In this document: positions 1 through 64,000 of the stretch, one piece after another
How positions within the stretch are numbered: position 1 is the stretch's first letter
Layout of the letters: the number at the start of each line of letters is the position of its first letter
Origin: an uncultured Gammaproteobacteria bacterium
GTDB taxonomy: Bacteria > Cyanobacteriota > Vampirovibrionia > JBFMGH01
Reading direction: 5' to 3'
Assembly (NCBI GenBank): GCA_964517135.1
Contig: CAZFBA010000004.1
Coordinates: forward strand, 68,360-132,359
Length of the DNA: 64,000 bases
Position numbers and translations under genes: made by a program
The notes under the pieces: generated by a model
The model's input: only the letters and a program-made list of their open reading frames with translations
Database searches by the model: none
What the model was told of the DNA's origin: nothing

Positions 1-1
1 T

Positions 2-76
2 AAGACCTGTGCTGTTTATGTAATGGGACACAACTCAGCACTTGATATCAAGTTAAAACAGCCTTCTAAAGGCTAA
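2..76 (+). CDS. Possible 3' end of a CDS entering from upstream
   Basis: Open frame from the window edge, KTCAVYVMGHNSALDIKLKQPSKG*, co-directional with the following genes; too short to identify. Confidence 0.35.
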   Translation, partial: KTCAVYVMGHNSALDIKLKQPSKG

Positions 77-151
77 ACCTGATTATAGCATTGTTGTTTC
101 GCCTCTGAAAGCCTCTCAAAGGGCTTTTAGAGTTTTTACAAAAATAAAATT

Positions 152-547
152 GTGTCTGCAATGATTATCGTAACCGCTGCCATTATCCAAAAAGCCGACA
201 AAATACTGATTGCCAGAAGAAAAAAAGGTGACCCCCTTGAATATCAATGGGAATTACCGGGGGGAAAGATTGAACCCGGCGAAACACCTGAAGAATGCCT
301 CAAACGTGAACTTTACGAAGAATTTGGCATCGAAACAGAAATTAAAAATTTCTTCTGCTCTTCAAAGTATGATTATCCTCATGTATCAATTGAATTGCTT
401 GCCTTCTTCGCTCATCATCTTTCCGGGGAGCTAAAACCAACCGATCACGACAGGGTTCAATGGGCAAGGATTAGTGAATTAGAGTCATTTACCTTCGCTA
501 ATGCTGATATACCAATCATAAAAAAGCTTTCAAGGGCCAGCATATGA
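152..547 (+). CDS. mutT: NUDIX hydrolase, MutT/NudG-like (d)NTP pyrophosphohydrolase
   Basis: Nudix box WELPGGKIEPGETPEECLKRELYEEFG; C-terminal ADIPII typical of MutT; true start may be ATG at 161. Confidence 0.85.
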   Translation: MSAMIIVTAAIIQKADKILIARRKKGDPLEYQWELPGGKIEPGETPEECLKRELYEEFGIETEIKNFFCSSKYDYPHVSIELLAFFAHHLSGELKPTDHDRVQWARISELESFTFANADIPIIKKLSRASI

Positions 548-981
548 AAATACACATGTATATTACATTATTATTGTTCTTTTTAATCGCCTCACCAGCC
601 TTCAGCTTCAAATGGTATAAACTCAATTACCTCTGCACTAATGACACTTCCTTTTATCTTGATCACCAGAATATGCAGGTTAGACTGAGATTTGAACTCC
701 CTTATGAAATAAAGTTCTGGCTTTTGACTATTTCAAATGTAGAGAATAAAAAATCTGTTATACCTGTCAAAAATCTCCAGCATTATCAGATAGAATGCCC
801 TTCAAGCACTCTGAGTCTTCTTGAATACAGGCTATACGAAGAAGACAGGTTAACTGAATCACGTAAATACAGTGATAGCAACTTAATTATTGTGCCACCT
901 GATACACCAGTGCAGCAAATAATTATAAACCTCTGTACCCCTTCAAACTCTGACTGGTTCTACGGATTCAGGACTGATTAA
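544..981 (+). CDS. Hypothetical exported protein
   Basis: Sec-type signal (hydrophobic run, ASPAFS); ATGA overlap with the upstream gene. Confidence 0.7.
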   Translation: MKIHMYITLLLFFLIASPAFSFKWYKLNYLCTNDTSFYLDHQNMQVRLRFELPYEIKFWLLTISNVENKKSVIPVKNLQHYQIECPSSTLSLLEYRLYEEDRLTESRKYSDSNLIIVPPDTPVQQIIINLCTPSNSDWFYGFRTD

Positions 982-1018
982 GCAAAAGGTACTCAATTTA
1001 TAGGACGCATGCTTCTTA

Positions 1019-2365
1019 ATGAATTCAACAAGAATCTGTAAACTAAATAAACACAGTTATTCCAGTGGCAGCATTGTCTACTGGACCTCCAGAGATCAGC
1101 GTATTCGATATAACCATGCCCTCATTCATGCACAGGAAAAAGCTTTAAAGTATAATTGCCCTCTTATAGTGCTTTTTTGCCTGGTACCTGAATTTATAGG
1201 TGCTACTATCAGGCAGTATAACTTCATGCTCAAGGGGCTCAAAGAAATTGAACACAATCTTAAAGAGAAAAATATACCTTTTATGATGCTTACAGGCCAG
1301 CCATATAAAGAAATACCGGCCTTTCTCAACAGCATCAAAGCAGGATACCTGATAACTGACTTTGACCCGCTCAGAATCAAACAACAATGGCAGAAAAAAG
1401 TCAACCAGGCTATCAGCATACCCTTTGATGAAGTGGATACTCATAATATTGTTCCGTGCAGGGTCGCATCTCAAAAACAGGAATACGCTGCAAGAACCAT
1501 AAGACCTAAAATTCACAGGCTTTTAAATGATTATCTCTTTGATCCACCTCAATTGCAAAAGCACCCGGTTGAATGCAATATCAATTTTGCTCCTGTCAAC
1601 TGGAAAAACATACACAGCAGCCTGAAAATAGATCAAACAGTAAGTGAAGTTGACTGGCTTACTCCCGGTGAAGAGGCTGCAAACAAGATGCTTGACCATT
1701 TTATTACCAGAAAACTTGATAAATATGGCCAAGACAGAAACGACCCGGCCTGTGATGCTCTTTCTAATATGTCTCCTTACCTTCATTTCGGACAGATTTC
1801 AGCCCTGCAAATTGCTCTTAAAGTCAACAGGGCTAAAGCAAACGAAGAATCAAAAGAATCATATCTTGAAGAACTTATCGTCAGAAAAGAGCTTTCAGAT
1901 AATTATTGTTTTTATAATTCCGACTATGACAATCTTAAAGCCATACCTGAGTGGGTTAAAAAGACCTACGAGGCGCATAAAGATGATATCAGACCCTACC
2001 TTTACACTTTGAAAGAGCTTGAAAACGCTCAAACCCACGAAGATGCTTGGAATGCCTGCCAGCTTGAAATGATCAAAACCGGTAAAATGCAAGGTTATAT
2101 GAGAATGTACTGGGCTAAAAAGATCTTCGAATGGACTGAATCACCCGAACAGGCTCTTGAATTTGCCATCTATCTGAATGATAAATATGAGCTTGATGGC
2201 CGTGATCCTAATGGGTATACAGGTATAATGTGGAGCATTGCAGGTGTACACGATAGAGGCTGGACAGAACGGCCAGTTTTTGGCAAGATACGCTATATGA
2301 ACTATAATGGACTAAAGTCCAAGTTTAACATCAAAGCATACATTGATAAATGGACTAAATCATAG
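1019..2365 (+). CDS. phrB: Class II CPD DNA photolyase
   Basis: YWTSRDQR, SPYLHFGQIS, EELIVRKELSDNYC, GYMRMYWAKKIFEW, DGRDPNGY motifs of class II photolyases. Confidence 0.93.
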   Translation: MNSTRICKLNKHSYSSGSIVYWTSRDQRIRYNHALIHAQEKALKYNCPLIVLFCLVPEFIGATIRQYNFMLKGLKEIEHNLKEKNIPFMMLTGQPYKEIPAFLNSIKAGYLITDFDPLRIKQQWQKKVNQAISIPFDEVDTHNIVPCRVASQKQEYAARTIRPKIHRLLNDYLFDPPQLQKHPVECNINFAPVNWKNIHSSLKIDQTVSEVDWLTPGEEAANKMLDHFITRKLDKYGQDRNDPACDALSNMSPYLHFGQISALQIALKVNRAKANEESKESYLEELIVRKELSDNYCFYNSDYDNLKAIPEWVKKTYEAHKDDIRPYLYTLKELENAQTHEDAWNACQLEMIKTGKMQGYMRMYWAKKIFEWTESPEQALEFAIYLNDKYELDGRDPNGYTGIMWSIAGVHDRGWTERPVFGKIRYMNYNGLKSKFNIKAYIDKWTKS

Positions 2366-2376
2366 CCTCTTCTTTT

Positions 2377-3711
2377 TTATACCCGGGCCCCGGTTTTAAA
2401 TTGTTTGATAACACCCTCTGTAGCCTGAACCTGGCCGGGATCATTGATGGCTGAAAGCCATTCCTCTGGGTTTGTGGCATGTTGCACCCTTAAATTGCCA
2501 CTATTGAGCGATACTGCTGGTATAAACTGCCTCCTAAATTCTTTATATTCCTGTTCATTTTGTTTGTTTTCATCCGGGTTTTTCTTGAATTTATCCATAA
2601 ATGAAACAACTTTTTTAGAAAAAGCATTGTTAAAGAAGCCAAGTGCGATACAAAGAACACCAATATTCATAATGAGCTGGTCAGACAGGGCTTTAATGCC
2701 TGTTAATTCAGCTTTACCAAGCTTTGCACCGCCTCTCTGGAAGAATTTTGTCAGCGGGCCAGCAGCAGCATTTGAAAGCGGTCTGCCAATGCCTTTCATA
2801 GCAAGTATACCGATACCTTCATCTATAAAGCATCTTATGGCAACATAAGGCTGCCCACTGAATAAAGCTATAACCGGCCTCACAATTGCATTAGCCATCA
2901 TATTACGGGTTATCCATTCGCCGCCAGCGGTAGCCTGCTTTGTAAAGTAAGATGTATGACCCTGTGCCCAGTTGGCCATCTTGCCTTTGAGATTACCAAG
3001 AGAGCCCTGTAGTTTTCTAAACATACCTGAATTTTTTTGAAGAAAGCTTACAGTGCTTTTTATGCCTTTTGATAAAGCATCTGATGCAATTGGTCTGCCT
3101 GTAAGAGCTCTGCCAATCATGTTAAGACCTATAAAGGCACCGGCAGCGCCGAGAACAGAAAAGATCATTTTGTCTTTTTTCTTGTCTTTAGCTTCTTCTT
3201 CAGGAGTTAATTGTTTTTTATCTTTTCTGAAAGGCTTACCTGTAATTTTTTCACTAAAGAAATCCATTACTCTGCCGACATAGCGAGTATTTAAATATGT
3301 ATAAGCAATTGCGGCAGCGTTAAAGAGACCATACTTAACAAATTCACCTGCACCTTTGGCAGCATCACCAGTCAGTTTCAATACATCTTTAGAAACTTTA
3401 GCTGCAATCTTATCAAATGGTCTTTTTAACAGTGCCTGTGCAGTAAAGCCAACAGCCGACAGGGCAAATATCCAGGCTGCAGCATATATTTTTTCATCTT
3501 TTTCGGCGTTTTTATCCATTAGGGTTACAATTGGCCTCAACGCCATAATGGCTAATGAGGTCGACATAGTAACCATACCTGCATCATTACCTACTTTGCC
3601 CAGTGTATTTAACAATTTACTGGAGCCAAAAGAAGGAGAACCTTTTGCCAGAGAAGCGTTTTGACCTGGCATAAAAGTTTTATTCGTTTGTAGAGGTGTA
3701 ATACCGCTCAT
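2377..3711 (-). CDS. Hypothetical membrane-associated protein with N-terminal PSFG motif and internal two-fold similarity
   Basis: Long ORF with SD (GGAGA); several hydrophobic helices; MALRPIV / IVRPVI repeated; no recognisable domain. Confidence 0.75.
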   Translation of the reverse strand: MSGITPLQTNKTFMPGQNASLAKGSPSFGSSKLLNTLGKVGNDAGMVTMSTSLAIMALRPIVTLMDKNAEKDEKIYAAAWIFALSAVGFTAQALLKRPFDKIAAKVSKDVLKLTGDAAKGAGEFVKYGLFNAAAIAYTYLNTRYVGRVMDFFSEKITGKPFRKDKKQLTPEEEAKDKKKDKMIFSVLGAAGAFIGLNMIGRALTGRPIASDALSKGIKSTVSFLQKNSGMFRKLQGSLGNLKGKMANWAQGHTSYFTKQATAGGEWITRNMMANAIVRPVIALFSGQPYVAIRCFIDEGIGILAMKGIGRPLSNAAAGPLTKFFQRGGAKLGKAELTGIKALSDQLIMNIGVLCIALGFFNNAFSKKVVSFMDKFKKNPDENKQNEQEYKEFRRQFIPAVSLNSGNLRVQHATNPEEWLSAINDPGQVQATEGVIKQFKTGARV

Positions 3712-4246
3712 TATTTCTCCAGAGGTAATAATGCAAAATCATTTAATCAAGATATTGCTTGTTAAATAAAAAGCATTCTAGCGAATATTATCTCAGAGGT
3801 TGAATTTTGATCGCCCAGTCGTCAACATTAAGAGACATAAATAGTATTTCAAGGGTGTTGACAAAAAATTAGGATGCTACATATTAAATGCCCCTCAAAA
3901 TGATTTGTTGCTAGCAGTTTAGGCTAAAAATATCGGGCTATTATGCAATCTATCTTATATCAAGAGTTTTACAGATTTCAAAAAAAAAATATTTGTTTTT
4001 ACAATTTTTAATGTTCGTCAAGCACCATTTAAAACCCTTTTAAAAATTTCTTTTTTTATTTTTCACTCATAGCATAGCTAAGCAGCTCAAGATCAATGAA
4101 AATCTAGATAATGTAGTATAAACACCAAGGTTTAACATACAAAAATCTCTCTATATTTAAAAGCTCTATAATAAACGTTATAAGTGATTAGATTTTAAAA
4201 GATACAGGGCGGGTAAATTTATCATTATGTTTTATGGCTTGGTATA

Positions 4247-5386
4247 TCAGGTATTGCTGCTTGAAAGAGTTTTGATTGAGACGTCGTTGAAATAATATCC
4301 GAGTATTTGATAAGCATTATAACCTCTATCTGCAAGGTCTTTAGCACCCCACTGTGACATTCCAACACCGTGCCCGCTGCCCTTACCATTAATTATAATA
4401 TTATTTGAGTTGATATAAATGGAATATAGACTGCTTGGCAGGTCAAACATTTTTCTGAATTGTTCGCCATCTATCAGGGCAGAGCCGGCAGTGCCTGTGA
4501 GCCTTAGTTTTTTGATCCGGCCTGTTTCTGTGCGTGAAACAGGTAAGATAGCTGAAAGTTCACCTACACTATATCCTCTTGCTGATAGTTTAGAGCTAAT
4601 CTGGTTCTTTTCTAAGATCTTTGACCACTGTGCACGGGGTGATTGCTGATCATAGTCTCTTACAATCCTTACAAAACCTATTTTACCGGACCATGCATCA
4701 TTTTCTGTTACACCGCCCGAGCTTGAGTGATAATAAGCGGGTATTATACGGCCATTATGGACAATAACCTGTCCTCTTGTTGTTTCTACTGCTACATTTG
4801 AGCGATATGTTTCTGCTGAAGCACCTTTATAGACCTGATCATTGGTAGATGTGTCAAGATCATAGCCTTCTGAGCGGCGTTTGTTTAAATTAGCCAGTGC
4901 ATAGCTTCTTGCGGCTATTGCCTGAGCTTTGAGAGCTTCAGTATTCCAGTTAGCTGGCATTTCAGCAGGTACAACCCCTTTAATATAGTCTTCAAGTTCA
5001 ACTACATTTACCACAGTAATGTAATTTCCTTTTGCGAGTAGTTTTAAGCTACCTCTGTACCAGCGACTATCGCAATATACGAGAGAATTATTATCTACAG
5101 GTATAATGTATATTGCATCCTGGCCGGTATTATAAACCTTATTAACAGAGTCTTTTTTAATTAACACTGTATTATTTTCGGCGTATACTGAATATTTTTC
5201 CATTCTATTAATTTTAATAAGAGGTTTATTTGTACGTTTAGCAACTATAGCACTATCATGTTGTGCTCCGATAGAGCTTTTTGCAACACGTGTTTTTAAG
5301 CCAATACGAATGTCAAAGGCAAGCGCATCAGCTGCTGTCAGGATAATCAATAATATTGCAAGTATAAGAGTATAAAAATGTTTCAT
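4247..5386 (-). CDS. SpoIID/LytB domain peptidoglycan lytic transglycosylase
   Basis: Signal peptide; VNVVELEDYIKGVVPAEMP, EALKAQAIAARSYA, DQVYKG, GHGVGMSQWGA. Confidence 0.92.
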   Translation of the reverse strand: MKHFYTLILAILLIILTAADALAFDIRIGLKTRVAKSSIGAQHDSAIVAKRTNKPLIKINRMEKYSVYAENNTVLIKKDSVNKVYNTGQDAIYIIPVDNNSLVYCDSRWYRGSLKLLAKGNYITVVNVVELEDYIKGVVPAEMPANWNTEALKAQAIAARSYALANLNKRRSEGYDLDTSTNDQVYKGASAETYRSNVAVETTRGQVIVHNGRIIPAYYHSSSGGVTENDAWSGKIGFVRIVRDYDQQSPRAQWSKILEKNQISSKLSARGYSVGELSAILPVSRTETGRIKKLRLTGTAGSALIDGEQFRKMFDLPSSLYSIYINSNNIIINGKGSGHGVGMSQWGAKDLADRGYNAYQILGYYFNDVSIKTLSSSNT

Positions 5387-5929
5387 TTAATTAATCAGTT
5401 AAGTATTAGATGGTTCATTAGTCTTTGTATTAATCCCTATAATAATTATCAGTTACAAGTATACTGTATGTCATCGACTGTATAAATTATGTTAATGGTT
5501 GAAATCATACAAAAATAAATTTTTTAAAGCGCCAATATTCCAGTTATAGTGATTTCATGCTCTTAAAGAAGTCATCAAAAGTCCTGGCAGGTAAATCCAT
5601 GAATCAACCGGGTTAAACTTAATTGCCATAATACATTTAATATCCTGTTAAGCAAAAAAGCCTGACAGGATAGTAATTTAATATAAGTTTACATAAAATA
5701 TTACAATCCAGAAAGAAATTTTATATCGTTAGTATATACTCTCTATATATCCACTATATATTTTAAAAGGATTCAGGATTTTTTCCTTAATAATTCATAT
5801 ACCACAGTTGTTTCAGGGGGGCAATTCGAAAGTCTTGATTGTTTTTTTATCTATAGAGGAGTTTTTCTATTTAGTTACGTTTTTCTCAAGAAATTAAGTT
5901 ACGGAATCTATACGGGAGGAATTGTTTTT

Positions 5930-6946
5930 ATGGCTGTTAACGAAGTACGACGCACACAAACTCAACAGCAAACACAAAATACTCAAAAAACTCAGCAAGA
6001 GCAACCTAAAGTTGAACCTAAGAGTGCTGATGTAAATAGTACGCAACCGAGTAACAGAGCTCAAGATATTAAAAATAACGGCAGTATACAGGAAGGTGTT
6101 TACAAGGATCCGCACAGTTCTGCTACCGTTGGTGACATTGCTCAGGCCAACAGTATGAAAGAAGACGGAACAGTAGATCCGGCAGAAGTTAAACAGGAAA
6201 TACAGGCTATTGTCGATGCAAACCCTGCTATTAGACAGGCTGCATTAGACGCTGGAATTAATCTTAATAATCCTTCACCGGAAGATTTACAGGCATTAGC
6301 TAATTTAGAAGTCAAAGCCGGTCAGGAAGTTAAAGTTAGCGACAAAGCTCAAGAAGCTATTGCACCTGCTGAGGAAGCTAAAGCTCCTGAAGAAGCTAAA
6401 GCCCCTGAAGAAGCTAAAGAAGAAGCTGCCCCTGCTGAAGAAGCTGCACCTGCTGAAGAAGCTGCACCTGCTCAAGAAGCAAAAGCTCCAGAAGAAGCTA
6501 AAGGTGCTGATCCGTTAAGTGAAATTATGGATTTAATTAGCAAAGCTGAACAGGCTCAAGATCCTGCACAGGCTTCACAACTCGCTGATCAGGCTATCCA
6601 GAAAATTAATGCCCTGAGAGCTGAAAAAGGCATTCAAAAAGGTGAAGGTCAACAAGATCAACAAGCACAAAACCCGTTCCAGCCCCAGAACGGTCAAAAC
6701 CCCCAAACCCAACAGTTAGTTCAGCAAATCAATAGCGGTGCACAGGTTGACCAGGCACAACTTGGCAAAGCGCTAGAATCCGGCGACAAAGGCCAGTTAG
6801 CTCAAATTCTTGATGCTCTAGAAGCAAGAGCTATGAGAGCTAAAAATGGCAACGGTAACAATACTATGAACGCCCTTAATATGCTCGGCCTCAACAACAT
6901 GAATCAATTCATGAATAACCCAATGGTAGGCGGAGCAGCAGCGTAG
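5930..6946 (+). CDS. Gln/Ala/Glu-rich hypothetical protein with possible degenerate LysM-like segment
   Basis: Strong SD GGGAGGA; TVGDIAQAN...IVDANP...NLEVKAGQEVKV resembles an interrupted LysM; no signal peptide; followed by a terminator. Confidence 0.75.
   Translation: MAVNEVRRTQTQQQTQNTQKTQQEQPKVEPKSADVNSTQPSNRAQDIKNNGSIQEGVYKDPHSSATVGDIAQANSMKEDGTVDPAEVKQEIQAIVDANPAIRQAALDAGINLNNPSPEDLQALANLEVKAGQEVKVSDKAQEAIAPAEEAKAPEEAKAPEEAKEEAAPAEEAAPAEEAAPAQEAKAPEEAKGADPLSEIMDLISKAEQAQDPAQASQLADQAIQKINALRAEKGIQKGEGQQDQQAQNPFQPQNGQNPQTQQLVQQINSGAQVDQAQLGKALESGDKGQLAQILDALEARAMRAKNGNGNNTMNALNMLGLNNMNQFMNNPMVGGAAA
6361..6503 (+). repeat. Intragenic 18-nt tandem repeats encoding EEAKAP / EEAAPA units
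   Basis: Repeated gaagaagctaaagc(t/c)cct and gaagaagctgcacctgct units. Confidence 0.85.
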
Positions 6947-7008
6947 AGAAAGTAAATGAAATTTATTTAGAGTAATAAAAGCTTAAACTAACTGCCTTAA
7001 CATTTTAT

Positions 7009-7032
7009 CCCGGGAAACCGGGCTTTTTTTTT
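7009..7032 (+). terminator. Intrinsic terminator
   Basis: CCCGG-GAAA-CCGGG stem followed by a T run, downstream of 5930..6946. Confidence 0.85.
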
Positions 7033-7099
7033 GAGAGTGACCCTGCAATCAATCTCTTTTTTGCTCCACCAGGCATGTAGATCGCTTTAATGATTTATT

Positions 7100-8422
7100 T
7101 TAAAGATTTTCAGCCATCCCCTGAGAGGAGAGCAGTCGTTCAGCTACAATATTGCCGGCAGATTCACCCATAGTCCAGCAGACAGGCTGTATTCTTAACG
7201 ATGCCTGAGCTTCAAATTCTGCACTGATAGAGCGTCCCACGACAAGCATGTTTTCTATTTCGTTTGTTTCAAGAGATTCCAGCGGTATTTCATAATAATT
7301 AGACTGATCAAGGTAGGTTAGGCCACCCGGTAAATTATCAGAAGAAGAGTGAACATCCACCGGATAGTTACACCTTGCAACAGCATTGTTAAACTTTTTA
7401 CCTGATTTAATATCTTCAAGTGTCAAAGTATATTTGCCTTTTATTCGTCTAGAATCTCTTATGCCTATATTTGGTGCTATATTTGATATATAAGCATGCT
7501 CAAACCCCGGAAAATATTTATTACAAAACCCTGCCAGTCTTTTAATCTGTTTTCTTCCTGAAATCTGGGCATAGCTAATATCAACAGGATTCAATGGCGA
7601 TAGAGGCTTTTTAGAATATATCCTCGGACAATTAAAAGCCACAGTGCCTTTCTGACCCGGTATGGTAAAAAGTTGAAAATAATCAGCATCATAGGGTTTT
7701 AGTAACCTGTTAACTATAGCTTCCATAAAGTATGGCCTTAAAGCCCAGGGTTTATCTTCAGATGTATAAGCAGTAGTAAGAAGAATTTCACCTTTATCAG
7801 TTCGATAAACAGGAGAAACATTCTTATCCGGGTCAATCTGCTCAAGCCAGTCAGCAAATTTATCTATTTCAACTCCTGTCATCATAAACCTGTGAGACAT
7901 TGCCTGTGTAATACCATCCTTACCTACCTCAAATGGTACACCTGCTGCTGCTGCAAGAGCCGCATCACCAGTAGCATCAATATAATAACGGGCAGATAGT
8001 TGCCTGAGACCGCCACAGGTAAGAATATTTACCTTTTTTATGAGCCTTCTGCTAACCTGACATTCTAACAAACTGGAATGAAAAAGCACCTTTACCATTG
8101 CTTCTTCCATTATTTCATCCAGTGTAAACTTCATCATTTCAGGTGCAAACCAGCCCGGGTTACCATCAGAATAAACTTCTGCATAGCCTTCCTGTCGCAT
8201 TCTATCAAGAACTTCTCTATAGATAGTCCCTCCAAGAATCGTGCCATCAGTCAGGGCTGATTTCATCATTGGAGTAACGTATGTTGCTGTAGCAGATCCC
8301 CCAAGAAAGCCCATTTGTTCAACGATCAAGACCTTTAAGCCTTTTCTGGCTGCAGAGATAGCTGCTGCACATCCTGAAGGGCCACCGCCTGTTACTATAA
8401 GATCAAAATTTTGGACAGTCAT
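7100..8422 (-). CDS. FAD-dependent oxidoreductase (FAD_oxidored family)
   Basis: GGGPSGCAAAISAAR Rossmann motif, IDATGDA, GIRDSRRIKG, YPVDVH, LVVGRSIS. Confidence 0.88.
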   Translation of the reverse strand: MTVQNFDLIVTGGGPSGCAAAISAARKGLKVLIVEQMGFLGGSATATYVTPMMKSALTDGTILGGTIYREVLDRMRQEGYAEVYSDGNPGWFAPEMMKFTLDEIMEEAMVKVLFHSSLLECQVSRRLIKKVNILTCGGLRQLSARYYIDATGDAALAAAAGVPFEVGKDGITQAMSHRFMMTGVEIDKFADWLEQIDPDKNVSPVYRTDKGEILLTTAYTSEDKPWALRPYFMEAIVNRLLKPYDADYFQLFTIPGQKGTVAFNCPRIYSKKPLSPLNPVDISYAQISGRKQIKRLAGFCNKYFPGFEHAYISNIAPNIGIRDSRRIKGKYTLTLEDIKSGKKFNNAVARCNYPVDVHSSSDNLPGGLTYLDQSNYYEIPLESLETNEIENMLVVGRSISAEFEAQASLRIQPVCWTMGESAGNIVAERLLSSQGMAENL

Positions 8423-8434
8423 AAAACACTCCAG

Positions 8435-10249
8435 TTAAAGTTTTTCAGGGGGTATATCAACAAAATTACGCTTATAATCTTCAACAAAAGCTTTTTCACA
8501 GTTGTTGAGCATTGAAAAATCAATCAGGTTTTCATCCAGCGGAGCGTATGTAAGGCATTTGACGATCAACCAGCCTTCTTTATCAGGGTGGTCAGCAAGT
8601 GTGACAATATTTTCTATTCTAACGCCTCCCCAGCCCTCAAGATAGATACCTGGTTCTATTGAAAATACCATATTTTTCTTAAGTTTTATAGAACCACTTA
8701 AGCCATAAATTATTGATGGAGGTGATTCATGTACACAGATCCCTATGCCATGTCCTGTGCCGTGATTATAGTCAAAACCGTAATTTGTAATAATAGACCT
8801 GACAATACCATCAAGATAAACACCGTCACTATCCGGCGGTATTTCAGCCCTTAGACCCCTTATAGATGCTTTTAGAACAATAGTATAAATGCGTTTAAGT
8901 TTTTCATCTGGTCTGGCTTCACAGCCACCAGCAACAAAAGTCCTTGTAAGGTCTGTAGCATAACCTCCCTGGAAGTATGTTCCACTATCTAACAAAACAA
9001 GGCTGTTTTTATGAACCTTTTCATCTTCACTGGCTGCTGTATAGTGTACTATAGCAGTGTTTTTACCGGTAGCAGAAATTACCTCAAAGCTGGGTTTATA
9101 GCCCCCATAGGCTTTAAAAAGCATCAGTATTTTTTGTTTAATGTCATTTTCTGTGAGTATTTTGCCGGCATTAATATCTGTATTTACCTGCTCAATAAGT
9201 CTTTTAAAAGCATTATCTGCTTTCTGTAGGCATTTTTTAATATATTCCAGCTCGACATCATTCTTAATGGCTTTCATCTTCTTAACAGGATTTATATCCA
9301 GTGCTATAATCTTGCACTGTTTACTGATTAGCGTATTAAGCTTTTCCTGTAAAGCGCATGTTGTCGAGGTAGGATCATAACCTATGTGGAATTTATCCTC
9401 CTGTCTTGAGATATATGAACGTAAAGTATCCTCCATATCTTTAATAGATAAAATACTAAAACCATCATACATTTGTTTAAGGCATGTACATCCAAACTTT
9501 TCAGGATCAGAAAAAATGAAAGCTTCGTTGTTAGAAATAAAAAGATAACCTTTAAAGCTTGAACTCAGTTCTATTTCATCACTGCGGAGGTTTGTAATAT
9601 AGGAAACCTCATCAAGTTTGGTTAAAAAGAGGGCATTAATATTCAGTTTATTAAACTTTTGCCTTACAATCTGGAGTTTTTTCAAAGCTGACAATCCGCT
9701 AATTTCCTCTGGCACGGTATAAACCGGTTTAAGTTCTTTTTTTTCTGGTTCAAGCTTAATTTCATCAAGAAAGGTTTTACTGAGGGGAGTAAAAACAGTT
9801 GTTTTAGTTACAGCATTTATTTTTTCTCTCATATATGAAAGCATTTTAACGCTAAACTGACGAGGATCATACCCTGTAATAAGGTTTTTGCCTCTTGAGA
9901 GTTTTTGAATGATTTTAATATGACGATCCTGCAACAGTTCATTAATACGGTTGCCTTCATCGTCTATACCGACCTTTTCAATAGTATAAATATTCTTATC
10001 TACCTGATATTCGGCCTGTGTGTGATATCGTCCGTCAACAAGCAGGTATGCATTGTCAAGGGTAATAAACAAATCTCCTGCACTGCCATTAAAACCTGAT
10101 AGAAAGGTTCTCAGGCAGGTGCTTTTGTCAACATAGTCATTTAAAAACTCATCTTTTGAAGTAATAATCAGCGCATTTAATGAATTTTCCTTCATTAAAA
10201 CTCTTAAATGTCCTAGTCTTTCTGAAATTGTGGGTAATAACTGAATCAT
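8435..10249 (-). CDS. Xaa-Pro aminopeptidase (M24B, long form)
   Basis: SGFNGSAG, DGRY, LLDSG...TDLTRT, HGTGHGIG..VHESP, SIEPGIY...GVRIEN. Confidence 0.92.
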   Translation of the reverse strand: MIQLLPTISERLGHLRVLMKENSLNALIITSKDEFLNDYVDKSTCLRTFLSGFNGSAGDLFITLDNAYLLVDGRYHTQAEYQVDKNIYTIEKVGIDDEGNRINELLQDRHIKIIQKLSRGKNLITGYDPRQFSVKMLSYMREKINAVTKTTVFTPLSKTFLDEIKLEPEKKELKPVYTVPEEISGLSALKKLQIVRQKFNKLNINALFLTKLDEVSYITNLRSDEIELSSSFKGYLFISNNEAFIFSDPEKFGCTCLKQMYDGFSILSIKDMEDTLRSYISRQEDKFHIGYDPTSTTCALQEKLNTLISKQCKIIALDINPVKKMKAIKNDVELEYIKKCLQKADNAFKRLIEQVNTDINAGKILTENDIKQKILMLFKAYGGYKPSFEVISATGKNTAIVHYTAASEDEKVHKNSLVLLDSGTYFQGGYATDLTRTFVAGGCEARPDEKLKRIYTIVLKASIRGLRAEIPPDSDGVYLDGIVRSIITNYGFDYNHGTGHGIGICVHESPPSIIYGLSGSIKLKKNMVFSIEPGIYLEGWGGVRIENIVTLADHPDKEGWLIVKCLTYAPLDENLIDFSMLNNCEKAFVEDYKRNFVDIPPEKL

Positions 10250-10389
10250 AATTACATAGAATACTTTATAAATGAATCAATTGACTGACTTCATTTTACT
10301 TGTCTCGGGTCATAAAAACAAATTCTTTAATATACAATTATATATACTGATCCTTGAAAGTAATGTATAGATTCCAGATTATAGAGGCC

Positions 10390-10424
10390 GGGTGTTTTTG
10401 CCCGCACAGCGGGCAAAAACACCC
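10390..10424. repeat. Perfect 16-bp REP-like inverted repeat
   Basis: GGGTGTTTTTGCCCGC-ACA-GCGGGCAAAAACACCC; partial copy of the left arm near 34029-34046. Confidence 0.8.
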
Positions 10425-10715
10425 TACTGAATTCTATCAGCATATATTAATTATTTATGTGGAATGGTATAACTAAAATTATAAATTATGTTGTTTTCAA
10501 TTTATGCATAAACCTTTTAACAAAATAAATATTCAATTGTTCAGATAGGAGCTTAGTTTTGATGATAGAGGTGTTGTTTTGAGTTATAGTAAACGCATTT
10601 GAAATACATTTAAAAAAATCAAGCTCTTATTTATAAAAGACTTAACTTAAGAGGTATTAAATTATGTGTTCACTATATTCAAAGATCTTTTATTTAAAAA
10701 ACGAGGTAAAAGAGC

Positions 10716-11690
10716 CTAACCATCTGTATTAATCTGTTCAATAAGCTCTTTAAGTATTTCTTCAGCTTTGTCGTTATCAACCTGGCATGTTCCGGCATTT
10801 TTATGACCACCACCGCCATATTTCAGCATCAGTTCGCCAATATTAGTATTTGATGATCTATTAACAATTGATTTGCCAGTAGCAAAGACAGTATTCTGTT
10901 TCTTAAGCCCCCAGATAACGTGAATAGAGATATTACAGTCAGGATAAAGAGCATATATCATAAAGCGGTTGCCTGGCCAGATAGGATCTTCTTCTCTTAA
11001 ATCAAGAACAATAAGATTTTTATGTATAGTAGAACATCTTCTTAGCTGTTCTTTAAATTTTTCCTGATGTTCCATATATAGATCAACTCTATCTTTTACA
11101 TCAGACACTTCCATAATTTCTTCAATGGTATGATTTTTACAGTAATCAATCAGGTGCATCATCAGTTGATAATTAGAGATACGGAAATTTCTGAAACGCC
11201 CGAGTCCTGTTCTGGGATCCATAATATAGTTAAGAAGCACCCATCCTGACGGGTTAAGTATTTCATCTACTGTAAATTGTGCTGCATCAGCTTTATCAAC
11301 AGCTTCCATCATATCGTTCCATTCAAGCGGAAAAGTTTTACCTCCTCCATAGTAGTTATATACTACTCTAGCTGCTGACATTGCTTCTGGTTCTATTATA
11401 TGATTGGGTTTTTGGCCTTGTAATCTTGTTATCTCACTCAAATGATGGTCAAAAGCCAGATGAACTCCTTCAACATAGGGCAGGTTTGTAGTTATATCGC
11501 TATCAGTAATTTCAATAATACCATCTTGCATGTCTTTAGGATGAACAAATTTGATATCATCAATTAAATCTATGTGTTTCAATAATACAGCAGCTACAAG
11601 CCCGTCAAAATCACTTCTGGTTACCAGCCTGTATTTTTTCTTTTCCTTCACTTCAGGTTCTTTGTTATTTAATTCGATCATATCATTCAC
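10716..11690 (-). CDS. DHH-family phosphoesterase (exopolyphosphatase-related / nanoRNase-like)
   Basis: RLVTRSDFDGL, TNLPY, FDHH, GGGGH motifs. Confidence 0.88.
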   Translation of the reverse strand: MNDMIELNNKEPEVKEKKKYRLVTRSDFDGLVAAVLLKHIDLIDDIKFVHPKDMQDGIIEITDSDITTNLPYVEGVHLAFDHHLSEITRLQGQKPNHIIEPEAMSAARVVYNYYGGGKTFPLEWNDMMEAVDKADAAQFTVDEILNPSGWVLLNYIMDPRTGLGRFRNFRISNYQLMMHLIDYCKNHTIEEIMEVSDVKDRVDLYMEHQEKFKEQLRRCSTIHKNLIVLDLREEDPIWPGNRFMIYALYPDCNISIHVIWGLKKQNTVFATGKSIVNRSSNTNIGELMLKYGGGGHKNAGTCQVDNDKAEEILKELIEQINTDG

Positions 11691-11893
11691 CTGTCAATCA
11701 TCTTGTTACTGTCTCATGCCAAAAATGAATATTAATCTCTGTTATCATTAATTTTATTTTACCTGATAAAAAAGATTAATCAAAAAAAACTTCTATAAAA
11801 ATTAAAGGGGAAATGGTAAATTTTTACTAATTTAACCAGTATAATTTTATCTTAAATTATTAATAAACTAATACTTAACTTATCGTGTTTATT

Positions 11894-12763
11894 TTAGCTG
11901 TATTTTTTCCTTATTTGCCTTGCCTCTTCTATTTTTCCGAGGCCCTTAAGGGCAATAGACATGTTTTGCCAGAGCTCTTTATATTCCGGGTTTGTCTGTA
12001 AACCCTTTTCACAGCAATCATAGGCTGCTCTGAATTTACCCTGACGGTTAAGAGAGTTGGCTTTATTGTTCCATACAAGTGTGTTTGTAGGTTCCAGCTC
12101 TAACACTTTGTTATAGCAATCTATTTCACTTTCATACTCGCCCTTATTACCCAGTATATAACCCTTTGCGGAGATAGCTTTTGTAAATTCCGGTTTAAGG
12201 TCAATAGCAGTATCAAAGCAGGTGAGTGCTTCCTGATATTTGCCAAGATGGTTCAAAGCAATGCCTTTTTCATACCATACCTGACTGTTATGATAGTCCT
12301 GTGAAAGGTATTGGTCTGCTGTTTCAGAGGCATCAGCATAATTCTTTAATGTCATCAATGTATAAACCTTATGCATTAAGGCCACACTAAATTCAGGATC
12401 ACTATCAATAGCTTTTTCAAGACATTGAAGAGCTTTTAAAGGTTGATTCGTTAGTCTGTATGAGTATGCTTTATTAAACCAGGCTTCTTTAAACGCAGGA
12501 TCAAGTGTAGTTGCTACATCAAAACACTGATGACCTTCTTCAAACTGCCCGAGTTGTGTAAGCAGGGTTCCTTTGTTAAACCAGGGTAGAGTAAATTCCG
12601 GTTCAAGATCAATAGCAGCATTATAAGCCTGAAGAGCTTTAACATGTTTGCCTTCTGATGCAAGCAACAGGCCCATTTCGTTATAATACTCTTTGCTGTC
12701 TTCTTTTATTTCAAATTTTTTCTTATTTTGAATATCGTTTGCCATAGATTCTGCTGAATTCAT
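11894..12763 (-). CDS. Tetratricopeptide repeat protein
   Basis: Repeated W(F/Y)NKG..L...G...EA..C(F/Y)..A....P units. Confidence 0.92.
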   Translation of the reverse strand: MNSAESMANDIQNKKKFEIKEDSKEYYNEMGLLLASEGKHVKALQAYNAAIDLEPEFTLPWFNKGTLLTQLGQFEEGHQCFDVATTLDPAFKEAWFNKAYSYRLTNQPLKALQCLEKAIDSDPEFSVALMHKVYTLMTLKNYADASETADQYLSQDYHNSQVWYEKGIALNHLGKYQEALTCFDTAIDLKPEFTKAISAKGYILGNKGEYESEIDCYNKVLELEPTNTLVWNNKANSLNRQGKFRAAYDCCEKGLQTNPEYKELWQNMSIALKGLGKIEEARQIRKKYS

Positions 12764-12908
12764 AAAAATACCCTTTCTTGAACTTGTTCAATAAGACTAA
12801 TTTTACTGTATATGGCATAACAGGCAAGAAAGTTAAGAAGGATCAAGCATCAACAAGTGAATGATTAAATTGTTTGTTGAATAACCGCCAGGCAAAAGAC
12901 TCTGCCAG

Positions 12909-12937
12909 AAAAAAGGCCGTCAGAATTACTGACAGCC
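12909..12937 (-). terminator. Intrinsic terminator closing the radical SAM / reductase operon
   Basis: Minus strand GGCTGTCAG-taatt-CTGACGGCC followed by a T run. Confidence 0.75.
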
Positions 12938-12965
12938 AATAAGAAACATATAATAAGGTACGTAT

Positions 12966-14135
12966 TTATTTTGCTCCAACGAGCTCGGGAACTTTTTCGT
13001 CTGGTTCTGCTTTTAAATTGCTGGCCTGCTTTGCTTCACTCAGCTTGAGAGAGTTCTTTCTTCTCTTAAGAAGATCAACAAAAGCCTCAAGGCGGGTTAT
13101 AAAGCCTGCTTTGCCCATTTGCTCATCGAGAACGAGTGATAAATAAGGTATATCTTCGACATTCCTGACATTAGGAAGAATGTTTTGAGAGACTATTTCA
13201 GGCATACAGGTAAATGGCAACAGGTGAACAACCCCATCAGTCTTGTTAGCACCAGCCCTTGCAGTATCACCAACAGACTCTATTGCATCTCCACCTACAT
13301 CTCTAGAAAGATAGTTTTTGGCATACCTTGTGGCAATTTCTTCATGGGTTTCATCTTTTCTTAGCCACCTTGGCATCAGGAAAGTTTTAGTCCAGTCGCT
13401 CAGGTTCAAACGCCTGTGAACGTGAACACCCAGTTTACCGAGTTCTTTTTCAATATCCATATTTGAAAAAGGATCCAGAACAACAAATATTTCACCTGTC
13501 AGATCAACATTTAAGACCTCTCTATCAGCATCAACAGGAGTGCTTTTAAGCTCCTCAAGCCCATACTGAAGTGCCTTTTTAGTATCTTTAGGGGTCATAG
13601 CAGCGTCAATAGCTTTAAGACCTTTTTTATATTTAGTATCAGCTATGCCTGGCTTAATTTCTCTTGCCCTATAGTAAGCCAGTGAGTGGTCAAGCTGGTC
13701 AACAACATCTATTTTGACCAGCGCAAGATTAACAGCAGCCATCATATCCAAATAGTTCTTATTGCCAGTTGCCTCACCAAACTTTGTAGCAAGCTCAATG
13801 AGTTTTCCTTTATACAGATCAAAGTTGATAAATTTTACATCACCATAGCCAAGATCCTTTAATGCTCCACGACAAGAGCGAGAATATTGTCCTAATCTGC
13901 ATATACCCGGGCTATCCAGCATTAACAAGGCTTCAGCACCCAGTTCAATGGCTTCAATATAATTTCCAAGCACCAGTTTATATGGCAGGCAAACCGCCTC
14001 CGGGCTGTGTCTTGTGCCCAGCGAAAGAGTTTTTTTGCTGTTATAAGGGGCAATGATAACCTCTCCACCGAGTCTTCTAATAGCACCTGCAAGGGCTATT
14101 GACAGGGTACCCATATGCGGAAAAGAAATCTTCAT
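12966..14135 (-). CDS. 2-hydroxyacyl-CoA dehydratase / 'CoA protein activase'-related subunit (PlsR-like), paralog 2
   Basis: SFPHMG, CLPYK, CRLGQY, GEIFVVLDPF, PFTCMPE, DEQMGKAGFITRLEAFVD. Confidence 0.82.
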   Translation of the reverse strand: MKISFPHMGTLSIALAGAIRRLGGEVIIAPYNSKKTLSLGTRHSPEAVCLPYKLVLGNYIEAIELGAEALLMLDSPGICRLGQYSRSCRGALKDLGYGDVKFINFDLYKGKLIELATKFGEATGNKNYLDMMAAVNLALVKIDVVDQLDHSLAYYRAREIKPGIADTKYKKGLKAIDAAMTPKDTKKALQYGLEELKSTPVDADREVLNVDLTGEIFVVLDPFSNMDIEKELGKLGVHVHRRLNLSDWTKTFLMPRWLRKDETHEEIATRYAKNYLSRDVGGDAIESVGDTARAGANKTDGVVHLLPFTCMPEIVSQNILPNVRNVEDIPYLSLVLDEQMGKAGFITRLEAFVDLLKRRKNSLKLSEAKQASNLKAEPDEKVPELVGAK

Positions 14136-14142
14136 AAGTATT

Positions 14143-15213
14143 TTATCCTATACTAACTTTTTCTATATGTTGTAATTCAAGGTTGCTATCTGCATTAGAG
14201 GATGAAGAAACTTGTTTATTAAGTGTTGTAATAATGCTTTTACGTTTTCTTCTAAGCAGCATGTCTGTAAAAGCTTCCAGTCTAGTTATAAAGCCAGCTT
14301 CACCAGTATGTTCATCAATTGTCAGGTTTAAAACAGGCTTTTTAGCTCTTTTTGCCTTTCTGGTAATTCGCTCAATCATAAGTGAATCAGGGCCGCAGCC
14401 AAAGGCAGTCATAGTAATAATGCCGTCAATATTATCATCATACATATAGTGTCCGGCAACACCTGTAACTTCAGTCTCATTAGCCCAGTATAAAACAGCC
14501 CCAAGTTTTTCGATACCTGCAAATTGATCTTCACGTTTAACTGAATCAGGCACTATAGCATTTGCACCAAGGGCATTAAGTTTCTTAACCAGCCTCATAC
14601 TAAAGTAATTATCATAAATGTTATATGCATGAGAGCATATAACAACATTAATTGGTTTATCAGAAGGCAGTGCACCCGCATCAGGTTTATTACCTGTGGC
14701 AACTGCCAGTGCTGTTTCATAGTAATAACCGGCCTGCATCAGATCCATAAATTTATTATGGCATGCCCAGCCAGCTTTTGAAGCAGCTTTGATTTGTTTT
14801 TTATTTGTAATACCAAGAGGTTTTACTGAATCATAAAGATATTCATGTAACCCCTGGTGCTTTTCAGATTTATCAAGTGTTGGTTCTACTAGCAAGAAGT
14901 CTTTTCTGACAACATTTCTTACTAAATCAGGCAGCCCTCTTAATTTAGAGCAGTTATATATCTTGAAAGCCACAGATTGAATGCTTGGAGAATAAATAGC
15001 ATCAACGTTTTTATCTACCAGATCCAGAACGTGACCAATATATATCTTAACAGGCAGGCAGGTTTCAGGTACTACAAGTGCACTGCCCCTGCTAACCATC
15101 TTTTTATTTGTTTTTCCGGATAGAATCACCTCAATACCCAGGTCATTAAAGAATCCGTACCAGAAAGGGTAGTAAAGATAATACCCCAGAGAACGTGGAA
15201 TACCTATGTGCAT
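14143..15213 (-). CDS. Acyl-CoA dehydratase activase-related protein (DUF2229-like; PlsA reductase-domain-like)
   Basis: IGIPRSLGYYLYYPFW..FF..LG, CLPVK, CSKLRGLPD, FGCGPDS, DEHTGEAGFITRLEAF. Confidence 0.85.
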   Translation of the reverse strand: MHIGIPRSLGYYLYYPFWYGFFNDLGIEVILSGKTNKKMVSRGSALVVPETCLPVKIYIGHVLDLVDKNVDAIYSPSIQSVAFKIYNCSKLRGLPDLVRNVVRKDFLLVEPTLDKSEKHQGLHEYLYDSVKPLGITNKKQIKAASKAGWACHNKFMDLMQAGYYYETALAVATGNKPDAGALPSDKPINVVICSHAYNIYDNYFSMRLVKKLNALGANAIVPDSVKREDQFAGIEKLGAVLYWANETEVTGVAGHYMYDDNIDGIITMTAFGCGPDSLMIERITRKAKRAKKPVLNLTIDEHTGEAGFITRLEAFTDMLLRRKRKSIITTLNKQVSSSSNADSNLELQHIEKVSIG

Positions 15214-16349
15214 AGAGCAAGCTCCTTTTGGGTGGGTTTATAGTACTTATTACGTCTTCTTCTAATAAGATCGACAAAGGCTTCCAGACGTGTAATAAGG
15301 CCAGCCTTACCGGTATACTCATCCATTACGAGGCTAAGAACGGGTATATCCTCATTTTTACTTACATGTGGCAAAATAGATTGAGAAACTATTTCAGGGG
15401 TACAGTTAAATGGCCCTAGATGAACAACACCATCGATGCGCTTTTTGGAAGCGTATACAGCATCACCAATGCTTTCAATGCAGTCACCGCCAATGGCTCT
15501 ATTCATATAGTTTGCAGCATACATTGTTGATCTGTCTCTATGAGACATTTTTCTATAGAGAAATCTTGGCAGCAAAGCATTATTGGTCCAGTCGCTAAGC
15601 ATAACCTGTCTGTCTACTTCACAGCCAAGGTAGCCAAGCTCTTTTTCTATTTCCATATTGGTAAATGGATCCAGCAGAACAAAGAATTCTCCTGTCAGAT
15701 GAACCTGTAAAATATCTCTATCAGGGTCAATCAGCACTTTATCCATTCTGTTAAGAGTTTTTTGAACAGTTTCTCTAATCATGCTGACGCTATTAGCCCT
15801 ATCAATAAGCCTGCGCCCCCTGTTATAGAGTCTTTCGGCTTCTCCTCGTTTGATTTCTCTGGGCCTGATTTGAAAAAGTTTTCTCTCTATAATATCCAGT
15901 GCATCAAACTTGGCAAAGCCAAGACGGGTTGCTCTTACCAGGTCAACAATATTACAACCACCGCTTGCTTCTGCAAACTTAGTTGTAACTTCTTTTAACT
16001 TACCCTTATAGAGGTCAAAGATAATCATATCAAACTCATAACCAAGATCTCTTAGCTTTGCTTCAATGTTACCGGCGTAATTACCAAGGCGGCAGGTACC
16101 GGGAGCCTGAAACATAATTATCGTGTTTGCGCCACGTTCAAGGGCTTGTATGAAGTTACCGAGAATGATTTTATATGGCAGGCAGACGGTTTCTACACTA
16201 TGTCTTGTGCCAAGAGTCAGTGTTTCTTTGTTGTTATAAGGAGGTAAGTGTATCTTAGCCCCCATATGCCTGAGCATACCTGCAACTGGAACTGCAAGAT
16301 TGCCCATCTGTGGGAATGTTACCAGTCGTTCTTGTTCTTTTTTAAGCAT
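15204..16349 (-). CDS. 2-hydroxyacyl-CoA dehydratase / 'CoA protein activase'-related subunit (PlsR-like), paralog 1
   Basis: FPQMG, CLPYK, CRLGNY, GEFFVLLDPF, PFNCTPE, AGLITRLEAFVD; clear paralog of 12966..14135. Confidence 0.82.
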   Translation of the reverse strand: MLKKEQERLVTFPQMGNLAVPVAGMLRHMGAKIHLPPYNNKETLTLGTRHSVETVCLPYKIILGNFIQALERGANTIIMFQAPGTCRLGNYAGNIEAKLRDLGYEFDMIIFDLYKGKLKEVTTKFAEASGGCNIVDLVRATRLGFAKFDALDIIERKLFQIRPREIKRGEAERLYNRGRRLIDRANSVSMIRETVQKTLNRMDKVLIDPDRDILQVHLTGEFFVLLDPFTNMEIEKELGYLGCEVDRQVMLSDWTNNALLPRFLYRKMSHRDRSTMYAANYMNRAIGGDCIESIGDAVYASKKRIDGVVHLGPFNCTPEIVSQSILPHVSKNEDIPVLSLVMDEYTGKAGLITRLEAFVDLIRRRRNKYYKPTQKELALCT

Positions 16350-16380
16350 AATATAGATAACTCCAAATTAAACGAGCAAT

Positions 16381-16587
16381 TTAGCTGCTGACTAACTCTA
16401 GATATGCTTTTGGGCCTCCAATAGAAGCTTTTTGAGGACAAACCCTTTCGCAGGTCTGACAGTCAACGCAGTCATTAGCATTAATCTGGTATTTATTATC
16501 TTCTGTTTTATATATAGCGTCTGTCGGGCAGAGCGGAGCACATGTTCCGCAGGCTGTGCAGAGTTCTTGATTAATTTGATGCGGCAT
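16381..16587 (-). CDS. 2[4Fe-4S] ferredoxin
   Basis: Two CxxCxxCxxxCP motifs; SD AGGAG. Confidence 0.92.
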   Translation of the reverse strand: MPHQINQELCTACGTCAPLCPTDAIYKTEDNKYQINANDCVDCQTCERVCPQKASIGGPKAYLELVSS

Positions 16588-16601
16588 TTTCTACTCCTTT
16601 A

Positions 16602-18236
16602 CTAAACTTTAGAAAGTTCCATTTCTTCAATATCTTCAGTAGATTCAACATCACCTTCATCCACCGGGTCAGCAGAAAGTTTTTCAAGTGCTGTCAGATC
16701 TTTGCCACACTGGCAGCCGCCTTCTAGCTCTTCACATCCACCGTGTTTGTCGCCGTGTGGTTTTTTAGTACTACAGAGTACGACACGGTCGTGATACCAT
16801 TCTCCTGGCAGCGGGAACAGTGTCATAAAGTAGTCTTTAACCCAGTTTTCATCCATAATTTTAGCAACATCATGTGAATATTTGTCGATAGCTTCAGTTA
16901 ATTCAGGTTTTACGAGGTAATCATCAGCGCCTGGATGGGTTGGATATGGTTTAAATTTCTTATAATATCCTCTCAATACCCATGGACGATCAACGATCAT
17001 ACAGGGTCTCATCATATTGCCATCATACGGTGCCCCTTTTCTGATTGCCTGGAAGAATGGGGACTTCAGGGCATCTGTAATAGTGCAATCTTTGATGTTG
17101 TGTGTAGCAAGGTGAACAAATGTACATGGTTCTACGTCACCTGCCGCATTAATATGAATATATTGTCTACCGCCAGCTATACATCCCATCATTTCAGGGC
17201 CATCACCCCAGAAATCAACGGTCATCATTGGCAGTGTATTTCTTGCGTTATAAACGTTCTGTTTAATATATTCTCTCTGTTTTGCATCAGGTATAAGTTC
17301 AGGGTTAGGGCTATTACCCACCGGAACATAGTGAAAAACCCATGTCCAGAGGGAACCTTTATCTGATAGCCATTTCATAAACTTGTCGCTGACAACTTCT
17401 TCAGAGTTCTGTCTGGTAGCTGTAAGAGATGCACCCCAGAATATGCCGGCTTTTGTGAGTTTATCCATTTTTTCTGAAAGCATTTTGAAGCAACCTTCAC
17501 CTCTGATGGCGTCTGTAGATTTTTCCCAGCCAGCCAGACTTAGCATTGGGGCGACATTTCCGAGTTGTCTGAGTTTTTCGATGTTTTTATCTGTTAAGAG
17601 TGAGCCGTTAGTAAAGACCAGAAAGATGCAGTCATCATATTTTTTGGCCAGTTCAAAGAATTCCATTCGGCAGAAAGGTTCACCGCCAACAATTGGCAGT
17701 ATGTGTATGCCGTGTTCATCTCTTGCTTCGCCTAATATTCTGTCCCATTCTTCGATGGGCAGGTCTCTGACTTTGCTCTGATCATATTCTGAAGCCCAGC
17801 AGCCAACGCAGTTAAAGTTGCATTTTTCTGTAATACTTGCCAGCAAGACTGTTGGCGGATAAAAACCGTGTTTATCAAAATATTGAGCTCTTTTCCTCAG
17901 GTTATCTCCATAATATCCGTGTAAGAAGAAATTTGCCAGAAATTTATTTCTGCAATTAGGGTCCAGTGTGTCGATAATCTTTTGCCACCAGTGCAGGTGT
18001 GCATGGTCTGTTTCAAAGAGCCATCTCATTCTGCGTGCGTGACGTACGCCTCCCTCTGAGTGGGCAATTTTTTCAAACATTTTTGTCAGCATGATCAGGT
18101 TTTTCTTGCTGGATGTTGAAACAAAGTTCAAAAACTGGTTTATAACAAAGTTCTGGCCTTTTGTTTTTAGAAAGTCAATGTATTTTGAGCCGGTTCTCTT
18201 TTTCCACATTTGTTCCTGGGGTAATACTCTAAGCAT
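16602..18236 (-). CDS. Radical SAM protein with SPASM/twitch-type C-terminal region
   Basis: CNFNCVGC motif, GGEPF, FTNG, GCIAGG..YIHIN..GDVEPC, RPC; extra Cys-rich acidic tail. Confidence 0.9.
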   Translation of the reverse strand: MLRVLPQEQMWKKRTGSKYIDFLKTKGQNFVINQFLNFVSTSSKKNLIMLTKMFEKIAHSEGGVRHARRMRWLFETDHAHLHWWQKIIDTLDPNCRNKFLANFFLHGYYGDNLRKRAQYFDKHGFYPPTVLLASITEKCNFNCVGCWASEYDQSKVRDLPIEEWDRILGEARDEHGIHILPIVGGEPFCRMEFFELAKKYDDCIFLVFTNGSLLTDKNIEKLRQLGNVAPMLSLAGWEKSTDAIRGEGCFKMLSEKMDKLTKAGIFWGASLTATRQNSEEVVSDKFMKWLSDKGSLWTWVFHYVPVGNSPNPELIPDAKQREYIKQNVYNARNTLPMMTVDFWGDGPEMMGCIAGGRQYIHINAAGDVEPCTFVHLATHNIKDCTITDALKSPFFQAIRKGAPYDGNMMRPCMIVDRPWVLRGYYKKFKPYPTHPGADDYLVKPELTEAIDKYSHDVAKIMDENWVKDYFMTLFPLPGEWYHDRVVLCSTKKPHGDKHGGCEELEGGCQCGKDLTALEKLSADPVDEGDVESTEDIEEMELSKV

Positions 18237-18759
18237 ATTTACTTCCCTTTATACTGTGTACATAACTAATAATATATTAAAGCTAAAAAACTTTATGCAA
18301 ATTCTTTATATATCTAATTCTTCCTCCGTACCTTATTGCTTTCTCTCGTTATTGTGGGTGATAATAGCTATTTTAATATCATTTTACTCAACAAATACTT
18401 ATACTATATGTTTCTGCATAATACCTTATTTAAAATTTATCGTACAACAAATTTTATGTTTTTTACATAAAAATATGTAAAAACCCTGTCTTATTTATAT
18501 TTATGTTAAGAAATTTAACCCAATATTAACCATGGCTACATGTTTACGGTTATGAAGATACAGAGATTCTGAAGACTTACAGGTTTAAGGTTCTTGAAAT
18601 ATTTTTGGTTAAAGCTGTTACATAAACACAATCTTGATATTCGTCGTAAAAGGTTAACTTTGCCTGATAGCCATAAATACCCGCAAAAAGAATAAATCTT
18701 TCATTATGTTGTATTGATCTTTAATAGATGAAATTACCCAGTAAATCTAAATGCATTGG

Positions 18760-19300
18760 CTCAAGATTTTTTCGTTATATATTGATTATAATAGGTGTAT
18801 AGCCTAATTAACAGTCATTCGTTTTTTCTGGTATTTCTATTACCTTGCAAAAGAGAGTTTTAGAGTTTTTAAGGTACTGAATAGTTTTAAAAAACTTGAC
18901 AGGTATTTTACTTAAGCAACAGAAAGTGTTTAATTTTTGCCTAATGGAATTTAAGGTTTTTTAAAATCTGCTATGTGCCTCTTAGAAGGTATTAACAGTT
19001 AATCAGAGAAGAAAGGATTCAAATAATCTCATATTTGCATTAACAAAATATCATCTAACACTGCGTTATCCGTAACTTAAAACTTAGGAAATTTAAGAGA
19101 GACTGGAATCACACCCCCTGCTTCCATCAACTCTCTTACATTGAAGCAATTCAGGCCAGGCTTAATGAGTATTTAGAATCCCAAATTTGCTCTTCTGGCC
19201 AAACTTAATAAAATATAGGTTTAAAAGAAAAAAGAAAGGAGAAAAATAACTCATCTAACAGCTAACACAGGTATTAACGGGTCGGTTAAAAAAGAGGAGA
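18760..19300 (+). promoter_or_regulatory. Promoter and long structured leader, copy A
   Basis: TATAAT at 18787-18792; sequence blocks shared with 20393-20920; hairpins at 19095-19137 and about 19154-19200. Confidence 0.6.
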
Positions 19301-19307
19301 GAGATCT

Positions 19308-20138
19308 ATGACAGCATTTAGTGCTCAAATGCACCAGCACCAATTGAATCTGATCAAGCAGATGGGTAAATATCAAAATAGTATCGCAGAATACAACTTT
19401 AATAAGTTAATCAGGTACTACAAAGATGCTATTAACTCAGCTCAAACGTCAGATGAAGCCAGAGGTATAGCTCAAGCGCTGGAAGGTGTTCTGGCCCAAA
19501 GAGGTCAGGGGCTCGCCGACGTTCAGGGACTTAATACTGATAAACTTACCGGCAATCAGGCAGGCCTCGAAGGGTTGGATCCTGGAAAGGCCGCAAAGCA
19601 AGCCCGTAAAGAACAGTATAAGCCAATGTTTAAAGATCTTGAAGCCGAGTTTAATGTCGCCAGCAATAAAGATGGTGACTGGGCTAAAGCCGCCAAAGAG
19701 AATGAAAATGTACGTATACTAGACAAAAATGGCCAGGATGTCACCCAGACCTTCAATGGTGACAAGTTAAAAGGCTATACGCTTGAGATTAATTCTCAAA
19801 AGTATGGCAAGGTTCAAATTCAGCCCGGCGGAGATGGCAATATTAACGGCGGCGACGACAAAATATTAATGGTTGGCGGTCAGGCCGCAGCCGGAAATAT
19901 GATGGCTGGCCTCCAGGGTATTAATAACCCCACTCAACAGGCTGGCTTATTAAACCCGCTTGCAGGCATTATGGGCCTTAACCCCACTGAACAGGCCGCA
20001 GCCGAAGCTAATCAATATGCTATGCAGCCAGGCATGTTCTCTGAAGCACAGATCAAAAGTCTCATTGCCGCAATCCTGAATCAATCACTTGCTTCTATTG
20101 AACAGAAAGAATATCTTCAACAGTTCAATGTTGCCTGA
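19308..20138 (+). CDS. Gln/Asn-rich hypothetical protein, paralog A
   Basis: SD GAGGAGAG; N- and C-termini nearly identical to 21788..22678; no signal peptide. Confidence 0.85.
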   Translation: MTAFSAQMHQHQLNLIKQMGKYQNSIAEYNFNKLIRYYKDAINSAQTSDEARGIAQALEGVLAQRGQGLADVQGLNTDKLTGNQAGLEGLDPGKAAKQARKEQYKPMFKDLEAEFNVASNKDGDWAKAAKENENVRILDKNGQDVTQTFNGDKLKGYTLEINSQKYGKVQIQPGGDGNINGGDDKILMVGGQAAAGNMMAGLQGINNPTQQAGLLNPLAGIMGLNPTEQAAAEANQYAMQPGMFSEAQIKSLIAAILNQSLASIEQKEYLQQFNVA

Positions 20139-20215
20139 TCGTAGCCTGCCCATAGCGTATATTTCCATATAAGCACTGTTAGAAATACTTCAGGCAACAA
20201 AAACAAGAAGGAACA

Positions 20216-20248
20216 GGGTTAAGGGCTTGCCTGTCAGGCCTTTAACCC
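20216..20248 (+). terminator. Hairpin, possible terminator or processing site
   Basis: GGGTTAAGGGCTT...AGGCCTTTAACCC stem; weak U-tract. Confidence 0.5.
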
Positions 20249-20392
20249 CTCCGGTTTAACAAAATTCTATGCTGTTGCTAAAAAACTGTTAACTTAACTG
20301 AAATCCAGTCACTGTAACTCTTTACTGATCTAGCTAAGTGATTTTACACAGATAAACTTGAGTGAACCTGTCTATCTGGTACCACCAAATAA

Positions 20393-20920
20393 CTCAAGAA
20401 TTTCACTGTATATATTATGTATAATGATTGTAAATAAACAACATCCCTGACAAGATAATTGTTCTGGTATTTCTTTAACCTTATTAGAGAGAGAATTAGA
20501 GTTTTTATGGTACTGAAAGTTTTGAAAGCATTATCAGGTGCGTCTATTAAGTGACAGTTAGTTTTTATCTATTAACCTAAACTGTTTAAGCTAGTTTTAA
20601 CGCTTAAAAATTATGCAAAAAGGTAATTTAACCTGCATCAAAATTCATTTTCATAATGCTTTTCAAAATACTTAATTTAATGCACGACTCTCAACATCGT
20701 CTAAATATGCGTAAAATCAGTTATTATTCACGAAGTATCTTGAGAGAGAATGGAATACCTCCTGTTCCATGCCCGCTCTCTTTCATTAACACAATGAAGA
20801 CTAAATATTGTGCGAGGTTTGAACATTAAGAGGAGTGTAAAAGATGTCATCTACAGTATTTAACCCGGGCTAGCTCCTTTAACTGAACTAATAATTCAGT
20901 ATTTAGTCTAATGACTATAT
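20393..20920 (+). promoter_or_regulatory. Promoter and long structured leader, copy B
   Basis: TATAAT at 20420-20425; homologous to 18760-19140; hairpin 20742-20781, stem 20799-20810/20897-20908. Confidence 0.6.
20844..20873 (+). CDS. Candidate 9-aa leader peptide MSSTVFNPG
   Basis: SD AGAGGAG 8 nt before ATG; the SD can pair with CTCCT immediately after the stop. Confidence 0.3.
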   Translation: MSSTVFNPG

Positions 20921-20929
20921 AAAAATCTA

Positions 20930-21436
20930 GTGACAAAGAGGAGAGAAAACGTGATAAGGGATCATCTTTACAACTACGGCATTGAAGACTCAGAAGATAA
21001 GCTGAACTTTATCAACAGAAACATTGCAAAAAACATTATGACACTTGCTGTAAATATGCTTGATGAATCCAAATTGAATAAAGTTCAAAGCATGCTTTTA
21101 AGTCTAACCAGCTCAGAGCTCAGATCACTAAAAAATTACCTTGATTATCAAAAATATCGCTGTAAAGCTTTTTTGAATACTCAAGAGTATCGCATCATAA
21201 AAGAGATATCAAAAATTGTTCTGTATTCCAGACCTCAGGACCCCTATCTTAAAGAAATTTTAGATGAATATAATGCAAACCTGTCTTTTATAGAAGAATT
21301 GAAAGGAAAAACAACCCAGACAGACAACCCCAAAACACTAAACAAGCTCTATAAAACCATGGATGCCATCAACAAAAGGAATACGGAACTCATTGAAGAG
21401 GTTAACAACTACAAAAAAAGAAAGGAGGATTCATAG
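20930..21436 (+). CDS. Hypothetical helical / coiled-coil protein
   Basis: ORF; likely start is GTG at 20952 behind SD GAGGAGAG. Confidence 0.7.
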   Translation: MTKRRENVIRDHLYNYGIEDSEDKLNFINRNIAKNIMTLAVNMLDESKLNKVQSMLLSLTSSELRSLKNYLDYQKYRCKAFLNTQEYRIIKEISKIVLYSRPQDPYLKEILDEYNANLSFIEELKGKTTQTDNPKTLNKLYKTMDAINKRNTELIEEVNNYKKRKEDS

Positions 21437-21562
21437 ACGAAAACCCCTTTTAAATGTTTACTCTTAAAGATTGAAAGGAAATAATACTTTTTATTTACAA
21501 AACAGAGAGGAGACTAACAACTTACAAAATCTCTTTATTCATATCCCGAGGAGGTGTCTTTA

Positions 21563-21733
21563 ATGCAAAATATTGAAACCTTAATGAAAGAACTAAATCT
21601 TGGCGACGAAATCATCTCAAATACACTTTTAAAGATTGATTTCATCTGCACCAAAAACGGTTACAGAGAGGATGTAAGAAATCTGCAGGCTTTAACCCTC
21701 ACCGGCAACGGCGACGGTAACGGAAATAACTAA
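21563..21733 (+). CDS. Small 56-aa protein not in the ORF track (MQNIETLMKELNLG...GNGDGNGNN)
   Basis: Very strong SD GAGGAGGTG 6 nt before ATG; fills the gap between co-directional genes. Confidence 0.65.
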   Translation: MQNIETLMKELNLGDEIISNTLLKIDFICTKNGYREDVRNLQALTLTGNGDGNGNN

Positions 21734-21787
21734 CCTTAAAGCATTTTAAACATCCTAACAGGTCAGTTAAAGAAGAGGAGAGAGAAA

Positions 21788-22678
21788 ATGACAGCATTTT
21801 CAGCTCAATTGCATCAGCACCAGTTAAATTTGATACAGCAAATGGGTAAATATCAAAACAGTGTAGCTGACTACAACTTCCAGAAGCTTATCAGATACTA
21901 TAAAGATGCAATAAATTCAGCGCAAACCTCACAGGAAGCAAGAGGACTGGCAGAATCACTTCAGGGTGTATTAGCCCAGAAAGGCCAGGGCCTTGCCGAT
22001 GTACAGGGTTTAAATACCAATCTGCTTAACGGAAACCAAAATCAGGCTAATCCGAATCAGGCTAACCCTATAGCAGGGAAGGCTGATGCCGGCAAGCAAA
22101 AAGGCAGCGAAGAAGACAAAAAGATCATTGCAGACCTCAGTCAGGAATATGGCATAGATGTTAAAAAAGCAGGCACCACAAAAGACTGGCTGGAAAAAGC
22201 TAAAACTGATCAAAATGTCAGAGTTCTTGATAATACTGGCAAAGATGTCACTGCTGAACGTGAAGGCAGAATCAAAAAAGGTGATATACTTGAAGTAAAT
22301 TCAAAACAACACGGTTTGGTAAGGATTTCTGTCGGCGGCGACGGTGAAATCAATGGCGGAGACGATAAAGTTATTATGAAAGGCGGCCAGGCTGCTGCAG
22401 GAAACATGATGGATGGTCTCAATCAGATTAACAACGTCCCGGGTCAGCAACAGGCCAACCCCGCACAACCAAACGCTGTTAATAACCTTGCTCAAGCTCT
22501 TGGTATTACACCTGATCAGGCTGTTCAAAACCAGTTAGCCATGAATCCGGATGCAACCAACCAGCAAGCTCTGTTTACTGAAGCTCAGATAAAAAGCCTG
22601 ATTGCTGCTATTTTGAATCAGTCATTGTCTGCTATTGAACAGAGACAATATATGCAACAAATGCAACAAGTTTTTTAA
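21788..22678 (+). CDS. Gln/Asn-rich hypothetical protein, paralog B
   Basis: MTAFSAQ.HQHQLNLI.QMGKYQNS N-terminus, GGDG.INGGDDK core and EAQIKSLIAAILNQSL C-terminus shared with 19308..20138. Confidence 0.85.
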   Translation: MTAFSAQLHQHQLNLIQQMGKYQNSVADYNFQKLIRYYKDAINSAQTSQEARGLAESLQGVLAQKGQGLADVQGLNTNLLNGNQNQANPNQANPIAGKADAGKQKGSEEDKKIIADLSQEYGIDVKKAGTTKDWLEKAKTDQNVRVLDNTGKDVTAEREGRIKKGDILEVNSKQHGLVRISVGGDGEINGGDDKVIMKGGQAAAGNMMDGLNQINNVPGQQQANPAQPNAVNNLAQALGITPDQAVQNQLAMNPDATNQQALFTEAQIKSLIAAILNQSLSAIEQRQYMQQMQQVF

Positions 22679-22693
22679 GCTTTAGAAACCTTA

Positions 22694-22878
22694 TATAAGA
22701 GATCAGTGCATAACTTAAAAAAATCGATTTTCAAACCCAGATCCCGCCCACCCTAAAGGAAGGCATTGGGTCTCACTCACAGGCTATGCCTGCTCGTTCA
22801 ACCCATATATTAAATTTATATTTTTTGAAAATCGAAAACAATAAATTTGTCATTCTGGTTATGCATCAGTATTTATAA
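22694..22878. mobile_element. MITE-like non-coding element, copy 1
   Basis: About 185 bp; imperfect terminal IR (TGCATAAC / GTTATGCA), inner IR TCGATTTTCAAA / TTTGAAAATCGA; second copy at 52907-53095. Confidence 0.75.
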
Positions 22879-23021
22879 GAGAGTTTACTAAAATCTAAAA
22901 ACTATTTATACCTGAATCAGGCGTATTTATATATATATATCAGGTATCCTCTGTCAGGCTGATAGTCAGGCTCTGTAAACTGTAATCATTTTAGTAAAAC
23001 TATTAACAGAGGAGAGATTCT

Positions 23022-24008
23022 ATGGCATCATCAACCCAGGTTATTAATGCTCTTCAGCAAAGCCCTACGGGCATGAAGCTTCTTCAGGAAGCTCAAAGAA
23101 GAGGTGTACAGATTAATTTTGCACAAAATAACGGTGATAATGTACTCGGACAGTATAATCCGAATAATAATACAATAACTGTAGAGAATAACGACCTTGA
23201 AACAATGGTAGAAACGTTAGCGCATGAACTTGTACATGCGACGACCCCAGAAAATGGAAATTCTCTCAACGAAGAATATTCTGCTTTTGTCATAGGTGAA
23301 CAGGTAGCAAAAGAAGCCGGTGTCGACAATAACCCGCATAGTGCTGATTTCTGGAAAAATCACGTAGCCAATTCATATTCAGGTCTGGCAAAGGACAACG
23401 GTATCTTTGGTGCACTGAATGCACTTGGTATTGCAGCAAATGATGCACAGGCAGCAATAAAACCTGCCGCTCAGAATGCAGCAGCCCCAACATATGGTCA
23501 GGCAGCAGCGGCAGCAGCAAATATAACCCCGCAACAGGCTGCAACAGACCCCTTTACGTCTGCTATGAATCAGGCTAATAGCATTATTGGAGGACCTCAG
23601 GCCGCAGCGGCACCGGCTGCTACTGCTGATCAGGCTAACCCCTTGAACCAGGCTGACCCGCTGGCTGGTGGTAATCAACAGCTCATGCAGTTTATTATGA
23701 TGATCGTTCAGATGCTAATGCAGATGTTTGGCCAGATGATGGGCGGTATGGGCCAGCAACAAGACCCTCTGATGCCACAAACTAACCCGTTAAACCCGTT
23801 AAATCCGGTTACTCCGCAGGCTACACCTCAGGCTGCTCCTGCACAAAGACAGGTGTGTGCAAAGTGTGGCGGAGCTGGATGTGACGTTTGTGGTGGTAAA
23901 GGCTATATTCAGCAGGCTCAGGCCCCTCAGCATATGATAAATCCGCAGTATCAAATAGAAAACAAGCAACAACCATTTATGATGACGGCGTTTAATATTA
24001 CTGCATAA
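23022..24008 (+). CDS. Zincin-like (HExxH) metallopeptidase domain with Gln/Ala/Met-rich region and C4 zinc finger
   Basis: GQYNPNNNTITV...TLAHELVHA...NEEYSAF; CAKCGGAGCDVCGGKG; no signal peptide. Confidence 0.8.
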   Translation: MASSTQVINALQQSPTGMKLLQEAQRRGVQINFAQNNGDNVLGQYNPNNNTITVENNDLETMVETLAHELVHATTPENGNSLNEEYSAFVIGEQVAKEAGVDNNPHSADFWKNHVANSYSGLAKDNGIFGALNALGIAANDAQAAIKPAAQNAAAPTYGQAAAAAANITPQQAATDPFTSAMNQANSIIGGPQAAAAPAATADQANPLNQADPLAGGNQQLMQFIMMIVQMLMQMFGQMMGGMGQQQDPLMPQTNPLNPLNPVTPQATPQAAPAQRQVCAKCGGAGCDVCGGKGYIQQAQAPQHMINPQYQIENKQQPFMMTAFNITA

Positions 24009-24124
24009 GTATATACAGATTCCCTTTACTCCTATCTGCTCTATATCTCTAGCTCTCCACTTGCTTAACAGGCACGTAAGTATCCTTGTGCCCCCACCCA
24101 AAAAAAAACTCATTCCCATCTTCG

Positions 24125-24150
24125 ACTCCTGCTACAGGAGTTTTTCTTTT
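24125..24150 (+). terminator. Intrinsic terminator
   Basis: ACTCCTG-CTA-CAGGAGT followed by TTTTCTTTT. Confidence 0.75.
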
Positions 24151-24279
24151 GCCTGTAATCCATAAGTTTTGCTTCTGGCTATGTTTGCGTTTTTTAAATC
24201 CATCTTGAGATTTCAGACCTTGCTCATCAGTTGATTTTAAAACTGAGATTCTACCATTTGTTTGCATAATATAAACGGC

Positions 24280-24942
24280 TTATCTCTGGTTGTTGGTTCT
24301 TGATAGTAAATTTTTAAACATTGTTTTGCACCAATCGTATGTGCAATTAACCTGTGATAGCCCCTTGCTGGTTTTTTGTATACACATTCCAGGAGAAGAA
24401 TATATGAGCATACTACCATCAGGCTCAAAGAGCATTTTCTTTTCATCTGAAAACTCTATTACTGCTGATTTCAAATTGCCCTCAGGGTATGAATACGCAT
24501 AATAACCTACAGGATATTTCTTTGAAGAGATTGTTGTAACAAGTTTGAGCTTACTTTCAGGATTAGTATTGCGGTAATCATAAGTATAAATAAACCTACT
24601 ATCTTTAACCTGATATTGATAATTTGGCAGGCAGGTTAAAAGGCCCTCACTGGTTTGTTTTGTTGTATTGGCAGTAGACATACCATTACAATGTGCTATA
24701 TTACTTTTAGAATCATTATCTCCTGGAGATAAATGATATATGTTTGCTGTTCTGGGAACTTTGTTTATGGTTTGTTCTTTGACAATACTTACAAAACGAA
24801 GAAAATCCTCTTTAATCTCTGCGAAAATACAATTATAAGATGTAACGAGCAGACAAATAAGTGTTATAACCCCTGTGTATACAATCTTTTTATTCATATT
24901 CCCCTCACCTGAGATCAACTCAAAACTTAAAAATATATACAT
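24280..24942 (-). CDS. Hypothetical exported protein
   Basis: Likely start MNKKIV (ATG at 24897, SD GAGGGG); N-terminal hydrophobic signal. Confidence 0.65.
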   Translation of the reverse strand: MYIFLSFELISGEGNMNKKIVYTGVITLICLLVTSYNCIFAEIKEDFLRFVSIVKEQTINKVPRTANIYHLSPGDNDSKSNIAHCNGMSTANTTKQTSEGLLTCLPNYQYQVKDSRFIYTYDYRNTNPESKLKLVTTISSKKYPVGYYAYSYPEGNLKSAVIEFSDEKKMLFEPDGSMLIYSSPGMCIQKTSKGLSQVNCTYDWCKTMFKNLLSRTNNQR

Positions 24943-25010
24943 TTAAATTTTATATTAAATGGTAAAAAAATTAAACAGGGGACTTGCCCGGAATAGTTTA
25001 AAACTCTTCA

Positions 25011-25094
25011 TTATATAATCAATGTCATAAGTAATCAGATTTCAGAAAATTGGAGACTTTTAGAATTGTTTAATTTTTTATGTCGTTTAGTATA
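25011..25094. repeat. Dispersed ~84-bp intergenic repeat, copy 1
   Basis: TATAATCAA.GTCATAAGTAATCAGATTTCAGAAAAT..GGAGACTTTTAGAATTGTTTAATTTTTTATGT.GTTTAGTATA; copies at 29248 and 33990. Confidence 0.85.
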
Positions 25095-25302
25095 GTTACA
25101 AATGATTAGCATTTTAAACCCTCTAGAATAAATAAACTATAAATTGATGAATAATTCGGGTTAATGAATCGGTAAAATATAATCCAAAATATCAATTTTT
25201 ATACTAAAATAACCTTTAAAGAAAACTTCATTGACAAAAATCTAATTAATCACCAGTCAGATTAAATCACGATCAATACAAATAAAAGAAAAGGAAACAA
25301 AA

Positions 25303-25653
25303 ATGAAGGGCATCAACATTCAAAAAATGCTTAAACAGGCACAGAAAATGCAAAACGCTATGAACACAGTGCAGGAAGAACTCTCAACAGTAGAAGTAGA
25401 AGGGTCAGCAGGTGGCGGCATAGTAACAGTAAAGTATAACGGCAAAGGTGAATTTCATTCTATCAAATTAACAGCTGATGCAATAAACCCTGAAAACCCT
25501 GAGAGTGTATCAGAAGAAGACATTGAAGCATTAGAAGATCTAATTACCAGTGCGATTAAAGATGCTTCCAGCAAAGCCAATCAGCTTGCACAGGATAAAA
25601 TGTCATCCGTTACTGGTGGAATGGATCTCAACCTGCCACCCGGTCTGTTTTAA
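25303..25653 (+). CDS. ybaB: YbaB/EbfC nucleoid-associated protein
   Basis: KQAQKMQ, VEGSAGGGIVTV, LEDLITSA; directly upstream of recR. Confidence 0.93.
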   Translation: MKGINIQKMLKQAQKMQNAMNTVQEELSTVEVEGSAGGGIVTVKYNGKGEFHSIKLTADAINPENPESVSEEDIEALEDLITSAIKDASSKANQLAQDKMSSVTGGMDLNLPPGLF

Positions 25654-25656
25654 ACT

Positions 25657-26250
25657 ATGGAATACACAAAACCTCTCGCACGTTTAATTGAAGAATTTCA
25701 AAAATTCCCAGGTGTGGGGCCAAAATCAGCCCAGAGGATGGCTTTTTTTCTCTTAAAAAAAAGCGATGTCGAAGTAAAACAATTTGCTGAATCCATTCTT
25801 GAAGCAAAAACACTTATAACTTATTGCCCTGTATGCTATAATATGAGTTCTCAACAACCCTGCGAAATTTGCTCAAACAAAAAACGTGACCGGGAAATCA
25901 TCTGTGTTGTTGCTGATACGAAAGACCTTATAGCCCTTGAAAGAACCAGAGAATATAGAGGGCTTTATCACGTTTTACAGGGTTTAATCTCGCCACTTGA
26001 AGGTATAGGGCCAGATAGTCTGCGTGTTTCTGAACTGCTAAGGAGGCTGGAAGACGAAGTTCAAGAGGTTATTCTGGCAATAAATAATTCAGTTGAAGGT
26101 GACGCAACTGTTTTATATATTCATAAACTTATAAAACCTTTTGGCAAAAAAGTTACTCGAATTGCTTTTGGTCTGCCTGTAGGAAGCGATCTTGAATATG
26201 CAGACGAAATAACACTTACAAAGGCACTCGAAGGAAGACATGAGATTTAA
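25657..26250 (+). CDS. recR: Recombination mediator RecR
   Basis: PGVGPKSAQR, C4 zinc finger, Toprim YHVL.G.ISP, TRIAFGLPVG. Confidence 0.97.
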   Translation: MEYTKPLARLIEEFQKFPGVGPKSAQRMAFFLLKKSDVEVKQFAESILEAKTLITYCPVCYNMSSQQPCEICSNKKRDREIICVVADTKDLIALERTREYRGLYHVLQGLISPLEGIGPDSLRVSELLRRLEDEVQEVILAINNSVEGDATVLYIHKLIKPFGKKVTRIAFGLPVGSDLEYADEITLTKALEGRHEI

Positions 26251-26674
26251 TTCAATGGAAATTATTATCTCTAAAGATAAAATAACCCGAGAACATCTAA
26301 AAAGCCTTTATAATGAAAATTCTATAGAAATGTCAGGCAATTATGACATTGAAAAAGTATATAATGCCATAAAAAATTCTTATCTAGTTGCAGGTATCTG
26401 GAACAGTGATGTATTAAAAGGCTTTTGCCGTATTATTTCTGACGGAATTTACTTTGCCAGAATACAAGAACTTATACTTTCACCGGATATAAGAGAAACA
26501 GATGACATTATTACAGAATTGTTAAACGCAGTATTCAACGAATGTAAAGGTATAAAAAGTTTTCATATGAACCCGGGAGTTTACGAAAAAAAAGAAATTT
26601 ATACACGCAAACACAGCTCTCTTACACCCCGGCTGCGCAAAATATACTGGTCAATTCACGAAGATGAGTTTTAA
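26240..26674 (+). CDS. GNAT-like protein, divergent
   Basis: AIKNSY...GFCRIISDG..ARIQELIL.P resembles GNAT acetyltransferases; acetyl-CoA motif degenerate. Confidence 0.6.
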   Translation: MRFNSMEIIISKDKITREHLKSLYNENSIEMSGNYDIEKVYNAIKNSYLVAGIWNSDVLKGFCRIISDGIYFARIQELILSPDIRETDDIITELLNAVFNECKGIKSFHMNPGVYEKKEIYTRKHSSLTPRLRKIYWSIHEDEF

Positions 26675-26847
26675 CAAAAAGCTTTTCCATAGCAATAAGC
26701 TCCTTCAAGGGCCCAGGAAGAGCCTTTTGAAGCCCACTGAGTAGCTGCTTTAAATCCTTCTTTTGTGTTTGGAAATTCCTGAAAACGGTTGTCCTGATAG
26801 CACGCAAGGGTATTTTTGTGACAATCTACGCCTACAAATTTTTTCAT
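26671..26847 (-). pseudogene. Truncated IS110-family transposase, N-terminal DEDD domain fragment (58 aa)
   Basis: Manual translation MKKFVGVDCHKNTLACYQDNRFQEFPNTKEGFKAATQWASKGSSWALEGAYCYGKAFC*; VG(V)D.HK, F.NT..G, W..EG...YG motifs; SD AGGAGG. Confidence 0.8.
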
Positions 26848-27031
26848 TTTCGGTGTATCCTCCTATTGTTATGTAATTTTGATAGGTGTTTTAATGGACA
26901 ATCCTGTTTATAGTTGTTTCGACAGGTATTTCTTAAGTCTTATTAACTTCCTTTTATTATAGATTATCATTTTTTTATAGATAAACAGGCGGGAACTTGC
27001 TGCGACGAAGCCCGAAAAATCTCCTACAAAC

Positions 27032-27235
27032 AGATCCTTCGCTGCGCTAAGGATGACTCAAAAGTTCTAAAGAGACTAATAACTACCGGAGCGAACTTAG
27101 TTCGCTCCTGAGAGAGTTTTATTTCGGGACAATTCAGGTATTCAATAAACTATTATCATTGATAGGAAGGCTTTTAGTCTGACGTGATAATCCAGAATAA
27201 ACATTTGATAGATCCTTCGCTTCGTTCACAAAGAC
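27032..27235. repeat. Cluster of REP-like short repeats
   Basis: AGATCCTTCGCTGCGCTAAGGATGAC (27032-27057), AGATCCTTCGCTTCGTTCAC (about 27210), palindrome GGAGCGAACT-T-AGTTCGCTCC (27088-27108). Confidence 0.65.
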
Positions 27236-27353
27236 TTTTATGGCCTGTTGATTGCGATTCGATATCAGATTCAGTCCCTGTTTTTGCTGTAATCAGTAAT
27301 CAGAGGTTCTGGTAAGAATCCTGACTAAAAAAATGTGTTATCAATTTTTGGCT

Positions 27354-29123
27354 TTACTGTTGAAGTGTTCCAAGTTGACTATTCATATAACCACTTTGTG
27401 ACTGCATTTTACTGATTGCTTCTTCCATGGCAGCAAACTGCCTTTTAAGTTGCTCTTCTTTTTTATCAAGACTCTCAAGGGCTCTTGCAATGCTTTTATT
27501 CAGGTCTTTGATTTGATTATTTATAGCCTCATCCCGTGCTGCAAAGAAACCGTTAACACTATCGAGAGAGCCATCAGTAGTAGTTTTTAGTTTTTGCATA
27601 ACACCGGTAATATTTGTTGTTGTATTACCCAGAAACAGGTCTCTAACAGCCTCAGGATCCTGATTGAGCTTGTCAATAAAGGCATTTTTGTCAAATTGCA
27701 ATTTTTTTGGTGCATCCCCTTCCATGCCAACCTTACCAGTTGTAATTCCAACAGAAGCAAGAGATATAAGATCTGAATTTGCTACAAGATCAGTTACCTG
27801 TTGTCTCAGGTTATTTCTAAATCTAATCATTGCGTTATCACCGGCCAGAGCTCCTGTTTTAGAGTCTACCTGCTGGTCAATATAACTTATAACGCTGTTA
27901 AAATCATCAACAAACTTTTGTACTGCATCTACCAGTTTATCAGTATCCTGTTGAATAGAGATGGTTACATCGCTACCACCTGATGGTGCAATAAGTTTGA
28001 GTGTAACATCTTTAATACCGGTGACGGCGTCTGTTACAGTATTTGATGTACTTTCTATGATGGGGCCGCCGTTAATCTGGAAGGTGGCATTTTGTCCCAG
28101 TGTCTGGTATGCAAGCGAATCACCGGGCTGAATCATGTTTACGGCACTTAAGAAATTTGAAGTATCTCCTGGTGCACCTAATGTAATAGCTACTTTGCCC
28201 GGGTCTTTAGAAACAAACTCAATTTTATTGGTTCTTATGTTATATGTTGCTGTAACATTGGCATTGGCGTCACTATTAATCTTGTTCATCAGGCCTTCAA
28301 GGGTTGTTGAAGCGTCAATAGTAAATGTTGATCCGCCAATAGTCACTGTACCGGCAGTCACAGCTGTCTGAAGGTTTGCTGCGTTATCTGTGAGTGTTCC
28401 AGCTGTTTTAATAGCTGATAGCGGGTTTGCACTGAGGAGATCATCACCCACATATGTTCCTACGTCAAGCTGTGTAACAGCTAAGAAATTTGAGGTATCT
28501 CCATTAGAGCCAACGGTGATTGTTCCGGCTCCTAGATTCTGAAGTGTTACTATACCTCCGGCAATAGATGCATTAATCTGTCCACCAAATGCAGCATTAA
28601 TGTTTCCAAGCACAGCATCTACATCATCGCCACTATTAACAGTGATTTCCTGGGCATTGCCATCATAGTATACTGTGAATGTACCTGCTTTTCCTGCGCC
28701 ATTAGCCATATCACTAACCAGTGTAGTGCCATTAACAAGGTTTGCAACATTTCCTGTTGATGAGCCAGAGCCAAGACTTTCTGCTTTTGTTGCTGTAGCT
28801 ATGGTTAAAATGTTTAAATCAAGCGTTTGATTAGCTGCTTTTGATCCTGCAGTTGCGGTTGCGATGCTTTCATTTGATGAGGTGGTCTTTTTGGCCTTAA
28901 AAAGATCCATTGAGGTTGTGATATTACCGTCAGTTAATTTTTGTATAGAGCTATTAAGAGTTTTTACTCTTGTTTCAACATTATCGACATACGTTCTCGA
29001 TTTTGAAAGATCGCTTATACGCTGTTCCATCAAATCGATGGGACGTCTTTCAATTGCGAGCAACTGATCTATAATATCGTTTACCGGTAAACCTGATGCC
29101 AGACCACTGAAGGAAATACTCAT
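27354..29123 (-). CDS. fliD: Flagellar filament cap protein FliD (start reassigned to MSISFSG)
   Basis: ISFSGLASGL...IIDQLLAIER N-terminus; FVDDFNSV, GALAGD, LKRQFAAME..ISKMQSQ C-terminus. Confidence 0.93.
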   Translation of the reverse strand: MSISFSGLASGLPVNDIIDQLLAIERRPIDLMEQRISDLSKSRTYVDNVETRVKTLNSSIQKLTDGNITTSMDLFKAKKTTSSNESIATATAGSKAANQTLDLNILTIATATKAESLGSGSSTGNVANLVNGTTLVSDMANGAGKAGTFTVYYDGNAQEITVNSGDDVDAVLGNINAAFGGQINASIAGGIVTLQNLGAGTITVGSNGDTSNFLAVTQLDVGTYVGDDLLSANPLSAIKTAGTLTDNAANLQTAVTAGTVTIGGSTFTIDASTTLEGLMNKINSDANANVTATYNIRTNKIEFVSKDPGKVAITLGAPGDTSNFLSAVNMIQPGDSLAYQTLGQNATFQINGGPIIESTSNTVTDAVTGIKDVTLKLIAPSGGSDVTISIQQDTDKLVDAVQKFVDDFNSVISYIDQQVDSKTGALAGDNAMIRFRNNLRQQVTDLVANSDLISLASVGITTGKVGMEGDAPKKLQFDKNAFIDKLNQDPEAVRDLFLGNTTTNITGVMQKLKTTTDGSLDSVNGFFAARDEAINNQIKDLNKSIARALESLDKKEEQLKRQFAAMEEAISKMQSQSGYMNSQLGTLQQ

Positions 29124-29247
29124 AAGCTTATTTATCCCTGTTAATAGATGAAACCCTATTATTAATAATAAGATGTGTTGCAAGTATTATCATCCACTAG
29201 CTATAGTATTTATAATATTATGCCCGCACAGGTTACATTTTAAACGC

Positions 29248-29331
29248 TTATAATTAACGTCAAAAGTAATCAGATTTCAGAAAATCCTGGAGACTTTTAG
29301 AATTGTTTAATTTTTTATGTAGTTTAGTATA
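29248..29331. repeat. Dispersed ~84-bp intergenic repeat, copy 2
   Basis: Near-identical to 25011-25094. Confidence 0.85.
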
Positions 29332-29512
29332 ATTTTTAAGATTTTATCGCAGGTTTTGAGAAACCTGAAAATTTATTCTCATCATCATTTAAGATGATAT
29401 TAACACCAAACAAAACACTTCTTTAACTTTGAAAGTAAGATAAAGAGTAATTTAATTATTTTAGATACCAGCCAGATGTGAATTTAAACAAACTATTACC
29501 GGGTAACCTTCG

Positions 29513-29788
29513 TTACCGGAGTTTTTCGAGAACCTTTGTAATGAAGTTTTCAGAAAATTGAACTTTATCTCCAAATTCTTCATAAAGAAAATGCCTGACT
29601 ACTTCTCTTTGAAATGCTTCAGGTTCTTTGCGGCAATCAATAAGCATATTGGCAAAGATATCTTTTTCAGAGACTTTGCCAGCACTAATTGCATTGGTTA
29701 CATTTTTAGAGTTTGTTTTTTGCACACTGGAATTTCCAATTTTGGTTTCAACCACGATGGTCTCTTCCCCCCTCAAGAAAGTACTCAA
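29513..29788 (-). CDS. Small hypothetical protein upstream of fliD
   Basis: ORF co-directional with fliD; start uncertain (GTG behind GAGGGG plausible). Confidence 0.55.
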   Translation of the reverse strand: MSTFLRGEETIVVETKIGNSSVQKTNSKNVTNAISAGKVSEKDIFANMLIDCRKEPEAFQREVVRHFLYEEFGDKVQFSENFITKVLEKLR

Positions 29789-30012
29789 TATTTGTATGCT
29801 ACCTATTATAGTTAGGAATATAGTTTTATGCTACTAATAATAAAATTCTCAAGCAAAAAAAGTGATAGCAAAAGCGATTTTGTTTTACAAAGCGTTACAA
29901 TTTATACTTTAATAGAATATTAAATGCTTTTATTTAAAAAATTACTTTTACCGAACAATAATTTAGTTTTATAATATCTAAACAAATAATAAATTGTATA
30001 AATATAAAGGGT

Positions 30013-31515
30013 ATGAAAATGGGCAAATCAAAAATCAACTCATCAACAATAACAAAAGCAGTCAAACTTCTCTGTGAACAGGCTAACTATTACCTGCCAC
30101 AGGATGTATTTGAAGGTATACATGAAATGTATCTCCAGGAAGAGTCACCACTGGGCAAAAACCTGTTAAACGAGATACTTCATAACGCCTATCTTGCGTC
30201 AAAATCCAGGCGCCCCATCTGTCAGGATACCGGTCTTACAGTTGTATTCATTGATATAGGCCAGGATGTTGAGCTAGAAGGAGAAAACCTGTATGATGCC
30301 ATTAATGAAGGTGTTAAACAGGCTTATTCAGATGGTTTCTTAAGAAAGTCTATTGTAGATGACCCTGTATTTGAAAGAAAAAATACAGGCACAAATACTC
30401 CGGCCGTTATCCATAGCCGCATTGTTCCGGGTAATACCATAAAAATTATCATCGCCCCTAAAGGAGGTGGCAGCGAAAATATGAGTACCCTGAAAATGCT
30501 TAAACCTGCTGAAGGTGTTGAAGGTGTAATCAAATTTGTCGTGGATTCTGTCAATATCGCAGGCGCAAACCCCTGCCCGCCTATTCATGTTGGAGTAGGT
30601 ATCGGTGGATCAATGGAATATGCCGCATTACTTGCCAAAAAAGCCCTGCTAAATAAAATTATACCGCAAGAAGAACTGGAAGAACAGGCTAAATCGTGCA
30701 AAAAATCAGCTCTCGAGCTAAGAATACTCAAAGAAATTCAAAAACTTGGTATCGGTACACAGGGCCTCGGAGGTACACTTACAGCTATTGGTGTTAGCAT
30801 TGAAATGTATCCCTGCCACATAGCCAGTATGCCAGTTGCTGTCAACATTAACTGCCACGCTGCAAGACATGCAGAAATAATCATTGATGAAACTACAGCT
30901 GTTCAAAATACCCCGTCAGAACTGTTTGATATGCCTGAACCTGAAATACTTGCAGAAGACAGCACGGTTAAAAAAATTAACCTGCCTCTTACAGAAGAAA
31001 CCATTAAAAATCTTAATGCAGGCGATAAGGTACTTCTGAGTGGCACAATCTTTACCGGTCGTGATGCTGCCCATAAACGCCTGGTTAACTGTATAGATAA
31101 AAATGAAAAACTGCCTGTTGATCTGAAAGGTCAGATAATATATTATGTTGGCCCATGCCCGGCAAAAGAAAATGAGGTTATTGGCCCTGCTGGCCCTACA
31201 ACATCAGGCAGAATGGATGCTTATGCTCCTTCTCTTCTGACTCTGGGGCTAAAAGGAATGATTGGCAAAGGGTATAGAAATCAGTCTGTTATTGATTCTA
31301 TCATTGCTAATAAAGCTATTTATATGGTAGCAACAGGTGGCGCAGGAGCTCTTCTTGCACAAAAGATCAAAAAAGCTGAGGTTGTAGCCTATGATGACCT
31401 TGGTCCTGAGGCTATATACAAGCTTGAGATAGAAAATTTTCCTGTAACTGTCTGTATAGATAGCAAAGGTAATAATTATTACGATATAGGTAAGAATAAA
31501 TACAAAAAACAGTAA
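30013..31515 (+). CDS. Class I Fe-S fumarate hydratase / tartrate dehydratase-type, fused alpha and beta domains
   Basis: PICQDTG, KGGGSEN, CPP..VGVGIGG, CHAARH; RDAAHKR, GPTTSGRM. Confidence 0.9.
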   Translation: MKMGKSKINSSTITKAVKLLCEQANYYLPQDVFEGIHEMYLQEESPLGKNLLNEILHNAYLASKSRRPICQDTGLTVVFIDIGQDVELEGENLYDAINEGVKQAYSDGFLRKSIVDDPVFERKNTGTNTPAVIHSRIVPGNTIKIIIAPKGGGSENMSTLKMLKPAEGVEGVIKFVVDSVNIAGANPCPPIHVGVGIGGSMEYAALLAKKALLNKIIPQEELEEQAKSCKKSALELRILKEIQKLGIGTQGLGGTLTAIGVSIEMYPCHIASMPVAVNINCHAARHAEIIIDETTAVQNTPSELFDMPEPEILAEDSTVKKINLPLTEETIKNLNAGDKVLLSGTIFTGRDAAHKRLVNCIDKNEKLPVDLKGQIIYYVGPCPAKENEVIGPAGPTTSGRMDAYAPSLLTLGLKGMIGKGYRNQSVIDSIIANKAIYMVATGGAGALLAQKIKKAEVVAYDDLGPEAIYKLEIENFPVTVCIDSKGNNYYDIGKNKYKKQ

Positions 31516-31538
31516 TTCAATAAATATAAATTCCACAC

Positions 31539-31560
31539 AAGACCGGATAATACCGGTTTT
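31539..31560 (+). terminator. Intrinsic terminator
   Basis: AAGACCGG-ataata-CCGGTTTT. Confidence 0.65.
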
Positions 31561-31841
31561 GTTGTTTGTAAAACCTGTCATTAAAGACTCATGCAAAACT
31601 TAAAAAATTCTATTATTATGTTATGTGCTGGTATATATATAATTAAATAATCCTGAGATTTTTTTGGGTTCATTAACTTGAATTATTGCTGTTTTTGTTG
31701 TATTAATAAGCAGGTTGTCAGTCAAACAGTGGAAGATAAGAAAAATAAATTTAAAAAACGTTACATCAAGGGGGAAATTAAGCAACTTTTTTTAATCAGG
31801 GGTTTTTACTTTTAAAATATGTGGGATAAGAAACAAAATTC

Positions 31842-33956
31842 ATGAATATAAGTTCGATAGCGAATAGTGCGGCTATTACAGGCTGGACAAGCAATAAAGG
31901 GGTTCAAAAAATCCTTTCAGATATAGGCAATGAGTCTAAATTGCTGCCTGTAGCCTTGCTTGAACTGGGGGTACAGACAGGCAGAAGCTATCATGCTCAG
32001 AAACGTGGCGGATATTATGAGTTTAAAGAAACTTTGCTTGAAGGGGCCCTGGCAGCAGCAGTCTGGATGGGTGGTATAAAGATATTAAATAAAGTCGGTG
32101 ACCTGGCTTTTGAGAAATTACTTGGTATTAATACTTCTGTTGACTGGAAACAGGTTCCGGATCTTGCTAAAGGCAGGTTAAATCCTGATAAGTTTATGAA
32201 ATTGACATATGGAACCAAGTTTTTAAAACTGGTTGCCAGTGTTGGTTTAAGTATATATACTGTAGGTGTTCTTATCCCCAAATATAAACAGAAATTAACG
32301 AGAGAAAGTATTCAAAGAAAGAAAAAAGAAGAGGCTATTGAAAAATCAAAATCCAGTATTAAGCCCCATGTGCTGGAAAACATAAATAAGAGTCTTCTTT
32401 CTACAAAGTCTGACTACCAAATACCGGTTAATTTACCTGAAAACATCACTGTTGAACATTTAAAAGTTCTTGCTGATAGTCCTCTTCACGGGACAAGATT
32501 TATGGGTCATTCTCAAAAAGGCAATGAGCCAAGCTTTACAGGTGCTATGAATATTCTAACAAAGGTGGGTTATGCACTTGAAAATCAAACAATACCCCAG
32601 CTGGCTGTAATTGATACAGGTATTACAGGTGGAAGAATCATCAATGCCAGAAATAAAGACGAAGCAATAGAGATTTTCTTTAGAGATTCTGCTTCAAGTA
32701 TGTTCTATTATTTCTGTATACCTTTGATAAGTAGAGGTTTGGCGGGTATGTTTGATGCTAAACTTGGTATTCATACTGCTCTTGACCCTAAAGCTATGGA
32801 CCCAGTTTCTCAGGCATTTAAGCAGCGTATTTTTGATATTGCAAAGGCCAATAAAGGCGTCATTGGTATTGATGATATTCAGAAAGCTATAATGGGTACA
32901 AGTAATACAGCTGTATCTGATGCCGTTAAGAATGCACTGTTAAAGTCTTCAGGGCAAACCCTGACGCCAGATCAGGTAAAAACAATTGTTTCCAATATTG
33001 ATGACTTTCTGCCAAAAGCAATTCAGGGTGCAGCCAGTGCCAGCAAGTCTCAGATTGCCAGAGAGCTTCAGGCTTATCTTGCAGGTGTATCAAAACGTGC
33101 GGTTATCGTAGCACAGAGTCAAGCTCAGTCAGCAACCTCATCAAGTTTGAGGAGTCTGGCTAACCTTATGGATGATGTTGCAAGAACACAGCCGGCTTCT
33201 GCCAAACAGGTTCAGGCAGCAGCTAAATCTATTCAAGAACTATCTAATAAAGCTTATGCTCAGGTTCAAACAGGTAAGGGGCTTGATGCTAATATCCTTA
33301 AACAGGTTGAGCAAGCTATTAGATCCCTTGGAAAGACCAACCTTGATGATCAATTAATGCTAAAAATTAACCAGGGCCTTAAAACAGTTCAGGCAAGTTC
33401 TTCGACAGCAGGTTATATTACAAAAGAAGCTCTTGAAGAGGTTATTAAAGGTGGCTTAACAAGAGATTCAAACTTCTTAAAACAGGTACTGGCAAACGTA
33501 AATGGAAAGGTCGTTGGTGATCCAACAAAATATGTTTCACCGGCTGAGCATAAAACCTTACAGCAGGCAGTTGATCGTTATGCTAAACGGGTTATCAGTC
33601 AGCTTGAAAAGTCTGTTGTGATTAAGCCGGGTGAAAAAATTAGCATTGATAAGATTGATGATGTACTTAATAAGACTATTGCACAATCAAAAAATAAAAA
33701 TATACTCTTCAAAGGCCTTTATTTAGCAGCAGGTCTTGCTTTAGCTATCTTCTGTTTATCCTGGGCTATTCCGAAAGCACAGTATCTGATAACTAAAATG
33801 AGAACTGGCAAAGATTCATTCCCTGGTGTGGCAGGCCTTCTTGATGATGAAACAAAAACAAATAAGCCTTTTAAGCCTGTAAACCCTGAAACATATAGTT
33901 CTGGATCTCAACCCTTTGATCTTTTTGTGAAGCAAAAGTTTGTTCAAAAAAAATAG
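31842..33956 (+). CDS. Large hypothetical membrane-associated protein with internal duplication
   Basis: Two homologous modules (..TGRS...E..E / ..GGRI...DEAIE; VLIPKYKQKLT / WAIPKAQYLIT) separated by a linker ending TRFMG...PSFTG. Confidence 0.8.
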   Translation: MNISSIANSAAITGWTSNKGVQKILSDIGNESKLLPVALLELGVQTGRSYHAQKRGGYYEFKETLLEGALAAAVWMGGIKILNKVGDLAFEKLLGINTSVDWKQVPDLAKGRLNPDKFMKLTYGTKFLKLVASVGLSIYTVGVLIPKYKQKLTRESIQRKKKEEAIEKSKSSIKPHVLENINKSLLSTKSDYQIPVNLPENITVEHLKVLADSPLHGTRFMGHSQKGNEPSFTGAMNILTKVGYALENQTIPQLAVIDTGITGGRIINARNKDEAIEIFFRDSASSMFYYFCIPLISRGLAGMFDAKLGIHTALDPKAMDPVSQAFKQRIFDIAKANKGVIGIDDIQKAIMGTSNTAVSDAVKNALLKSSGQTLTPDQVKTIVSNIDDFLPKAIQGAASASKSQIARELQAYLAGVSKRAVIVAQSQAQSATSSSLRSLANLMDDVARTQPASAKQVQAAAKSIQELSNKAYAQVQTGKGLDANILKQVEQAIRSLGKTNLDDQLMLKINQGLKTVQASSSTAGYITKEALEEVIKGGLTRDSNFLKQVLANVNGKVVGDPTKYVSPAEHKTLQQAVDRYAKRVISQLEKSVVIKPGEKISIDKIDDVLNKTIAQSKNKNILFKGLYLAAGLALAIFCLSWAIPKAQYLITKMRTGKDSFPGVAGLLDDETKTNKPFKPVNPETYSSGSQPFDLFVKQKFVQKK

Positions 33957-33989
33957 CCTGAACTTTTTCGAGTTTATTGAAAATTGCTA

Positions 33990-34046
33990 TTATAATCAAC
34001 GTCATAAGTAATCAGATTTCAGAAAATATAGGGCGGGTGTTTTTGC
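33990..34046. repeat. Partial copy 3 of the 84-bp repeat joined to a REP-like half site
   Basis: TTATAATCAACGTCATAAGTAATCAGATTTCAGAAAAT then ATAGGGCGGGTGTTTTTGC. Confidence 0.75.
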
Positions 34047-34051
34047 ATGCT

Positions 34052-34074
34052 AAAAGAGCCCTGTGATCGGGCTC
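34052..34074 (-). terminator. Intrinsic terminator on the minus strand with no adjacent CDS
   Basis: GAGCCC-gatcaca-GGGCTC followed by TTTT on the minus strand. Confidence 0.6.
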
Positions 34075-34430
34075 CCTTAGCTTTATAAAAACTTTGTTTG
34101 TCGTTGATTAGTTATGTTTTCCTTTTCCGTCCTCCATGTTATGTACTAACTGTCTACACTACACACACTTTACTACACGATAAGACCTACACTACATTAG
34201 TTTAGGCTATGGTTTTTCCGGTCTAGCACCCTCCTTTCATTGAAATACTACGTTTGCCTGGTAAAAGTTGTTTTATGATAACGATAAATCCGTTCTGTGA
34301 GTCTGTAATGTTTTTTGATGAACCTCCTTAAAAAAATAAAATGCTAAAAGACAATGTGCTTTTGGTTAATGGGTTATCCATTAAATTTTTCTATCGCATC
34401 ACTCCTCTCATCTATCATTTATCTCTTCTA
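34052..34430 (-). ncRNA. Candidate GGA-rich small RNA
   Basis: Several AGGAG/GGAGG motifs lacking a correctly spaced start codon, no long ORF, terminator at the 3' end. Confidence 0.4.
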
Positions 34431-34781
34431 AATATATAAAAACAAATTCCTGTATGAAATTGCCCATTTAAAAAGGAAAAATTTATTTCTTTACAAAATT
34501 GAAACAAATAGCTTTTCTTAAGTTTTCAAGAATGAATACTGAATAAGTCTTGACTTCACTGGATTTCTCATTAGGGCGATTTTATAACTCCTTAATCTAT
34601 CTGTGATTGAAGAATCCTGAAAAATTTCAAAAAAATATAAAAGAATAGATTTTTCACACAACAATTATATGAGCAACATATGCCAATACCTCTGACTTTG
34701 TGTAGTCTTCAGTGGGTTATTGTTCCATAGAATATGAGAAGGAATCAGCTTAACAAATCTTAATATTTATAAGATAAAACT

Positions 34782-34815
34782 AAAATGCCGGGCAATCCTT
34801 AAAAGTTACCCGGCA
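34782..34815 (-). terminator. Terminator of the lyase-aconitase-dehydrogenase operon
   Basis: TGCCGGG...CCCGGCA stem with T run on the minus strand. Confidence 0.7.
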
Positions 34816-34853
34816 CAATAGATTGAAGTAATCAAGTTTAAAACCTAATAATA

Positions 34854-35945
34854 TTAGAATTTTTGAGCGATGGCTCTTGCCATATCCAGTGTAGAAGTAG
34901 AACCGCCCATATCATATGTTCGAGCTTTACCTTCTTTAATGACTTCTGCGACAGCTTCTTCCAGAGTTTTAGCTTTTTCAGTTTCACCCAGCCAGTCAAG
35001 CATCATTTTGCCTGCCAGAATTGTAGCTATCGGGTTTACTTTATACATACCAAAGTATTTTGGGGCTGATCCGTGGGTTGGTTCAAAAACTGCATAGTTT
35101 TTGCCAATATTTCCACTGCACCCAAATCCTAATCCGCCTACCAATTGTGCGCAAAGGTCTGATATAATATCTCCAAATAGGTTGGTTGTTACAATTACAT
35201 CATAATTATATGGGTTTTTTAGCAGCCACATGCACATTGCATCAATATTTGCTTCTCCGTATTCAATATCAGGGTAGTCTTTTGCAACATCTCTGGCTGC
35301 ATCCATAAATGTACCGCAGGTTGCTCTGAGAACGTTAGCTTTATGTATAGCTGTTACTCTTTTTCTACCATGTTTTTTAGCATATTCAAATGCTGAACGT
35401 ACAATTCTTTCAGATCCTTTTCTGGTAATTGATCTGATAGAAATTGATGCGTCTTCCGGGATCTTTTTCATTTTTTCAATAGCGTACATTTCTTTTGGTA
35501 CTTCTTCAAAATCTACGCCAATGTACATTCCTTCAGTATTTTCTCTGAAAACAACAAGATCAATATCATCTTTATAGTTTAGCGGGTTACCGGGATATGC
35601 TTTGCATGGGCGCAAGCAGGTATATAAATCCAGTAACTGTCTCATTTTAACAATTGGGCTGGAATATACATAGCCTTTACCCTGTAATTCAGGGGCAAGT
35701 TCTTTTGCTGCTTCACCTTTGGGTTTTGAAGTAATAGCTCCAAAGAAAGCACAATCAGTATTGTTAAGCAGCTCAAGAGTTCTTTCCGGTAGTGCATTTC
35801 CTTCTTTTACCCAGAATTCCCAGCCAATATCTCCGTGAATATACTCTGCATCAAGTTCCATTTTATCAAAAATTATTCTGGCAGCTTCACACACTTCAAT
35901 GCCAACACCATCGCCTGGTAACCAGGCTATCTTGTACTTTGCCAT
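34854..35945 (-). CDS. Isocitrate/isopropylmalate/homoisocitrate dehydrogenase family protein
   Basis: PGDGVG.EV, RENTEG.Y, HKANVL, NLFGDIISD, FEPTHGSAP; YSSPIV loop resembles homoisocitrate dehydrogenases. Confidence 0.9.
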   Translation of the reverse strand: MAKYKIAWLPGDGVGIEVCEAARIIFDKMELDAEYIHGDIGWEFWVKEGNALPERTLELLNNTDCAFFGAITSKPKGEAAKELAPELQGKGYVYSSPIVKMRQLLDLYTCLRPCKAYPGNPLNYKDDIDLVVFRENTEGMYIGVDFEEVPKEMYAIEKMKKIPEDASISIRSITRKGSERIVRSAFEYAKKHGRKRVTAIHKANVLRATCGTFMDAARDVAKDYPDIEYGEANIDAMCMWLLKNPYNYDVIVTTNLFGDIISDLCAQLVGGLGFGCSGNIGKNYAVFEPTHGSAPKYFGMYKVNPIATILAGKMMLDWLGETEKAKTLEEAVAEVIKEGKARTYDMGGSTSTLDMARAIAQKF

Positions 35946-35966
35946 AAGACCTCCTGCAATAAATAT

Positions 35967-36497
35967 CTATACTTTACCATGTTTTTTTCTTAAATAAGGT
36001 ACTAAACCTCCTTCTTTGAGTAGATTAACGGCTCTATCGTCCAGTGGTGCAGATTGAATAGTTTCACCAGTGGTAATATTTTTTATAGAGCCTTCAAGCA
36101 GATTTATTTCCAGCTCATCTCCCTCGTTGATTTTTTTATAAGCTTCAGGGCTGGTTATAAGTGGTAGTCCGAGGTTAATTGAGTTTCTGAAAAAGATTCT
36201 GGCAAAAGAGCCAGCTATTATAGCACCGAACCCGGCAATTTTAATTGCTGATGCTGCCTGTTCACGGCTTGATCCACATCCGAAATTATTTGCAGCAACT
36301 ATGATATCTCCGGGTTGAACTTTTTCTCTAAGCTCAGGATAAGCAAGTTCAAAAACATGCTCTGCTGTTTCTTGCTTATCAGTGATATTAAGATATCTTC
36401 CGGGGTAAATTACATCAGTATCAATGTTGTCACCCAGAACTTTTATGACTTTTCCTTTTATTAGCATACCGTTATTAGACATTAAAAACCTCCTCAT
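35967..36497 (-). CDS. 3-isopropylmalate dehydratase / homoaconitase small subunit (LeuD/HacB type)
   Basis: DNIDTDVIYPGRYL, NFGCGSSREQA, FARIFFRNSINLGL. Confidence 0.92.
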   Translation of the reverse strand: MRRFLMSNNGMLIKGKVIKVLGDNIDTDVIYPGRYLNITDKQETAEHVFELAYPELREKVQPGDIIVAANNFGCGSSREQAASAIKIAGFGAIIAGSFARIFFRNSINLGLPLITSPEAYKKINEGDELEINLLEGSIKNITTGETIQSAPLDDRAVNLLKEGGLVPYLRKKHGKV

Positions 36498-36503
36498 AGC
36501 TTT

Positions 36504-37769
36504 TTAAAGATCGTTAGGGTTGGTAATTTTTCCTGTAATGCTCGAAGCAGCAACAACAGCAGGAGATGCAAGATATACACCAGAGTCTTTGCTGCCCATA
36601 CGCCCCAGGAAGTTTCTGTTGGTACTGGAAATACAGTTTTCTCCAGCTGCCAGAATGCCTTGATGCACACCTACGCAAGGCCCACATCCTGGAGGGTTAA
36701 TAATAGCTCCGGCATTAATAAGGGTTTGAATGTATCCTTTTTCAATAGCTCCCAGTAATACTTCCTGAGAAGCCGGTATAACAATCAGTCGGGTATGAGG
36801 ATTAACGGTTTTGCCTTTCAAAATGCTTGCAGCAATTTCGAGGTCTTCAAGTCTACCGTTGGTGCAGGAACCTACGACACCCTGATTCACTTTGACATCG
36901 CTGACCTGAGAGACAGGTTTAACGTTATCAACAAAGTGCGGACAAGCGACAACAGGTTCAGGTATATCTTTTGATACGTCTATTTCCAGCACTTTTTCAT
37001 ATTTAGCATCCGGATCAGCTGCCAGGTTTTTATCATAATCTACTTTGACAATGCTTTTTAAGTGATCATTGAGTTTTTTATCCACCGGCATAAATGCAAC
37101 CTTTGCTCCCATTTCCATTGACAGATTTGATATGGTCATTCTTGATGAAATAGACATATTATCAATGGTAGGTCCACAAAATTCTACAGCTCTGTAGTCT
37201 GCTCCGGAGGCACTAATTTTGCCTATGATATACAGCACAAGATCTTTAGCTGATATATAAGGCTTAAACTCGCCTGAAACGTGAAATTTGATGGTGGAAG
37301 GAACTTTAAACCAGAGTTCTCCTTCTGTCCATACGCCGGCCATTTCGGTAGCACCAATGCCTGTGGAGAAGGCTCCAAAGGCACCGTGGGTGGTTGTATG
37401 GGAGTCTGTGCCTACCACTACAGCACCCGGGAATATATGTCCATTATCAGGGAGTACCTGGTGGCAGATACCTCCTCTTCCTACGTCATAAAAGTTTTTA
37501 ATACCCTGCTTTTGAATTAATTCTCTGATAGCTTTATGAGTAGTGGCAGTTCTTTCAGATTCAGCAGGTATTCTATGGTCAAATATAATAACAATTTTAT
37601 CAGGATCCCAGACTTTTTCAACACCAATTTCAGCAAAGCTTTTTCTTACTACATCGGCGTTTTCGTGAGACATGGCAACGTCAACCTTTGCCATGACTAT
37701 TTCGTCTGGTTTTACTGATTGCTTTCCTGAGGCACGTGCGAGTATTTTTTCAGCAAGTGTCATTCCCAT
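36504..37769 (-). CDS. 3-isopropylmalate dehydratase / homoaconitase large subunit (LeuC/HacA type)
   Basis: TLAEKILA, DH, GICHQV, DSHT, GSCTNGR, CGPC, STNRNF.GRMG. Confidence 0.92.
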   Translation of the reverse strand: MGMTLAEKILARASGKQSVKPDEIVMAKVDVAMSHENADVVRKSFAEIGVEKVWDPDKIVIIFDHRIPAESERTATTHKAIRELIQKQGIKNFYDVGRGGICHQVLPDNGHIFPGAVVVGTDSHTTTHGAFGAFSTGIGATEMAGVWTEGELWFKVPSTIKFHVSGEFKPYISAKDLVLYIIGKISASGADYRAVEFCGPTIDNMSISSRMTISNLSMEMGAKVAFMPVDKKLNDHLKSIVKVDYDKNLAADPDAKYEKVLEIDVSKDIPEPVVACPHFVDNVKPVSQVSDVKVNQGVVGSCTNGRLEDLEIAASILKGKTVNPHTRLIVIPASQEVLLGAIEKGYIQTLINAGAIINPPGCGPCVGVHQGILAAGENCISSTNRNFLGRMGSKDSGVYLASPAVVAASSITGKITNPNDL

Positions 37770-37810
37770 TGCTTATGGCTCCTTTCAAGTTGTATATATT
37801 ATGTCTGAAA

Positions 37811-38755
37811 CTAGCTTGAAATCTGAACGGTGGCAGATTTTTCACCGTATTTTTCCTGTAGTTTCTTTTCTGGTAGATATTTATTTTCAAGTTCTTTGTA
37901 TTCTGAGAGACCAACAAAGTCTGTATATTCTTTAAATGATGTAATCCAGTGGGTTTGTCCATCAAGAATGCCTGTTGGTGAGTTTTTCAGAGCTGTAAAG
38001 AAATCTTGAAGAGCTTTATGTACTACCTGAATTGAAGCTACAGGTATACTAACTCTGGCAACACCCATTTTAGCAAGCTCAGGGATAGGTATGAGTTCAG
38101 TTTTAACTCCTGAAATTGCATCCATCAGGTTAACAGAAAGAGGTCCATTTACCCCTTTAAGGGCATTTTCGATATCATTTTTAGTTTTTATACCGTCAAT
38201 AAAGACAAGGTCGGCACCAGCTTCAAGGTAGATATTGCATCTTCTGATTGCTTCATCAATTCCTAATAGTGCAAAACAATCTGTGCGGGCATTTACGACT
38301 ATATCTGATCCATAATGTTTTTTAACATCATTAATGGCTCTAATTTTGCCTGCCATTTCTTCTGCTGATATGACTTCTTTACCCTGCATATGACCGCATC
38401 TTTTTGGGAAGAATTGATCTTCAATATTTAGCCCGGCGATATCCATTTGAATAAGTCTTTCAGCGATCCAGGCAGCGTTAACAGCGTTGCCACCACCTGT
38501 ATCAATATCGGCCATAACAGGAATTGAAACTGCCTGAGAAATGTTCCAGGTAGCATTAAGTACGTCTGCCATCTGTACAAGCCCTACATCAGGTTTAGCA
38601 AGCCATGATCCGGCCAGACCATAACCACTTATTTGAATAGCTTCAAAACCACAGGCCTCAATTATTTTTGCACTAAATGCATCGTGACATCCCGGTACGA
38701 CCAGTGCTCTTCTTTCGTTAAGTTTGTTTTTAAGGATAGTGCTACGTTTTTGCAT
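37811..38755 (-). CDS. Isocitrate lyase / PEP mutase family enzyme (PrpB / dimethylmalate lyase-like)
   Basis: PGCHDAFSA, ADIDTGGG, IEDQ..PKRCGH, ARTD. Confidence 0.9.
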   Translation of the reverse strand: MQKRSTILKNKLNERRALVVPGCHDAFSAKIIEACGFEAIQISGYGLAGSWLAKPDVGLVQMADVLNATWNISQAVSIPVMADIDTGGGNAVNAAWIAERLIQMDIAGLNIEDQFFPKRCGHMQGKEVISAEEMAGKIRAINDVKKHYGSDIVVNARTDCFALLGIDEAIRRCNIYLEAGADLVFIDGIKTKNDIENALKGVNGPLSVNLMDAISGVKTELIPIPELAKMGVARVSIPVASIQVVHKALQDFFTALKNSPTGILDGQTHWITSFKEYTDFVGLSEYKELENKYLPEKKLQEKYGEKSATVQISS

Positions 38756-39033
38756 AAAGACCTCCCTGAAACGTTTGTATATAATAACAGTTAGTTGAAC
38801 AATATGCCTTTTTATCTTATTATAAGCAGAATAAGCTTATTTCTTCATAATGGCATATTATATTTGAGTAACATTATATTCATAAAAATAAAAAAAAGTA
38901 AAAAGAAAATTTTCTAAAAACTCATATATAACAACAAAAACAGCGTAATGATTCTCTTTTCACTTATAAAAATTAGAAAAAATAGATTTGGTATAGTTTA
39001 TAGGAAGTATAAATTGTAATTATGCCCTGTTAG

Positions 39034-39073
39034 AATAGAGAGATCCTTTTTTGACAAAGAGATCTCTCTATTT
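39034..39073. terminator. Hairpin downstream of the M48 gene
   Basis: AATAGAGAGATC...GATCTCTCTATT inverted repeat. Confidence 0.6.
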
Positions 39074-39166
39074 AATACAGTTTAAATGTACTTATATTTG
39101 GAAAAGTTAAAATTTAAGCTCTTTATAGTCTTATATAAAGGTAAAAAGGTTCAATTTTTTATTTAG

Positions 39167-39832
39167 CTATTGTTTTATGATGAAATTATTTTCATTGTTT
39201 TGTTCAATAATGATGTCATCAGTGAGTTTGCCTGCATTTACGATACCTGAAGTGATGTTTTTCTCTTTACTTAGCAGCCCTCTGAGGCTTTGTTGTGTAA
39301 ACCCTTTGCCTTCTTGCAGGTTTATTTTCATAACTCTAATTTTATCACGTATTTCCGGGTTACCTGCAATAGCTTTAAGCCCGTGCCCTTGTTCAATGTG
39401 TGCAATTTCATGAGCCAGAACACCTACTAATTCAGCCTCATTAGATATAATTTTCAGGGCTCCTCTGGTGATAAAAATAAAACCACCCGGAACAGCAAAT
39501 GCATTAATCTCTGGTGAGTCTAAAACATAGAATGAATATTCAATATCTGGTCTTGTAGAAACTTTTTCAGCTATGCTTTGCCCTATTTTATTAACATATT
39601 GGTTTACTTTCGAGTTTTTGTAATAGCCATACCTTTTAGCAAGAATAACTGCTGACTGAAAGCCAATTTCTTTTTCTTCTAGCAGAGTGAATCCATACTT
39701 CCCGGCGACATGATCAGTTTTGGTTGAAATGTTTTCCTGGTTATTATTGTTCTCTTCTGAAGCAATTGTTGCAGAACACGGAATTAAAACGGCTAAAATG
39801 AGACCTGTTATTATGGCATACTTTTTTATCAT
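39167..39832 (-). CDS. M48-family metalloprotease-like exported protein, C-terminally short
   Basis: Signal peptide; INAFAVPGG.IFITRG, EAEL.GVLAHEIAH; downstream E.EAD motif absent. Confidence 0.8.
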   Translation of the reverse strand: MIKKYAIITGLILAVLIPCSATIASEENNNNQENISTKTDHVAGKYGFTLLEEKEIGFQSAVILAKRYGYYKNSKVNQYVNKIGQSIAEKVSTRPDIEYSFYVLDSPEINAFAVPGGFIFITRGALKIISNEAELVGVLAHEIAHIEQGHGLKAIAGNPEIRDKIRVMKINLQEGKGFTQQSLRGLLSKEKNITSGIVNAGKLTDDIIIEQNNENNFIIKQ

Positions 39833-40012
39833 TTTTAATACCTCAAAATCTGCCCTCTATTTTACAATTAAAATATATTAAGCATATTAATTCAAGAGGT
39901 AATGCAAAAAATTACATTATTTGTATGACGAAATCAAAGCATAATAACTAAAAAAAAATATTAATTGATGTTAGTTATTGCATTGGAGGCTTGTTCCCGG
40001 ATTACAATAGAT

Positions 40013-40036
40013 AAGACCCGGTAAAAACCGGGTCTT
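40013..40036 (-). terminator. Terminator after the M18 peptidase pair
   Basis: AAGACCCGGT-aaaa-ACCGGGTCTT perfect stem. Confidence 0.75.
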
Positions 40037-40053
40037 GGTTGTTATGGGTTTAA

Positions 40054-41577
40054 TCAATGTAGACTATATGGAACCTCTTTAATCTTGTCATTGTTTAAAA
40101 ATGCAGAGATCCCTTTATAAAGGTGGAATAAATCACCTTTATCTGCTATTTCAACAGGTGCATGCATAGAAAGAATAGGTATTCCGATATCTACAACATC
40201 CATATTCAGGTTTGTAGCCAGGTACATACCTATGGTTGCACCGCCTCCAACATCCTGATTATAGGCAAATGGTTGATATTTAATGTTGTTACGATCAAAA
40301 ACTCTGGTAACTGATGCAGTAGCTTCAGGTAGTGAGTTTTTCCATCCTTGAAGCTTCATAATAACGCCGTGCCCGAGGCGACAGGCATTTGTTTTTTCTT
40401 CACGAGAAGGATCAACTGGATCAACGGCAGTTGAAACATCTGCTGAAAGAGCTAAACTCTTTTTAAATGCTCTTCTAAGATCGTTTTCATTATAGTTACC
40501 TTTTTGAGCTTCTATCAAAGATCCTATAGCCTGTTTAAAGAAGTCTGATTTAGCCCCATAATTATTCCAGGAACCTATTTCTTCATTACCAAAGAATGCT
40601 GCAACCGTTGTAAATTTAGGTGTTTCTTTCTGCTCAATTTCAGCTTTCAGGCTTGCAAAGACACAACTCTTGTCATCATGTCCGTATGCTCCTATTAATC
40701 CCTGATCGAAACCAACACCTCTGGGGTTTTCAGCAGGTACCAGGTTTAATTCAGCATGAATAAGGTCATCTCTGCTAATGTTATAGCGTTCTTTCAGAAC
40801 TTTTTCGACATAATCTGATATCTCGCCTTCAACATCAGAATTCATTGCAACTATAGGGTTCATGTTTTCAGCTTCAAACTCTTTTGATTTATTGTTGCCG
40901 CTATCAACATGTGGTGCCAGATCAGATATGACGAATGTGCTTTCACCGGGTTTATTACCTATATTAATGTTAACCTCTCTGCCATCACCGGTTATTACTT
41001 TCCCTTCCAGTGCAAGGTGGCGGTTAACCCACTGATATCTTTTTGATCCCAGGCCGTGCATCATTGTTTTAAAGAGGCAATAGCCCTCAGAATCTTTTAA
41101 AGGTTTTGCTTTTAATGTTATATGCGGTGAATCAAGGTGTGATCCAACAAGTTTAATGCCAGATGTTACCGGCTTTTCACCAATAGTAGCAAGGACTACA
41201 GCTCTATCATTATTAACAAAGTATACTTTATCTCCGGGTTTTACCTGTGACTCAGGATCAAAAGGCTTATATCCATTAGCTTTGGCTGTTTTAATCACTT
41301 CTTTAGCAGCTTCCAGGTTTGACTTTGTTTTCTCAAGAAAAGTCATATATTCCTGTCCGAAGGCCTGTATAGCCTGTTTTTCCTGCGGTGTAGCTGTACC
41401 AAGGATAGTTTCAGGCTTTTTAGCTTTTCCTGTGAAGTATACATGAAGCAGATTTGTATTTGCTTTGGCTTGTATATTATTTATAGCAGCTTGATTGAGT
41501 TTTATTTCTTTATTTTTGGCCTGAAAAGAATGCTGTAAAACTTTATTAGTATTAACTCCTGTTACTGATAACGTCAT
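40054..41577 (-). CDS. M18-family aminopeptidase with N-terminal extension, copy 3
   Basis: HLDSP, GHDDK, NEEIGS, SADV, SMHAP metal and catalytic motifs; leader ...LLHVYFTG. Confidence 0.9.
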   Translation of the reverse strand: MTLSVTGVNTNKVLQHSFQAKNKEIKLNQAAINNIQAKANTNLLHVYFTGKAKKPETILGTATPQEKQAIQAFGQEYMTFLEKTKSNLEAAKEVIKTAKANGYKPFDPESQVKPGDKVYFVNNDRAVVLATIGEKPVTSGIKLVGSHLDSPHITLKAKPLKDSEGYCLFKTMMHGLGSKRYQWVNRHLALEGKVITGDGREVNINIGNKPGESTFVISDLAPHVDSGNNKSKEFEAENMNPIVAMNSDVEGEISDYVEKVLKERYNISRDDLIHAELNLVPAENPRGVGFDQGLIGAYGHDDKSCVFASLKAEIEQKETPKFTTVAAFFGNEEIGSWNNYGAKSDFFKQAIGSLIEAQKGNYNENDLRRAFKKSLALSADVSTAVDPVDPSREEKTNACRLGHGVIMKLQGWKNSLPEATASVTRVFDRNNIKYQPFAYNQDVGGGATIGMYLATNLNMDVVDIGIPILSMHAPVEIADKGDLFHLYKGISAFLNNDKIKEVPYSLH

Positions 41578-41587
41578 AGATCCTCTC

Positions 41588-43093
41588 CTAGTTTACGTAG
41601 TAATTCTTTAATGAAAGGTAATGCTCAAATAAATCAGACTTGGAGATGAGTTCAAGTGGAGCATGCATACCTATAACAGGAATACCCGTGTCAACTACAT
41701 CTGTATTGTTTTGAGTTGCCATATAATTGCCAATGGTTCCACCGCCGCCTTTATCCTGATTGAAGGCGAAAGCCTGAAGCTGAACGTCTTTTTGTGTTTG
41801 GTTAAATTTTGCAGAAGCTTCAGGTGTAGAGAATAGCTGACCATTTTTGTAGAGTGACGGTCCATAACCAAGTTTTGAAGCGTTGGTTGCTTCTTCTGCC
41901 TCAGGTCTCATTGGGTCAATGGCTGTTGATACATCAGCAGAGACAAGTATACTGTTTTTAAAGGCTCTTCTAACCAGGTTTTCATTATATTGTCCCTGTG
42001 TATATTCAATGGCTTCTGAGATTATAGCTCTTGTATCATCTGATTGTGCACCATAATTATTCCAGGAGCCAATTTCTTCATTTGAAAAATGTGTTGAAAT
42101 TAAAGTATGCTGAGGAGCACTCTTTCTGGTAGCATCGAAAAGTGCCTGCATTGAGCAGTATGCAGATGACTTATCATCTGAACCAAAGCCAGATATCATA
42201 CTTTTATCGAAACCTACATCTCTTGCTTCACTGGCAGGAACCAGAGCAAGCTGTGCATTAATTAAATCATCAGCATCAATGCCGTATTTATCTTTTAATA
42301 TTTTTTCAACCTGTTTGGCAACTTTATTTGTTGCTTCAGGACTCAGTGTATCATCTTCATTCAGGCCTACAATCGGATTTAGCTTTTCTTTCGGGAAAGC
42401 TTCGCCAAGAGTTTGAGATTTGTTTCTGTCTACATGAGGTGCCAGCTCAGGAATCATAAATACCGGCTCACCCGGTTTGTTACCTATGTTGACGTTTAAG
42501 ACGGTTCCATCTTTTTTAACAACCTTTCCTTCAAGTGCCAAGTTTCTTTGAGTCCATTGATGGGCCTTAATACCGCCATGAACCATTGTTTTAAATATTG
42601 CAAACCCGCCCGGGCCTTCTTGAAGAGGTTTCGCTTTTAACATAATGTGTGGTGAATCAATGTGAGATCCTACAAGTTTAAAGCCATCAGTAACAGGTTT
42701 TTCACCAATAACAATAAGTGAAACAGACCGGTCTCTGTTAACTCTATAGAACTTATCACCGGCTTTTGGCGGTTTTTTAGGCACATCTTCCGGCCATGGT
42801 TTATAGCCTTCTTTCTTGGCCCGGCTTACAATCTCTGTAACGGCTGTCATATCAGTTTTTGAGTTATTTAGAAAACTCTTATAATCTTCTGCAAAGGCTA
42901 TAATGTCATTCCGTTTTTTTGCATCAGCACTTGACCAGAGTGATTTTAACCCTGTGAAATAGAGTTTTGTCAACTCTGGAGATGGCTTGGCCAGTGATAC
43001 AGGCTTCTGGACACCCTCAAACGATGGTTTGCTTGTGGTTTCTTTCTTGTTAACTTTTAAATTTGGAAAATTTGCGATACTGTTTACGTGCAT
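41588..43093 (-). CDS. M18-family aminopeptidase with N-terminal extension, copy 2
   Basis: HIDSP, GSDDK, NEEIGS, SADV, GMHAP; leader PSFEG...LTKLYFTG. Confidence 0.9.
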   Translation of the reverse strand: MHVNSIANFPNLKVNKKETTSKPSFEGVQKPVSLAKPSPELTKLYFTGLKSLWSSADAKKRNDIIAFAEDYKSFLNNSKTDMTAVTEIVSRAKKEGYKPWPEDVPKKPPKAGDKFYRVNRDRSVSLIVIGEKPVTDGFKLVGSHIDSPHIMLKAKPLQEGPGGFAIFKTMVHGGIKAHQWTQRNLALEGKVVKKDGTVLNVNIGNKPGEPVFMIPELAPHVDRNKSQTLGEAFPKEKLNPIVGLNEDDTLSPEATNKVAKQVEKILKDKYGIDADDLINAQLALVPASEARDVGFDKSMISGFGSDDKSSAYCSMQALFDATRKSAPQHTLISTHFSNEEIGSWNNYGAQSDDTRAIISEAIEYTQGQYNENLVRRAFKNSILVSADVSTAIDPMRPEAEEATNASKLGYGPSLYKNGQLFSTPEASAKFNQTQKDVQLQAFAFNQDKGGGGTIGNYMATQNNTDVVDTGIPVIGMHAPLELISKSDLFEHYLSLKNYYVN

Positions 43094-43604
43094 TGATTAA
43101 ACCCTCATACTTATCTTATTATTTCTACTTGATTAAACTTGGTTAATTCTAAAACATAGCAATAATAACTCAACATAGACTTATACAAATAAATCTACCT
43201 GTTTTTTAGCTTGTTATACAACTTAATCAGATTCAAAATTAGCTTAAATCTGTAATGTTAAATAGTCTCTTCTCTAATTGTTAAACCTTAATTACTCTCC
43301 CCCTGTTTTGCTTTCTGACTTTAACCGATTTACCCCCTGATTGAAGATTTAAAAAATATATCTTCGATGTTACCCTACATAATACTACGTCAATAAAATA
43401 AGTAAAGCCTAAAAGCTCAAATTTGTCAGAATTTTTACCAAATTCTTAACATTTTGTTTTTTATATTTCAGTTAACAATGATATTTAAGAACGCTTTTTT
43501 TAAAAGGATTACAGGGCTTGCTTTCCATTATTGCTTGCTGTTTATTAAAGATACTGTAAATATATAGTCACTTGTTAGTGATTATTGCTAATCATGGATT
43601 ATAA

Positions 43605-45143
43605 CTAGCCTCTATTTAGGTAATAAGCCATAAGTGCAGAAGAAAATTCGTATAAATCTCCTTTGGATATGATTTCATTGGGTGAGTGCATACCTAAAAT
43701 AGGGACGCCAAAATCAACAACATCAGCATTATAATTGGTTGACAGGAATGTACCTATTGTTCCCCCACCCCCTTTATCCTGATGGAAAGCGTGTGTCTGG
43801 GTCTGCGTTCCTCTGATCATATTCATAAAGCGGGCTGATGCTTCTGGTGTAGAGTAGGTTTTACCATCCTTCTGAATAGATGGACCAAACCCAATTTTTG
43901 TTGAATTAGTTGCCTCTTCAGCATCAGGTCTTACCGGATCAATAGCTGTTGTTACGTCAGCTGAAACAAGAAGACTATTTTTGAAGGCATTTTTAACTGC
44001 AAGAGAGTTATGATGCCCTGTTGTATATTGTAAAATTTCTTCTACCATTGTCTCTGTATCATTTGAACGTGCTCCATAGCCATTCCAGGAGCCTATTTCT
44101 TCGTTGCCATAGTGGGCTGCAATAAGCGTCTGCTCTGGTATCGGGTTTACTTTAAGTGCTGAAAACAGAGCTTCGTTTGCTGCATAGACAGATGACTTGT
44201 TGTCAGAGCCGTACCCTGCAACGAGAGCCCTGTCAAAACCAACATCTCTGGCTTGATTAGCTGGTACAAGATCAAGCTGAGCATTGACAAGATCATCTCT
44301 TGTAACACCGTAATGCTTGTAAAGAATCTGTTCTACGTGATCAGAGATGCTTCCTTCTTGATTTGGGTTAAGGTTTATTGATTCAGTAGAGCCTGCAATA
44401 GGATTTAGAGCTTCTTTTGTAATATTACTTTTACCACCATCTACATGAATAGCCAGTTCCGGAATTACAAACACAGGGTCACCCGGTTTGTTTCCTATGT
44501 TGACCTTAATAACAGTGCCATCCTGCCTTACAATTTTGCCAACAAGAGCAAGATTTCTCTGGGTCCACTGCCCGGGCTTTATGCCACCATGTACAATAGT
44601 TTTAAAGATTGACATGCCACCTGCACCATCCTGAATAGGTTTAGCTTTAAGGCTTATATGAGGTGCATCTATATGTGTACCGATCATTTTAAATCCGTTA
44701 GATATAGGTTCTCTGCCTACAACTATAAGTTGAACAGAGCGATCTTTGTTAACTCTGAAGAATTTTTCTCCGGGTATCAGCTGTCTGTTAGGCTGTTGTT
44801 GTGGCCAGGGCTGGAATCCTTCTTGCATTGCCCTGTTAACGACTGCTTCTACTCCTGAAAGATCTGTTTTAGCTGAATCAAGAAAATGTTTATAATGCTC
44901 ACCAAACTGAAAAATACGCTCTCTTTTAGCTGGATCTGCATTGGCCATAATAGATTTAACAACGGGTTTTTGAGGTAGTTGTGGCATTGGTGTGTAATAC
45001 GCTTGCATTAAACCTGCTGACGGTTGTGCCAGAGGCTGGCTTGAAGATATTAACTGGCCATAAGGAACTGGCTGTGGAGGGTTTTGGGCTGATCCATTAT
45101 AATTTAACACTTGTGGAGATACTTGAGATACCAACATAGACAT
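43605..45143 (-). CDS. M18-family aminopeptidase with Pro/Gln-rich N-terminal extension, copy 1
   Basis: HIDAP, GSDNK, NEEIGS, SADV, GMHSP; leader ...PSAGLMQAYY. Confidence 0.9.
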   Translation of the reverse strand: MSMLVSQVSPQVLNYNGSAQNPPQPVPYGQLISSSQPLAQPSAGLMQAYYTPMPQLPQKPVVKSIMANADPAKRERIFQFGEHYKHFLDSAKTDLSGVEAVVNRAMQEGFQPWPQQQPNRQLIPGEKFFRVNKDRSVQLIVVGREPISNGFKMIGTHIDAPHISLKAKPIQDGAGGMSIFKTIVHGGIKPGQWTQRNLALVGKIVRQDGTVIKVNIGNKPGDPVFVIPELAIHVDGGKSNITKEALNPIAGSTESINLNPNQEGSISDHVEQILYKHYGVTRDDLVNAQLDLVPANQARDVGFDRALVAGYGSDNKSSVYAANEALFSALKVNPIPEQTLIAAHYGNEEIGSWNGYGARSNDTETMVEEILQYTTGHHNSLAVKNAFKNSLLVSADVTTAIDPVRPDAEEATNSTKIGFGPSIQKDGKTYSTPEASARFMNMIRGTQTQTHAFHQDKGGGGTIGTFLSTNYNADVVDFGVPILGMHSPNEIISKGDLYEFSSALMAYYLNRG

Positions 45144-45458
45144 AGATAACTCCTGTCGTGAGCATTGAGAGCTTTATTTGAGAGAGAAAATAGCTGAACA
45201 ATAACATTTTTATGTACTTAATTAATGATCCTGAAACTATTTTATTGATAAAAAAACAGGGAAAATTATCAAATGTTTACAAATTATGCAATTTGGCCTA
45301 ATTTATCGATTTAGAGTCTTTAATTTGTTAATGTTTGCCGGACACTTTTAAATTTTGCTATGATTAGTTGATGTAAAAAAATTATTCAAATACTTAATAA
45401 TTATTATTTTGAAGATAGACGGGAAGTTAAATTTAGTATATATTCATATATGAGTCAA

Positions 45459-45545
45459 GCCTTGGTGGCGGAATTGGTAGACGCGCCGGACTTAAAATCC
45501 GGTGAGGCCCAAAACCTCGTGCCAGTTCGATTCTGGCCCAAGGCA
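45459..45545 (+). tRNA. tRNA-Leu(TAA)
   Basis: Acceptor GCCTTGG/CCAAGGC, D-loop GGAATTGGTAGAC, anticodon arm CCGGA-CTTAAAA-TCCGG, long variable arm, GTTCGA T-loop; CCA not encoded. Confidence 0.96.
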
Positions 45546-45551
45546 CACTCT

Positions 45552-45580
45552 AAAAGAGCCAGTGCTTTGCTGGCTTTTTT
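45552..45580. terminator. Probably bidirectional terminator between the tRNA and the GT4 gene
   Basis: AAAAGAGCCAG...CTGGCTTTTTT. Confidence 0.8.
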
Positions 45581-45599
45581 GTTTGGTGAATCGGTCAAT

Positions 45600-46964
45600 T
45601 TATTGCTGAAGCACTTCTTTATATGTTTTAAGAACGTTCTGAGCCATAATTTCCCAGGTAAGTTCGTTAAGTATACATTCTACCCCGGCTTTAGCGCAGT
45701 GATCCCAGAGGTCTCTGTTTCTGATAAGCTTTAAGATGGCTTTAGATAAAAGATGATGCTTCTTTACATTTATCAATAATTCTGGCTTGCCTTTGCTTAT
45801 GATGCTTAATAGTGCACATGTATGGTGAGCTACAACAGGTATGCCTGACAGGGCAGCTTCAATAATAGTTAGCGGAAGTGGGTCGGTAATATCACAATCT
45901 ACAAAAACCCCGCCTTTTCTGCCTACAATTCTATAAAGTTCTGGAACTTCTTTTTCATAATCAACTTCATCGAAGAGAAAGACTTTGCCTTTAGTGTTGG
46001 TAAGGTCAACCAGTTTTTCAATATGATGTAATACTGTTAGTTGCTGGGGTGATAGCTTTGATCTGTCTGTAATTTTTCCAGCGCAGATAACAAGGTTAGC
46101 AGTATCCTGTAATTCAGGGTCATCAACATAGCATTCTACCATATTAGATATGTTTTTCTTTGCCTCCAGGCGACTTAGCATTAGAATACAGGGTTTTGTG
46201 GTGTCATCAAGGCCTTCATTCATCTTATTAAGTATTTTTTTTCTTACTGCAATGTTTGTTTCATCTTTTGCTGTTTCTTTATTCCAGAAAGGCTTGAATC
46301 TATCAGTGTTGACACCCGGGTGAATCACTTTAAACCTGTTATCTTCCGGGTTTATTGAATATTTTGAAAACTGGTCATTAATTTCTGCTTTGCAGAATAC
46401 TGTCAGGGCATTTGCATTATTAATAATCTCTTGTTCAGTTTTAATGCGCTCAGAGAAATTATAATATCTTTCTAGCTCTTCTGAAAGGCCTGCTTTAGAT
46501 TTTAATTCGTCCAATTTAGGTTTACCTAAAGAATGAGCAGAGAATACATGTGGAATGTTACACTCTTTAGAGAGTTTATTGCATATGTAGCCAGTGTCAT
46601 AATAGTTACTGTGCAATATATCAGGTATCTGATCATCTGTTTTAATATAATACTTAATGTTTTCATAGAATTCATCCAGATGATTCCAGAGTTCAACCTT
46701 CTTTAGATATTTTGATGGCCCGCAGGGAACCCTTACGATGCCTACTTTTTCGTTAATATGTTCAAAAGGTTTAGAATATCCGGGGTAGTCATCATCTTTA
46801 AATAGCCTGGTAACTACTTCTACTCTGCTAACTTCATTGAAATTAGCAAGGGCTTTAGCAAGTTCAATAATATAAATGATCTGGCCGCCGGTATCTTCAT
46901 CCCTTCCAAGTTCCAGATTGTGTGCCCTGATTAATCCATGTATTTGATAAAGCTGTATATACAT
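45600..46964 (-). CDS. GT4 glycosyltransferase, sucrose-phosphate-synthase-like, without HAD domain (start reassigned to MYIQ)
   Basis: HGLIR..NLELGRDEDTGGQ..Y..ELA, HSLG, SR...KN; the canonical EPFGL is altered to DPLPL. Confidence 0.82.
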   Translation of the reverse strand: MYIQLYQIHGLIRAHNLELGRDEDTGGQIIYIIELAKALANFNEVSRVEVVTRLFKDDDYPGYSKPFEHINEKVGIVRVPCGPSKYLKKVELWNHLDEFYENIKYYIKTDDQIPDILHSNYYDTGYICNKLSKECNIPHVFSAHSLGKPKLDELKSKAGLSEELERYYNFSERIKTEQEIINNANALTVFCKAEINDQFSKYSINPEDNRFKVIHPGVNTDRFKPFWNKETAKDETNIAVRKKILNKMNEGLDDTTKPCILMLSRLEAKKNISNMVECYVDDPELQDTANLVICAGKITDRSKLSPQQLTVLHHIEKLVDLTNTKGKVFLFDEVDYEKEVPELYRIVGRKGGVFVDCDITDPLPLTIIEAALSGIPVVAHHTCALLSIISKGKPELLINVKKHHLLSKAILKLIRNRDLWDHCAKAGVECILNELTWEIMAQNVLKTYKEVLQQ

Positions 46965-46995
46965 AGTTTGTGCCTTTTTAATAATGCGAACCTGT

Positions 46996-47835
46996 CTATT
47001 TCTTTGTTTTAACTGCGCTTGCAGGTACTGGCTCCGGGTCTGGCGGTAAGTTTTTTGCCAACCAGTCATACATAATATCTTTCAGCTTTGGTTCAAACTT
47101 TAACATAAAAATACCGTGTCCGGCATGTTCTATAAGGACAATTTGATGGGTTCCCTGAGAATATTTGACGAGTTCTTCTGTTGACTTAAAAGAAGAGGAA
47201 TCGGTTTTTGAAACAATTATTAATATTGGATGAGCACCATAGTTGACCAGCGCAACACGTGCCTCAATACCTTTGTAGTCTGTAAAGGGTGAAAGAAGTA
47301 TCAGACCCTTAACATGTTGTTTTTCTTTTTCGGCTGCTTTTATAGCTACGCAACTTCCCATACTTGAGCCAGCTATAATTATTTTCTCAGTGTTTATTTC
47401 AGGATAATTATTCTTGAGATAATCAATACCATTGACTACATCATATTCAATATTCTCCCAGTCATCTTTTTGAAATCCTCGCCAGAATTTTTTCTTATGT
47501 TTTTTGTCCAGGACACTTTCACCATGTCCCCTTAAATCGATGCTTAAAACACTATAACCTTTTTCTGCAAGCTCAATGGCATATGGTTTCCATATATCTT
47601 TGTTTTGTGCAATCTCATGAATAAAAATAACAAGAGGAACTCTGGTATTCTTTTCGATATTTAAAGGGAGATAAAGGTTTGCTACAATATTGAACCTGTC
47701 TTTAGATTGATATTCAATCTTTTGAGGTTCTATGGTTTTTTCTTTTTTGGCTTTTCCTTTACCTTTTGCGATAGCAGGCAGGCAGAGAAAAGCTATTAAA
47801 ACTAGAATAATCCCGATTTTTAATAGTGATTTCAA
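46996..47835 (-). CDS. Exported alpha/beta hydrolase
   Basis: Signal peptide; DLRGHGES, GSSMG nucleophile elbow, GHG. Confidence 0.85.
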   Translation of the reverse strand: MKSLLKIGIILVLIAFLCLPAIAKGKGKAKKEKTIEPQKIEYQSKDRFNIVANLYLPLNIEKNTRVPLVIFIHEIAQNKDIWKPYAIELAEKGYSVLSIDLRGHGESVLDKKHKKKFWRGFQKDDWENIEYDVVNGIDYLKNNYPEINTEKIIIAGSSMGSCVAIKAAEKEKQHVKGLILLSPFTDYKGIEARVALVNYGAHPILIIVSKTDSSSFKSTEELVKYSQGTHQIVLIEHAGHGIFMLKFEPKLKDIMYDWLAKNLPPDPEPVPASAVKTKK

Positions 47836-48047
47836 AGATATGGCTCCCTTTTTATATTTTTATGAAGTAAAACACTCTCGATAAAATAGCAGAGGCCCCG
47901 AAATATTTTTTGAGTATGACTGATAGCCTCTTGTGATTTCTCTATGATACCATTTTTTAATTGAATCTACTTTATTCATTAAGAATTTTTTGAAGTGATT
48001 TTGTTCCGTTTATTGCCTAAATTGATTTACGTTTGCAGAAAAAGTAT

Positions 48048-48851
48048 TCAGTCAGCAGAAGTAATAATTTCATCGATCAAGGCAGGGTTATTTTTAAGTA
48101 TTTCAAGGCCATGGTCACTACCTTTTGTAATAATTATATTAATGTGAAGATTATTTAAGATGCTATATTCTTTAATAGCCTTCATACAGGGTGTATCGCC
48201 TTCAGATGTTATAAGATATGTTGCCCTATCAATGTTTTTAATATATCGTGAAATATCATATTTCCTGTAACGGCTATAAGGAGAAATTGCAATAACCCTT
48301 TTAACCTTATCTGAATTATAATAGCCAGTTATTAGTGCCACATTAGCTCCCAGGCTGGCTCCTAAAAGTATACAGTGATCTGTATTAACAGCAGGATGTT
48401 CAGTAAGAAAAGAAATAGCAGCTTCAACATCTTTGAATATACTGTTTTTGTGGATGTCAGCCATAGAATAAAAGTGAGTTTCATGGCCTGATGTCATATA
48501 GATGCTTTTGCCATGGCCTCTGAAATCCAGAGTGAGAATATTTAGTTTCTTTTGAATAAGCAATGGTATCAGCCAGTTAAAACTATCCTGTGAGCTATTT
48601 AAAGAGTGTAACAAAATAATAACAGGCCTGTCATCTTTATTTAAAGTATGATACAGGGTTGCTTTTATGATAAAATCATCACTGGTTATAAATTCAACTT
48701 TATCAGTAACTGTAAAATTTGAACTGTCAGCTAACCTGCTAATTGAAATACTGGTTGAGGTTAAGTATATAGTAATAATAACTACTATTATAAAAACCGT
48801 ACAGGTTTTTAAAGCTCCATAAAAAATTAAACTATTTTTAAACACTTGCAA
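48048..48851 (-). CDS. Alpha/beta hydrolase with N-terminal membrane anchor (paralog of the neighbour)
   Basis: DFRGHGKS, GASLG, DHG. Confidence 0.82.
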   Translation of the reverse strand: MQVFKNSLIFYGALKTCTVFIIVVIITIYLTSTSISISRLADSSNFTVTDKVEFITSDDFIIKATLYHTLNKDDRPVIILLHSLNSSQDSFNWLIPLLIQKKLNILTLDFRGHGKSIYMTSGHETHFYSMADIHKNSIFKDVEAAISFLTEHPAVNTDHCILLGASLGANVALITGYYNSDKVKRVIAISPYSRYRKYDISRYIKNIDRATYLITSEGDTPCMKAIKEYSILNNLHINIIITKGSDHGLEILKNNPALIDEIITSAD

Positions 48852-49716
48852 AAGAGATATCCAGGTTATTATCTATTGTAATAACACATTGCTCAGGTAC
48901 TTCACCCCACTGTTCATCAATATTCAGCTCTTCTGAAGCAACAATTACTGATTCATTTTCCAGTTTACAGAGGTTGTCATAGCAACTGCTAAATCTGATT
49001 TTTAAACTGGCTTCATTGTCACTTTTGTGCAGGTTTACATCGTTGTGAATGGCTTTATTTTTGGTAGTATAAAAAAGAGAATTGCCAAAGCGAGAAGCTA
49101 TCATCATTTTGCCATTAGTAATAAGGACATTAAGTTTATGAGAATTTTCAACATCTATATTGGCGCCAAGTGTGTTTAGAAGCTGTATTGTTTCAATTAA
49201 GGCATTTCTAACTTCGATTACATCGATGTTTTCGGCGTGAATATCAGGTACTTTCTTATTCAATTTAGATAAAAACAGATAAAATACACACTCGCTGTCA
49301 GTAGAACCCATTATTTCAAAGGCAAAGTCTGTTCCTATTGCTTTGAGAATTTGAGATCTCAGTAATTGAAAACCTTCGACAGTGCCATTGTGTGCCATTA
49401 TCCAGTTGCCATATATAAATGGATGTGCGTTATGGTCTGAAATATCACCTACAGTGGCATCCCGAATGTGTGCTATCATTGTGTCAGTTTCTACAAAATC
49501 TGTTAAAAACTTGAAATTAAAGTCAAAATAGGCAGAACTGGCCCTCTTTTGTATGAAAGCTTTTCTGTTCTGATAAAATCCTACGCCCCAGCCCTGACTG
49601 TTAGAGATATTTCTGGAATCCATGATGGATTGTTTCGCCAGTGAATTTGGTGCATCCACAAGAAAAAAAGAAAGTTTTGTCGGTTCTTTTCCTTTAAACC
49701 CAAATAAACGGCACAT
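48838..49716 (-). CDS. Class II glutamine amidotransferase (YafJ/EgtC-like Ntn hydrolase)
   Basis: MCRLFG N-terminal Cys, GWGVGFY, AHIRDATVG, NAHPF, HNG, GSTDSE. Confidence 0.9.
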   Translation of the reverse strand: MCRLFGFKGKEPTKLSFFLVDAPNSLAKQSIMDSRNISNSQGWGVGFYQNRKAFIQKRASSAYFDFNFKFLTDFVETDTMIAHIRDATVGDISDHNAHPFIYGNWIMAHNGTVEGFQLLRSQILKAIGTDFAFEIMGSTDSECVFYLFLSKLNKKVPDIHAENIDVIEVRNALIETIQLLNTLGANIDVENSHKLNVLITNGKMMIASRFGNSLFYTTKNKAIHNDVNLHKSDNEASLKIRFSSCYDNLCKLENESVIVASEELNIDEQWGEVPEQCVITIDNNLDISFASV

Positions 49717-49860
49717 TTTTGTATTTATACCAGTGAAAATTCAAATAATTAAAAACGTCAAAAGATATTAAAGCAAAAATGCCTGAATATTGCAGCATTT
49801 TTTTTGCAGTTATAAACAAGTATTAACGAATATTTTAGTAATAGTTTAAAATAAAATATA

Positions 49861-49889
49861 AAAAGGGCAATGCTTCTGGCATGCCCTTT
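49861..49889 (-). terminator. Intrinsic terminator after the flotillin gene
   Basis: AAAGGGCA...TGCCCTTT stem with T run on the minus strand. Confidence 0.7.
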
Positions 49890-49907
49890 CCAGTTAATTA
49901 GATGGAG

Positions 49908-51653
49908 CTATTCTTTTTCTTGTTTGCCGCTTGTCTTTAATTTAATTTCTTCAGTATTATCAGAAGAGGCTGAATCTTTATCAGGTTGCTGATAAACGTC
50001 AATATTGGTATCTTCTGGTTTGTTTTGATTGGTTATAGTTGAGAGTGTACCTATGAGATCTTTTACATTTTTGCCTGAGGCTATTTCTTCAAGCAATGGC
50101 ATAAGCATTCCTGAGTTTAAAATAGTTTTGCCCAGGCCTTCTGAACCTGTTCCACCAGTGCCATTCATAGAGAAAATCTTCACATCTGAAATTTTGCCTG
50201 CCGGAGCCATCAGTTCTCTGGTAACTTCAGGCATTGCAGAAACAAGTTCCATAAGTATATTATTGACGTTAGCTCTATTCTTAGCTTCAACAAGAGCTTC
50301 TTTACCTCTGGCTTCAGCAAGAGCACGTTCAAGTTCTGCTTTGGCCATTCTTTCAATGGCTTTTGCTCTCAAGTCGGAGGCTTCATATTCAGCCTTTGCA
50401 ATTTGTAATACCTTGTATGCCTCAACGTCTACTTGAATTTTCTGGTTGATTTCTTGTTCTTTTGCTTCTGCTTCAGCCTTAATTATATCTACAATCTTTT
50501 TACGTTCGGCCTGTTCTTTATGTTCTACGGTTATAACATCCTGAGTTGCTTTTTCCTTTGCTGCTTCAGATTTTAACCTTTCTGATTCTTTAACAAGAAC
50601 ATTAATTTCTACCTGTTGTTGTTTGATTCTTCTTTCTTCTTCTGCCTGAAGAATTTTTATTTCAGCGTCAATAGCTGATTTATCAACAAAATATTTTTTA
50701 TTTATTTCTGCTTCTTCAATAGCTCTGGCATTAGTAATCTCTATCTTTCTTGCCTCGGCTTCTCTTGTAGACTTTTCAGCTACAACAGCCTGTTCATATT
50801 CAGCATCTTTTTTGTTTGTTTCTGACCACTGTTCTTTGTTAGCTACTTCGATACCTTTTTTCTGGGCAGCTTTCAGGTATTCTATTTCCTGTTGTTGTTT
50901 CAAATGGGCTTCTTCTTCTTGCTTTTCCAGCTCCAGAATGTTCATGCGGGTAGTGACATTTTTTTCTTTAATAGCAATTTCAGTATCTCTTTCAATGATG
51001 TTTTTCTCTTTTACTGCAGATTGTAGGGTATCTGTAATGTGTCTTAAGCCCTGTGCATCAAAATAATTGGATTCAGATCTAAAGTCTGAGGCGTCTAACT
51101 GTGATACTGATACTGATTCAAGCGTCAAACCGTTTTCACTGAGATCCTGCTCGAGGGCTGAATGGACAGCATTAGCAAATTCTATTCTGTTTTCGTGAAG
51201 TTGAGTAAGTGTTTTTGTTGCTGAAACACTACGCAAAGCACTGATAAGTTTTGAACCAACTAATTCCATTACCGAAGTTTCAGAGACTTCACCTGTACTG
51301 CCAAGTGAACGGCTGGCAGTCAGTATTTGTTCTTCGTTAGGTTCAACTCTGATATAGAATTCAGCTTCTACATCTGCTCTTAATTTGTCAGCTGTGATCA
51401 GAGCTTCTCGTCCTTTTCTTATTACCGGTACTCTCATTGTTTGAAGGTTAACATATGTGAGTTTATGCAAGAATGGTATTACCATATAGCCACCATTCAT
51501 GATAACTTTTGCACCACCGTGGCCTGTTTTAACAAATGCAAGGTCGGGCTCAGCTTTTTTATAAAGCTTTGCAAAGGTCATAAACATTAAAAGTAAAATG
51601 ACTACTACAATAGCAAGGATCATTAGCCCTAAAACTATTCCAAAAGCATCCAT
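49908..51653 (-). CDS. Flotillin / SPFH (YqiK-like) protein
   Basis: N-terminal TM, ALITADKLRADV.AEFY, ALRSV.A, NGLTLESVS, long AE-rich coiled coil. Confidence 0.92.
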   Translation of the reverse strand: MDAFGIVLGLMILAIVVVILLLMFMTFAKLYKKAEPDLAFVKTGHGGAKVIMNGGYMVIPFLHKLTYVNLQTMRVPVIRKGREALITADKLRADVEAEFYIRVEPNEEQILTASRSLGSTGEVSETSVMELVGSKLISALRSVSATKTLTQLHENRIEFANAVHSALEQDLSENGLTLESVSVSQLDASDFRSESNYFDAQGLRHITDTLQSAVKEKNIIERDTEIAIKEKNVTTRMNILELEKQEEEAHLKQQQEIEYLKAAQKKGIEVANKEQWSETNKKDAEYEQAVVAEKSTREAEARKIEITNARAIEEAEINKKYFVDKSAIDAEIKILQAEEERRIKQQQVEINVLVKESERLKSEAAKEKATQDVITVEHKEQAERKKIVDIIKAEAEAKEQEINQKIQVDVEAYKVLQIAKAEYEASDLRAKAIERMAKAELERALAEARGKEALVEAKNRANVNNILMELVSAMPEVTRELMAPAGKISDVKIFSMNGTGGTGSEGLGKTILNSGMLMPLLEEIASGKNVKDLIGTLSTITNQNKPEDTNIDVYQQPDKDSASSDNTEEIKLKTSGKQEKE

Positions 51654-51698
51654 TTAGTTCTCCTTTCTTGAATTTATAGACTAATTATATGTTACAAA

Positions 51699-52589
51699 CT
51701 ATTTATAAGAAGTTTTATTCCATTTTAGATGTTCATTACTATCTTCCAGCAATACTTTATAAAGTCTTCTTTCTGGTATGTAGTCAATAATAATAACATT
51801 GTCTTTGTATTTAGGTTTTTCATTGCAATTATCAGGGATAAAAGCATATAATTTTTGTTTTATGCCGTGATGGTCTACAAGTTCAAGTATTCCAATACTC
51901 TTACCATCGATTACATCATCATAAACAGGTATTATATGACTTGTAACCTTTGCTGACATTCCGATATAATCTTCTTTAGATGTATGATAACTTTTACTTT
52001 CAAATATATTTCCAAGAAACTTGCTGGAAAACCTTACAAAAGGTATTGCTGTTATAAAACTAAGTATCAGAACACCTGAAAATGTGATACCCTCAGCTGG
52101 ATATAAGGTAAATATTCTAAATATCAAGTAGTTTATAACAAGCCCGGTAACCCCCCAGATTGTTAGTAATGATGATAAGAGCATGCTGAGTGGTATTTTT
52201 CCTGTATTGATAAATTTAAGAGCCTGAGAAAACAATACAAAAATAAGACCCGGTCTTCCTTTTTGAGATTTTATTTCGTCTGTATCAACTATTGTAGCAC
52301 TGGATTCAACTGAAGTAACTGCTGCATGGCCAATATGAGTGTCTAGATCTGTCTCAATATCACTCTCAATATTAACATCAAGGTCAATATCTGTGTCAAC
52401 ATCAAGCTCAACATCTCCACTGATATCTGTATCAATTGCTAAATCAGCATCTGCATCTATTTCAAGATCTGAGTCAACGTCAGCTTCTCCAAATTGCCCG
52501 AGAAATGTTGTTGCACCCAGAAGCATTACAACAAATATCATCATGCCCCAGAAAGGAAGATTATACCAGGCAAAAAGATAGCTTAACAA
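51699..52589 (-). CDS. YqiJ/NfeD-like membrane partner of flotillin
   Basis: NLPF, acidic D-x-D repeat tract, GKIPL, TM helices, C-terminal OB-like region; upstream of flotillin. Confidence 0.8.
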   Translation of the reverse strand: MLSYLFAWYNLPFWGMMIFVVMLLGATTFLGQFGEADVDSDLEIDADADLAIDTDISGDVELDVDTDIDLDVNIESDIETDLDTHIGHAAVTSVESSATIVDTDEIKSQKGRPGLIFVLFSQALKFINTGKIPLSMLLSSLLTIWGVTGLVINYLIFRIFTLYPAEGITFSGVLILSFITAIPFVRFSSKFLGNIFESKSYHTSKEDYIGMSAKVTSHIIPVYDDVIDGKSIGILELVDHHGIKQKLYAFIPDNCNEKPKYKDNVIIIDYIPERRLYKVLLEDSNEHLKWNKTSYK

Positions 52590-52906
52590 ATTTAATTCCC
52601 CTTTGATTGAGTGAATAATTGTAGTTAACTGAAATCAATTTTACCATAAAAGCAGACAAAGTAAAAGAATTTATGGTAAAATATTTAAATAAATTTACTA
52701 AAAAAGTAAATCATTGAGTTACTATTAACGTAATAGAATTGTGGTTTTTGCTAATATCGCATATTTTGTCTGAAGCCAGTGAATATTATATATTAACAGA
52801 ATGTGCTAAAGCAATAAATTCTATTTTTGATTCAAAACATTTTTATATGAGATTAAATTGCTAAAAATATCTTTTAATCCGGGTTTTAACAGCAATAATT
52901 TTATCT

Positions 52907-53095
52907 TATAAAAGATCAGTGCATAACTTAAAAAGTTTTCGATTTTCAAAACCCAAATCCCGCCCACCCTAAAGGAAGGCATGGGGTCTTACTCACAGGC
53001 TGTGCCTGCTCGTTCAACCCATATCTTTACTTTTAAAATTTTTGAAAATCGAAAACAAAAAGTCTATTGTTATAGTTATGCATTAGTTTTTATAA
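52907..53095. mobile_element. MITE-like non-coding element, copy 2
   Basis: Same termini and core (CCCGCCCACCCTAAAGGAAGGCAT...CACAGGCT.TGCCTGCTCGTTCAACCCATAT) as 22694-22878. Confidence 0.75.
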
Positions 53096-53150
53096 TAATA
53101 TTGTAGAATAATCATAATGCATAGTTAAAGCCAAAAATTGGAGATTAAAA

Positions 53151-53807
53151 GTGAAAGATGTAGTGGGTTTTTTTGAAAAAGAGAAAATAGTAGCTATTAT
53201 AAGAGATAGCAGCCAGCAAAAAGCTTTTGATATTGCAAAAGCCTGTATAGATGGTGGCTTAAAGATTGTGGAAATAACTCTTAACACCCCTGGGGCGACT
53301 GAAATTATAAGTGATTTAAACAAAAATTATCCTGAGTTGCTTTTTGGAGTTGGTACTGCACTGAATGAAAAGATGGCCGGAGAAGCTATCAAATCAGGTT
53401 CAGCTTTTATTGTAGCACCTCATGTAGATGAGGCAATCATAAAGCTATGTAAAGAAGCTGGTATTTCTGTATGTCCCGGTACATCTACTCCAACAGAAAT
53501 GATGTATGCTGACCGACTTGGTGCAGATATGATTAAAGTATTTCCAATAACAAATCTTGGTGGTCCAGCCTACATTAAGAATGTCAGAGGGCCCCTGCCA
53601 CACCTTAAATTATTACCTACTGGCGGTGTTGATGTTGATAAAATAAAAGAATACTTTGAAGCTGGTGTCTTTGCCCTGGGTTTATCCGGTGCAATTATCC
53701 CGCCTGACGCCAGAAAAAATTGTGATTATGATCTGATAAAAGCTCATATTCAGAGAATTTGTTCAGAGATTAATAACATTAAGGGATCTACTCAAATAAA
53801 ATGCTAG
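53151..53807 (+). CDS. eda: KDPG/KHG aldolase
   Basis: VAIIR, VEITL, GVGT, PG..TPTE, KVFP, PTGGV. Confidence 0.9.
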   Translation: MKDVVGFFEKEKIVAIIRDSSQQKAFDIAKACIDGGLKIVEITLNTPGATEIISDLNKNYPELLFGVGTALNEKMAGEAIKSGSAFIVAPHVDEAIIKLCKEAGISVCPGTSTPTEMMYADRLGADMIKVFPITNLGGPAYIKNVRGPLPHLKLLPTGGVDVDKIKEYFEAGVFALGLSGAIIPPDARKNCDYDLIKAHIQRICSEINNIKGSTQIKC

Positions 53808-53816
53808 TAAAATGTA

Positions 53817-55691
53817 ATGAATGAAACTGTTTTAGGTATATCAGCTTTTTACCATGACTCAGCAGCAGCCCTTGTTAGAGAAGGTGAAGTTTTATCCGCA
53901 GCTCAAGAGGAGAGATTTACCCGTATTAAACATGATAAATCTTTTCCTGTTAATGCTATTCGTTATTGTCTTGAAAGTACAGATACTGATATAAATGATC
54001 TTAATGCAATTGTATTTTATGAGAAGCCAATATTAAAATTTGAAAGGTTAATTGAATCATATTATATTCATTCACCAGAAGGTTTGAGTTCATTTATACC
54101 TGCTATTACCTCCTGGATAAAAGAAAAATCATTTATTAAAAAAAATATTATTACTGGTCTAAGAGAAATAGATGATATTGAATCATTGAAAATCAGGAAA
54201 AAATTGTTATTTTCAGAGCATCATTTATCTCATGCTGCCAGTGCTTTTTATCCTTCACCTTATAATGATGCTGCAATCCTTACAATGGATGGTGTAGGAG
54301 AGTGGGCAACTGTTTCAATATCCAGTGGAAAAGATAATAAAATTACAATGTTAAAAGAGCTTAAATACCCTCATTCACCGGGGTTGCTCTATTCTGCGTT
54401 TACTTATTACCTTGGTTTCAGAGTTAATTCAGGAGAATATAAGTTGATGGGCTTGTCACCTTATGGTAATGCTGAATCAAAACGTTTAAAGGTTTACAAA
54501 CAGAAAATCTATGATTATCTTGTAGATCTGAAAGCTGATGGATCCTTCTTTTTAAATCAAGAATACTTTAATTATTCTACAGGGCTATCTATGATACATA
54601 ACAAAAAATGGGAACAGTTGTTTGGATTGTCTAAAAGAGAGCCAGAAACTGAAATAACCCTTGAGCATTGTGATATGGCACTTGCAATTCAGCAAGTATT
54701 AGAAGATATAGTAATAAAACTTGCTCAAACATCAAAAAATCTCACTGGATGTAGCAATTTATGTATGGCTGGTGGTGTTGCACTCAACTGTGTGGCTAAC
54801 AGCAAGATAATAAATGAAAATATTTTTAAAAATGTCTGGGTTCAACCAGCCTCGGGTGATGCAGGAGGAGCACTGGGGGCAGCATTTGCTGTTTATTATA
54901 TGTATTATGGTAATGAAAGAAAGGTATCAACTGATTATGATGCTATGAGAGGTTCATTTTTAGGCCCTCAATACAGTCCTTCTGAGGTTGAGGTTTCACT
55001 TATAAAGTATAAACCTGTTTACCAAAGTTATGAAAACCTTGATGAACTAAGCAATACAGTTGCTGAACTTATAGCAAAGGGCAATATTATAGGCTGGTAT
55101 CAGGGCAAAATGGAATGGGGGCCACGTGCTCTGGGTAATAGAAGTATTATTGCTGACCCTAGAAACCCTGAAATGCAGAAACGACTTAACCTCAATATTA
55201 AATATCGTGAAAGTTTCAGGCCTTTTGCCCCTTCTGTTTTACTTGAAGACCTTTCACAATGGTTTAAAACGAATATACCTTCACCTTATATGCTTTTTGT
55301 ATCAGAGGTTAATGATAAGATTAAAGTGCAGGTACCTTATGATTACTACGATTTGCCAATGAAAGACAGGCTTTATTTTTTAAGATCTGCTGTGCCTGCT
55401 ATAACACACATTGATTATTCAGCTAGAATTCAAACAGTAGACAAAAATACTAATCCATTATACTGGAAATTGCTTAATGCATTTAAAAAAGAGACAGGCT
55501 GCGGTATGGTTATCAATACCAGCTTTAATGTTAGAGGTGAACCGATTGTTTGTACCCCTGAAGATGCCTATCGTTGCTTTATGAATACTGAAATTGACTA
55601 TCTAGTTGTTGACCGATTTATGTTTGATAAAAAGCTACAACCTGTTTGGAAAGATAAAATGTCATATAAATACGACACAATACTGGATTAA
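53817..55691 (+). CDS. Carbamoyltransferase (NodU/CmcH family)
   Basis: LGISAFYHDSAAA, EERFTRIKH, HHLSHAASAF, GEYKLMGL, GPRALGNRSI, KYRESFRPFAP, NTSFN.RGEP. Confidence 0.94.
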   Translation: MNETVLGISAFYHDSAAALVREGEVLSAAQEERFTRIKHDKSFPVNAIRYCLESTDTDINDLNAIVFYEKPILKFERLIESYYIHSPEGLSSFIPAITSWIKEKSFIKKNIITGLREIDDIESLKIRKKLLFSEHHLSHAASAFYPSPYNDAAILTMDGVGEWATVSISSGKDNKITMLKELKYPHSPGLLYSAFTYYLGFRVNSGEYKLMGLSPYGNAESKRLKVYKQKIYDYLVDLKADGSFFLNQEYFNYSTGLSMIHNKKWEQLFGLSKREPETEITLEHCDMALAIQQVLEDIVIKLAQTSKNLTGCSNLCMAGGVALNCVANSKIINENIFKNVWVQPASGDAGGALGAAFAVYYMYYGNERKVSTDYDAMRGSFLGPQYSPSEVEVSLIKYKPVYQSYENLDELSNTVAELIAKGNIIGWYQGKMEWGPRALGNRSIIADPRNPEMQKRLNLNIKYRESFRPFAPSVLLEDLSQWFKTNIPSPYMLFVSEVNDKIKVQVPYDYYDLPMKDRLYFLRSAVPAITHIDYSARIQTVDKNTNPLYWKLLNAFKKETGCGMVINTSFNVRGEPIVCTPEDAYRCFMNTEIDYLVVDRFMFDKKLQPVWKDKMSYKYDTILD

Positions 55692-55693
55692 AT

Positions 55694-56059
55694 ATGGAAA
55701 AAGTCGATCAAATAAAGTCACTTACAGTTATAGCTCTGGCGTTTATAGTTTTATATCTTATATTTAACAATATTATTTTGTTAATTATTGCTGTGGTTTT
55801 CCTGTTAATTATACTTAAGGGGGGTCGGTTATCTGAAAAAGTAGCTACAGGCTGGATGAGGTTTGCAGTATTTCTTGGAAACATTAATTCCAGAATTATT
55901 CTTACAATTGTTTTTTATCTGATATTGACACCTCTGGGGTTTTTCTACAGGATATTCAACAGAGATGCCTGTGATTCTTTCTTTAAAAAGAATGATAAGT
56001 CATATCTATTTGATTCAGAGTGTCTTCCGTCTAAAGAATTCTTTGAACGTCCATGGTAA
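55694..56059 (+). CDS. SxtJ-family membrane protein
   Basis: WMRFA..LG.INSRIIL.IVFYLILTP.G, C-terminal FERPW; follows the carbamoyltransferase. Confidence 0.8.
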   Translation: MEKVDQIKSLTVIALAFIVLYLIFNNIILLIIAVVFLLIILKGGRLSEKVATGWMRFAVFLGNINSRIILTIVFYLILTPLGFFYRIFNRDACDSFFKKNDKSYLFDSECLPSKEFFERPW

Positions 56060-56065
56060 AATAAA

Positions 56066-56085
56066 TGGCCGGTTTTTGCCGGCCA
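56066..56085. terminator. Hairpin between convergent genes
   Basis: TGGCCGG...CCGGCCA. Confidence 0.6.
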
Positions 56086-56100
56086 CTGAAGAAATAATTT

Positions 56101-57426
56101 TTATAATTCTTTGAGAGTTTTATCAATAATATCCAGACCTTTGTCCAGATCTTTTCGGGAAATATTTAGTGCAGGCCTGAATCTTATTGATTTATTACCG
56201 CATCCAAGAATAATCATACCGTTTTTATAAGCAGTATTAATGAACTTATCCCTCATTTGTGGTGTATCGAGGTCAAATGCACACATAAGTCCTTTGCCAC
56301 GAGTATTAAACAGTTTGTCAGAGTAGTTTTTCTGCAAGTCTAACAGTTGATTTAGCAAATATTGGCCCTGTTTAGCCGATTCTTCAATGAGGTTTTCATT
56401 TTCAATAATTTCGATATACTTTAGACAGCGTACCATATCAACCAGGTTGCCGCCCCAGGTTGAGTTAAGTCTTGAGCCTTCATGGAATACATTGTCTTTG
56501 ACCTCGTCTATTCTTGGACCGCAGAGGAATCCACAGACCTGAACCTTTTTGCCGAAGGCAACGCAGTCAGGTTCTATATCAAAATGTTCGTACGCCCACC
56601 ACAGGCCGGTCATACCCATGCCTGTTTGTACTTCATCAAGGATAAAAAGAGCCTCATTTTCTCTACAGAAATCCTGTAGCCAGCGTAAAAACTCACCTCT
56701 AAAATGGTTATCTCCGCCTTCTCCCTGGATTGGTTCCAGAATAATGGCTGCAATATCATCATTGTACCTTTCAAAGGCTTCTTTAATTTCTTTTTTAGAC
56801 TGTTCTTCAAGTTCTATAACCTGTTTTAAGTTATCTCCTTCAAGTGGAAACTTGATTTTAGGGTTTGTAACTCTAGGCCAGTCAAACTTTGCAAAGTATT
56901 TGTATTTTCGTGGATCTGCGGTATTTGTCAGAGAAAGAGTATAACCACTTCTGCCGTGGAAAGCTTCTTTAAAGTGGAGTATTTTGTGTCCTTTTTCTTC
57001 TTTGTATCCTTTTTCGAAGTTTTTTCTTACTTTCCAGTCCATTGCGGCTTTAATGGCATTTTCAACTCCTAAGGCACCGCCTGCAACAAAGAAGGTGTAT
57101 TTAAAATGTTTTTCAACGACAACTTTTTTAAAGAATTCGCTTACAAATTCTGCCATTTCAACGGTATAGAAGTCAGAGTTAGTGACATTATTGATAGCTG
57201 CTCGTTGTAGCTTCTTAAGATAATTGCTTTCAAAGAGTGCAGGATGATTATGGCCTACTGGTGCTGAGGCAAACATAGAGAAAAAGTCAAGGTATTCTCT
57301 ATTATCTTTTGCGTCATAAAGGTATGCCCCTTTGCTTCGTTCTAGATCCATTACTACATCGTAGCCACAGATTTGCATATATCTGGCTAATACGTCATGA
57401 ACACAGGTTGGAGATATTATTGTCAT
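56101..57426 (-). CDS. lat: L-lysine 6-transaminase (class III PLP aminotransferase)
   Basis: FASAPVGHNHP, GALGVENA.KAAMDWK, AFHGRSGYTLSLTNT, EPIQGEGGD, DEVQTG, FGKK.QVCG, STWGG. Confidence 0.9.
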   Translation of the reverse strand: MTIISPTCVHDVLARYMQICGYDVVMDLERSKGAYLYDAKDNREYLDFFSMFASAPVGHNHPALFESNYLKKLQRAAINNVTNSDFYTVEMAEFVSEFFKKVVVEKHFKYTFFVAGGALGVENAIKAAMDWKVRKNFEKGYKEEKGHKILHFKEAFHGRSGYTLSLTNTADPRKYKYFAKFDWPRVTNPKIKFPLEGDNLKQVIELEEQSKKEIKEAFERYNDDIAAIILEPIQGEGGDNHFRGEFLRWLQDFCRENEALFILDEVQTGMGMTGLWWAYEHFDIEPDCVAFGKKVQVCGFLCGPRIDEVKDNVFHEGSRLNSTWGGNLVDMVRCLKYIEIIENENLIEESAKQGQYLLNQLLDLQKNYSDKLFNTRGKGLMCAFDLDTPQMRDKFINTAYKNGMIILGCGNKSIRFRPALNISRKDLDKGLDIIDKTLKEL

Positions 57427-57764
57427 TTTAAAGCTCCTCTACAAGATAGTTTTACCACCAATTATTACAAACCTCTAACTTAAAAATAGAGTATAGATTC
57501 ATTGTAAAGCATAAAATTATAAAGTCCATACCCTGAAAACAGTTATATAATAAAAACAGAGCCTTTCTAAATTCTGCATAGCTTTTAATTTTGAGAAATG
57601 ACAGAAACTATTATCGTCAAATACTTTTAAAATCCTGAAAAATTGATAATCTAGAAGGCGTCTGCATTATCAATTTTATTTTTTGCTGCCTGACAGGTGG
57701 CAAAGTTTTTTTTGAGCTATTATAGTGGTGAGTGTATCGTAATATATGGTTTTAAATCTTATTT

Positions 57765-58238
57765 ATGTATAATCTTGAATTTAGAAAGATTTACACTGAC
57801 CGAAAATTCTGCCTTTGCGGGTGCAGAAATGTTATACAGGAGGAAAACTGGGGATTAAGAATATTTTTAGATGGTAAAATAACTTCTATTGAAGAGGTTT
57901 TAGAGATTATTGAAAAATTTGAGTTTGAGGTTAAAGATCTTTCGGCTAAAACAATTGTCTGTAAGTATTGTGGTCATTGTTGTCTTCACGGGCCTGAACT
58001 TTCTGAAAAAGAGCTTGAGTATTTGTCTGCTAACTATCCGGAATATAGAGAAGACTACATGCAAATTATATCAGGTAAACCCTGTCAGTTTGGAGGAGAA
58101 AATACAGGTCCCTGCAAATTTCCTGAAAATGCAAGACCGTTTCAGTGCCGCATTTTATATTGTGAAGCAAATATAGTTGGATTTGAGTCTATGTATAATT
58201 TTTTGGGAGGTTTTTTAGGCTGGACGAGCCTCAATTAA
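57765..58238 (+). CDS. YkgJ-like cysteine cluster protein
   Basis: CxxCGxCC, C.F, C, RPFQCR pattern. Confidence 0.7.
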   Translation: MYNLEFRKIYTDRKFCLCGCRNVIQEENWGLRIFLDGKITSIEEVLEIIEKFEFEVKDLSAKTIVCKYCGHCCLHGPELSEKELEYLSANYPEYREDYMQIISGKPCQFGGENTGPCKFPENARPFQCRILYCEANIVGFESMYNFLGGFLGWTSLN

Positions 58239-58642
58239 ACTTTTAAAGATTGAAGCATCTTTCTAACGTTGTCAAAACCCAGTTCTTTAGCTATTGAATT
58301 AGCTGTGCCGGTTGCAATATCTTTTCCACCGCCGTGAACAGGAATAGGGATATTGACAGCCTGAGGTTGTATGCCGATTTTTGTCGCTACATGTGCCGGT
58401 ATTTTACCTACTAGATGGGTTCCATGATTACCATGACCTTTTGATAGACTTAAATTTAAAGCTTTTGCAACTTTTGATATTTTCCTTAAGTCGAGTACCG
58501 CACCCTTGAAGGCAACTTCATCTACTGGAGGCTGTCTTAAAAGCTTATTTGGTTGACCCGGTGCCATTTTTTGAGGATGATTATTATGTGTTATTGGCTT
58601 TTCAAAGCCTCTAAATCTCACTTCAGATAGATTGATAGACAT
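58235..58642 (-). CDS. HicA-like RNase domain with N-terminal F-x-G extension (start reassigned to MSINLSEV)
   Basis: GTH, IPIPVHGGGKDIATGTANSIAKELG match the HicA pattern (GSH...VP.H..KD...GT..SI...G); SD AAGGTGG. Confidence 0.72.
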   Translation of the reverse strand: MSINLSEVRFRGFEKPITHNNHPQKMAPGQPNKLLRQPPVDEVAFKGAVLDLRKISKVAKALNLSLSKGHGNHGTHLVGKIPAHVATKIGIQPQAVNIPIPVHGGGKDIATGTANSIAKELGFDNVRKMLQSLKV

Positions 58643-58824
58643 ATACCACCTTTTTAATCCACTGTTGATTTTATTAACTACTGTTGTAAAACACCTGAAA
58701 GGCAAAAGTTGCTATTTTTTATTTAACAATTTAATATTTTTTAAAATCTTATGTTTGAAACTTTTTTTTAGAGAGATAAAATTGAATCTGGTGCAAAGCA
58801 AAATTAATCAGGGAAAATAAACCA

Positions 58825-60639
58825 GTGAGTCATTCTCTAGAAGGCATTTCTAACTATATAAATGTATCTATAGACCGCTTGCGGGGAGAAAAAACCAAGG
58901 AAGTACTTCTGTTTTTTCTTCTTTGTGTTGCAATAAACCTGATTGGTGGTATTGATACAGCTTCAAGAAGGCTTTTGTATCTTGATATGCTGGGTACTGC
59001 CCTTGCAGGTATTGCTCTTGGCCCGTGGTGGGGTGCCAGTGTTGGTCTTGTGACAAATCTTTTGCTCTATTTTATGCTTCCAGAATCTCCGAGTTTGCTA
59101 TATTTTGCAGTTGTTAATATACTGGGCGGGCTTTACTGGGGTTATATGTGCAACCTTAAACTGCTCAGGCCTATTGAGGGTATACGCTCTATACAGCGTA
59201 TTTTTACACTTGATGGTCTGAAAAAGTCTCTTTGGTTTATTTTTATGTCTGGCGGTATTATCCTTTCGATACCGGTTATAATTATTTTAAAGTATGTTCT
59301 TGGCTATATTGGTGAAGATGTAGGGCTTGAGCGGTATTTATACTACATTATAACCAATGTTATAGATAAATTGCTCTGTGTGGTTATTGCAACTGTCATT
59401 ATTTGTAGTTTTTTCCCGGCACTGGCTTCTCATTTGCATAGAGACAAACCCCAGATATCTTATGGAGTGAGTACCCGTTCTATTGTCTGGTTCTGGGGAC
59501 TTTATCTTGTGCCGTGTGCAATATATTTTATTAAAAAGCCGGGTTTCTGGTATTTATGGCTTTTGCCCTATTTGCTGGCTACTTTTGTTCCGCTTTCTGC
59601 AAAAAAGGAGGATGATACCCAGCATAAAAATGATATTGATCTCTCATCTATTACGTATGGTGCTCTTTTCTGGCTGGTTCTGGCCAGTATTGCTACTTTT
59701 GTTGAGTTTGTTTATTTTGCGGCAAATAATGTTACACCAAAATATAACATTTATCACACAGCGGGAGAAATTCAGTATAAGCTAATTATTGCAGATGCTT
59801 TTTCTCTATCTCTCGTTATAGGCTTAATAGGTATTGTTTTTGCAGTTCTTATTCAGGCAGTTAAACAACGTGAAAATAGAGAAATTATTAAAAAGGTTGA
59901 GATGGCTAGAGATAAAATTGCAACAGATATTCATAATGACCCGCTGCAAATGATATCAGTTTTGAGAAGAAAGATATCTACTATGGAAAACCATATAAAC
60001 AAACTAAAAGATGATATAAATACCATTGGTGCAGAAAAATGTGATAGTGAAATCTTTAAATCTCTTGAAAAAAGAATGAATGAACTAAATAAAACTTTTT
60101 CTAACTATTATGCCAGTTATCTACCTGAACTTGATGGCAGTATACGAAGAATTATTAAGCCACTCAGTCAGAAAGATTCTTATGATATTATTCAGGCTGG
60201 TTTGATTCAGAAGGTTAAAGATCTGGTTCATGATTTTAAAGAAAGAAACAAATACATATGTATTATTGAGAATATAAATATCACTGAAAATGAACTACCT
60301 AAAACACGTTCAGATCGAAATGACTGGCAAATAGAACTTGTTAAGATTCTTAAAGAGATTTTTAATAACATTGAAAAACACTCTCAAGCCTCAAATGTTA
60401 AATTAACCTTAACAAGAGTAAATATACGCAATAAAAAAAGGCTGCTTCTTTCTGTTAGTGATGATGGCACCGGTTTTGATCATAATAAAGCTAGGGTAAA
60501 CCCTGATAGCTTTGGAATTTACGAAATAACAACACGGGCAAAAGAAATTGGTGCTACAATACAATGGGAATACCTTAATCTCCAAAATGCAGATAAAAAA
60601 GGCACTATTGTAACTCTTGATATACCTTATGATTATTAA
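58825..60639 (+). CDS. Membrane sensor histidine kinase (HisKA_3 type) with ECF S-component-like N-terminus
   Basis: LYLDMLGT.LAGIALGPWWGA.VGLVTN; RDKIATDIHND H-box; EIFNNIEKHS, DDGTGF, GT boxes. Confidence 0.88.
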   Translation: MSHSLEGISNYINVSIDRLRGEKTKEVLLFFLLCVAINLIGGIDTASRRLLYLDMLGTALAGIALGPWWGASVGLVTNLLLYFMLPESPSLLYFAVVNILGGLYWGYMCNLKLLRPIEGIRSIQRIFTLDGLKKSLWFIFMSGGIILSIPVIIILKYVLGYIGEDVGLERYLYYIITNVIDKLLCVVIATVIICSFFPALASHLHRDKPQISYGVSTRSIVWFWGLYLVPCAIYFIKKPGFWYLWLLPYLLATFVPLSAKKEDDTQHKNDIDLSSITYGALFWLVLASIATFVEFVYFAANNVTPKYNIYHTAGEIQYKLIIADAFSLSLVIGLIGIVFAVLIQAVKQRENREIIKKVEMARDKIATDIHNDPLQMISVLRRKISTMENHINKLKDDINTIGAEKCDSEIFKSLEKRMNELNKTFSNYYASYLPELDGSIRRIIKPLSQKDSYDIIQAGLIQKVKDLVHDFKERNKYICIIENINITENELPKTRSDRNDWQIELVKILKEIFNNIEKHSQASNVKLTLTRVNIRNKKRLLLSVSDDGTGFDHNKARVNPDSFGIYEITTRAKEIGATIQWEYLNLQNADKKGTIVTLDIPYDY

Positions 60640-60654
60640 TATTGGAGGAAAACA

Positions 60655-61365
60655 ATGACAAGGTTTCTAATCGTTGATGATCACCCGATGGTAAGGAGGG
60701 CAACAAAAGAACTTCTTCTTGAAAACTTTCAAGATGCAGAGATTTTAGAGTCAAGCTCCGCCCAGGACTCAATAGAACTGAGCATAAAAGAAAAACCAGA
60801 TCTTATAATTATGGATATATTCTTTAAAGACCAGAAAATAGATGGCATAACTGCTGTTGAAGAAATAGTAAAGACTTTCAGTGATGCACGTGTAATAATT
60901 ATTTCAAACGAAGATAACGTTAATTATATCCGCAGGTTGCAGCAGAGCGAAGCAAAACTTGAAGAAAATTTTGGCTATATACTGAAAAATGAACCTGAAG
61001 AAAATATTTTAGAAGCCATAAAAACTGTATTAAACGGTGATTTTTATTATAGCAAATCTATTTTCAGGCGATTGATAAGCTCTGACGATATAAGCAAAAA
61101 CGATTTGCCACCAATGGTACAGCCTCTCAGCGAAGGAGAACTGCACGTTCTTAAAGGAGTTGCAAAAGGTAAAACAAATGAAAAAATAGCTACTGAATTA
61201 AATATTTCCAGGCGAACTGTTGATGCAAGACTTTGCTCGGTCTACTCAAAATTGCTGGTTGGAGAAGTAAAAGATGGTGTTATACCAAGGGTTGAAGCTG
61301 TTTTAAGAGCAAAGAAGTATGCTATTATTTCAGATGATGATATATCACTTTCTGAAGAATTTTAA
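60655..61365 (+). CDS. NarL/LuxR-family response regulator
   Basis: IVDDHPMVR, PDLIIMDI, GYILK; HTH LSEGELHVL..VAKG.TNEKIA.EL.IS.RTV. Confidence 0.93.
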   Translation: MTRFLIVDDHPMVRRATKELLLENFQDAEILESSSAQDSIELSIKEKPDLIIMDIFFKDQKIDGITAVEEIVKTFSDARVIIISNEDNVNYIRRLQQSEAKLEENFGYILKNEPEENILEAIKTVLNGDFYYSKSIFRRLISSDDISKNDLPPMVQPLSEGELHVLKGVAKGKTNEKIATELNISRRTVDARLCSVYSKLLVGEVKDGVIPRVEAVLRAKKYAIISDDDISLSEEF

Positions 61366-61499
61366 AAGACCTTAATGCTAACAATTTAGCGGTTTTATTT
61401 ATGAATAATCTATAAACTTTTTTTGAACAATTTTGACGCCAGACTTTTATATAGTATACTTTTTGAAGGGTTAGTGAAATCAAAGAAGAACAAAAAATT

Positions 61500-61910
61500 A
61501 TGAATATTAGCTATTTAAAAGAATTAACATTACTTATGCTTGCTGTTATTATTACACTGGGTTGTGCTACAGCCTGTGTGCAGCAGGGAAGTAAAGAAAT
61601 GCCGGCTGAAGCAAAGAAATATTTACCACAGGCCCAGAAATATTGTGCGGATAATAATCTTATGCTTGGAAATTACCTTGGTAAAACTATTATCAGGGCT
61701 AAAGATTATGAACCTTCTGCAGGGTCAAAAGAACCAGTTGTTTACGAGTGGAATGTAACCAATAAGAAGTCTAAAGAGAAATTTGTGTTATGGGTTGGCC
61801 CTATTATGCCAATGTTTCCCGGTATGAAGCCGCATGTAACACTCGGTAAAGACCGTTATAACATCAAAGGCAAAAAAGTAGAACAGAAAGAAGATAAGTC
61901 TGAAAACTAA
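61500..61910 (+). CDS. Hypothetical lipoprotein
   Basis: Hydrophobic signal with lipobox-like TLGC or ATAC. Confidence 0.65.
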   Translation: MNISYLKELTLLMLAVIITLGCATACVQQGSKEMPAEAKKYLPQAQKYCADNNLMLGNYLGKTIIRAKDYEPSAGSKEPVVYEWNVTNKKSKEKFVLWVGPIMPMFPGMKPHVTLGKDRYNIKGKKVEQKEDKSEN

Positions 61911-61922
61911 TAATAAAGTCTC

Positions 61923-61951
61923 AAAGAGCCACCGGCCGGGTGGTTTCTTTT
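61923..61951. terminator. Bidirectional terminator
   Basis: AAAGAGCCACC...GGTGGTTTCTTT between convergent genes. Confidence 0.75.
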
Positions 61952-61975
61952 ATGGTTTGCCGATAATGCTTAATT

Positions 61976-62560
61976 TTAAGAATTATCAGAGATTATATCA
62001 AATAAAAGTTTTACGATTTCTTCTTTGCCCAGTTTGGTTTTAGCTGAAAAAGCATATATTTCAGTGTTTAGAGTATTTTTATGGTTTAAAATCAGTTTTT
62101 TGACTTTGCTTTTGGAGACGTAATCCATCTTGGTGAATACTGTCAGGATGGGTATTTTATAATAATCCAGCCATTCTCTCATTTGAAAGTCATTTTGTTG
62201 AATTTCATGGCGACTATCTATGAGTTGTATAGCTCTTATAATTTCTTTACGGTTAAGAAGGTATTCTTCAATGCGTTTTTTCCATTTTTGCTGTTCAGCG
62301 GCAGAACGTTTTGCATAGCCATAACCCGGCAGGTCAGTCAGGATAAAGTCTTCGTTAATTTGAAAGAGATTTATCAGTCTTGTTTTACCGGGATGTTTAC
62401 CGATATAGGCCAGGTTTTTTCTATTACACAGCGTATTAATAAAAGAAGATTTACCTACATTAGACCTTCCTACAATGATAAATTCTGGTAAGTTATTTAC
62501 CGGTGCATCTTTAATACTCGTGGCACTTGTTAGAAAAGTTGATGTTTTAATTTTAGACAT
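61976..62560 (-). CDS. engB: Ribosome biogenesis GTPase YihA/YsxC
   Basis: GRSNVGKSS, PGKT, DLPGYGYA, TKMD. Confidence 0.96.
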   Translation of the reverse strand: MSKIKTSTFLTSATSIKDAPVNNLPEFIIVGRSNVGKSSFINTLCNRKNLAYIGKHPGKTRLINLFQINEDFILTDLPGYGYAKRSAAEQQKWKKRIEEYLLNRKEIIRAIQLIDSRHEIQQNDFQMREWLDYYKIPILTVFTKMDYVSKSKVKKLILNHKNTLNTEIYAFSAKTKLGKEEIVKLLFDIISDNS

Positions 62561-62565
62561 TTAAG

Positions 62566-62961
62566 TTAGCCTTCTATGAGTTTTAACCAGACTTCTCTTG
62601 TTCGTGGGCCGTCAAATTCAGCAAAGTAAATGCCCTGCCATCTGCCAAGCATTATCTTGCCGTTGTCAATGATTATGGTTTCAGAGGGGCCAATCAGACT
62701 GGTTTTGGTGTGAGAATCTGAATTACCTTCCATATGTTTAAATTCTTTATAGTTAGGGACAATTTTACCGGTAGCATAAGCGATATCTTCTTGTACGGCC
62801 GGGTCATAAGATTCATTAATTGTAATAGCTCCCGTAGTATGAGGGCAATAGACAATACAAATTCCGTTTTTTATTGTGCTTTTTAAAATAGCCTGTCTTA
62901 CTTGATCCGTGATATCAACCAGCTCGCAACGTTGATGGGTTTTTAAACTAAATTTTTCCAT
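62566..62961 (-). CDS. yjbQ: YjbQ/UPF0047 family protein
   Basis: DIT..V, PHTTGAITINE, H.EGNSDSH.K, LGRWQGIYFAEFDGPR. Confidence 0.93.
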   Translation of the reverse strand: MEKFSLKTHQRCELVDITDQVRQAILKSTIKNGICIVYCPHTTGAITINESYDPAVQEDIAYATGKIVPNYKEFKHMEGNSDSHTKTSLIGPSETIIIDNGKIMLGRWQGIYFAEFDGPRTREVWLKLIEG

Positions 62962-63259
62962 TAATACCTCCTGAGTTTATGAAAAAAGTTTTTTCCTTAT
63001 AAAACACAAAAAACATCAATTAAGGGGGTTTGATTATTATACTTGAGAAGTTTACAATTTGAAGGGTTATCAGGTGACACCATTTCTGGTTTATATATTA
63101 TGTCGTTGCAGGTGTTTTTGTGTAAATTCATTTTTTTTCAATTGCTGATTTCTTTACATTTAAAACATTTTACTGGACGACTATACGTATGATCATGGTA
63201 TATTCTAAAATTAATATACTAAAAATGAAGCAAAGATCAAAGAAAAGGCTGATTATCTC

Positions 63260-63913
63260 TTGAAAAAATCTGAAATATATAAGTATCCAAGAAATATTCT
63301 TATTCCGGTTGTTTTGTTGTTAATTGGAATGGTTGTAGTGTTTGTTGTTTATAAAATGAGCAGTCAGCCGATTGTTGAAACACCTGAACTTAACTCTTCA
63401 ATTAAGCTGCCAATCAATACCAGAGCAGATTTCAGGATTGATGCCAGTGCTAAGCTTGGTGATGAAGATGAAGAGCAGACAAATGTAAATTTTACAGGTG
63501 ATAGTGGTCTGAATATAGACATTTCTAATGGTAAAATTATTGTTGAGACACTTGAACTTCAGGCAGAGAAGATAGATTTTCCTGAATATAAACTTGTTAC
63601 AACACCTGTTACAATTAACCTGAACTCTCAATATCCTTCAACGGGTGAAATTAGACTTGATACAGGAGAGATTGATCTAAGTCTGGATATGATTCTGGCC
63701 TTTTCAATACAAAAAGAAAATGGTAAATTTATACCTGTAGATATCAATATGACGGTTCCATTCAGCGGGACTATTGACAGGAATTCTGGTATAATAAAGC
63801 TCTCAGGAGAAGCGACAATACCGCCAGATAAACTTCTAACTCCCCTGCCTGTATGTGTTGGAGTAATAGCAACTACGTCTCCACGAGAGGAGCAAAGTGT
63901 TGATGATAAGTAG
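63260..63913 (+). CDS. Hypothetical membrane-anchored beta-rich protein
   Basis: N-terminal TM segment; alternating hydrophobic beta pattern. Confidence 0.7.
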   Translation: MKKSEIYKYPRNILIPVVLLLIGMVVVFVVYKMSSQPIVETPELNSSIKLPINTRADFRIDASAKLGDEDEEQTNVNFTGDSGLNIDISNGKIIVETLELQAEKIDFPEYKLVTTPVTINLNSQYPSTGEIRLDTGEIDLSLDMILAFSIQKENGKFIPVDINMTVPFSGTIDRNSGIIKLSGEATIPPDKLLTPLPVCVGVIATTSPREEQSVDDK

Positions 63914-63931
63914 GAATTAGGTGATATGGAT

Positions 63932-64000
63932 ATGCAAACACTAGAAAAGAAACTTATTAGAACGCATTGGTGTACTGATTTAACAAAAGAAAATACAGGA
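63932..64000 (+). CDS. aspS: Probable 5' end of aspartyl-tRNA synthetase, cut by the window edge
   Basis: MQTLEKKLIRTHWCTDLTKENTG resembles the AspRS N-terminal RTH.C..L....G motif; SD AGGTGA. Confidence 0.55.
   Translation, partial: MQTLEKKLIRTHWCTDLTKENTG

Follow-up and report, generated by a model that had tools for sequence, protein, structure and literature searches.

Several proteins encoded in a 64,000-nucleotide stretch of contig CAZFBA010000004.1 (the window) begin with a polar leader ending in a short F-x-G motif, and here we describe this leader and its distribution across the 4.06 Mb genome, which belongs to a Vampirovibrionia family represented by two sampled genomes. The leader is found on roughly 45-70 otherwise unrelated proteins of the genome and, because it lies where relatives in other bacteria carry a secretion signal, looks, on sequence comparison, like an undescribed protein-sorting tag. 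With middling confidence, we interpret it as a lineage-specific, Sec-independent N-terminal export or targeting leader. Its cargo would leave the cytoplasm of the producing cell without the use of Sec or Tat and end up outside the cell, in a host or prey cell, or in a compartment not yet recognised; the last F-x-G would mark where the leader is recognised or processed, at its junction with the mature protein, with upstream motif copies adding binding strength. No description of the leader was found in the literature searched (using queries other than the motif itself) or among NCBIfam models, against which 10 proteins were scanned, and no machinery, receptor or protease for it was identified in the genome.

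Leaders are 12 to ~100 aa long (median ~53), often start with M-x-[IV]-[NQST], and are predicted to be disordered. For one M18 aminopeptidase of the window (paralogue B, below), AlphaFold2 with 48 sequences gave pLDDT <50 at residues 1-34 and a fold from residue ~50. Gln, Pro, Asn, Ser and Lys are abundant in leaders and Asp and Glu scarce (0.33-0.52 of background); 96% of 72 curated leaders, a set chosen partly by eye, are net positive. These composition figures are partly circular with the selection rule. They hold 1-4 copies of [VILP]-[ST/A]-F-(x)-G, ~25 residues apart, with the first Phe at a median position of 31 and the final copy bordering the folded domain. The residue preceding the motif Gly is variable and is not Gly, and positions following it show no hydrophobic preference. 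The motif is conserved while the remaining leader drifts in M18 and M28 relatives (25/28 of the latter keep it), in the relative of a HicA-like protein, in the orthologue of membrane protein 2377..3711 from genome G001, and in G001 PPK2. A profile built from M18 leaders matched four non-M18 leaders at E<0.05, with no decoys.

The sequence-only reading had named nine motifs in the window, and translations and coordinates place all nine in the genes given; as it had also held, a hydrophobic core is absent from all five N-terminal cases. Membrane protein 2377..3711 (- strand, 444 aa; no match in a Pfam search) has a polar leader at residues 1-29 with SFG at its end (GSPSFG, residues 24-29, 3625..3642). 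Of 81 genomes examined in the class, only G000 and G001 yielded members of its family, which is family-specific; the leader of the G001 orthologue differs but still contains IAFKG, and two G000 paralogues align their own residue 5 to its residue 30. In membrane protein 31842..33956 (+ strand, 704 aa; no match in a Pfam search), TRFMG (residues 218-222, 32493..32507) and EPSFTG (residues 229-234, 32526..32543) are indeed internal: they precede the second copy of a module that in 2377..3711 comes after the leader. They are part of that second copy and not an N-terminal leader, the duplication being a by-eye reading of the translations rather than a formal alignment.

The window also holds three M18 aminopeptidase paralogues on the - strand. 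Paralogue A (40054..41577) has a leader at residues 1-50 with LLHVYFTG at its end (ANTNLLHVYFTG, residues 39-50, 41428..41463), a PF02127 match (E 1.9e-70) starting at residue 80, and relatives (P0031-P0036) that retain ...LL.VYFTG. Paralogue B (41588..43093, leader 1-48) carries two motifs, PSFEG (KPSFEG, residues 22-27, 43013..43030) and LYFTG (within KPSPELTKLYFTG, residues 36-48, 42950..42988). The first is F.G in 11/12 close relatives and TFG in one, the second is kept in 12/12, and outgroup homologues have a hydrophobic signal peptide in place of the leader. Paralogue C (43605..45143, leader 1-50) has the variant end LMQAYY-T-P without Gly (QPSAGLMQAYY, residues 40-50, 44994..45026), and its relatives P0019-P0027 have [AV][YF]Y.P in common. 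The HicA-like protein (58235..58642, - strand, 135 aa from MSINL) scores 26.8 bits against PF07927, marginally below the cut-off of 27, and its leader (1-47) contains VRFRG (EVRFRG, residues 7-12, 58607..58624) and VAFKG (DEVAFKG, residues 41-47, 58502..58522). Its sole relative found (44% identical) keeps both, as VRFNG and VAFTG, around a spacer that has diverged with indels.

Across the genome, polar N-termini show an enrichment of [VILP]-[ST]-F-(x)-G. In a crude set of 3430 ORFs covering the whole genome, with the most upstream start codon taken as gene start, the first 80 residues hold 135 of 393 occurrences of [ST]F.G (rate ratio 1.66), 84 of 220 of SF.G (1.96) and 869 of 3051 of F.G (1.27); the mirrored pattern G.F[ST] has no N-terminal excess in the same set. 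An unbiased scan with 10 gapped k-mer masks, hydrophobic stretches masked, returned 'SF' (640 vs 457 expected, p 4e-16) and 'F.G' (501 vs 374 expected, p 3e-10) as the top patterns not confined to one gene family. A fixed rule, which asks for a motif at residues 8-90 with a polar window upstream of it and no hydrophobic stretch, matches 44/3003 proteins, about one-third of which (~14 of 44) are expected by chance; 20 shuffles of the N-termini gave 14.0±3.0 (at most 21), mirrored N-termini gave 15, and the count for an internal window was 12/2011. The motif is therefore more frequent in N-termini than in shuffled, mirrored or internal sequence, and what had been noticed in the window is confirmed as real, and was understated. 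This applies to the F-x-G half of the motif first proposed; the other half, 'L...Y[FY]', is not general. It is depleted in N-termini overall (ratio 0.65), occurs in 6/72 curated leaders vs 95/2936 other proteins, and is mostly an M18-family feature, three of those six being M18 paralogues.

Alignment indicates that in M18 and M28 peptidases the leader stands in for the Sec or lipoprotein signal peptide of outgroup relatives, at the same junction. All 22 scorable M18 in-group sequences (of 33) have the motif and none has a hydrophobic core, which is present in 63 of the 67 scorable outgroup sequences (of 88). For M28, 28 in-group sequences were scorable, with no hydrophobic core and the motif kept in 25, and 52 of 56 scorable outgroup sequences (of 92) have the core. 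F-x-G coincides in the aligned N-termini with the outgroup cleavage site or lipobox, and homologues in other phyla carry a Sec or lipoprotein signal exactly at this lineage's leader site. The leader is like these signals in being N-terminal, in its mature-domain junction and in the Cys content of its cargo, but unlike them it has no hydrophobic core, is ~2x longer, has a repeated motif, and terminates in F-x-G where they have A-x-A or a lipobox. This genome has ordinary Sec signals as well (~628 by a crude rule).

Among the cargo are glycogen enzymes that form a second set in this genome (GT5 synthase, branching-like, MalQ-like, debranching, amylase and glucoamylase), enzymes acting on nucleotides and polyphosphate, aminopeptidases, a parvulin, the HicA-like protein and family-specific membrane proteins, a list consistent with the effector arsenal that had been suggested. 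Multi-pass membrane proteins also belong to the cargo, and in these the basic leader could just remain cytoplasmic. Paralogues are found with and without the leader: the parvulin has a leaderless form (92 aa), a form with a lipoprotein-type signal (143 aa) and a leader form (179 aa), 5'-nucleotidase has forms with a signal peptide, a membrane anchor and a leader, and PPK2, M24, MalQ-like, PepT-like, GT5 and branching-like enzymes each have one leaderless and one leader copy. In the window, the leaderless M24 (Xaa-Pro aminopeptidase-like, 8435..10249, - strand) is 41% identical to its leader-bearing paralogue (G000:C14:26542-28608), its residue 8 aligning to residue 69 of the leader copy, and has 10 Cys compared with 1. 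The absence of the tag from leaderless housekeeping paralogues, with the enrichment tests, supports the earlier proposal of a lineage-specific N-terminal tag on unrelated cargo.

Cys makes up a mean 0.58% of the mature parts of 50 soluble cargo proteins, as in 325 crude Sec-signal proteins (mean 0.58%, p 0.07), vs 1.29% in 1318 proteins without signal peptide or membrane segment (Mann-Whitney p 5e-8). Across seven paralogue pairs, leader copies have 13 Cys in 3904 aa and leaderless copies 34 in 3110 aa (Fisher p 1.6e-4). In lineage-specific proteins, other causes of this depletion are conceivable. Together with signal-peptide replacement in M18 and M28 and the coexistence with both leaderless and Sec-type paralogues, it supports an export-like character of the leader. 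Several cargo enzymes need cytosolic substrates, namely the GT5 glucan synthase (nucleotide sugar), PPK2, the PepT-like peptidase and the DHH phosphoesterase; outside the producer they would be sensible only if they ended up in the cytoplasm of another cell or in a compartment provided with these substrates.

This cargo also fits a cytoplasmic short linear motif that tethers enzymes and membrane-protein tails to a common hub (a scaffold, storage-granule surface, condensate, adaptor or, as a degron, a protease) with no export, which we regard as a minor possibility. Storage and salvage enzymes with cytosolic substrates dominate the cargo, 1-4 repeats in a disordered basic segment resemble multivalent client motifs, the motif is also on N-terminal tails of multi-pass membrane proteins, and leader and leaderless copies of one enzyme would suit regulated and constitutive isoforms. 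Tethering, however, leaves unexplained why the leader sits exactly at the outgroup Sec or lipoprotein signal site in M18 and M28, why its cargo is as poor in Cys as Sec proteins, and why leader copies contain less Cys than their leaderless paralogues. Scanning the proteome for F.?G density made no FG-rich scaffold evident (the top matches are ordinary membrane proteins), and in the only microcompartment locus the aldehyde dehydrogenase bears an N-terminal peptide of another, helical kind.

For the Sec-independent export leader we favour, the genome yielded two flagellar-type type III core sets and no other one-step system that uses N-terminal signals; injectisomes were sought through counts of FHIPEP, FliP, FlhB, FliF and ATPase. 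As a special case, the leader might itself be a flagellar type III export signal, with the hydrophobic residue at position 3 and a Phe motif ~30 residues in mimicking the two-part signal of rod and hook proteins, and cargo leaving through one of two flagellar-type gates. We consider this rather unlikely. Both core sets are complete (two each of FlhA, FlhB, FliP, FliF and FliI), one FlhB gene adjoins a leader gene and the flagellin array, and M.[IV][NQST] starts 12/44 leaders vs 106/2959 other proteins, a pattern picked post hoc; the median position of the first Phe also counts in its favour, and non-flagellated genome G079 has 0/308 rule matches vs 2.1 expected. Type III signals, however, are not known to have a conserved motif at the junction. 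The available part of PMC8983047 offers a parallel: Salmonella early subunits require small hydrophobic residues 3-7 from the N-terminus and, 30 or more residues in, a gate recognition motif that docks on FlhBc. The leader shares with these signals a disordered N-terminus, a small hydrophobic residue near the start, a Phe motif ~30 in and the lack of a cleavable hydrophobic core, and this genome has flagellar-type gates. Its motif, though, is F-(x)-G rather than F-x-x-x-hydrophobic, with no hydrophobic preference after Gly, and occurs in several copies and at a domain junction. Three tests of the link to flagellar export that had been drawn from fliD gave no positive sign: no leader scores above decoys with a flagellin N-terminus profile, the flagellin 5'-leader element is upstream of 0/44 leader genes, and flagellated genome G004 (another family of the class) has 2/300 rule matches vs 1.9 expected, no enrichment, even though two FlhA copies are common in the class. 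The original reading thus appears to stand for a lineage-specific, export-like tag but not for its flagellar route. FliD itself (27354..29183, - strand; filament cap with FliD_N and FliD_C) was rejected as cargo, as its ISFSG falls in the ordinary FliD N-terminus; the listed ORF start is probably too far upstream.

Chlamydial type III signals, as far as we know, share no motif, unlike the leader. A precedent for flagellar-type export of such cargo comes from the type III-secreted glycogen enzymes of Chlamydia, which, with Inc membrane proteins, resemble the present cargo in their non-Sec N-terminal signals (PMC4829429 and PMC3722199, each in the part available); this genome, unlike Chlamydia, retains a leaderless glycogen set too. 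Semi-conserved FGLK-type motifs are described for chloroplast transit peptides in the part available of PMC8645953. The leader appears to resemble transit peptides in composition, ~50 aa length, repeated Phe/Gly motifs, attachment to many unrelated enzymes and the presence of untagged isoforms. Transit peptides are basic, acid-poor, rich in hydroxylated and amide residues, unstructured, ~50 aa long, and have loosely repeated Phe/Gly motifs. They serve a eukaryotic import system, and the leader here has no plastid or TOC/TIC context. The likeness would be one of composition and logic only.

Lastly, the leader could be a removable propeptide that holds many hydrolases in an inactive or unassembled state until they are cleaved after F-x-G by a dedicated protease in the same compartment, which we judge very improbable. 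Yeast M18 aminopeptidase I has an N-terminal propeptide and is a parallel, the final motif copy adjoins the folded domain, hydrolases are numerous among the cargo, and the genome encodes a C39-like cysteine peptidase that stands alone and whose N-terminus is polar. The cargo, though, also includes non-hydrolases (GT5 synthase, PPK2, parvulin, membrane proteins), a simple cleavage site needs no extra upstream copies, signal-peptide replacement and the Cys pattern go unexplained, and no protease is linked to leader genes. The export leader we prefer is also like the double-glycine leaders of peptidase-containing ABC transporters in being polar, with no hydrophobic core, a conserved terminal Gly and hydrophobic positions a few residues upstream of it, but differs in its variable pre-Gly residue and in its cargo of large enzymes rather than small peptides; the C39-like protein, the only one in the genome, is soluble (451 aa) and not a transporter.

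The window is G000:C4:68360-132359 of the source genome (G000; 4.06 Mb in 78 contigs, C2, C3 and so on, ~37% G+C). This genome and one other, G001, make up family f1 in the genome library, and the close homologues of the window proteins belong to metagenome bins labelled Vampirovibrionia or Cyanobacteriota. Translation confirmed every motif that the sequence-only reading had listed, each in its gene. Of the six proteins named in that reading, five have the motif in a polar N-terminal segment that lacks a hydrophobic core: a membrane protein (2377..3711), three M18 aminopeptidases (40054..41577, 41588..43093 and 43605..45143) and a HicA-like protein (58235..58642). In the sixth, the membrane protein 31842..33956, both motifs are internal and precede what, read by eye, is a second copy of the module that follows the leader in 2377..3711. 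Pfam searches on the window proteins identified the three tandem M18 aminopeptidases and, at borderline significance, the HicA-like protein, and returned no match for either membrane protein. Here, a leader is a polar, basic, acid-poor, predicted disordered N-terminal segment carrying the F-x-G motif, [VILP]-[ST]-F-(x)-G.

Motif frequencies were compared across the whole genome in 3430 ORFs, chosen by a crude rule (longest non-overlapping ORFs, most upstream start). The ratio of frequency in the first 80 residues to that in later sequence was 1.66 for [ST]F.G, 1.96 for SF.G and 1.27 for F.G, with the excess located at residues 0-80 and no N-terminal excess for the mirrored pattern. A k-mer scan of N-termini against the remaining sequence (ten gapped masks, hydrophobic stretches masked), in effect the motif discovery proposed earlier, ranked single-family patterns first (flagellin, Walker A, CxxC), followed by SF (640 vs 457 expected, p 4e-16) and F.G (501 vs 374 expected, p 3e-10). 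A fixed rule (motif at residues 8-90, no hydrophobic stretch, polar upstream window) matched 44 of 3003 proteins, compared with 14.0±3.0 for shuffled N-termini (maximum 21), 15 for mirrored N-termini and 12/2011 for an internal window, so that about 30 proteins carry the motif beyond chance under this strict rule. The original observation thus holds and extends genome-wide, with the exception of its second half-motif, L...Y[FY], which is not general.

A working set of 72 leaders was compiled partly by eye, by reading the rule lists and adding variants such as [AVYP]F.G. These leaders are 12-102 residues long (median 53.5) and contain one (34 proteins), two (25), three (11) or four (2) copies of F.?G, with the first Phe at a median position of 31 (10th percentile 10), the last at 51.5 and a median spacing of 25. 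Across 122 motif instances, position -2 is V, I, L or P in 76 and position -1 is S, T or A in 78 (partly built into the rule); the residue before Gly is absent in 29, T in 18, K in 17, Q in 11 and A in 9, and is otherwise variable. Leaders are enriched in Gln, Pro, Asn, Ser and Lys and depleted in Asp and Glu, and 96% have a net positive charge, although both properties are partly circular with the rule. An M.[IV][NQST] start, a pattern chosen post hoc, is found in 12/44 rule matches vs 106/2959 other proteins. Disorder of the leader is supported by an AlphaFold2 model of a window M18 protein (48-sequence alignment), in which pLDDT is <50 over residues 1-34, helix is weakly predicted at 39-47 and the confident fold begins at ~50. 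Homology across whole leaders was rejected, as an iterated M18-leader profile converged at 6 proteins; judged by sequence, likeness between cargo families is limited to the short motif, which is kept among the relatives compared while the remainder of the leader varies.

The N-termini of homologues bear on function. Hydrophobic cores were scored as the maximum 10-residue Kyte-Doolittle mean with a threshold of 2.0, leaving out sequences that lacked the anchor pattern or starting Met (M18, 11/33 from relatives of the same lineage and 21/88 from other phyla; M28, 36/92 from other phyla). For M18, all 22 scorable N-termini from the lineage carry the motif and score at or below 2.0, that is, have no hydrophobic core, whereas 63/67 from other phyla have one. 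For M28, a core is present in 0/28 and the motif in 25/28 from the lineage, compared with a core in 52/56 scorable homologues from other phyla. In both families, classical Sec or lipoprotein signals occupy the place of the leader in homologues from other phyla. Different address types also coexist within the source genome: parvulin occurs in leaderless, Sec-type and leader-bearing forms, copies of 5'-nucleotidase carry a signal peptide, a membrane anchor or a leader, and PPK2, M24, MalQ-like, PepT-like, GT5 and branching-like enzymes each have a leaderless and a leader copy, with a matching PPK2 pair in G001. Exported bacterial proteins avoid cysteine. The mature parts of 50 soluble leader-bearing proteins contain 0.58% Cys, the same as 325 crude Sec-signal proteins and under half of the 1.29% in 1318 proteins without a signal or membrane segment (p 5e-8), and in seven paralogue pairs the leader copies have 13 Cys in 3904 residues vs 34 in 3110 for the leaderless copies (p 1.6e-4). 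Signal-peptide replacement, coexisting address types, cysteine content and motif conservation together favour, at the level of sequence, a leader that carries proteins out of the producer's cytoplasm, an export character supported indirectly by three independent lines of evidence.

Of 20 leader proteins outside the window, 18 were named by Pfam. Pfam and NCBIfam place among the cargo peptidases (M28, M24 and two M20, one PepT-like), nucleotide and polyphosphate enzymes (5'-nucleotidase, DHH phosphoesterase, PPK2 and two adenosine deaminases), glycogen-related enzymes (two amylase/branching-like enzymes, glucoamylase, GH100 invertase, debranching enzyme and GT5 glucan synthase), and parvulin, a carbon-nitrogen hydrolase and a weak lysozyme-like match. 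In none of 10 proteins scanned did an NCBIfam model cover the leader. We propose as a possible, still doubtful, reading that F-x-G leaders address ~50-70 proteins to an undescribed bacterial sorting pathway, which would take them neither to the ordinary cytoplasm nor to the periplasm served by Sec. Such a pathway would rest on a code resembling that of transit peptides, in a sister lineage of cyanobacteria that is not photosynthetic, would deliver duplicate glycogen, polyphosphate/nucleotide and peptide-metabolising enzymes along with dedicated membrane proteins, and would rely on a receptor of its own and on processing specific for F-x-G. The cargo would most plausibly end up inside a host or prey cell, as Chlamydia glycogen enzymes do, or in a novel internal compartment.

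Two features of the cargo argue against plain secretion. Glucan synthase, PPK2, PepT and DHH enzymes act on nucleotide sugars, nucleotides, polyphosphate or oligopeptides, and outside the producer such substrates are mainly found inside another cell, which makes the chlamydial precedent the closest analogy; Chlamydia glycogen enzymes and membrane proteins are reported to carry type III signals (PMC4829429, PMC3722199). The same need of GT5, PPK2, PepT and DHH enzymes for cytosolic-type substrates, together with multi-pass membrane proteins whose basic N-terminal leader is equally compatible with a cytoplasmic binding motif, is why we retain a second explanation, namely that the leader is a hub-binding motif or degron acting within the cytoplasm; given also the replaced signal peptides and low cysteine content of the cargo, we regard this as unlikely.

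The leader was compared with known signals and machines. M18 and M28 N-termini of the lineage do not have the h-region of Sec signals (SPase I/II; ~7-15 residues after a basic n-region). Unlike Tat signals, in which S/T-R-R-x-F-L-K is followed by an h-region, the listed leaders have neither a twin arginine nor an h-region (read from the sequences, with no dedicated predictor). Type IV prepilins combine a short basic leader, G|F-T-L-I-E and then a hydrophobic helix, an order that differs from that of the leaders, where F-x-G is followed by polar sequence; the true prepilins of the genome look different. Double-glycine (PCAT) leaders have Gly-Gly (or Gly-Ala/Ser) at -2/-1 and a C39-ABC transporter, whereas the position before Gly varies across the 122 instances here, and the one C39-like match is a soluble protein. 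This match (G000:C29:17473-18828) is a stand-alone 451-aa protein with a C39-like cysteine peptidase domain, a Gln/Glu/Arg-rich N-terminus and no ABC-transporter fusion, and is a candidate for a leader peptidase or for being cargo itself. Processing of the L27/Prp type was considered and set aside, as ribosomal protein L27 has no N-terminal extension here.

Bacterial microcompartment (BMC) encapsulation peptides are amphipathic helices of ~18 aa on the enzymes of a BMC locus, whereas the cargo of the leaders is mostly encoded outside the BMC locus and includes membrane proteins. This locus (G000:C28:28728-35217) encodes shell proteins, three EutN-like genes and an aldehyde dehydrogenase whose helical N-terminal peptide is different and has no F.G, as well as PduS/RnfC-like and class II aldolase-like genes (named by reading the sequence); a leader-bearing M20 peptidase lies just upstream. 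The source genome has four secretins; Phage_sheath_1 (a contractile injection or T6SS component), the encapsulin family PF04454 and VirB4 were searched for and not found in it, and VipB was found neither there nor in G001. An FG-rich scaffold was rejected after ranking the proteome by F.?G density, as the top proteins are ordinary membrane proteins; the sole soluble low-complexity protein near the top is a 115-aa protein with a run of GFGRG/GYGRG repeats (G000:C4:43261-43608, outside the window). The gene surroundings of four leader-gene clusters and of a protein with a FHIPEP C-terminal domain showed nothing recurrent. Searches of a limited literature collection on Vampirovibrionia/Melainabacteria secretion, N-terminal signals and effectors, made by these topics and not by the motif itself, turned up no such leader. 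We place the leader among N-terminal sorting leaders, and the chance that it reflects a new pathway is substantial.

Among 81 class genomes, full-length close matches to the leader-bearing M18, GT5, M28 and window membrane-protein families occur only in G000 and G001, with weak or partial M18, GT5 and M28 matches in a small number of genomes from other families; the PPK2 extension in family f2 is of another kind, acidic and lacking the motif. By the fixed rule, in small samples throughout, G001 is enriched (3/116 vs 0.8 expected) and G016 may be (5/298 vs 2.2 expected, two convincing by eye), whereas two other class genomes, G079 (0/308 vs 2.1 expected) and G004 (2/300 vs 1.9 expected), are not. 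The leader persists in metagenome relatives down to ~42% identity, so its use extends across a wider clade than two genomes.

The sequence-only reading had taken the motif for a lineage-specific sorting tag and tied it to flagellar type III export; the first part is supported in kind, with export supported indirectly, and the second gained no positive sign from direct tests (flagellin profile, 5' element and G004 enrichment). The source genome does encode two complete flagellar-type type III core sets (FlhA, FlhB, FliP, FliF and FliI, each twice; G000:C39:9479-14603, C3:97360-102601, C6:95857-108114, C11:71914-75382 and C2:179486-180559), one canonical and the other divergent with flhA between fliH and fliI, plus two proteins with only the FHIPEP C-terminal domain. 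FHIPEP is found in 66/81 class genomes, two FlhA copies being common and recurring in several families, with 1 weak match in 13 genomes of family f2. Flagellin paralogues number 18 by a looser pattern, 14 by a stricter pattern and 17 by profile, sixteen of them in one tandem array outside the window (G000:C2:155944-175900) flanked by an FlhB paralogue and a sigma-factor-like gene, with further loci at C14:43299 and C15:88628. Most flagellin genes are preceded by a CsrA-like site (ACAAGGATGT-type) and have GATAAGGAGA at the ribosome-binding site, pointing to control of the FliW/CsrA type.

Leader starts such as MRINN... and MRVNN... resemble flagellin N-termini by eye, and mimicry was rejected as unsupported with a profile built on the N-terminal 20 residues of 14 paralogues, which returned 17 flagellin matches, then decoys and unrelated proteins, and no leader. 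Co-regulation was likewise rejected: three upstream patterns, searched within 80 nt upstream of all genes, occur in 0/44 leader-rule genes. Flagellar early substrates pair a disordered N-terminus with small hydrophobic residues at positions 3-7, and their export depends on the FlhAB-FliPQR gate; the observations here that bear on these features are the support for disorder, the post hoc M.[IV][NQST] start and the two gate sets encoded in the genome. The flagellar early-substrate motif differs, as the leaders have F-(x)-G and show no preference for hydrophobic residues at +3/+4; the nearest mechanistic model is the two-part export signal of Salmonella rod/hook subunits (PMC8983047), although its motif is a different one. 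A single complex-prediction job (residues 1-52 of a window M18 protein, alignment A1, with the C-terminal domains of both FlhB paralogues) scored 0.01 against a mark of 0.32 and is counted neither for nor against. In the window, the listed fliD ORF (27354..29183) opens with a hydrophobic 20-residue stretch and the usual FliD N-terminus (MSISFSGLASGL...) begins at an internal Met, so the true start is probably downstream of the listed one.

If the leader is a sorting signal, its sequence would allow the proteins that this uncultured Vampirovibrionia lineage secretes or re-targets to be recognised, and could lead to a new route of export or a new processing enzyme. It would also be one of few bacterial leaders on large enzymes that have a consensus yet lack a hydrophobic core. 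Second copies of glycogen, nucleotide and peptide enzymes meant for another place would then hint at feeding on or inside another cell. As signal-peptide predictors would call these proteins cytoplasmic, metabolic reconstructions would in that case misplace ~2% of the lineage's proteome.

Within the window, an M48 peptidase with an ordinary Sec-type signal (39167..39832; MIKKYAIITGLILAVLIPCSAT...) directly adjoins the three leader-bearing M18 genes, so that both address types stand side by side. The stretch 19308..24008 holds two paralogous genes, for proteins of 276 and 296 aa that both start MTAFSAQ..., followed by the gene for a 328-aa protein that has an HExxH motif and whose polar N-terminus (MASSTQVINALQQS...) contains no F.G; these proteins may be unrelated, or may be cargo whose leader is a variant. 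The genes at 34854..38755, for an isopropylmalate/isocitrate dehydrogenase-like protein, large and small subunits of the aconitase family and a PEP-mutase/isocitrate-lyase-family protein, are all leaderless and form an internal contrast of ordinary cytoplasmic enzymes.

Follow-up and report, generated by a model that had tools for sequence, protein, structure and literature searches.

A predicted radical SAM-ferredoxin-reductase operon of a Melainabacterium as a candidate module for membrane-lipid tailoring

Results

Architecture of the operon

The stretch of DNA analysed here (64,000 nucleotides; hereafter the window) carries five tightly spaced genes on its minus strand that encode a radical SAM protein (rSAM), a ferredoxin (Fd) and three reductase-like subunits (A1, B and A2). 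Gaps of 14 nt (rSAM-Fd), 31 nt (Fd-A1) and 7 nt (B-A2) separate the genes, and A1 and B overlap by 10 nt. The initial annotation had described one block of genes ending in a single terminator, and this layout was recovered at 12966-18236, with a terminator-like hairpin directly behind A2 (Table 1). A scan of the region returned four such sites where 4.8 were expected, so we give the hairpin weight only because of its placement. The operon promoter presumably lies within the non-coding stretch upstream of rSAM, in which Rfam matched no family and a site scan found promoter-like sites not above chance.

Table 1 Features of the operon and its borders in the window.
Feature	Position	Strand	Description
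rSAM	16602-18236	minus	radical SAM gene, 544 aa
Fd	16381-16587	minus	ferredoxin gene, 68 aa
A1	15204-16349	minus	subunit A1 gene, 381 aa
B	14143-15213	minus	subunit B gene, 356 aa
A2	12966-14135	minus	subunit A2 gene, 389 aa
Terminator-like hairpin with T-run	12915-12937	minus	directly 3' of A2; 9 pairs, 6 GC
AT-rich non-coding stretch	18237-19307		1.07 kb, upstream of the operon; common to a divergent gene

Pfam detected no BcrAD_BadFG domain (PF01869) in any of the five proteins, in line with the earlier statement that the operon lacks an ASKHA ATPase, and there is no CoA-transferase or acyl-CoA gene among the five ORFs. In the window, the operon is flanked by genes for an M24 peptidase, a DHHA1 protein and a TPR protein and by three ORFs without a Pfam match; no lipid gene was found in these flanks. 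The names of the closest homologues, Candidatus Melainabacteria or Gastranaerophilales, agree with the proposed origin from a cyanobacterial sister lineage. The source habitat is sludge, and the sequencing runs that contain the operon stretch are DNA runs only.

The radical SAM enzyme resembles bacterial Mss

The rSAM protein matches the Pfam families Radical_SAM (6.6e-17) and SPASM (5.3e-05), while no specific NCBIfam family was matched. According to an AF2 model (pLDDT 83.2, pTM 0.84), an all-helical N-terminal domain (about residues 1-125) precedes the core, whose CxxxCxxC motif is formed by C139, C143 and C146. Three further cysteines, C352, C371 and C412, lie in a twitch/SPASM-like part, and all six are invariant in two alignments (19/19 and 22/22 sequences). 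A C-terminal Cys4 tail (C488, C501, C508 and C510) is present at all four positions in each of the 16 Melainabacterial sequences and in none of the six others. The Melainabacterial proteins form a divergent branch, about 36-44% identical to all other members. Because of this divergence and the additional tail, their chemistry may differ from that of the rest of the family.

The bacterial membrane-spanning lipid synthase (Mss) has been described from T. maritima (Tmari_0825 / AGL49750) and T. ethanolicus (Sahonero-Canavesi et al. 2022, PMC13159169). The thresholds given for Mss homology are an identity of at least 30% combined with E <= 1e-50 (PMC13159169, section 9) or E <= 1e-30 (PMC13274423, methods). 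Compared with named homologues from T. ethanolicus, C. owensensis, T. oceani and M. thermoacetica, rSAM shows 34-37% identity over about 390-447 aligned residues, with E-values from 7e-92 to 3e-103. The comparison ran via family members: the T. ethanolicus protein (P0416; 36%, E 7e-92) is the single copy of the family in that genome and was taken as the presumed Mss by copy number and species overlap. A family member occurs in 40/40 genomes of the class of Caldicellulosiruptor and Thermoanaerobacter. Among the nine iso-diabolic-acid producers shown in Fig. 4A of PMC13159169, seven have a named member (T. ethanolicus, T. wiegelii, T. thermohydrosulfuricus, Caldanaerobacter subterraneus, C. owensensis, T. 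oceani and M. thermoacetica) and for two, F. ferrireducens and T. siderophilus, none was seen. The taxa of the family also agree with the Mss homologues listed in section 9 of PMC13159169 and in PMC11868695, Melainabacteria and DPANN included.

By species, copy number and thresholds, rSAM therefore appears to sit in a family that fits the published Mss, which supports the relation to Mss-type lipid enzymes that the initial annotation had raised, and it is likely an Mss-family enzyme that couples lipid chains through C-C bonds. It shares with Mss the CxxxCxxC motif, the auxiliary cysteine set and the spread over phyla, but exceeds it in length by about 80-100 residues and has an extended N-terminus and the Melainabacteria-only tail. 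Moreover, rSAM lies in a predicted operon with a ferredoxin and a reductase of its own, a context that does not feature in the Mss literature passages considered here.

We also considered the archaeal tetraether synthase (Tes/GDGT-MAS), a radical SAM enzyme that likewise couples lipid tails. Sequence alignment to the solved structures (PDB 7TOL, 7TOM; E 7.3e-06) is confined to residues 129-263, and among the structural matches GDGT-MAS appears at ranks 40-41 (TM 0.34-0.39). As only the radical SAM core aligns to this MJ0619-type enzyme and full-length similarity is lacking, we rejected membership in this family. Closer solved folds are those of SkfB, SuiB and anSME.

The resemblance of rSAM to peptide and cofactor maturases, its nearest solved folds, and the divergent, tail-bearing nature of the Melainabacterial branch would suit an operon that makes ethers or plasmalogens only. 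Here, A and B would form vinyl or alkyl ethers, whereas rSAM would modify the lipid otherwise (methylation-like, by cyclisation or by hydroxylation) or help to mature the reductase, and no chains would be coupled. We regard this as unlikely. The enzyme keeps the residues invariant across the family, all six core and auxiliary cysteines among them, and its similarity to members from diabolic-acid producers speaks for the coupling of chains. Furthermore, 48 of 59 non-Melainabacterial rSAM loci have no A, B or activase gene within the flanks covered; the family therefore mostly works without a linked reductase, which disfavours a role as reductase maturase.

The reductase subunits align with the modules of a fused PlsA/Ger-type protein

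The reductase-like genes had been read as two paralogs around a DUF2229-like subunit, and both parts of this reading hold. A1 and A2 flank B and share 51.5% identity across 359 residues, and B is a full DUF2229 protein (PF09989; 164.1 bits, 4.8e-48, profile positions 2-218 of 218) with an additional weak HGD-D match at its C-terminus. For A1 and A2, Pfam support is marginal, as DUF2229 scores just over the cut-off of 29.4 bits (31.1 and 36.5, respectively). HGD-D ranges from 24.6 to 25.9 bits over the three subunits, under its cut-off of 28.4 (A1, 25.1; A2, 24.6). A2 is an old paralogue of A1: each has a clade with SH-aLRT 98 in the A-subunit tree, and the A2 clade contains A3, an orphan A subunit of the same genome that is 59.4% identical to A2. 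Three cysteines are invariant in the A subunits (C56, C86 and C316 in A1; 11/11 sequences) and three in the B subunits (C52, C88 and C273; 9/9 sequences), and by analogy these may serve as cluster ligands.

The same genome encodes a fused protein of 1436 aa that consists of two ATPase domains, a B-type module (661-975) and an A-type module (1007-1432). The same order of modules has been published as Act1-Act2-Red1-Red2 (PMC12838417, Fig. 8 legend; PMC13159169, section 10, BBDHDDH). In the fused protein, B aligns to residues 661-972, A1 to 1007-1422 and A1/A2 to about 1007-1432, at an identity of only about 22-25%. Judged by these alignments, B matches the Red1 (DUF2229) module of PlsA/Ger, and A1 and A2 the PlsR/Red2 module, so that the split and duplicated subunits proposed earlier are recovered with the A type doubled. 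The likeness to PlsA/PlsR (C. perfringens CPE1194/1195) and Ger (T. maritima Tmari_0479 / AGL49404) extends to the BCR/HAD fold and to the three conserved cysteines per subunit, and the genome contains the canonical fused form besides. In contrast to these systems, the operon is fully split, has no fused ATPase and has two Red2-type paralogues per Red1, its putative activase is encoded on another contig, and the genes of its reductase are linked to those of a radical SAM enzyme and a ferredoxin. According to section 10 of PMC13159169, all confirmed alkyl-ether producers have two fused activation domains; Pfam finds no BcrAD_BadFG domain in the operon proteins, and one stand-alone activase is present instead, a point that speaks against the reading proposed below.

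Foldseek searches with the A1 model (pLDDT 87.5) gave DCCP, BzdNO, LcdAB and MbdON at ranks 1-20, which comprise all matches at E <= 0.001 (TM 0.51-0.59, E 1e-9 to 4e-7, 9-16% sequence identity). A1 thus has its fold in common with the dehydratases HgdAB/LcdAB (3O3M), the benzoyl-CoA reductases BzdNO (8S02)/MbdON and DCCP (6ENO, 7YZM), and is structurally no closer to one of these groups than to another. The 2-hydroxyacyl-CoA dehydratases of amino-acid fermentation were rejected as an assignment: phmmer matched none of the subunits to a PDB sequence below E 0.1, HGD-D stays under its cut-off, and CoA-transferase neighbours are absent. The grouping with dehydratases, named at the outset as an outcome against a lipid pathway, did not occur in these sequence and structure comparisons.

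As the superfamily takes in CoA-ester dehydratases, arene reductases and DCCP, which is a small-molecule reductase, and the flanks lack a lipid gene, the substrate of rSAM and the reductase might instead be a soluble thioester, an aromatic compound or an intermediate of secondary metabolism. This seems very improbable to us, given that B is a full-length version of a domain of PlsA/Ger, that the PDB holds no dehydratase match at the E-value above, that the operon contains no gene of CoA-transferase or acyl-CoA type, and that rSAM homologues are surrounded by lipid genes in three other lineages. Unlike the dehydratases and benzoyl-CoA reductases, the operon also has no genes of CoA-ester metabolism beside it.

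The genome encodes a stand-alone activase away from the operon

The ferredoxin (Fer4, 2e-15) carries two CxxCxxCxxxCP motifs, corresponding to 2x[4Fe-4S], and scores 58.3 bits against the NCBIfam model FdxA_fam, below the cut-off of 65. It is a probable low-potential electron donor to the rSAM cluster and/or to an activase. To our knowledge, no BCR/HAD/DCCP enzyme characterised so far works without an ATP-dependent reductase, whose usual donor is ferredoxin; by analogy, the reductase of the window would need such an electron-injecting partner as well.

The initial annotation had left the choice between a remote activase and a different electron source, and a genome search found the former. A stand-alone activase of 336 aa (BcrAD_BadFG, 3.7e-46) is encoded at G000:C2:128791-129801, on a contig other than that of the operon, and the very next gene encodes a B paralogue that is 62.5% identical to the operon B. 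The activase is thus remote, not missing.

Alternatively, the co-encoded ferredoxin could replace the ATP-driven activase and reduce the A/B clusters directly, the operon being complete alone. The lack of an ATPase domain in all five proteins would fit, as would the ferredoxin gene kept between rSAM and A1 in 12 metagenome loci and the missing ferredoxin match beside the activase in deltaproteobacterial and Dehalococcoidia clusters. We nevertheless give this little credence: the genome has its own activase next to a close B paralogue, orthologous activases lie within rSAM-A-B operons of other phyla, sampled gut relatives each have exactly one (see below), and the characterised enzymes of the superfamily, as noted above, depend on an ATP-driven reductase.

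Distribution and genomic neighbourhoods

The complete order rSAM-Fd-A1-B-A2 recurs in 10 metagenome loci (59-73% protein identity), and the arrangement is therefore not due to chance. Three more loci, cut by contig ends, agree with it. A2 is kept in 10 loci at 59-73% identity, and the ferredoxin holds the same position in 12 at 49-62%.

Outside the Melainabacteria, rSAM, A, B and an activase occur together in 7/59 loci, in varying gene orders and with activases 48-58% identical to the one described here; an activase lies near rSAM in four further loci. In a gut family of relatives (f2), all 123 sampled genomes have one unlinked activase (70-75% identity) and a core B, and a core A was found in 5/5 checked. 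A second, rSAM-linked B is present in 30 of the 31 f2 genomes with rSAM and in none of the 92 without it, which favours a reductase dedicated to rSAM. The core A and B of f2 match A3 (55-57%) and the activase-linked B (60%), respectively, and the A subunit of its rSAM island matches A1 (49-51%).

Lipid-related neighbours of rSAM include a PAP2 phosphatase and a DAG-kinase-type lipid kinase in gut relatives. In Syntrophaceae-type clusters, rSAM is accompanied by an LpxL-type acyltransferase, an ACP, a FabD-like acyltransferase, a B12-rSAM and a GT2, and other homologue loci have an MMPL exporter as neighbour.

Proposed function

Taken together, the sequence comparisons suggest that the operon is most likely a module devoted to lipids that are ether-linked and possibly membrane-spanning, and that it uses an activase shared with a second reductase. 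With moderate confidence, we explain it as a self-contained module with which an anaerobic, non-photosynthetic Melainabacterium would tailor its membrane lipids, combining Mss-type coupling, a split ester reductase and an activase acting in trans. To the observed gene order, domain content, folds, conserved cysteines, synteny and co-occurrence we add a scheme whose substrates, products, subunit pairing, electron path and action of the activase on the operon reductase we infer. In this scheme, rSAM would receive an electron, probably from the co-encoded ferredoxin, cleave SAM, abstract hydrogen from the terminus of an acyl chain in a glycerolipid and couple two acyl chains into a membrane-spanning, diacid-type lipid. 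B would pair with A1 and/or A2 to give a [4Fe-4S] heterodimer that belongs to the benzoyl-CoA reductase / 2-hydroxyacyl-CoA dehydratase superfamily and corresponds, in split form, to Red1 and Red2 of PlsA/PlsR and Ger; this enzyme would turn the glycerol ester bonds of the rSAM-made lipids into vinyl or alkyl ethers. The single stand-alone activase would prime this reductase in trans and also serve a second, core reductase, formed by the adjoining B paralogue and the orphan A3.

The two A paralogues might even represent two reductases that share one B, one for the sn-1 ester and the other for the sn-2 ester or for the glycerol at the other end of a spanning lipid, which we consider quite unlikely. 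If so, rSAM, Fd, A1-B-A2 and the trans-acting activase would suffice as a minimal pathway for branched-GDGT-type membrane-spanning lipids that are entirely ether-linked. Sections 15 and 18 of a 2026 study on Bacillota (PMC13274423) leave sn-2 ether formation to a yet-unknown enzyme, an activity that the A1-B-A2 reductases would then supply.

Architecture of the radical SAM-reductase operon

The window carries five minus-strand open reading frames within positions 12909-18236, encoding a radical SAM protein (rSAM), a ferredoxin (Fd) and three reductase-like subunits, here A1, B and A2. Intergenic distances, in operon order, are 14, 31, -10 (an overlap) and 7 nt. All three subunits end in an HGD-D-like C-terminus, each slightly under the Pfam cut-off. 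A1 and A2 share 51.5% identity, while B is about 22-23% identical to each of them (BLASTP). A BcrAD_BadFG ATPase domain was detected by Pfam in none of the five proteins, and NCBIfam assigned no specific family to any of them. ORF, Pfam and BLASTP analysis thus bears out the initial annotation, which had described five minus-strand genes with two paralogs flanking a DUF2229 subunit and no ATPase motif. A hairpin with a T-run lies directly 3' of A2; its reading as a terminator follows from position, as such sites are no commoner in the region than in shuffled sequences. A promoter scan of the operon region gave matches at chance level, and Rfam none in or beside the operon. The sole Rfam match of the window is a tRNA gene at 45459-45545 (RF00005, 61.4 bits). 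Divergent from the operon, three plus-strand ORFs of 276, 168 and 296 aa at window 19308-22678 are without Pfam match.

The assembly comprises 4.06 Mb at 98.8% completeness, and the nearest homologs of the rSAM among the matches listed are named Candidatus Melainabacteria or Gastranaerophilales. Sequencing runs containing the stretch are DNA only and labelled sludge metagenome; the run search listed no RNA runs containing it. The complete order rSAM-Fd-A1-B-A2 recurs in ten metagenome loci with 59-73% identity per protein. Three others (L203, L207 and L214) are cut by contig ends and fit this order, L214 having no ferredoxin match; three more stop at the rSAM, and L224 shows an A1 fragment 2 kb downstream. 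No activase match was obtained in these metagenome loci.

Features of the operon, its genome and homologous loci (positions refer to the window unless a genome (G), contig (C) or locus (L) is named)
Feature	Location	Strand	Description
Radical SAM protein (rSAM)	16602-18236	minus	544 aa; Pfam Radical_SAM + SPASM
Cys4 tail of rSAM	16602-16773 (residues 488-544)		Cys-x12-Cys-x6-Cys-x-Cys; modelled pLDDT < 50
Ferredoxin	16381-16587	minus	68 aa; two 4Fe-4S motifs (Pfam)
A1	15204-16349	minus	381 aa; DUF2229 barely over Pfam cut-off
B	14143-15213	minus	356 aa; complete DUF2229 domain, 164 bits (Pfam)
A2	12966-14135	minus	389 aa; DUF2229 barely over Pfam cut-off
Hairpin + T-run	12937-12915	minus	directly 3' of A2
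Fused PlsA/Ger-type protein	G000:C11:33154-37464 (L013:5155-9465)	minus	1436 aa; canonical fused form
Stand-alone activase	G000:C2:128791-129801		336 aa; BcrAD_BadFG 3.7e-46
Complete five-gene loci	L202, L204, L205, L206, L208-L213		rSAM-Fd-A1-B-A2
rSAM-A-B-activase loci	L083, L085, L088, L092, L097, L098, L115		

The radical SAM protein and the Mss family

The rSAM combines an all-helical N-terminal domain with a CxxxCxxC core and three further invariant cysteines. A C-terminal Cys4 tail is present in 16/16 Melainabacterial sequences, and all four positions in 0/6 others; this tail may constitute an extra metal or cluster site. The overall fold resembles the SPASM/twitch enzymes SkfB, SuiB, CteB and anSME. 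As GDGT-MAS appeared only at structural ranks 40-41, a Tes-like reading was rejected. SkfB and SuiB being the best folds, we also considered a RiPP maturase, and set this reading aside because the genomic context indicates lipids (see below); no precursor-peptide gene stood out in passing. ESM Atlas matches were confined to generic radical SAM/SPASM clusters.

The family is very large: matching stretches number at least 599 among species-representative genomes, 183 of the 401 genomes of a Bacillota-type phylum have a member, and at least 7997 proteins match the Caldicellulosiruptor member at E <= 1e-30. The best 80 of the at least 599 species-representative matches include no named producers of membrane-spanning lipids (MSL), and the best 120 of three protein searches no Thermotoga or Thermoanaerobacter ethanolicus entries. 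Named members were assigned by exact look-up of ORF translations and comprise proteins of T. ethanolicus (P0416), Caldicellulosiruptor owensensis, Thermosediminibacter oceani and Moorella thermoacetica; the 90% cluster of P0416 adds T. wiegelii, T. thermohydrosulfuricus, Caldanaerobacter subterraneus and T. kivui. Fig. 4A of PMC13159169 aligns the MSL synthases of nine iso-diabolic-acid producers, and seven of these species are covered by the family. A member occurs in 40/40 genomes of the Caldicellulosiruptor/Thermoanaerobacter class, with exactly one in T. ethanolicus. The window rSAM is 36% identical to P0416 (E 7e-92) and 34-37% identical to the members from C. owensensis, T. oceani and M. 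thermoacetica (E 3e-100 to 3e-103), values that exceed the published thresholds for the MSL synthase Mss, the references here being named members of this family, with P0416 a candidate for the characterised T. ethanolicus enzyme. The taxa also agree with the Mss homologs listed in section 9 of PMC13159169 and in PMC11868695, namely Chloroflexota, Thermodesulfobacteriota, Omnitrophota, Spirochaetota, Actinomycetota, Patescibacteria, DPANN and Melainabacteria. Judging from sequence, the window rSAM very likely belongs to the Mss family. An ether synthase whose radical SAM enzyme catalyzes a reaction other than tail coupling could share the SPASM/twitch-type fold; with the family assignment on the other side, we consider it rather unlikely.

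B, A1 and A2 resemble split modules of a PlsA/Ger-type reductase

The same genome encodes a fused 1436-aa protein composed of two BcrAD_BadFG domains, DUF2229 and an A-type C-terminus. This arrangement matches the layout of two activation domains, Red1 and Red2 given for PlsA/PlsR as well as for Ger (glycerol ester reductase) in the legend of Fig. 8 of PMC12838417, and written as the domain string BBDHDDH in section 10 of PMC13159169; PlsA/PlsR is also treated in PMC9702350 and in a preprint (10.64898/2026.06.23.733905). By BLASTP, B aligns to residues 661-972 of the fused protein and A1/A2 to about 1007-1432. Being thus collinear with Red1 and Red2, respectively, B is by its alignment a free Red1 module and A1 and A2 are free Red2 (PlsR-type) modules, so that the window encodes counterparts of these two modules in split form.

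An AlphaFold model of A1 (pLDDT 87.5) matched at E <= 0.001 (ranks 1-20) solely the double-cubane cluster protein (DCCP), the benzoyl-CoA reductases BzdNO and MbdON, and 2-hydroxyisocaproyl-CoA dehydratase, with TM values of 0.51-0.59 and 9-16% identity, and a PDB sequence search with the subunits gave no match below E 0.1. From this model and the sequence search, we place the subunits in the BCR/HAD radical-enzyme superfamily, outside the amino-acid-fermentation dehydratase grouping. Such a grouping, which the initial annotation had named as one part of the evidence that would refute a lipid pathway, did not emerge, the matched folds being mixed across the superfamily. Three cysteines are invariant in 11/11 A-type and 9/9 B-type sequences from four lineages, a pattern that fits the one [4Fe-4S] cluster per subunit expected for the family.

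In a tree of 33 sequences, built from A-type proteins only by a quick method with SH-aLRT support only, the Melainabacterial A proteins fall into two clades with SH-aLRT 98 each, one uniting A1 with the A proteins of a gut genomic island and the other A2 with A3, an orphan paralog in the window's own genome. These clades indicate that the A1/A2 duplication is old. A fourth, distant A-type paralog of 371 aa (G000:C2:13514-14629; L011:1429-2544) stands alone and is about 24% identical to A1/A2/A3.

A remote activase as the likely partner

The initial annotation had left a choice between a remote activase and a different electron source. A genome search located a stand-alone activase outside the operon, on contig C2, where a B paralog 62.5% identical to the window's B starts 24 nt after it. 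Judging from three comparisons, namely of other phyla, of gut activase copies and of gut A/B sets, the C2 activase is likely the operon's partner. A system driven by ferredoxin only, with no activase, would suit the co-encoded ferredoxin and the absence of an ATPase domain from the five proteins; set beside these comparisons, it appears improbable to us.

For other phyla, we compared 59 loci around rSAM homologs. In seven of these, the rSAM has A, B and a stand-alone activase as direct neighbours, in varying gene order and with activases 48-58% identical to the C2 protein; they stem from MAGs labelled Deltaproteobacteria, Syntrophaceae, Thermodesulfobacteriota and Dehalococcoidia. An activase lies nearby in four further loci (L102, L113, L114 and L116), and 48/59 show no A, B or activase within the flanks covered, many of them short. 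One of the seven, L092 from a MAG labelled delta proteobacterium, has A and B fused as a 741-aa ORF (15024-17249, minus), which lies tail to tail with the stand-alone activase. This ORF and the rSAM are 5.6 kb apart, with genes for an NHL/CsgG-like lipoprotein and an MMPL transporter between them.

In the gut family Gastranaerophilaceae, one unlinked activase copy (70-75% identical) and a core B are found in 123/123 sampled genomes, and a core A in 5/5 checked. Of the 31 genomes that hold the rSAM, 30 have a second B, against 0/92 rSAM-less ones, counts that do not represent independent events because the genomes are kin; the one exception (G177) is a 110-contig assembly. The second B and an A1-type A share the contig of the rSAM, at most 8 kb upstream in 10/14 loci and 19-24 kb away in the remaining four. 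The core gut A is closest to A3 of the window's genome (55-57%) and the core gut B to the activase-linked B (60%), while A1 is the nearest counterpart of the island A. The pattern across these genomes is clear and suggests a core split reductase of unlinked activase, B and A in this lineage, with the rSAM accompanied by an additional B/A set of its own and sharing the single activase. With the fused protein also encoded, the organism of the window possesses reductases of three kinds, namely a fused one, a core split one and one linked to the rSAM.

Genomic context in relatives and other lineages points to lipids

The flanks of the window's own operon hold no lipid genes, and a non-lipid substrate might be considered on this ground. 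In gut relatives, a PAP2 phosphatase and a DAG-kinase-type lipid kinase follow the rSAM, and the island also includes a PHP-domain protein, a DUF3463-like second radical SAM and a Wza-type exporter. Syntrophaceae-type clusters join rSAM-A-B-activase with an ATP-grasp protein, GT2, a B12-binding radical SAM, an LpxL-type acyltransferase, ACP and a FabD-like acyltransferase, and an MMPL exporter accompanies the rSAM in L092. The context in other genomes thus points to lipids, and we regard a non-lipid substrate as very unlikely. The genes from the B12-binding radical SAM to the FabD-like acyltransferase lie downstream of rSAM-A-B-activase at L083:12419-15938 and L085:12491-16073 and look like a dedicated lipid biosynthetic cluster.

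We infer a mechanism in which reduced ferredoxin would donate electrons to the rSAM cluster and the rSAM would couple two glycerolipid acyl tails. With ATP and an electron from ferredoxin, the trans-acting activase would prime B together with A1 and/or A2, and the primed reductase would form vinyl or alkyl ethers by reduction of glycerol esters.

How ether-bound membrane-spanning lipids, including branched GDGTs, which serve as proxies for past climate, are assembled in anaerobic bacteria is an open question. Mss and Ger have been described as separate genes, their step order being unsettled; section 18 of PMC13274423 notes PlsA homologs without activation domain and terms their role unclear, and PMC13159169 lists Mss and Ger homologs for the 'Cyanobacteria/Melainabacteria group'. 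The literature searched, supplements aside, contained no description of an Mss-family gene linked to a dedicated pair of split Red1/Red2 and a shared stand-alone activase, and no paper on the lipids of Melainabacteria. In our comparisons, the Mss-family enzyme is genetically tied to its own activase-less reductase pair in this locus and its relatives, be it as one operon (environmental Melainabacteria), as an operon including the activase (Thermodesulfobacteriota-type and Dehalococcoidia genomes) or as a gain-and-loss island in gut Gastranaerophilaceae (extra B in 30/31 rSAM-bearing genomes and 0/92 others). This linkage suggests a function for the orphan, activase-less reductases. It also provides a compact six-gene set for expression, testable on bacterial ether/spanning-lipid biosynthesis, and predicts ether or spanning lipids in non-photosynthetic sisters of cyanobacteria, including human-gut members.

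The accessory island at L051:110-10232 (gut Gastranaerophilaceae genome G087), also seen in sister loci, is ordered as a second B, the PHP-domain protein, an A1-type A, the second radical SAM (375 aa, weak DUF3463), a Wza/SLBB polysaccharide exporter, the DAG-kinase-type lipid kinase on the opposite strand, the Mss-family rSAM and the PAP2 phosphatase.

Follow-up and report, generated by a model that had tools for sequence, protein, structure and literature searches.

A candidate lineage-specific cis-regulatory hairpin in the paralogous leaders of a multi-copy gene cassette from a non-photosynthetic cyanobacterial relative

We tentatively propose that two similar non-coding regions, A and B, in the window (the whole 64,000-nt stretch of DNA that was analysed) may be paralogous promoters and long 5' leaders of a lineage-specific, multi-copy gene cassette, in which a hairpin of roughly 45-50 nt acts in cis as a translational control element. 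The source is an uncultured, non-photosynthetic cyanobacterial relative (genome 4.06 Mb, 98.8% complete; here G000) that carries several paralogous cassettes. An earlier, sequence-only reading of this DNA had described two copies; the family proved to be larger, comprising four hairpin-bearing leaders in the genome, with A and B in the window and C12 and C2 on other contigs. Judged by sequence, this family shares an unusual promoter, a GA-rich block about 60 nt 3' of the -10 box, CATCTAAC boxes and a hairpin with a common outer stem, and we regard the element as a candidate lineage-specific cis-regulatory RNA.

Regions A and B align colinearly over 413 columns at 62% identity (pairwise blastn E = 7e-25), with every element of the shared blocks listed by the sequence-only reading present. 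On the + strand, promoter A (18760..18792) consists of a ACTCAAGA-type upstream box (CTCAAGA), 20 nt and TATAAT at 18787-18792, and promoter B (20393..20425) likewise of CTCAAGA, 20 nt and TATAAT. The predicted transcription starts, at ~18799 for leader A and ~20432 for leader B, would place the first start codon some 510-520 nt downstream in both. An ACTCA(A/C/G)G-N19-20-TATAAT promoter and the direction of the genes are common to seven related leaders, five in G000 and two in its sister genus, G001. The wider pattern YTCARGA-N18-21-TATAAT was tried as a marker of the regulon and rejected: it gave 18 matches against 4 in controls for G000 and 27 against 22 for G001, and is too loose for defining a regulon. 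Along the alignment, identity per 20 columns falls to 4-6 right after the -10 box, reaches 17-18 in block 1, is 5-10 in the mid-region and returns to 14-15 at the hairpin.

Block 1 is found at 18823..18891 (+) in leader A, where it reads TTCTGGTATTTCT..GAGAG..TAGAG..AAGGTACTGAA and lies ~60 nt 3' of the -10 box, and at 20459..20527 (+) in leader B. The two copies are 80% identical over 69 nt without gaps, sharing the pattern TTCTGGTATTTCT...GAGAG..TTAGAGTTTTTA.GGTACTGAA, and the match was recovered by genome-wide BLAST (4.06 Mb) at 83% with E = 1.6e-12. In all four hairpin-bearing G000 leaders the GAGAG..TAGAG core keeps a near-constant distance from the -10 box. The copies of block 1 have no common fold (z = +0.71 and -0.56): copy A has a UACCUU/AAGGUA stem that is broken in B. 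Nor are the whole-leader folds unusual (z = -0.30 and -1.82). Further downstream lie the ATCATCTAAC..TGCGT box of leader A (19050..19066, +) and the ATCGTCTAAATATGCGT box of leader B (TCTAA..TGCGT; 20696..20712, +). Across the four leaders the words ATCTAA and TCTAAC are ~10x over-represented, and GAGAGA was observed 20 times against 0.54 expected.

The hairpin itself is, by its sequence, a conserved predicted structure. Module A (19078..19156, +) comprises the 5' flank ACTTAGGAAATT, the hairpin at 19094-19138 and the 3' flank CATTGAAGCAATTCAGGC, both flanks being conserved; its outer stem is UAAGAGAG/CUCUCUUA, its inner stem UGGAA/UUCCA, and its loop (19109-19121) contains CCCCC. Hairpin B (20741..20783, +) has the outer stem GAGAGAG/CUCUCUU, the inner stem AAUGGAAUA/UGUUCCAU, of which UGGAA/UUCCA is common to A and B, and a 5-nt loop, CCUCC, at 20758-20762; in their context the loops of A and B read TCACACCCCCTGC and TACCTCCTG. 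The pattern of kept stems and differing loops that had been described for this pair extends to the two further copies, with one compensatory change in the outer stem. The inner stems there are UAA/UUA in C12 and UAAGAACUA/UAGUUUUUA in C2, so that the sequences differ and the pairing is kept. The outer stem has the consensus AAGAG(A/U)G / C(U/A)CUCUU in all four, while the apical part, paired throughout, varies in sequence and length and is unrelated among the copies. The apical loop is G-free and C-rich in each; copy A has ACCCCCU there, and the others hold one or two ACCUCC(U) motifs. Identity is higher in the 5' flank and arm, where A, C12 and C2 agree at 20-22 of 24 positions (A with C12 at 22/24 and with C2 at 20/24).

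One covariance model (R1) fits the four hairpins at 82.5-94.6 bits (94.6 for A, 82.5 for B), and no other match within 28,657 nt of related loci exceeds 18.4 bits. The covariance check proposed at the outset is thus borne out as regards a common model and not as regards covariation, which over four sequences is not significant, the observed score being reached by 118 of 500 shuffles. In the outer stem, 31 of 32 cells are paired, with one two-sided change (AU to UA, in C2) and two one-sided changes to G-U; four of the eight outer pairs are invariant and are therefore uninformative on structure. Predicted fold energies for A, B, C12 and C2 are -12.7, -14.5, -9.2 and -14.9 kcal/mol, with z-scores of -3.64, -3.72, -5.08 and -5.65, and the number of shuffles as stable as the hairpin was 0, 1, 0 and 0 of 200, so that the hairpins first noticed in A and B do beat shuffled sequence. 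The reverse strand, at -15.4, -12.8, -11.6 and -12.0 kcal/mol, is equally stable in absolute energy, and folding alone therefore does not decide the strand. The hairpin arms lie 27, 29, 33 and 35 nt apart in the four copies, and the distance between hairpin and promoter varies by ~100 nt; such variable arm spacing is more easily reconciled with a hairpin in RNA than with a DNA operator of fixed geometry.

Leader A precedes a 276-aa orphan gene (19308..20138, +) without a Pfam match, a paralog of the gene at 21788-22678. Its GAGGAGAGAGA ribosome-binding site and ATG (19294..19310, +) were read from the sequence, and the site is 90% identical over 30 nt to that before the 296-aa gene of cassette B. 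Cassette B (20951..24008, +) comprises four genes, all on the + strand and each with a GAGGAG-type ribosome site, encoding a 161-aa helical protein (20951-21436), a 59-aa protein with the C-terminal GN-tail GNGDGNGNN (21554-21733), the 296-aa protein (21788-22678) and a 328-aa DUF6782/Peptidase_M91-like protein (23022-24008). For the first gene the GTG at 20951, giving 161 aa, is the most likely start, rather than position 20930. All of the downstream genes are preceded by a GAGGAG/GGAGAGAG site, as had been claimed, and the extended GGAGAGAG sites are near-identical among paralogous cassettes (C4, C2, C12, C13 and C20). Pfam and NCBIfam searches with the 161-, 59-, 276- and 296-aa proteins returned no match except one sub-threshold casE row, and comparison of the cassette proteins with Atlas and PDB sequences gave no useful match. 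An AlphaFold model of the 161-aa protein (pLDDT 83.6) is a helical bundle, for which a Foldseek search of the PDB found no clear structural relative (best E = 0.33). Leader B also holds a GAGGAG site and a 9-codon mini-ORF, MSSTVFNPG (ATG at 20844; 20830..20873, +), and leader C2 a 10-codon mini-ORF at the matching position; copy A has a GGAG site there and no start codon. We rejected a leader-peptide reading of these, as the B and C2 mini-ORFs are unrelated in sequence and are absent from A and C12.

In each of the four leaders CC[U/C]CC occurs solely in the hairpin loop, and CCUCC or CCCCC is unpaired in the apical loop of all four minimum-energy folds, CCUCC being the form present in three of the four copies. 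CCUCC is the core of the universal 16S anti-Shine-Dalgarno (anti-SD) sequence; no 16S 3' end was recovered from the G000 assembly. We used predicted duplex energies, ranked against random genomic 21-mers, to compare each loop with the GGAG sites of its own operon. Copy B gave -8.0 to -13.1 kcal/mol (top 0-2.6%), while C2 (-6.2 to -10.3) and C12 (-6.1 to -9.6 kcal/mol) were moderate, falling only within the top 1.5-18%. The CCCCC loop of copy A gave -3.4 and -3.5 kcal/mol, at about the 35th percentile and so at the random level. The earlier claim that both loops are complementary to the GAGGAG Shine-Dalgarno (SD) sites therefore stands for copy B and fails for copy A. The complementarity lacks specificity, since every CCUCC can pair with every GGAG. 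In B and C2 the loop is predicted to pair best with the GGAGG site that precedes the small GN-tail gene, which in copy B lies 770 nt downstream of the hairpin; in all four leaders 74-138 nt separate the loop from the first GGAG site downstream. On the reverse strand the loop reads GGAGG, and a minus-strand SD was considered and set aside, there being by eye no conserved start codon or ORF behind it. Copy A combines weak loop-SD pairing with hairpin flanks that are yet among the best conserved. It also lacks the small GN-tail gene, and is the copy whose loop is without CCUCC.

How might such a leader work? Transcription from the predicted promoter would yield a long leader bearing the hairpin, whose loop, equal to the 16S anti-SD core, and CUCUCUU arm would pair with the GGAG/GAGAGAG ribosome sites of the downstream cassette. 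This pairing would mask the ribosome sites or compete with 30S subunits, and the GA-rich 5' arm and block 1 may be competing partners that set the default state. We infer alike that transcription begins at the predicted promoter, which partners pair and which way the effect runs. The location of the hairpin suggests a 5' leader over a free-standing sRNA. If this cis mechanism is true, the hairpin would mark a set of co-regulated orphan cassettes that sit behind the common unusual promoter and each encode an M91-like metalloprotease, a ~290-aa protein, a mini-protein with a GN-tail and a helical protein of 161 aa. Its reach would be narrow, with the hairpin in one genome and the promoter and block 1 in two genera, and because the organism is uncultured the impact is limited. 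To our knowledge, no regulatory RNA has been described from the non-photosynthetic relatives of cyanobacteria.

Several other explanations must be weighed against this cis-acting leader. That the similarity is functionless, a duplication remnant homogenised by gene conversion between the paralogous loci, we consider very improbable. Conversion between multi-copy loci is common, the cassettes are multi-copy, and short-tract conversion could explain the likeness of the hairpin flanks, which is a point against a functional reading. However, fourfold-degenerate sites of the paralogous genes are only 25-46% identical (23/70, 17/55, 32/70, 30/79, 24/72, 22/64 and 4/16), and synonymous sites of the genes neighbouring the four leaders are saturated (23/70 for those adjoining A and B), so that the similarity of the leaders is not the uniform neutral decay that the sequence-only reading had named as the alternative; it is blocky and well above what neutrality would leave, with conserved stretches of 20-70 nt alternating with unalignable ones. 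The four hairpins moreover have unrelated apical parts but paired arms, and conversion would need tracts of ~25 nt striking identical spots at four loci. We judge it unlikely, though less so, that the blocks work as DNA, as sites for a dedicated transcription or sigma factor, in which case the inverted repeat would be an operator and the RNA fold incidental. The ACTCA(A/C/G)G-N19-20-TATAAT box in seven leaders of two genera, the near-fixed distance of block 1 from the -10 box in four leaders despite unrelated intervening sequence, and the comparable folding of the reverse strand would all agree with this. Against it stand the unequal arm spacing and promoter distance of the inverted repeat described above, and inner stems that have changed yet remain paired, among them a G-U pair in C2, which the opposite strand would show as a C-A mismatch. 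Action at the DNA level thus fits the hairpin poorly, and may well apply to the promoter box and block 1.

Two further possibilities keep the hairpin as RNA and change its partner. It may be a binding or cleavage site for a protein, either an RNA-binding regulator of the cassette or a leader-processing ribonuclease, with the C-rich loop as recognition motif, which we find doubtful. Copy A, which retains its stem and flanks (those 22 of 24 positions shared with C12) despite a CCCCC loop that pairs poorly with GGAG, speaks for this, as does the loose need for a C-rich, G-free loop, which would fit recognition by a protein; block 1 and the CATCTAAC boxes, too, are conserved in sequence without a common fold, as protein sites would be, and RNA-binding control is in use elsewhere in the genome (CsrA and the flagellin leaders, below). 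However, no candidate protein was found: the cassette proteins are without an RNA-binding family match, and the 161-aa helical bundle is without a clear structural relative. It is quite unlikely, in our estimate, that the leader, or a processed 5' fragment of it ending at the hairpin, acts in trans, with CCUCC binding the GGAG sites of other cassettes and so coordinating or excluding their expression. The near-identical extended GGAGAGAG sites at several paralogous loci are compatible with such a role, and the loops, in which CCUCC is unpaired once or twice, are similar to the C-rich seeds described for RsaA, RNAIII and RoxS (PMC3961350, PMC2837412, PMC5419742), but the hairpin is followed by no terminator and has a UUACAUU tail instead of a U-run, and the element always precedes a cassette and lies in its direction, for which a cis role is simpler. 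A version that we hold to be improbable joins the two modes: the leaders would be dual-function RNAs whose rRNA-mimicking ACCUCCU loop acts in trans on the near-identical GGAGAGAG sites of sibling cassettes. Were this true, transcription of one cassette would silence translation of its siblings, and the organism, a flagellated, non-photosynthetic relative of cyanobacteria, would have RNA-based mutual exclusion among its putative secreted-protease cassettes.

The candidate element appears confined to this lineage and matches no described RNA family. Searches of Rfam 15 returned, for window positions 15000-30000, only mir-1814 (23.9 bits, gathering threshold 90, elsewhere in the window) and, for four related loci (L162, L163, L164 and L030), only mir-246 (25.2 bits on the reverse strand, threshold 60) and RmaA (25.3 bits, threshold 57), in keeping with the suggestion that the family is an unrecognised one. 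Neither the sister genus G001 nor two other genomes yielded the hairpin. The G001 leaders retain the promoter and part of block 1, and their corresponding regions contain no stable hairpin (z = +0.51, +0.93 and +0.10); a AGTTTTTAAAAACTGA word in G001 was discarded as part of an unrelated repeat at contig ends. When G000 and 40 relatives (41 genomes in all) were searched at the DNA level, only G001 matched, and there coding parts only, and among genome contigs relatives were present only on two G001 contigs. In metagenome contigs, a search by protein alignment gave 594 pattern matches, none of them confirmed, and the block-1 DNA pattern matched 114 loci, none with a cassette protein or a leader match >34 nt, which we therefore take as chance AT-rich matches. 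The 20 runs listed for window positions 18700-22700 are all DNA metagenomes. In the leaders, contigs from four of the DNA runs (X10, X16, X18 and X19) represent the same strain and differ at a single position (18960 T>A in X19), and so are useless for covariation; diverged relatives in these contigs reach only part of the 296-aa gene (22100-22371).

The proposed cis-acting leader has partial parallels in known systems. Like the S. aureus RNAs RsaA and RNAIII and B. subtilis RoxS, which carry C-rich loops that pair with Shine-Dalgarno sites, it has predicted unpaired C-rich loop motifs that could pair with GGAG-type ribosome sites, and RNAIII, too, is an mRNA carrying regulatory hairpins; compared with these RNAs (PMC3961350, PMC2837412, PMC5419742), the present element differs in lying in the 5' leader of its own operon without a terminator, in its phylum (non-photosynthetic Cyanobacteriota) and in a CCUCC rather than a UCCC loop motif. 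If it acts as proposed, it would represent a cis version of the C-rich-loop principle of these trans-acting Firmicutes RNAs. As with the anti-SD of translational riboswitches, RNA thermometers and attenuators, a pyrimidine stretch in the leader could mask a ribosome-binding site, with a possible three-way competition among a GA-rich 5' arm, a CU-rich 3' arm and a GA-rich SD. However, in those systems the SD lies a few nt away within one local fold, unlike the 74-138 nt here, and no ligand-binding or temperature-sensing fold is evident in the leaders. A scan for intrinsic terminators over 18200-24200 gave four terminator-like sites, none at 19094-19138 or 20741-20783, and the hairpin tails, UUACAUUGAAG and UUUCAUUAACA, contain no U-run. 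Rho-dependent attenuation was rejected, PF07497 (Rho_RNA_bind) being unmatched in this 98.8% complete genome when a control search matched 9 of 14 reference genomes. STAB-SD stabilisers occur in long 5' leaders such as that of cryIIIA of B. thuringiensis, and here also a ~500-nt leader of a highly specialised gene carries purine-rich, SD-like words far 5' of the start codon; unlike STAB-SD, these GA words are (GA)n instead of GGAGG, and so complement the CUCUCUU arm of the hairpin and not the 16S anti-SD.

A last comparison comes from within the genome. The CsrA gene of G000 adjoins a 149-aa ORF, which we take to be FliW, and there are ~20 flagellin genes. CsrA-controlled flagellin leaders of the hag/flaA type are known (PMC6529632, PMC4894983). 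CsrA-binding leaders carry GGA motifs in hairpin loops, one of the motifs overlapping the SD, whereas none of the four loops here contains GGA, so that CsrA itself is an unlikely partner; the GGA words present at the hairpins are confined to the 5' flank (A, C12 and C2) or the inner stem (A and B). Several of the G000 flagellin leaders carry ACAAGGAUGUA and AAGGAG sites, the canonical CsrA site pair, and together with the CsrA gene they indicate that this organism does use translational control through leaders.

The two leaders in the window, A and B, are colinear non-coding regions containing all of the blocks that the sequence-only reading had quoted, with 62% identity across 413 aligned columns. 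This identity is unevenly distributed, being about 70% in the promoter, 20-30% just past the -10 box, 70-90% from about +30 to +100, 25-50% in mid-leader and 70-75% in the vicinity of the TCTAA..TGCGT box and of the hairpin. Block 1, a conserved 69-nt part, aligns without gaps at 80% identity and gives the sole significant second match in the whole genome (E = 1.6e-12). The 276-aa orphan gene downstream of leader A (19308-20138, +) and the 296-aa gene behind leader B (21788-22678, +), whose proteins are 60% identical, agree at 23 of 70 fourfold-degenerate sites; their Nei-Gojobori dS was not computable for the whole gene and was 4.1 over the conserved N-terminal 85 codons. Six other paralog pairs agree at 17/55, 32/70, 30/79, 24/72, 22/64 and 4/16 such sites. 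Judged from sequence divergence, the leader duplication is old. Unconstrained DNA of this age would be expected to be unalignable, and therefore either selection or, less probably, gene conversion in very short tracts has preserved the blocks.

Two further copies, on contigs C12 and C2 of the source genome, have long leaders organised as in A and B. All four copies share the promoter arrangement ACTCA(A/C/G)G-N19-20-TATAAT, the GAGAG..TAGAG..CTGAA block of C12 and C2 is spaced from the -10 box almost as in A and B, and the CATCTAAC boxes and the hairpin are also present in the C12 and C2 leaders. The promoter layout occurs at seven loci in all, including one on contig C20 and two in the sister genus (G001). 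The known range of promoter plus block 1 is two genera, and that of the hairpin is one genome. The word GAGAGA is about 37-fold over-represented in four leaders of the two genera (20 seen, 0.54 expected).

A covariance model built from the four hairpin copies (A, 19094-19138; B, 20741-20783; C12; C2), with the 8-bp outer stem as its only annotated structure, gave exactly four matches in the source genome, at 82.5-94.6 bits, and no hairpin among the 150 of 3179 first-look candidates scored in the sister genus. A pattern search recovered A, B and C2, missing C12 because of two extra U residues, and had no match in G001 or in two further genomes (G145, G113). In the model-made alignment, 31 of 32 outer-stem cells are paired; four pairs are invariant, two have a one-sided change (G-U) and one differs at both positions (AAGAGUG/CACUCUU in C2, AAGAGAG/CUCUCUU elsewhere). 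With four sequences this covariation is not significant, being equalled by 118 of 500 shuffles. The apical parts are the stronger argument for structure: they defy alignment from copy to copy, but all of them lengthen the helix, through UGGAA/UUCCA in A and B, UAA/UUA in C12 and nine pairs in C2 (UAAGAACUA/UAGUUUUUA, one of them G-U). Arm-to-arm folds have z-scores of -3.64, -3.72, -5.08 and -5.65 (A, B, C12, C2). Every loop is G-free and C-rich: the 13-nt apical stretch of A, UCACACCCCCUGC, gains two further paired bases in the fold, with ACCCCCU left single-stranded, and the loop is CCUCC in B, 27 nt with CCUCCCCC and CCUCC in C12, and 16 nt with CCUCCC and CCUCC in C2. In each leader, CC[TC]CC is confined to the hairpin loop. 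Conservation is highest in the flanks, where A, C12 and C2 share ACTTAGGAAATTTAAGAG (20-22 of 24 positions). The strand cannot be told from folding energy, the reverse complement being about equally stable, and the + strand was assigned from promoter and gene direction. Of the sequence-only interpretation, the conserved RNA hairpin and its anti-SD-like loop are well founded, whereas its control of translation is a proposal.

With filters off, a scan of 28,657 nt of cassette DNA from the two genera gave a weak next best model match of 18.4 bits (E = 0.2; L029:2960-3040, on contig 291 of G001). It overlaps the ribosome site and opening codons of the 296-aa gene (AAGGAGAGA..AUG..CUCUUUUGCAUUACAUCAA), a hint, though only a hint, that duplication of a translation-start region might have given rise to the hairpin module.

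The 16S anti-SD has CCUCC as its core, although no 16S 3' end was found in the source assembly. Each gene of the cassettes is preceded by a ribosome site of the form GAGGAG or GGAGAGAG. We predicted duplexes between each loop and the GGAG sites of its own operon and ranked them among random genomic 21-mers. The predicted complementarity, which the sequence-only reading had noted for A and B, is good for B (-8.0 to -13.1 kcal/mol, top 0-2.6%), moderate for C2 (-6.2 to -10.3 kcal/mol, top 1.5-12.5%) and C12 (-6.1 to -9.6 kcal/mol, top 3.7-18%), and weak for A (-3.4 and -3.5 kcal/mol, about the 35th percentile). In B and C2 the strongest predicted pairing is with the GGAGG site belonging to the small GN-tail gene. 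Neither this gene nor a CCUCC loop occurs in copy A, a joint absence that is suggestive as a single correlation. The 3' arm, CUCUCUU, is complementary to the GAGAGAG stretch within the ribosome sites, and the 5' arm and block 1 contain GA-rich look-alikes of them; therefore a three-way competition between 5' arm or block 1, 3' arm and ribosome sites is possible. From these predicted pairings we tentatively favour, at somewhat less than even confidence, a cis-acting translational control element in which the hairpin would mask the ribosome sites of its own operon. The hairpin is a new motif and, if active at all, would work like known anti-SD hairpins.

That the hairpin is instead a site for protein binding or processing is unlikely, even if such a site would sit well with the tolerance of CCCCC in copy A. 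Slightly less likely still is a function of the conserved blocks at the DNA level: such a role is likely in the case of the promoter box and perhaps of block 1, but unlikely in that of the hairpin, whose arms are 27-35 nt apart and which lies at promoter distances differing by about 100 nt, a variability that an RNA element fits better than a DNA operator. Action of the leader or hairpin in trans we consider improbable. Similarity without function is very improbable, as conservation is blocky, rather than decaying uniformly as in a neutral duplication, and neighbouring synonymous sites are saturated. Several specific candidates are excluded or find no support. CsrA as ligand is disfavoured by the absence of GGA from the loops, whereas flagellin leaders of the same genome carry textbook CsrA sites; a terminator scan called no intrinsic terminator at the hairpin; Rho-dependent attenuation is unsupported, no Rho domain having been found in the genome; and the first GGAG lies 74-138 nt from the hairpin, too far for a local SD-sequestering thermometer or riboswitch. 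The hairpin matches no Rfam family, consistent with the unrecognised element originally proposed.

The genes downstream of these leaders form a multi-copy orphan cassette. Behind leader B, in addition to the 296-aa gene, are a 161-aa gene (+, GTG start most likely at 20951), a 59-aa gene with a C-terminal GNGDGNGNN (21554-21733, +) and a 328-aa gene with a weak DUF6782/Peptidase_M91 match (23022-24008, +). A GAGAGA word search of the genome and tblastn with cassette proteins found paralogous cassettes on six other contigs, giving parts at seven loci (window 19308-24008; C2:212099-213746; C12:11229-12756; C62:211-2300; C48:18382-19140; C20:28092-28331; C13:72275-73836). The cassette comprises a 161-aa helical protein, a ~56-59-aa protein with a (G/D)N-repeat end, a ~280-300-aa protein with conserved ends, and an M91/DUF6782-like putative metalloprotease; no family or structural match was found for the first three. 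The ~290-aa gene is present at four loci in G001 and one each in G145 and G113, its family occurring in 4 of 401 genomes sampled from the class (the source, G001 and two genomes of another family). A second subfamily (C62, C48; contigs C169 and C22 of G001) has a different, short upstream region in which no hairpin was found. Cassettes of this subfamily, which lacks the long leader, are preceded by a second, different conserved element, GCTAACAAT-N17-TTTTTTATATATACAGAGGATA (C62:~1140-1190; C48 ~19500-19560, reverse strand; G001 C169 and C22).

Leaders B and C2 also contain mini-ORFs, 9 and 10 codons long and each with a strong GGAG site, 60-90 nt 3' of the hairpin (window 20844-20873; C2:~211716-211748) and unrelated in sequence; leader A keeps the GGAG site (about 19238) without the start codon. 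About 80 nt 3' of the 276-aa gene stop, an imperfect G+C-rich inverted repeat (GGGTTAAGGGC ... GGCCTTTAACCCC, 20216-20249) is a possible end point of transcript A; it has no T-run, and the terminator scan did not call it. A gene for a radical SAM/SPASM enzyme of peptide-maturase type (16602-18236, -) points away from leader A, and beyond it lie two ORFs whose matches to CoA-enzyme activase and 2-hydroxyglutaryl-CoA dehydratase domains are weak, partial or below the cut-off.

The assembly carrying the window (36.8% GC), which lies on its contig C4, is 4.06 Mb in 78 contigs and 98.8% complete; the sole other genome of the family is a MAG, and sludge metagenomes contain the window DNA. We read the organism, from its gene content, as a flagellated, non-photosynthetic relative of cyanobacteria, because no photosynthetic reaction-centre gene was found in the genome and CsrA and about 20 flagellin genes are present. 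A ~125-nt stretch, identical at the end of five G001 contigs and the start of one (L031-L035, L038), probably represents one end of a mobile element present in several copies and is unrelated to the leaders. About 16 of the flagellin genes form a tandem array (C2:156000-176000, L160), several of their leaders having ACAAGGAUGUA or CAUGGAAGU followed by GAUAAGGAGAUC. The csrA gene lies directly 3' of a 149-aa ORF that we take by its appearance to be FliW (C1:58364-59124; L161:2364-3124).
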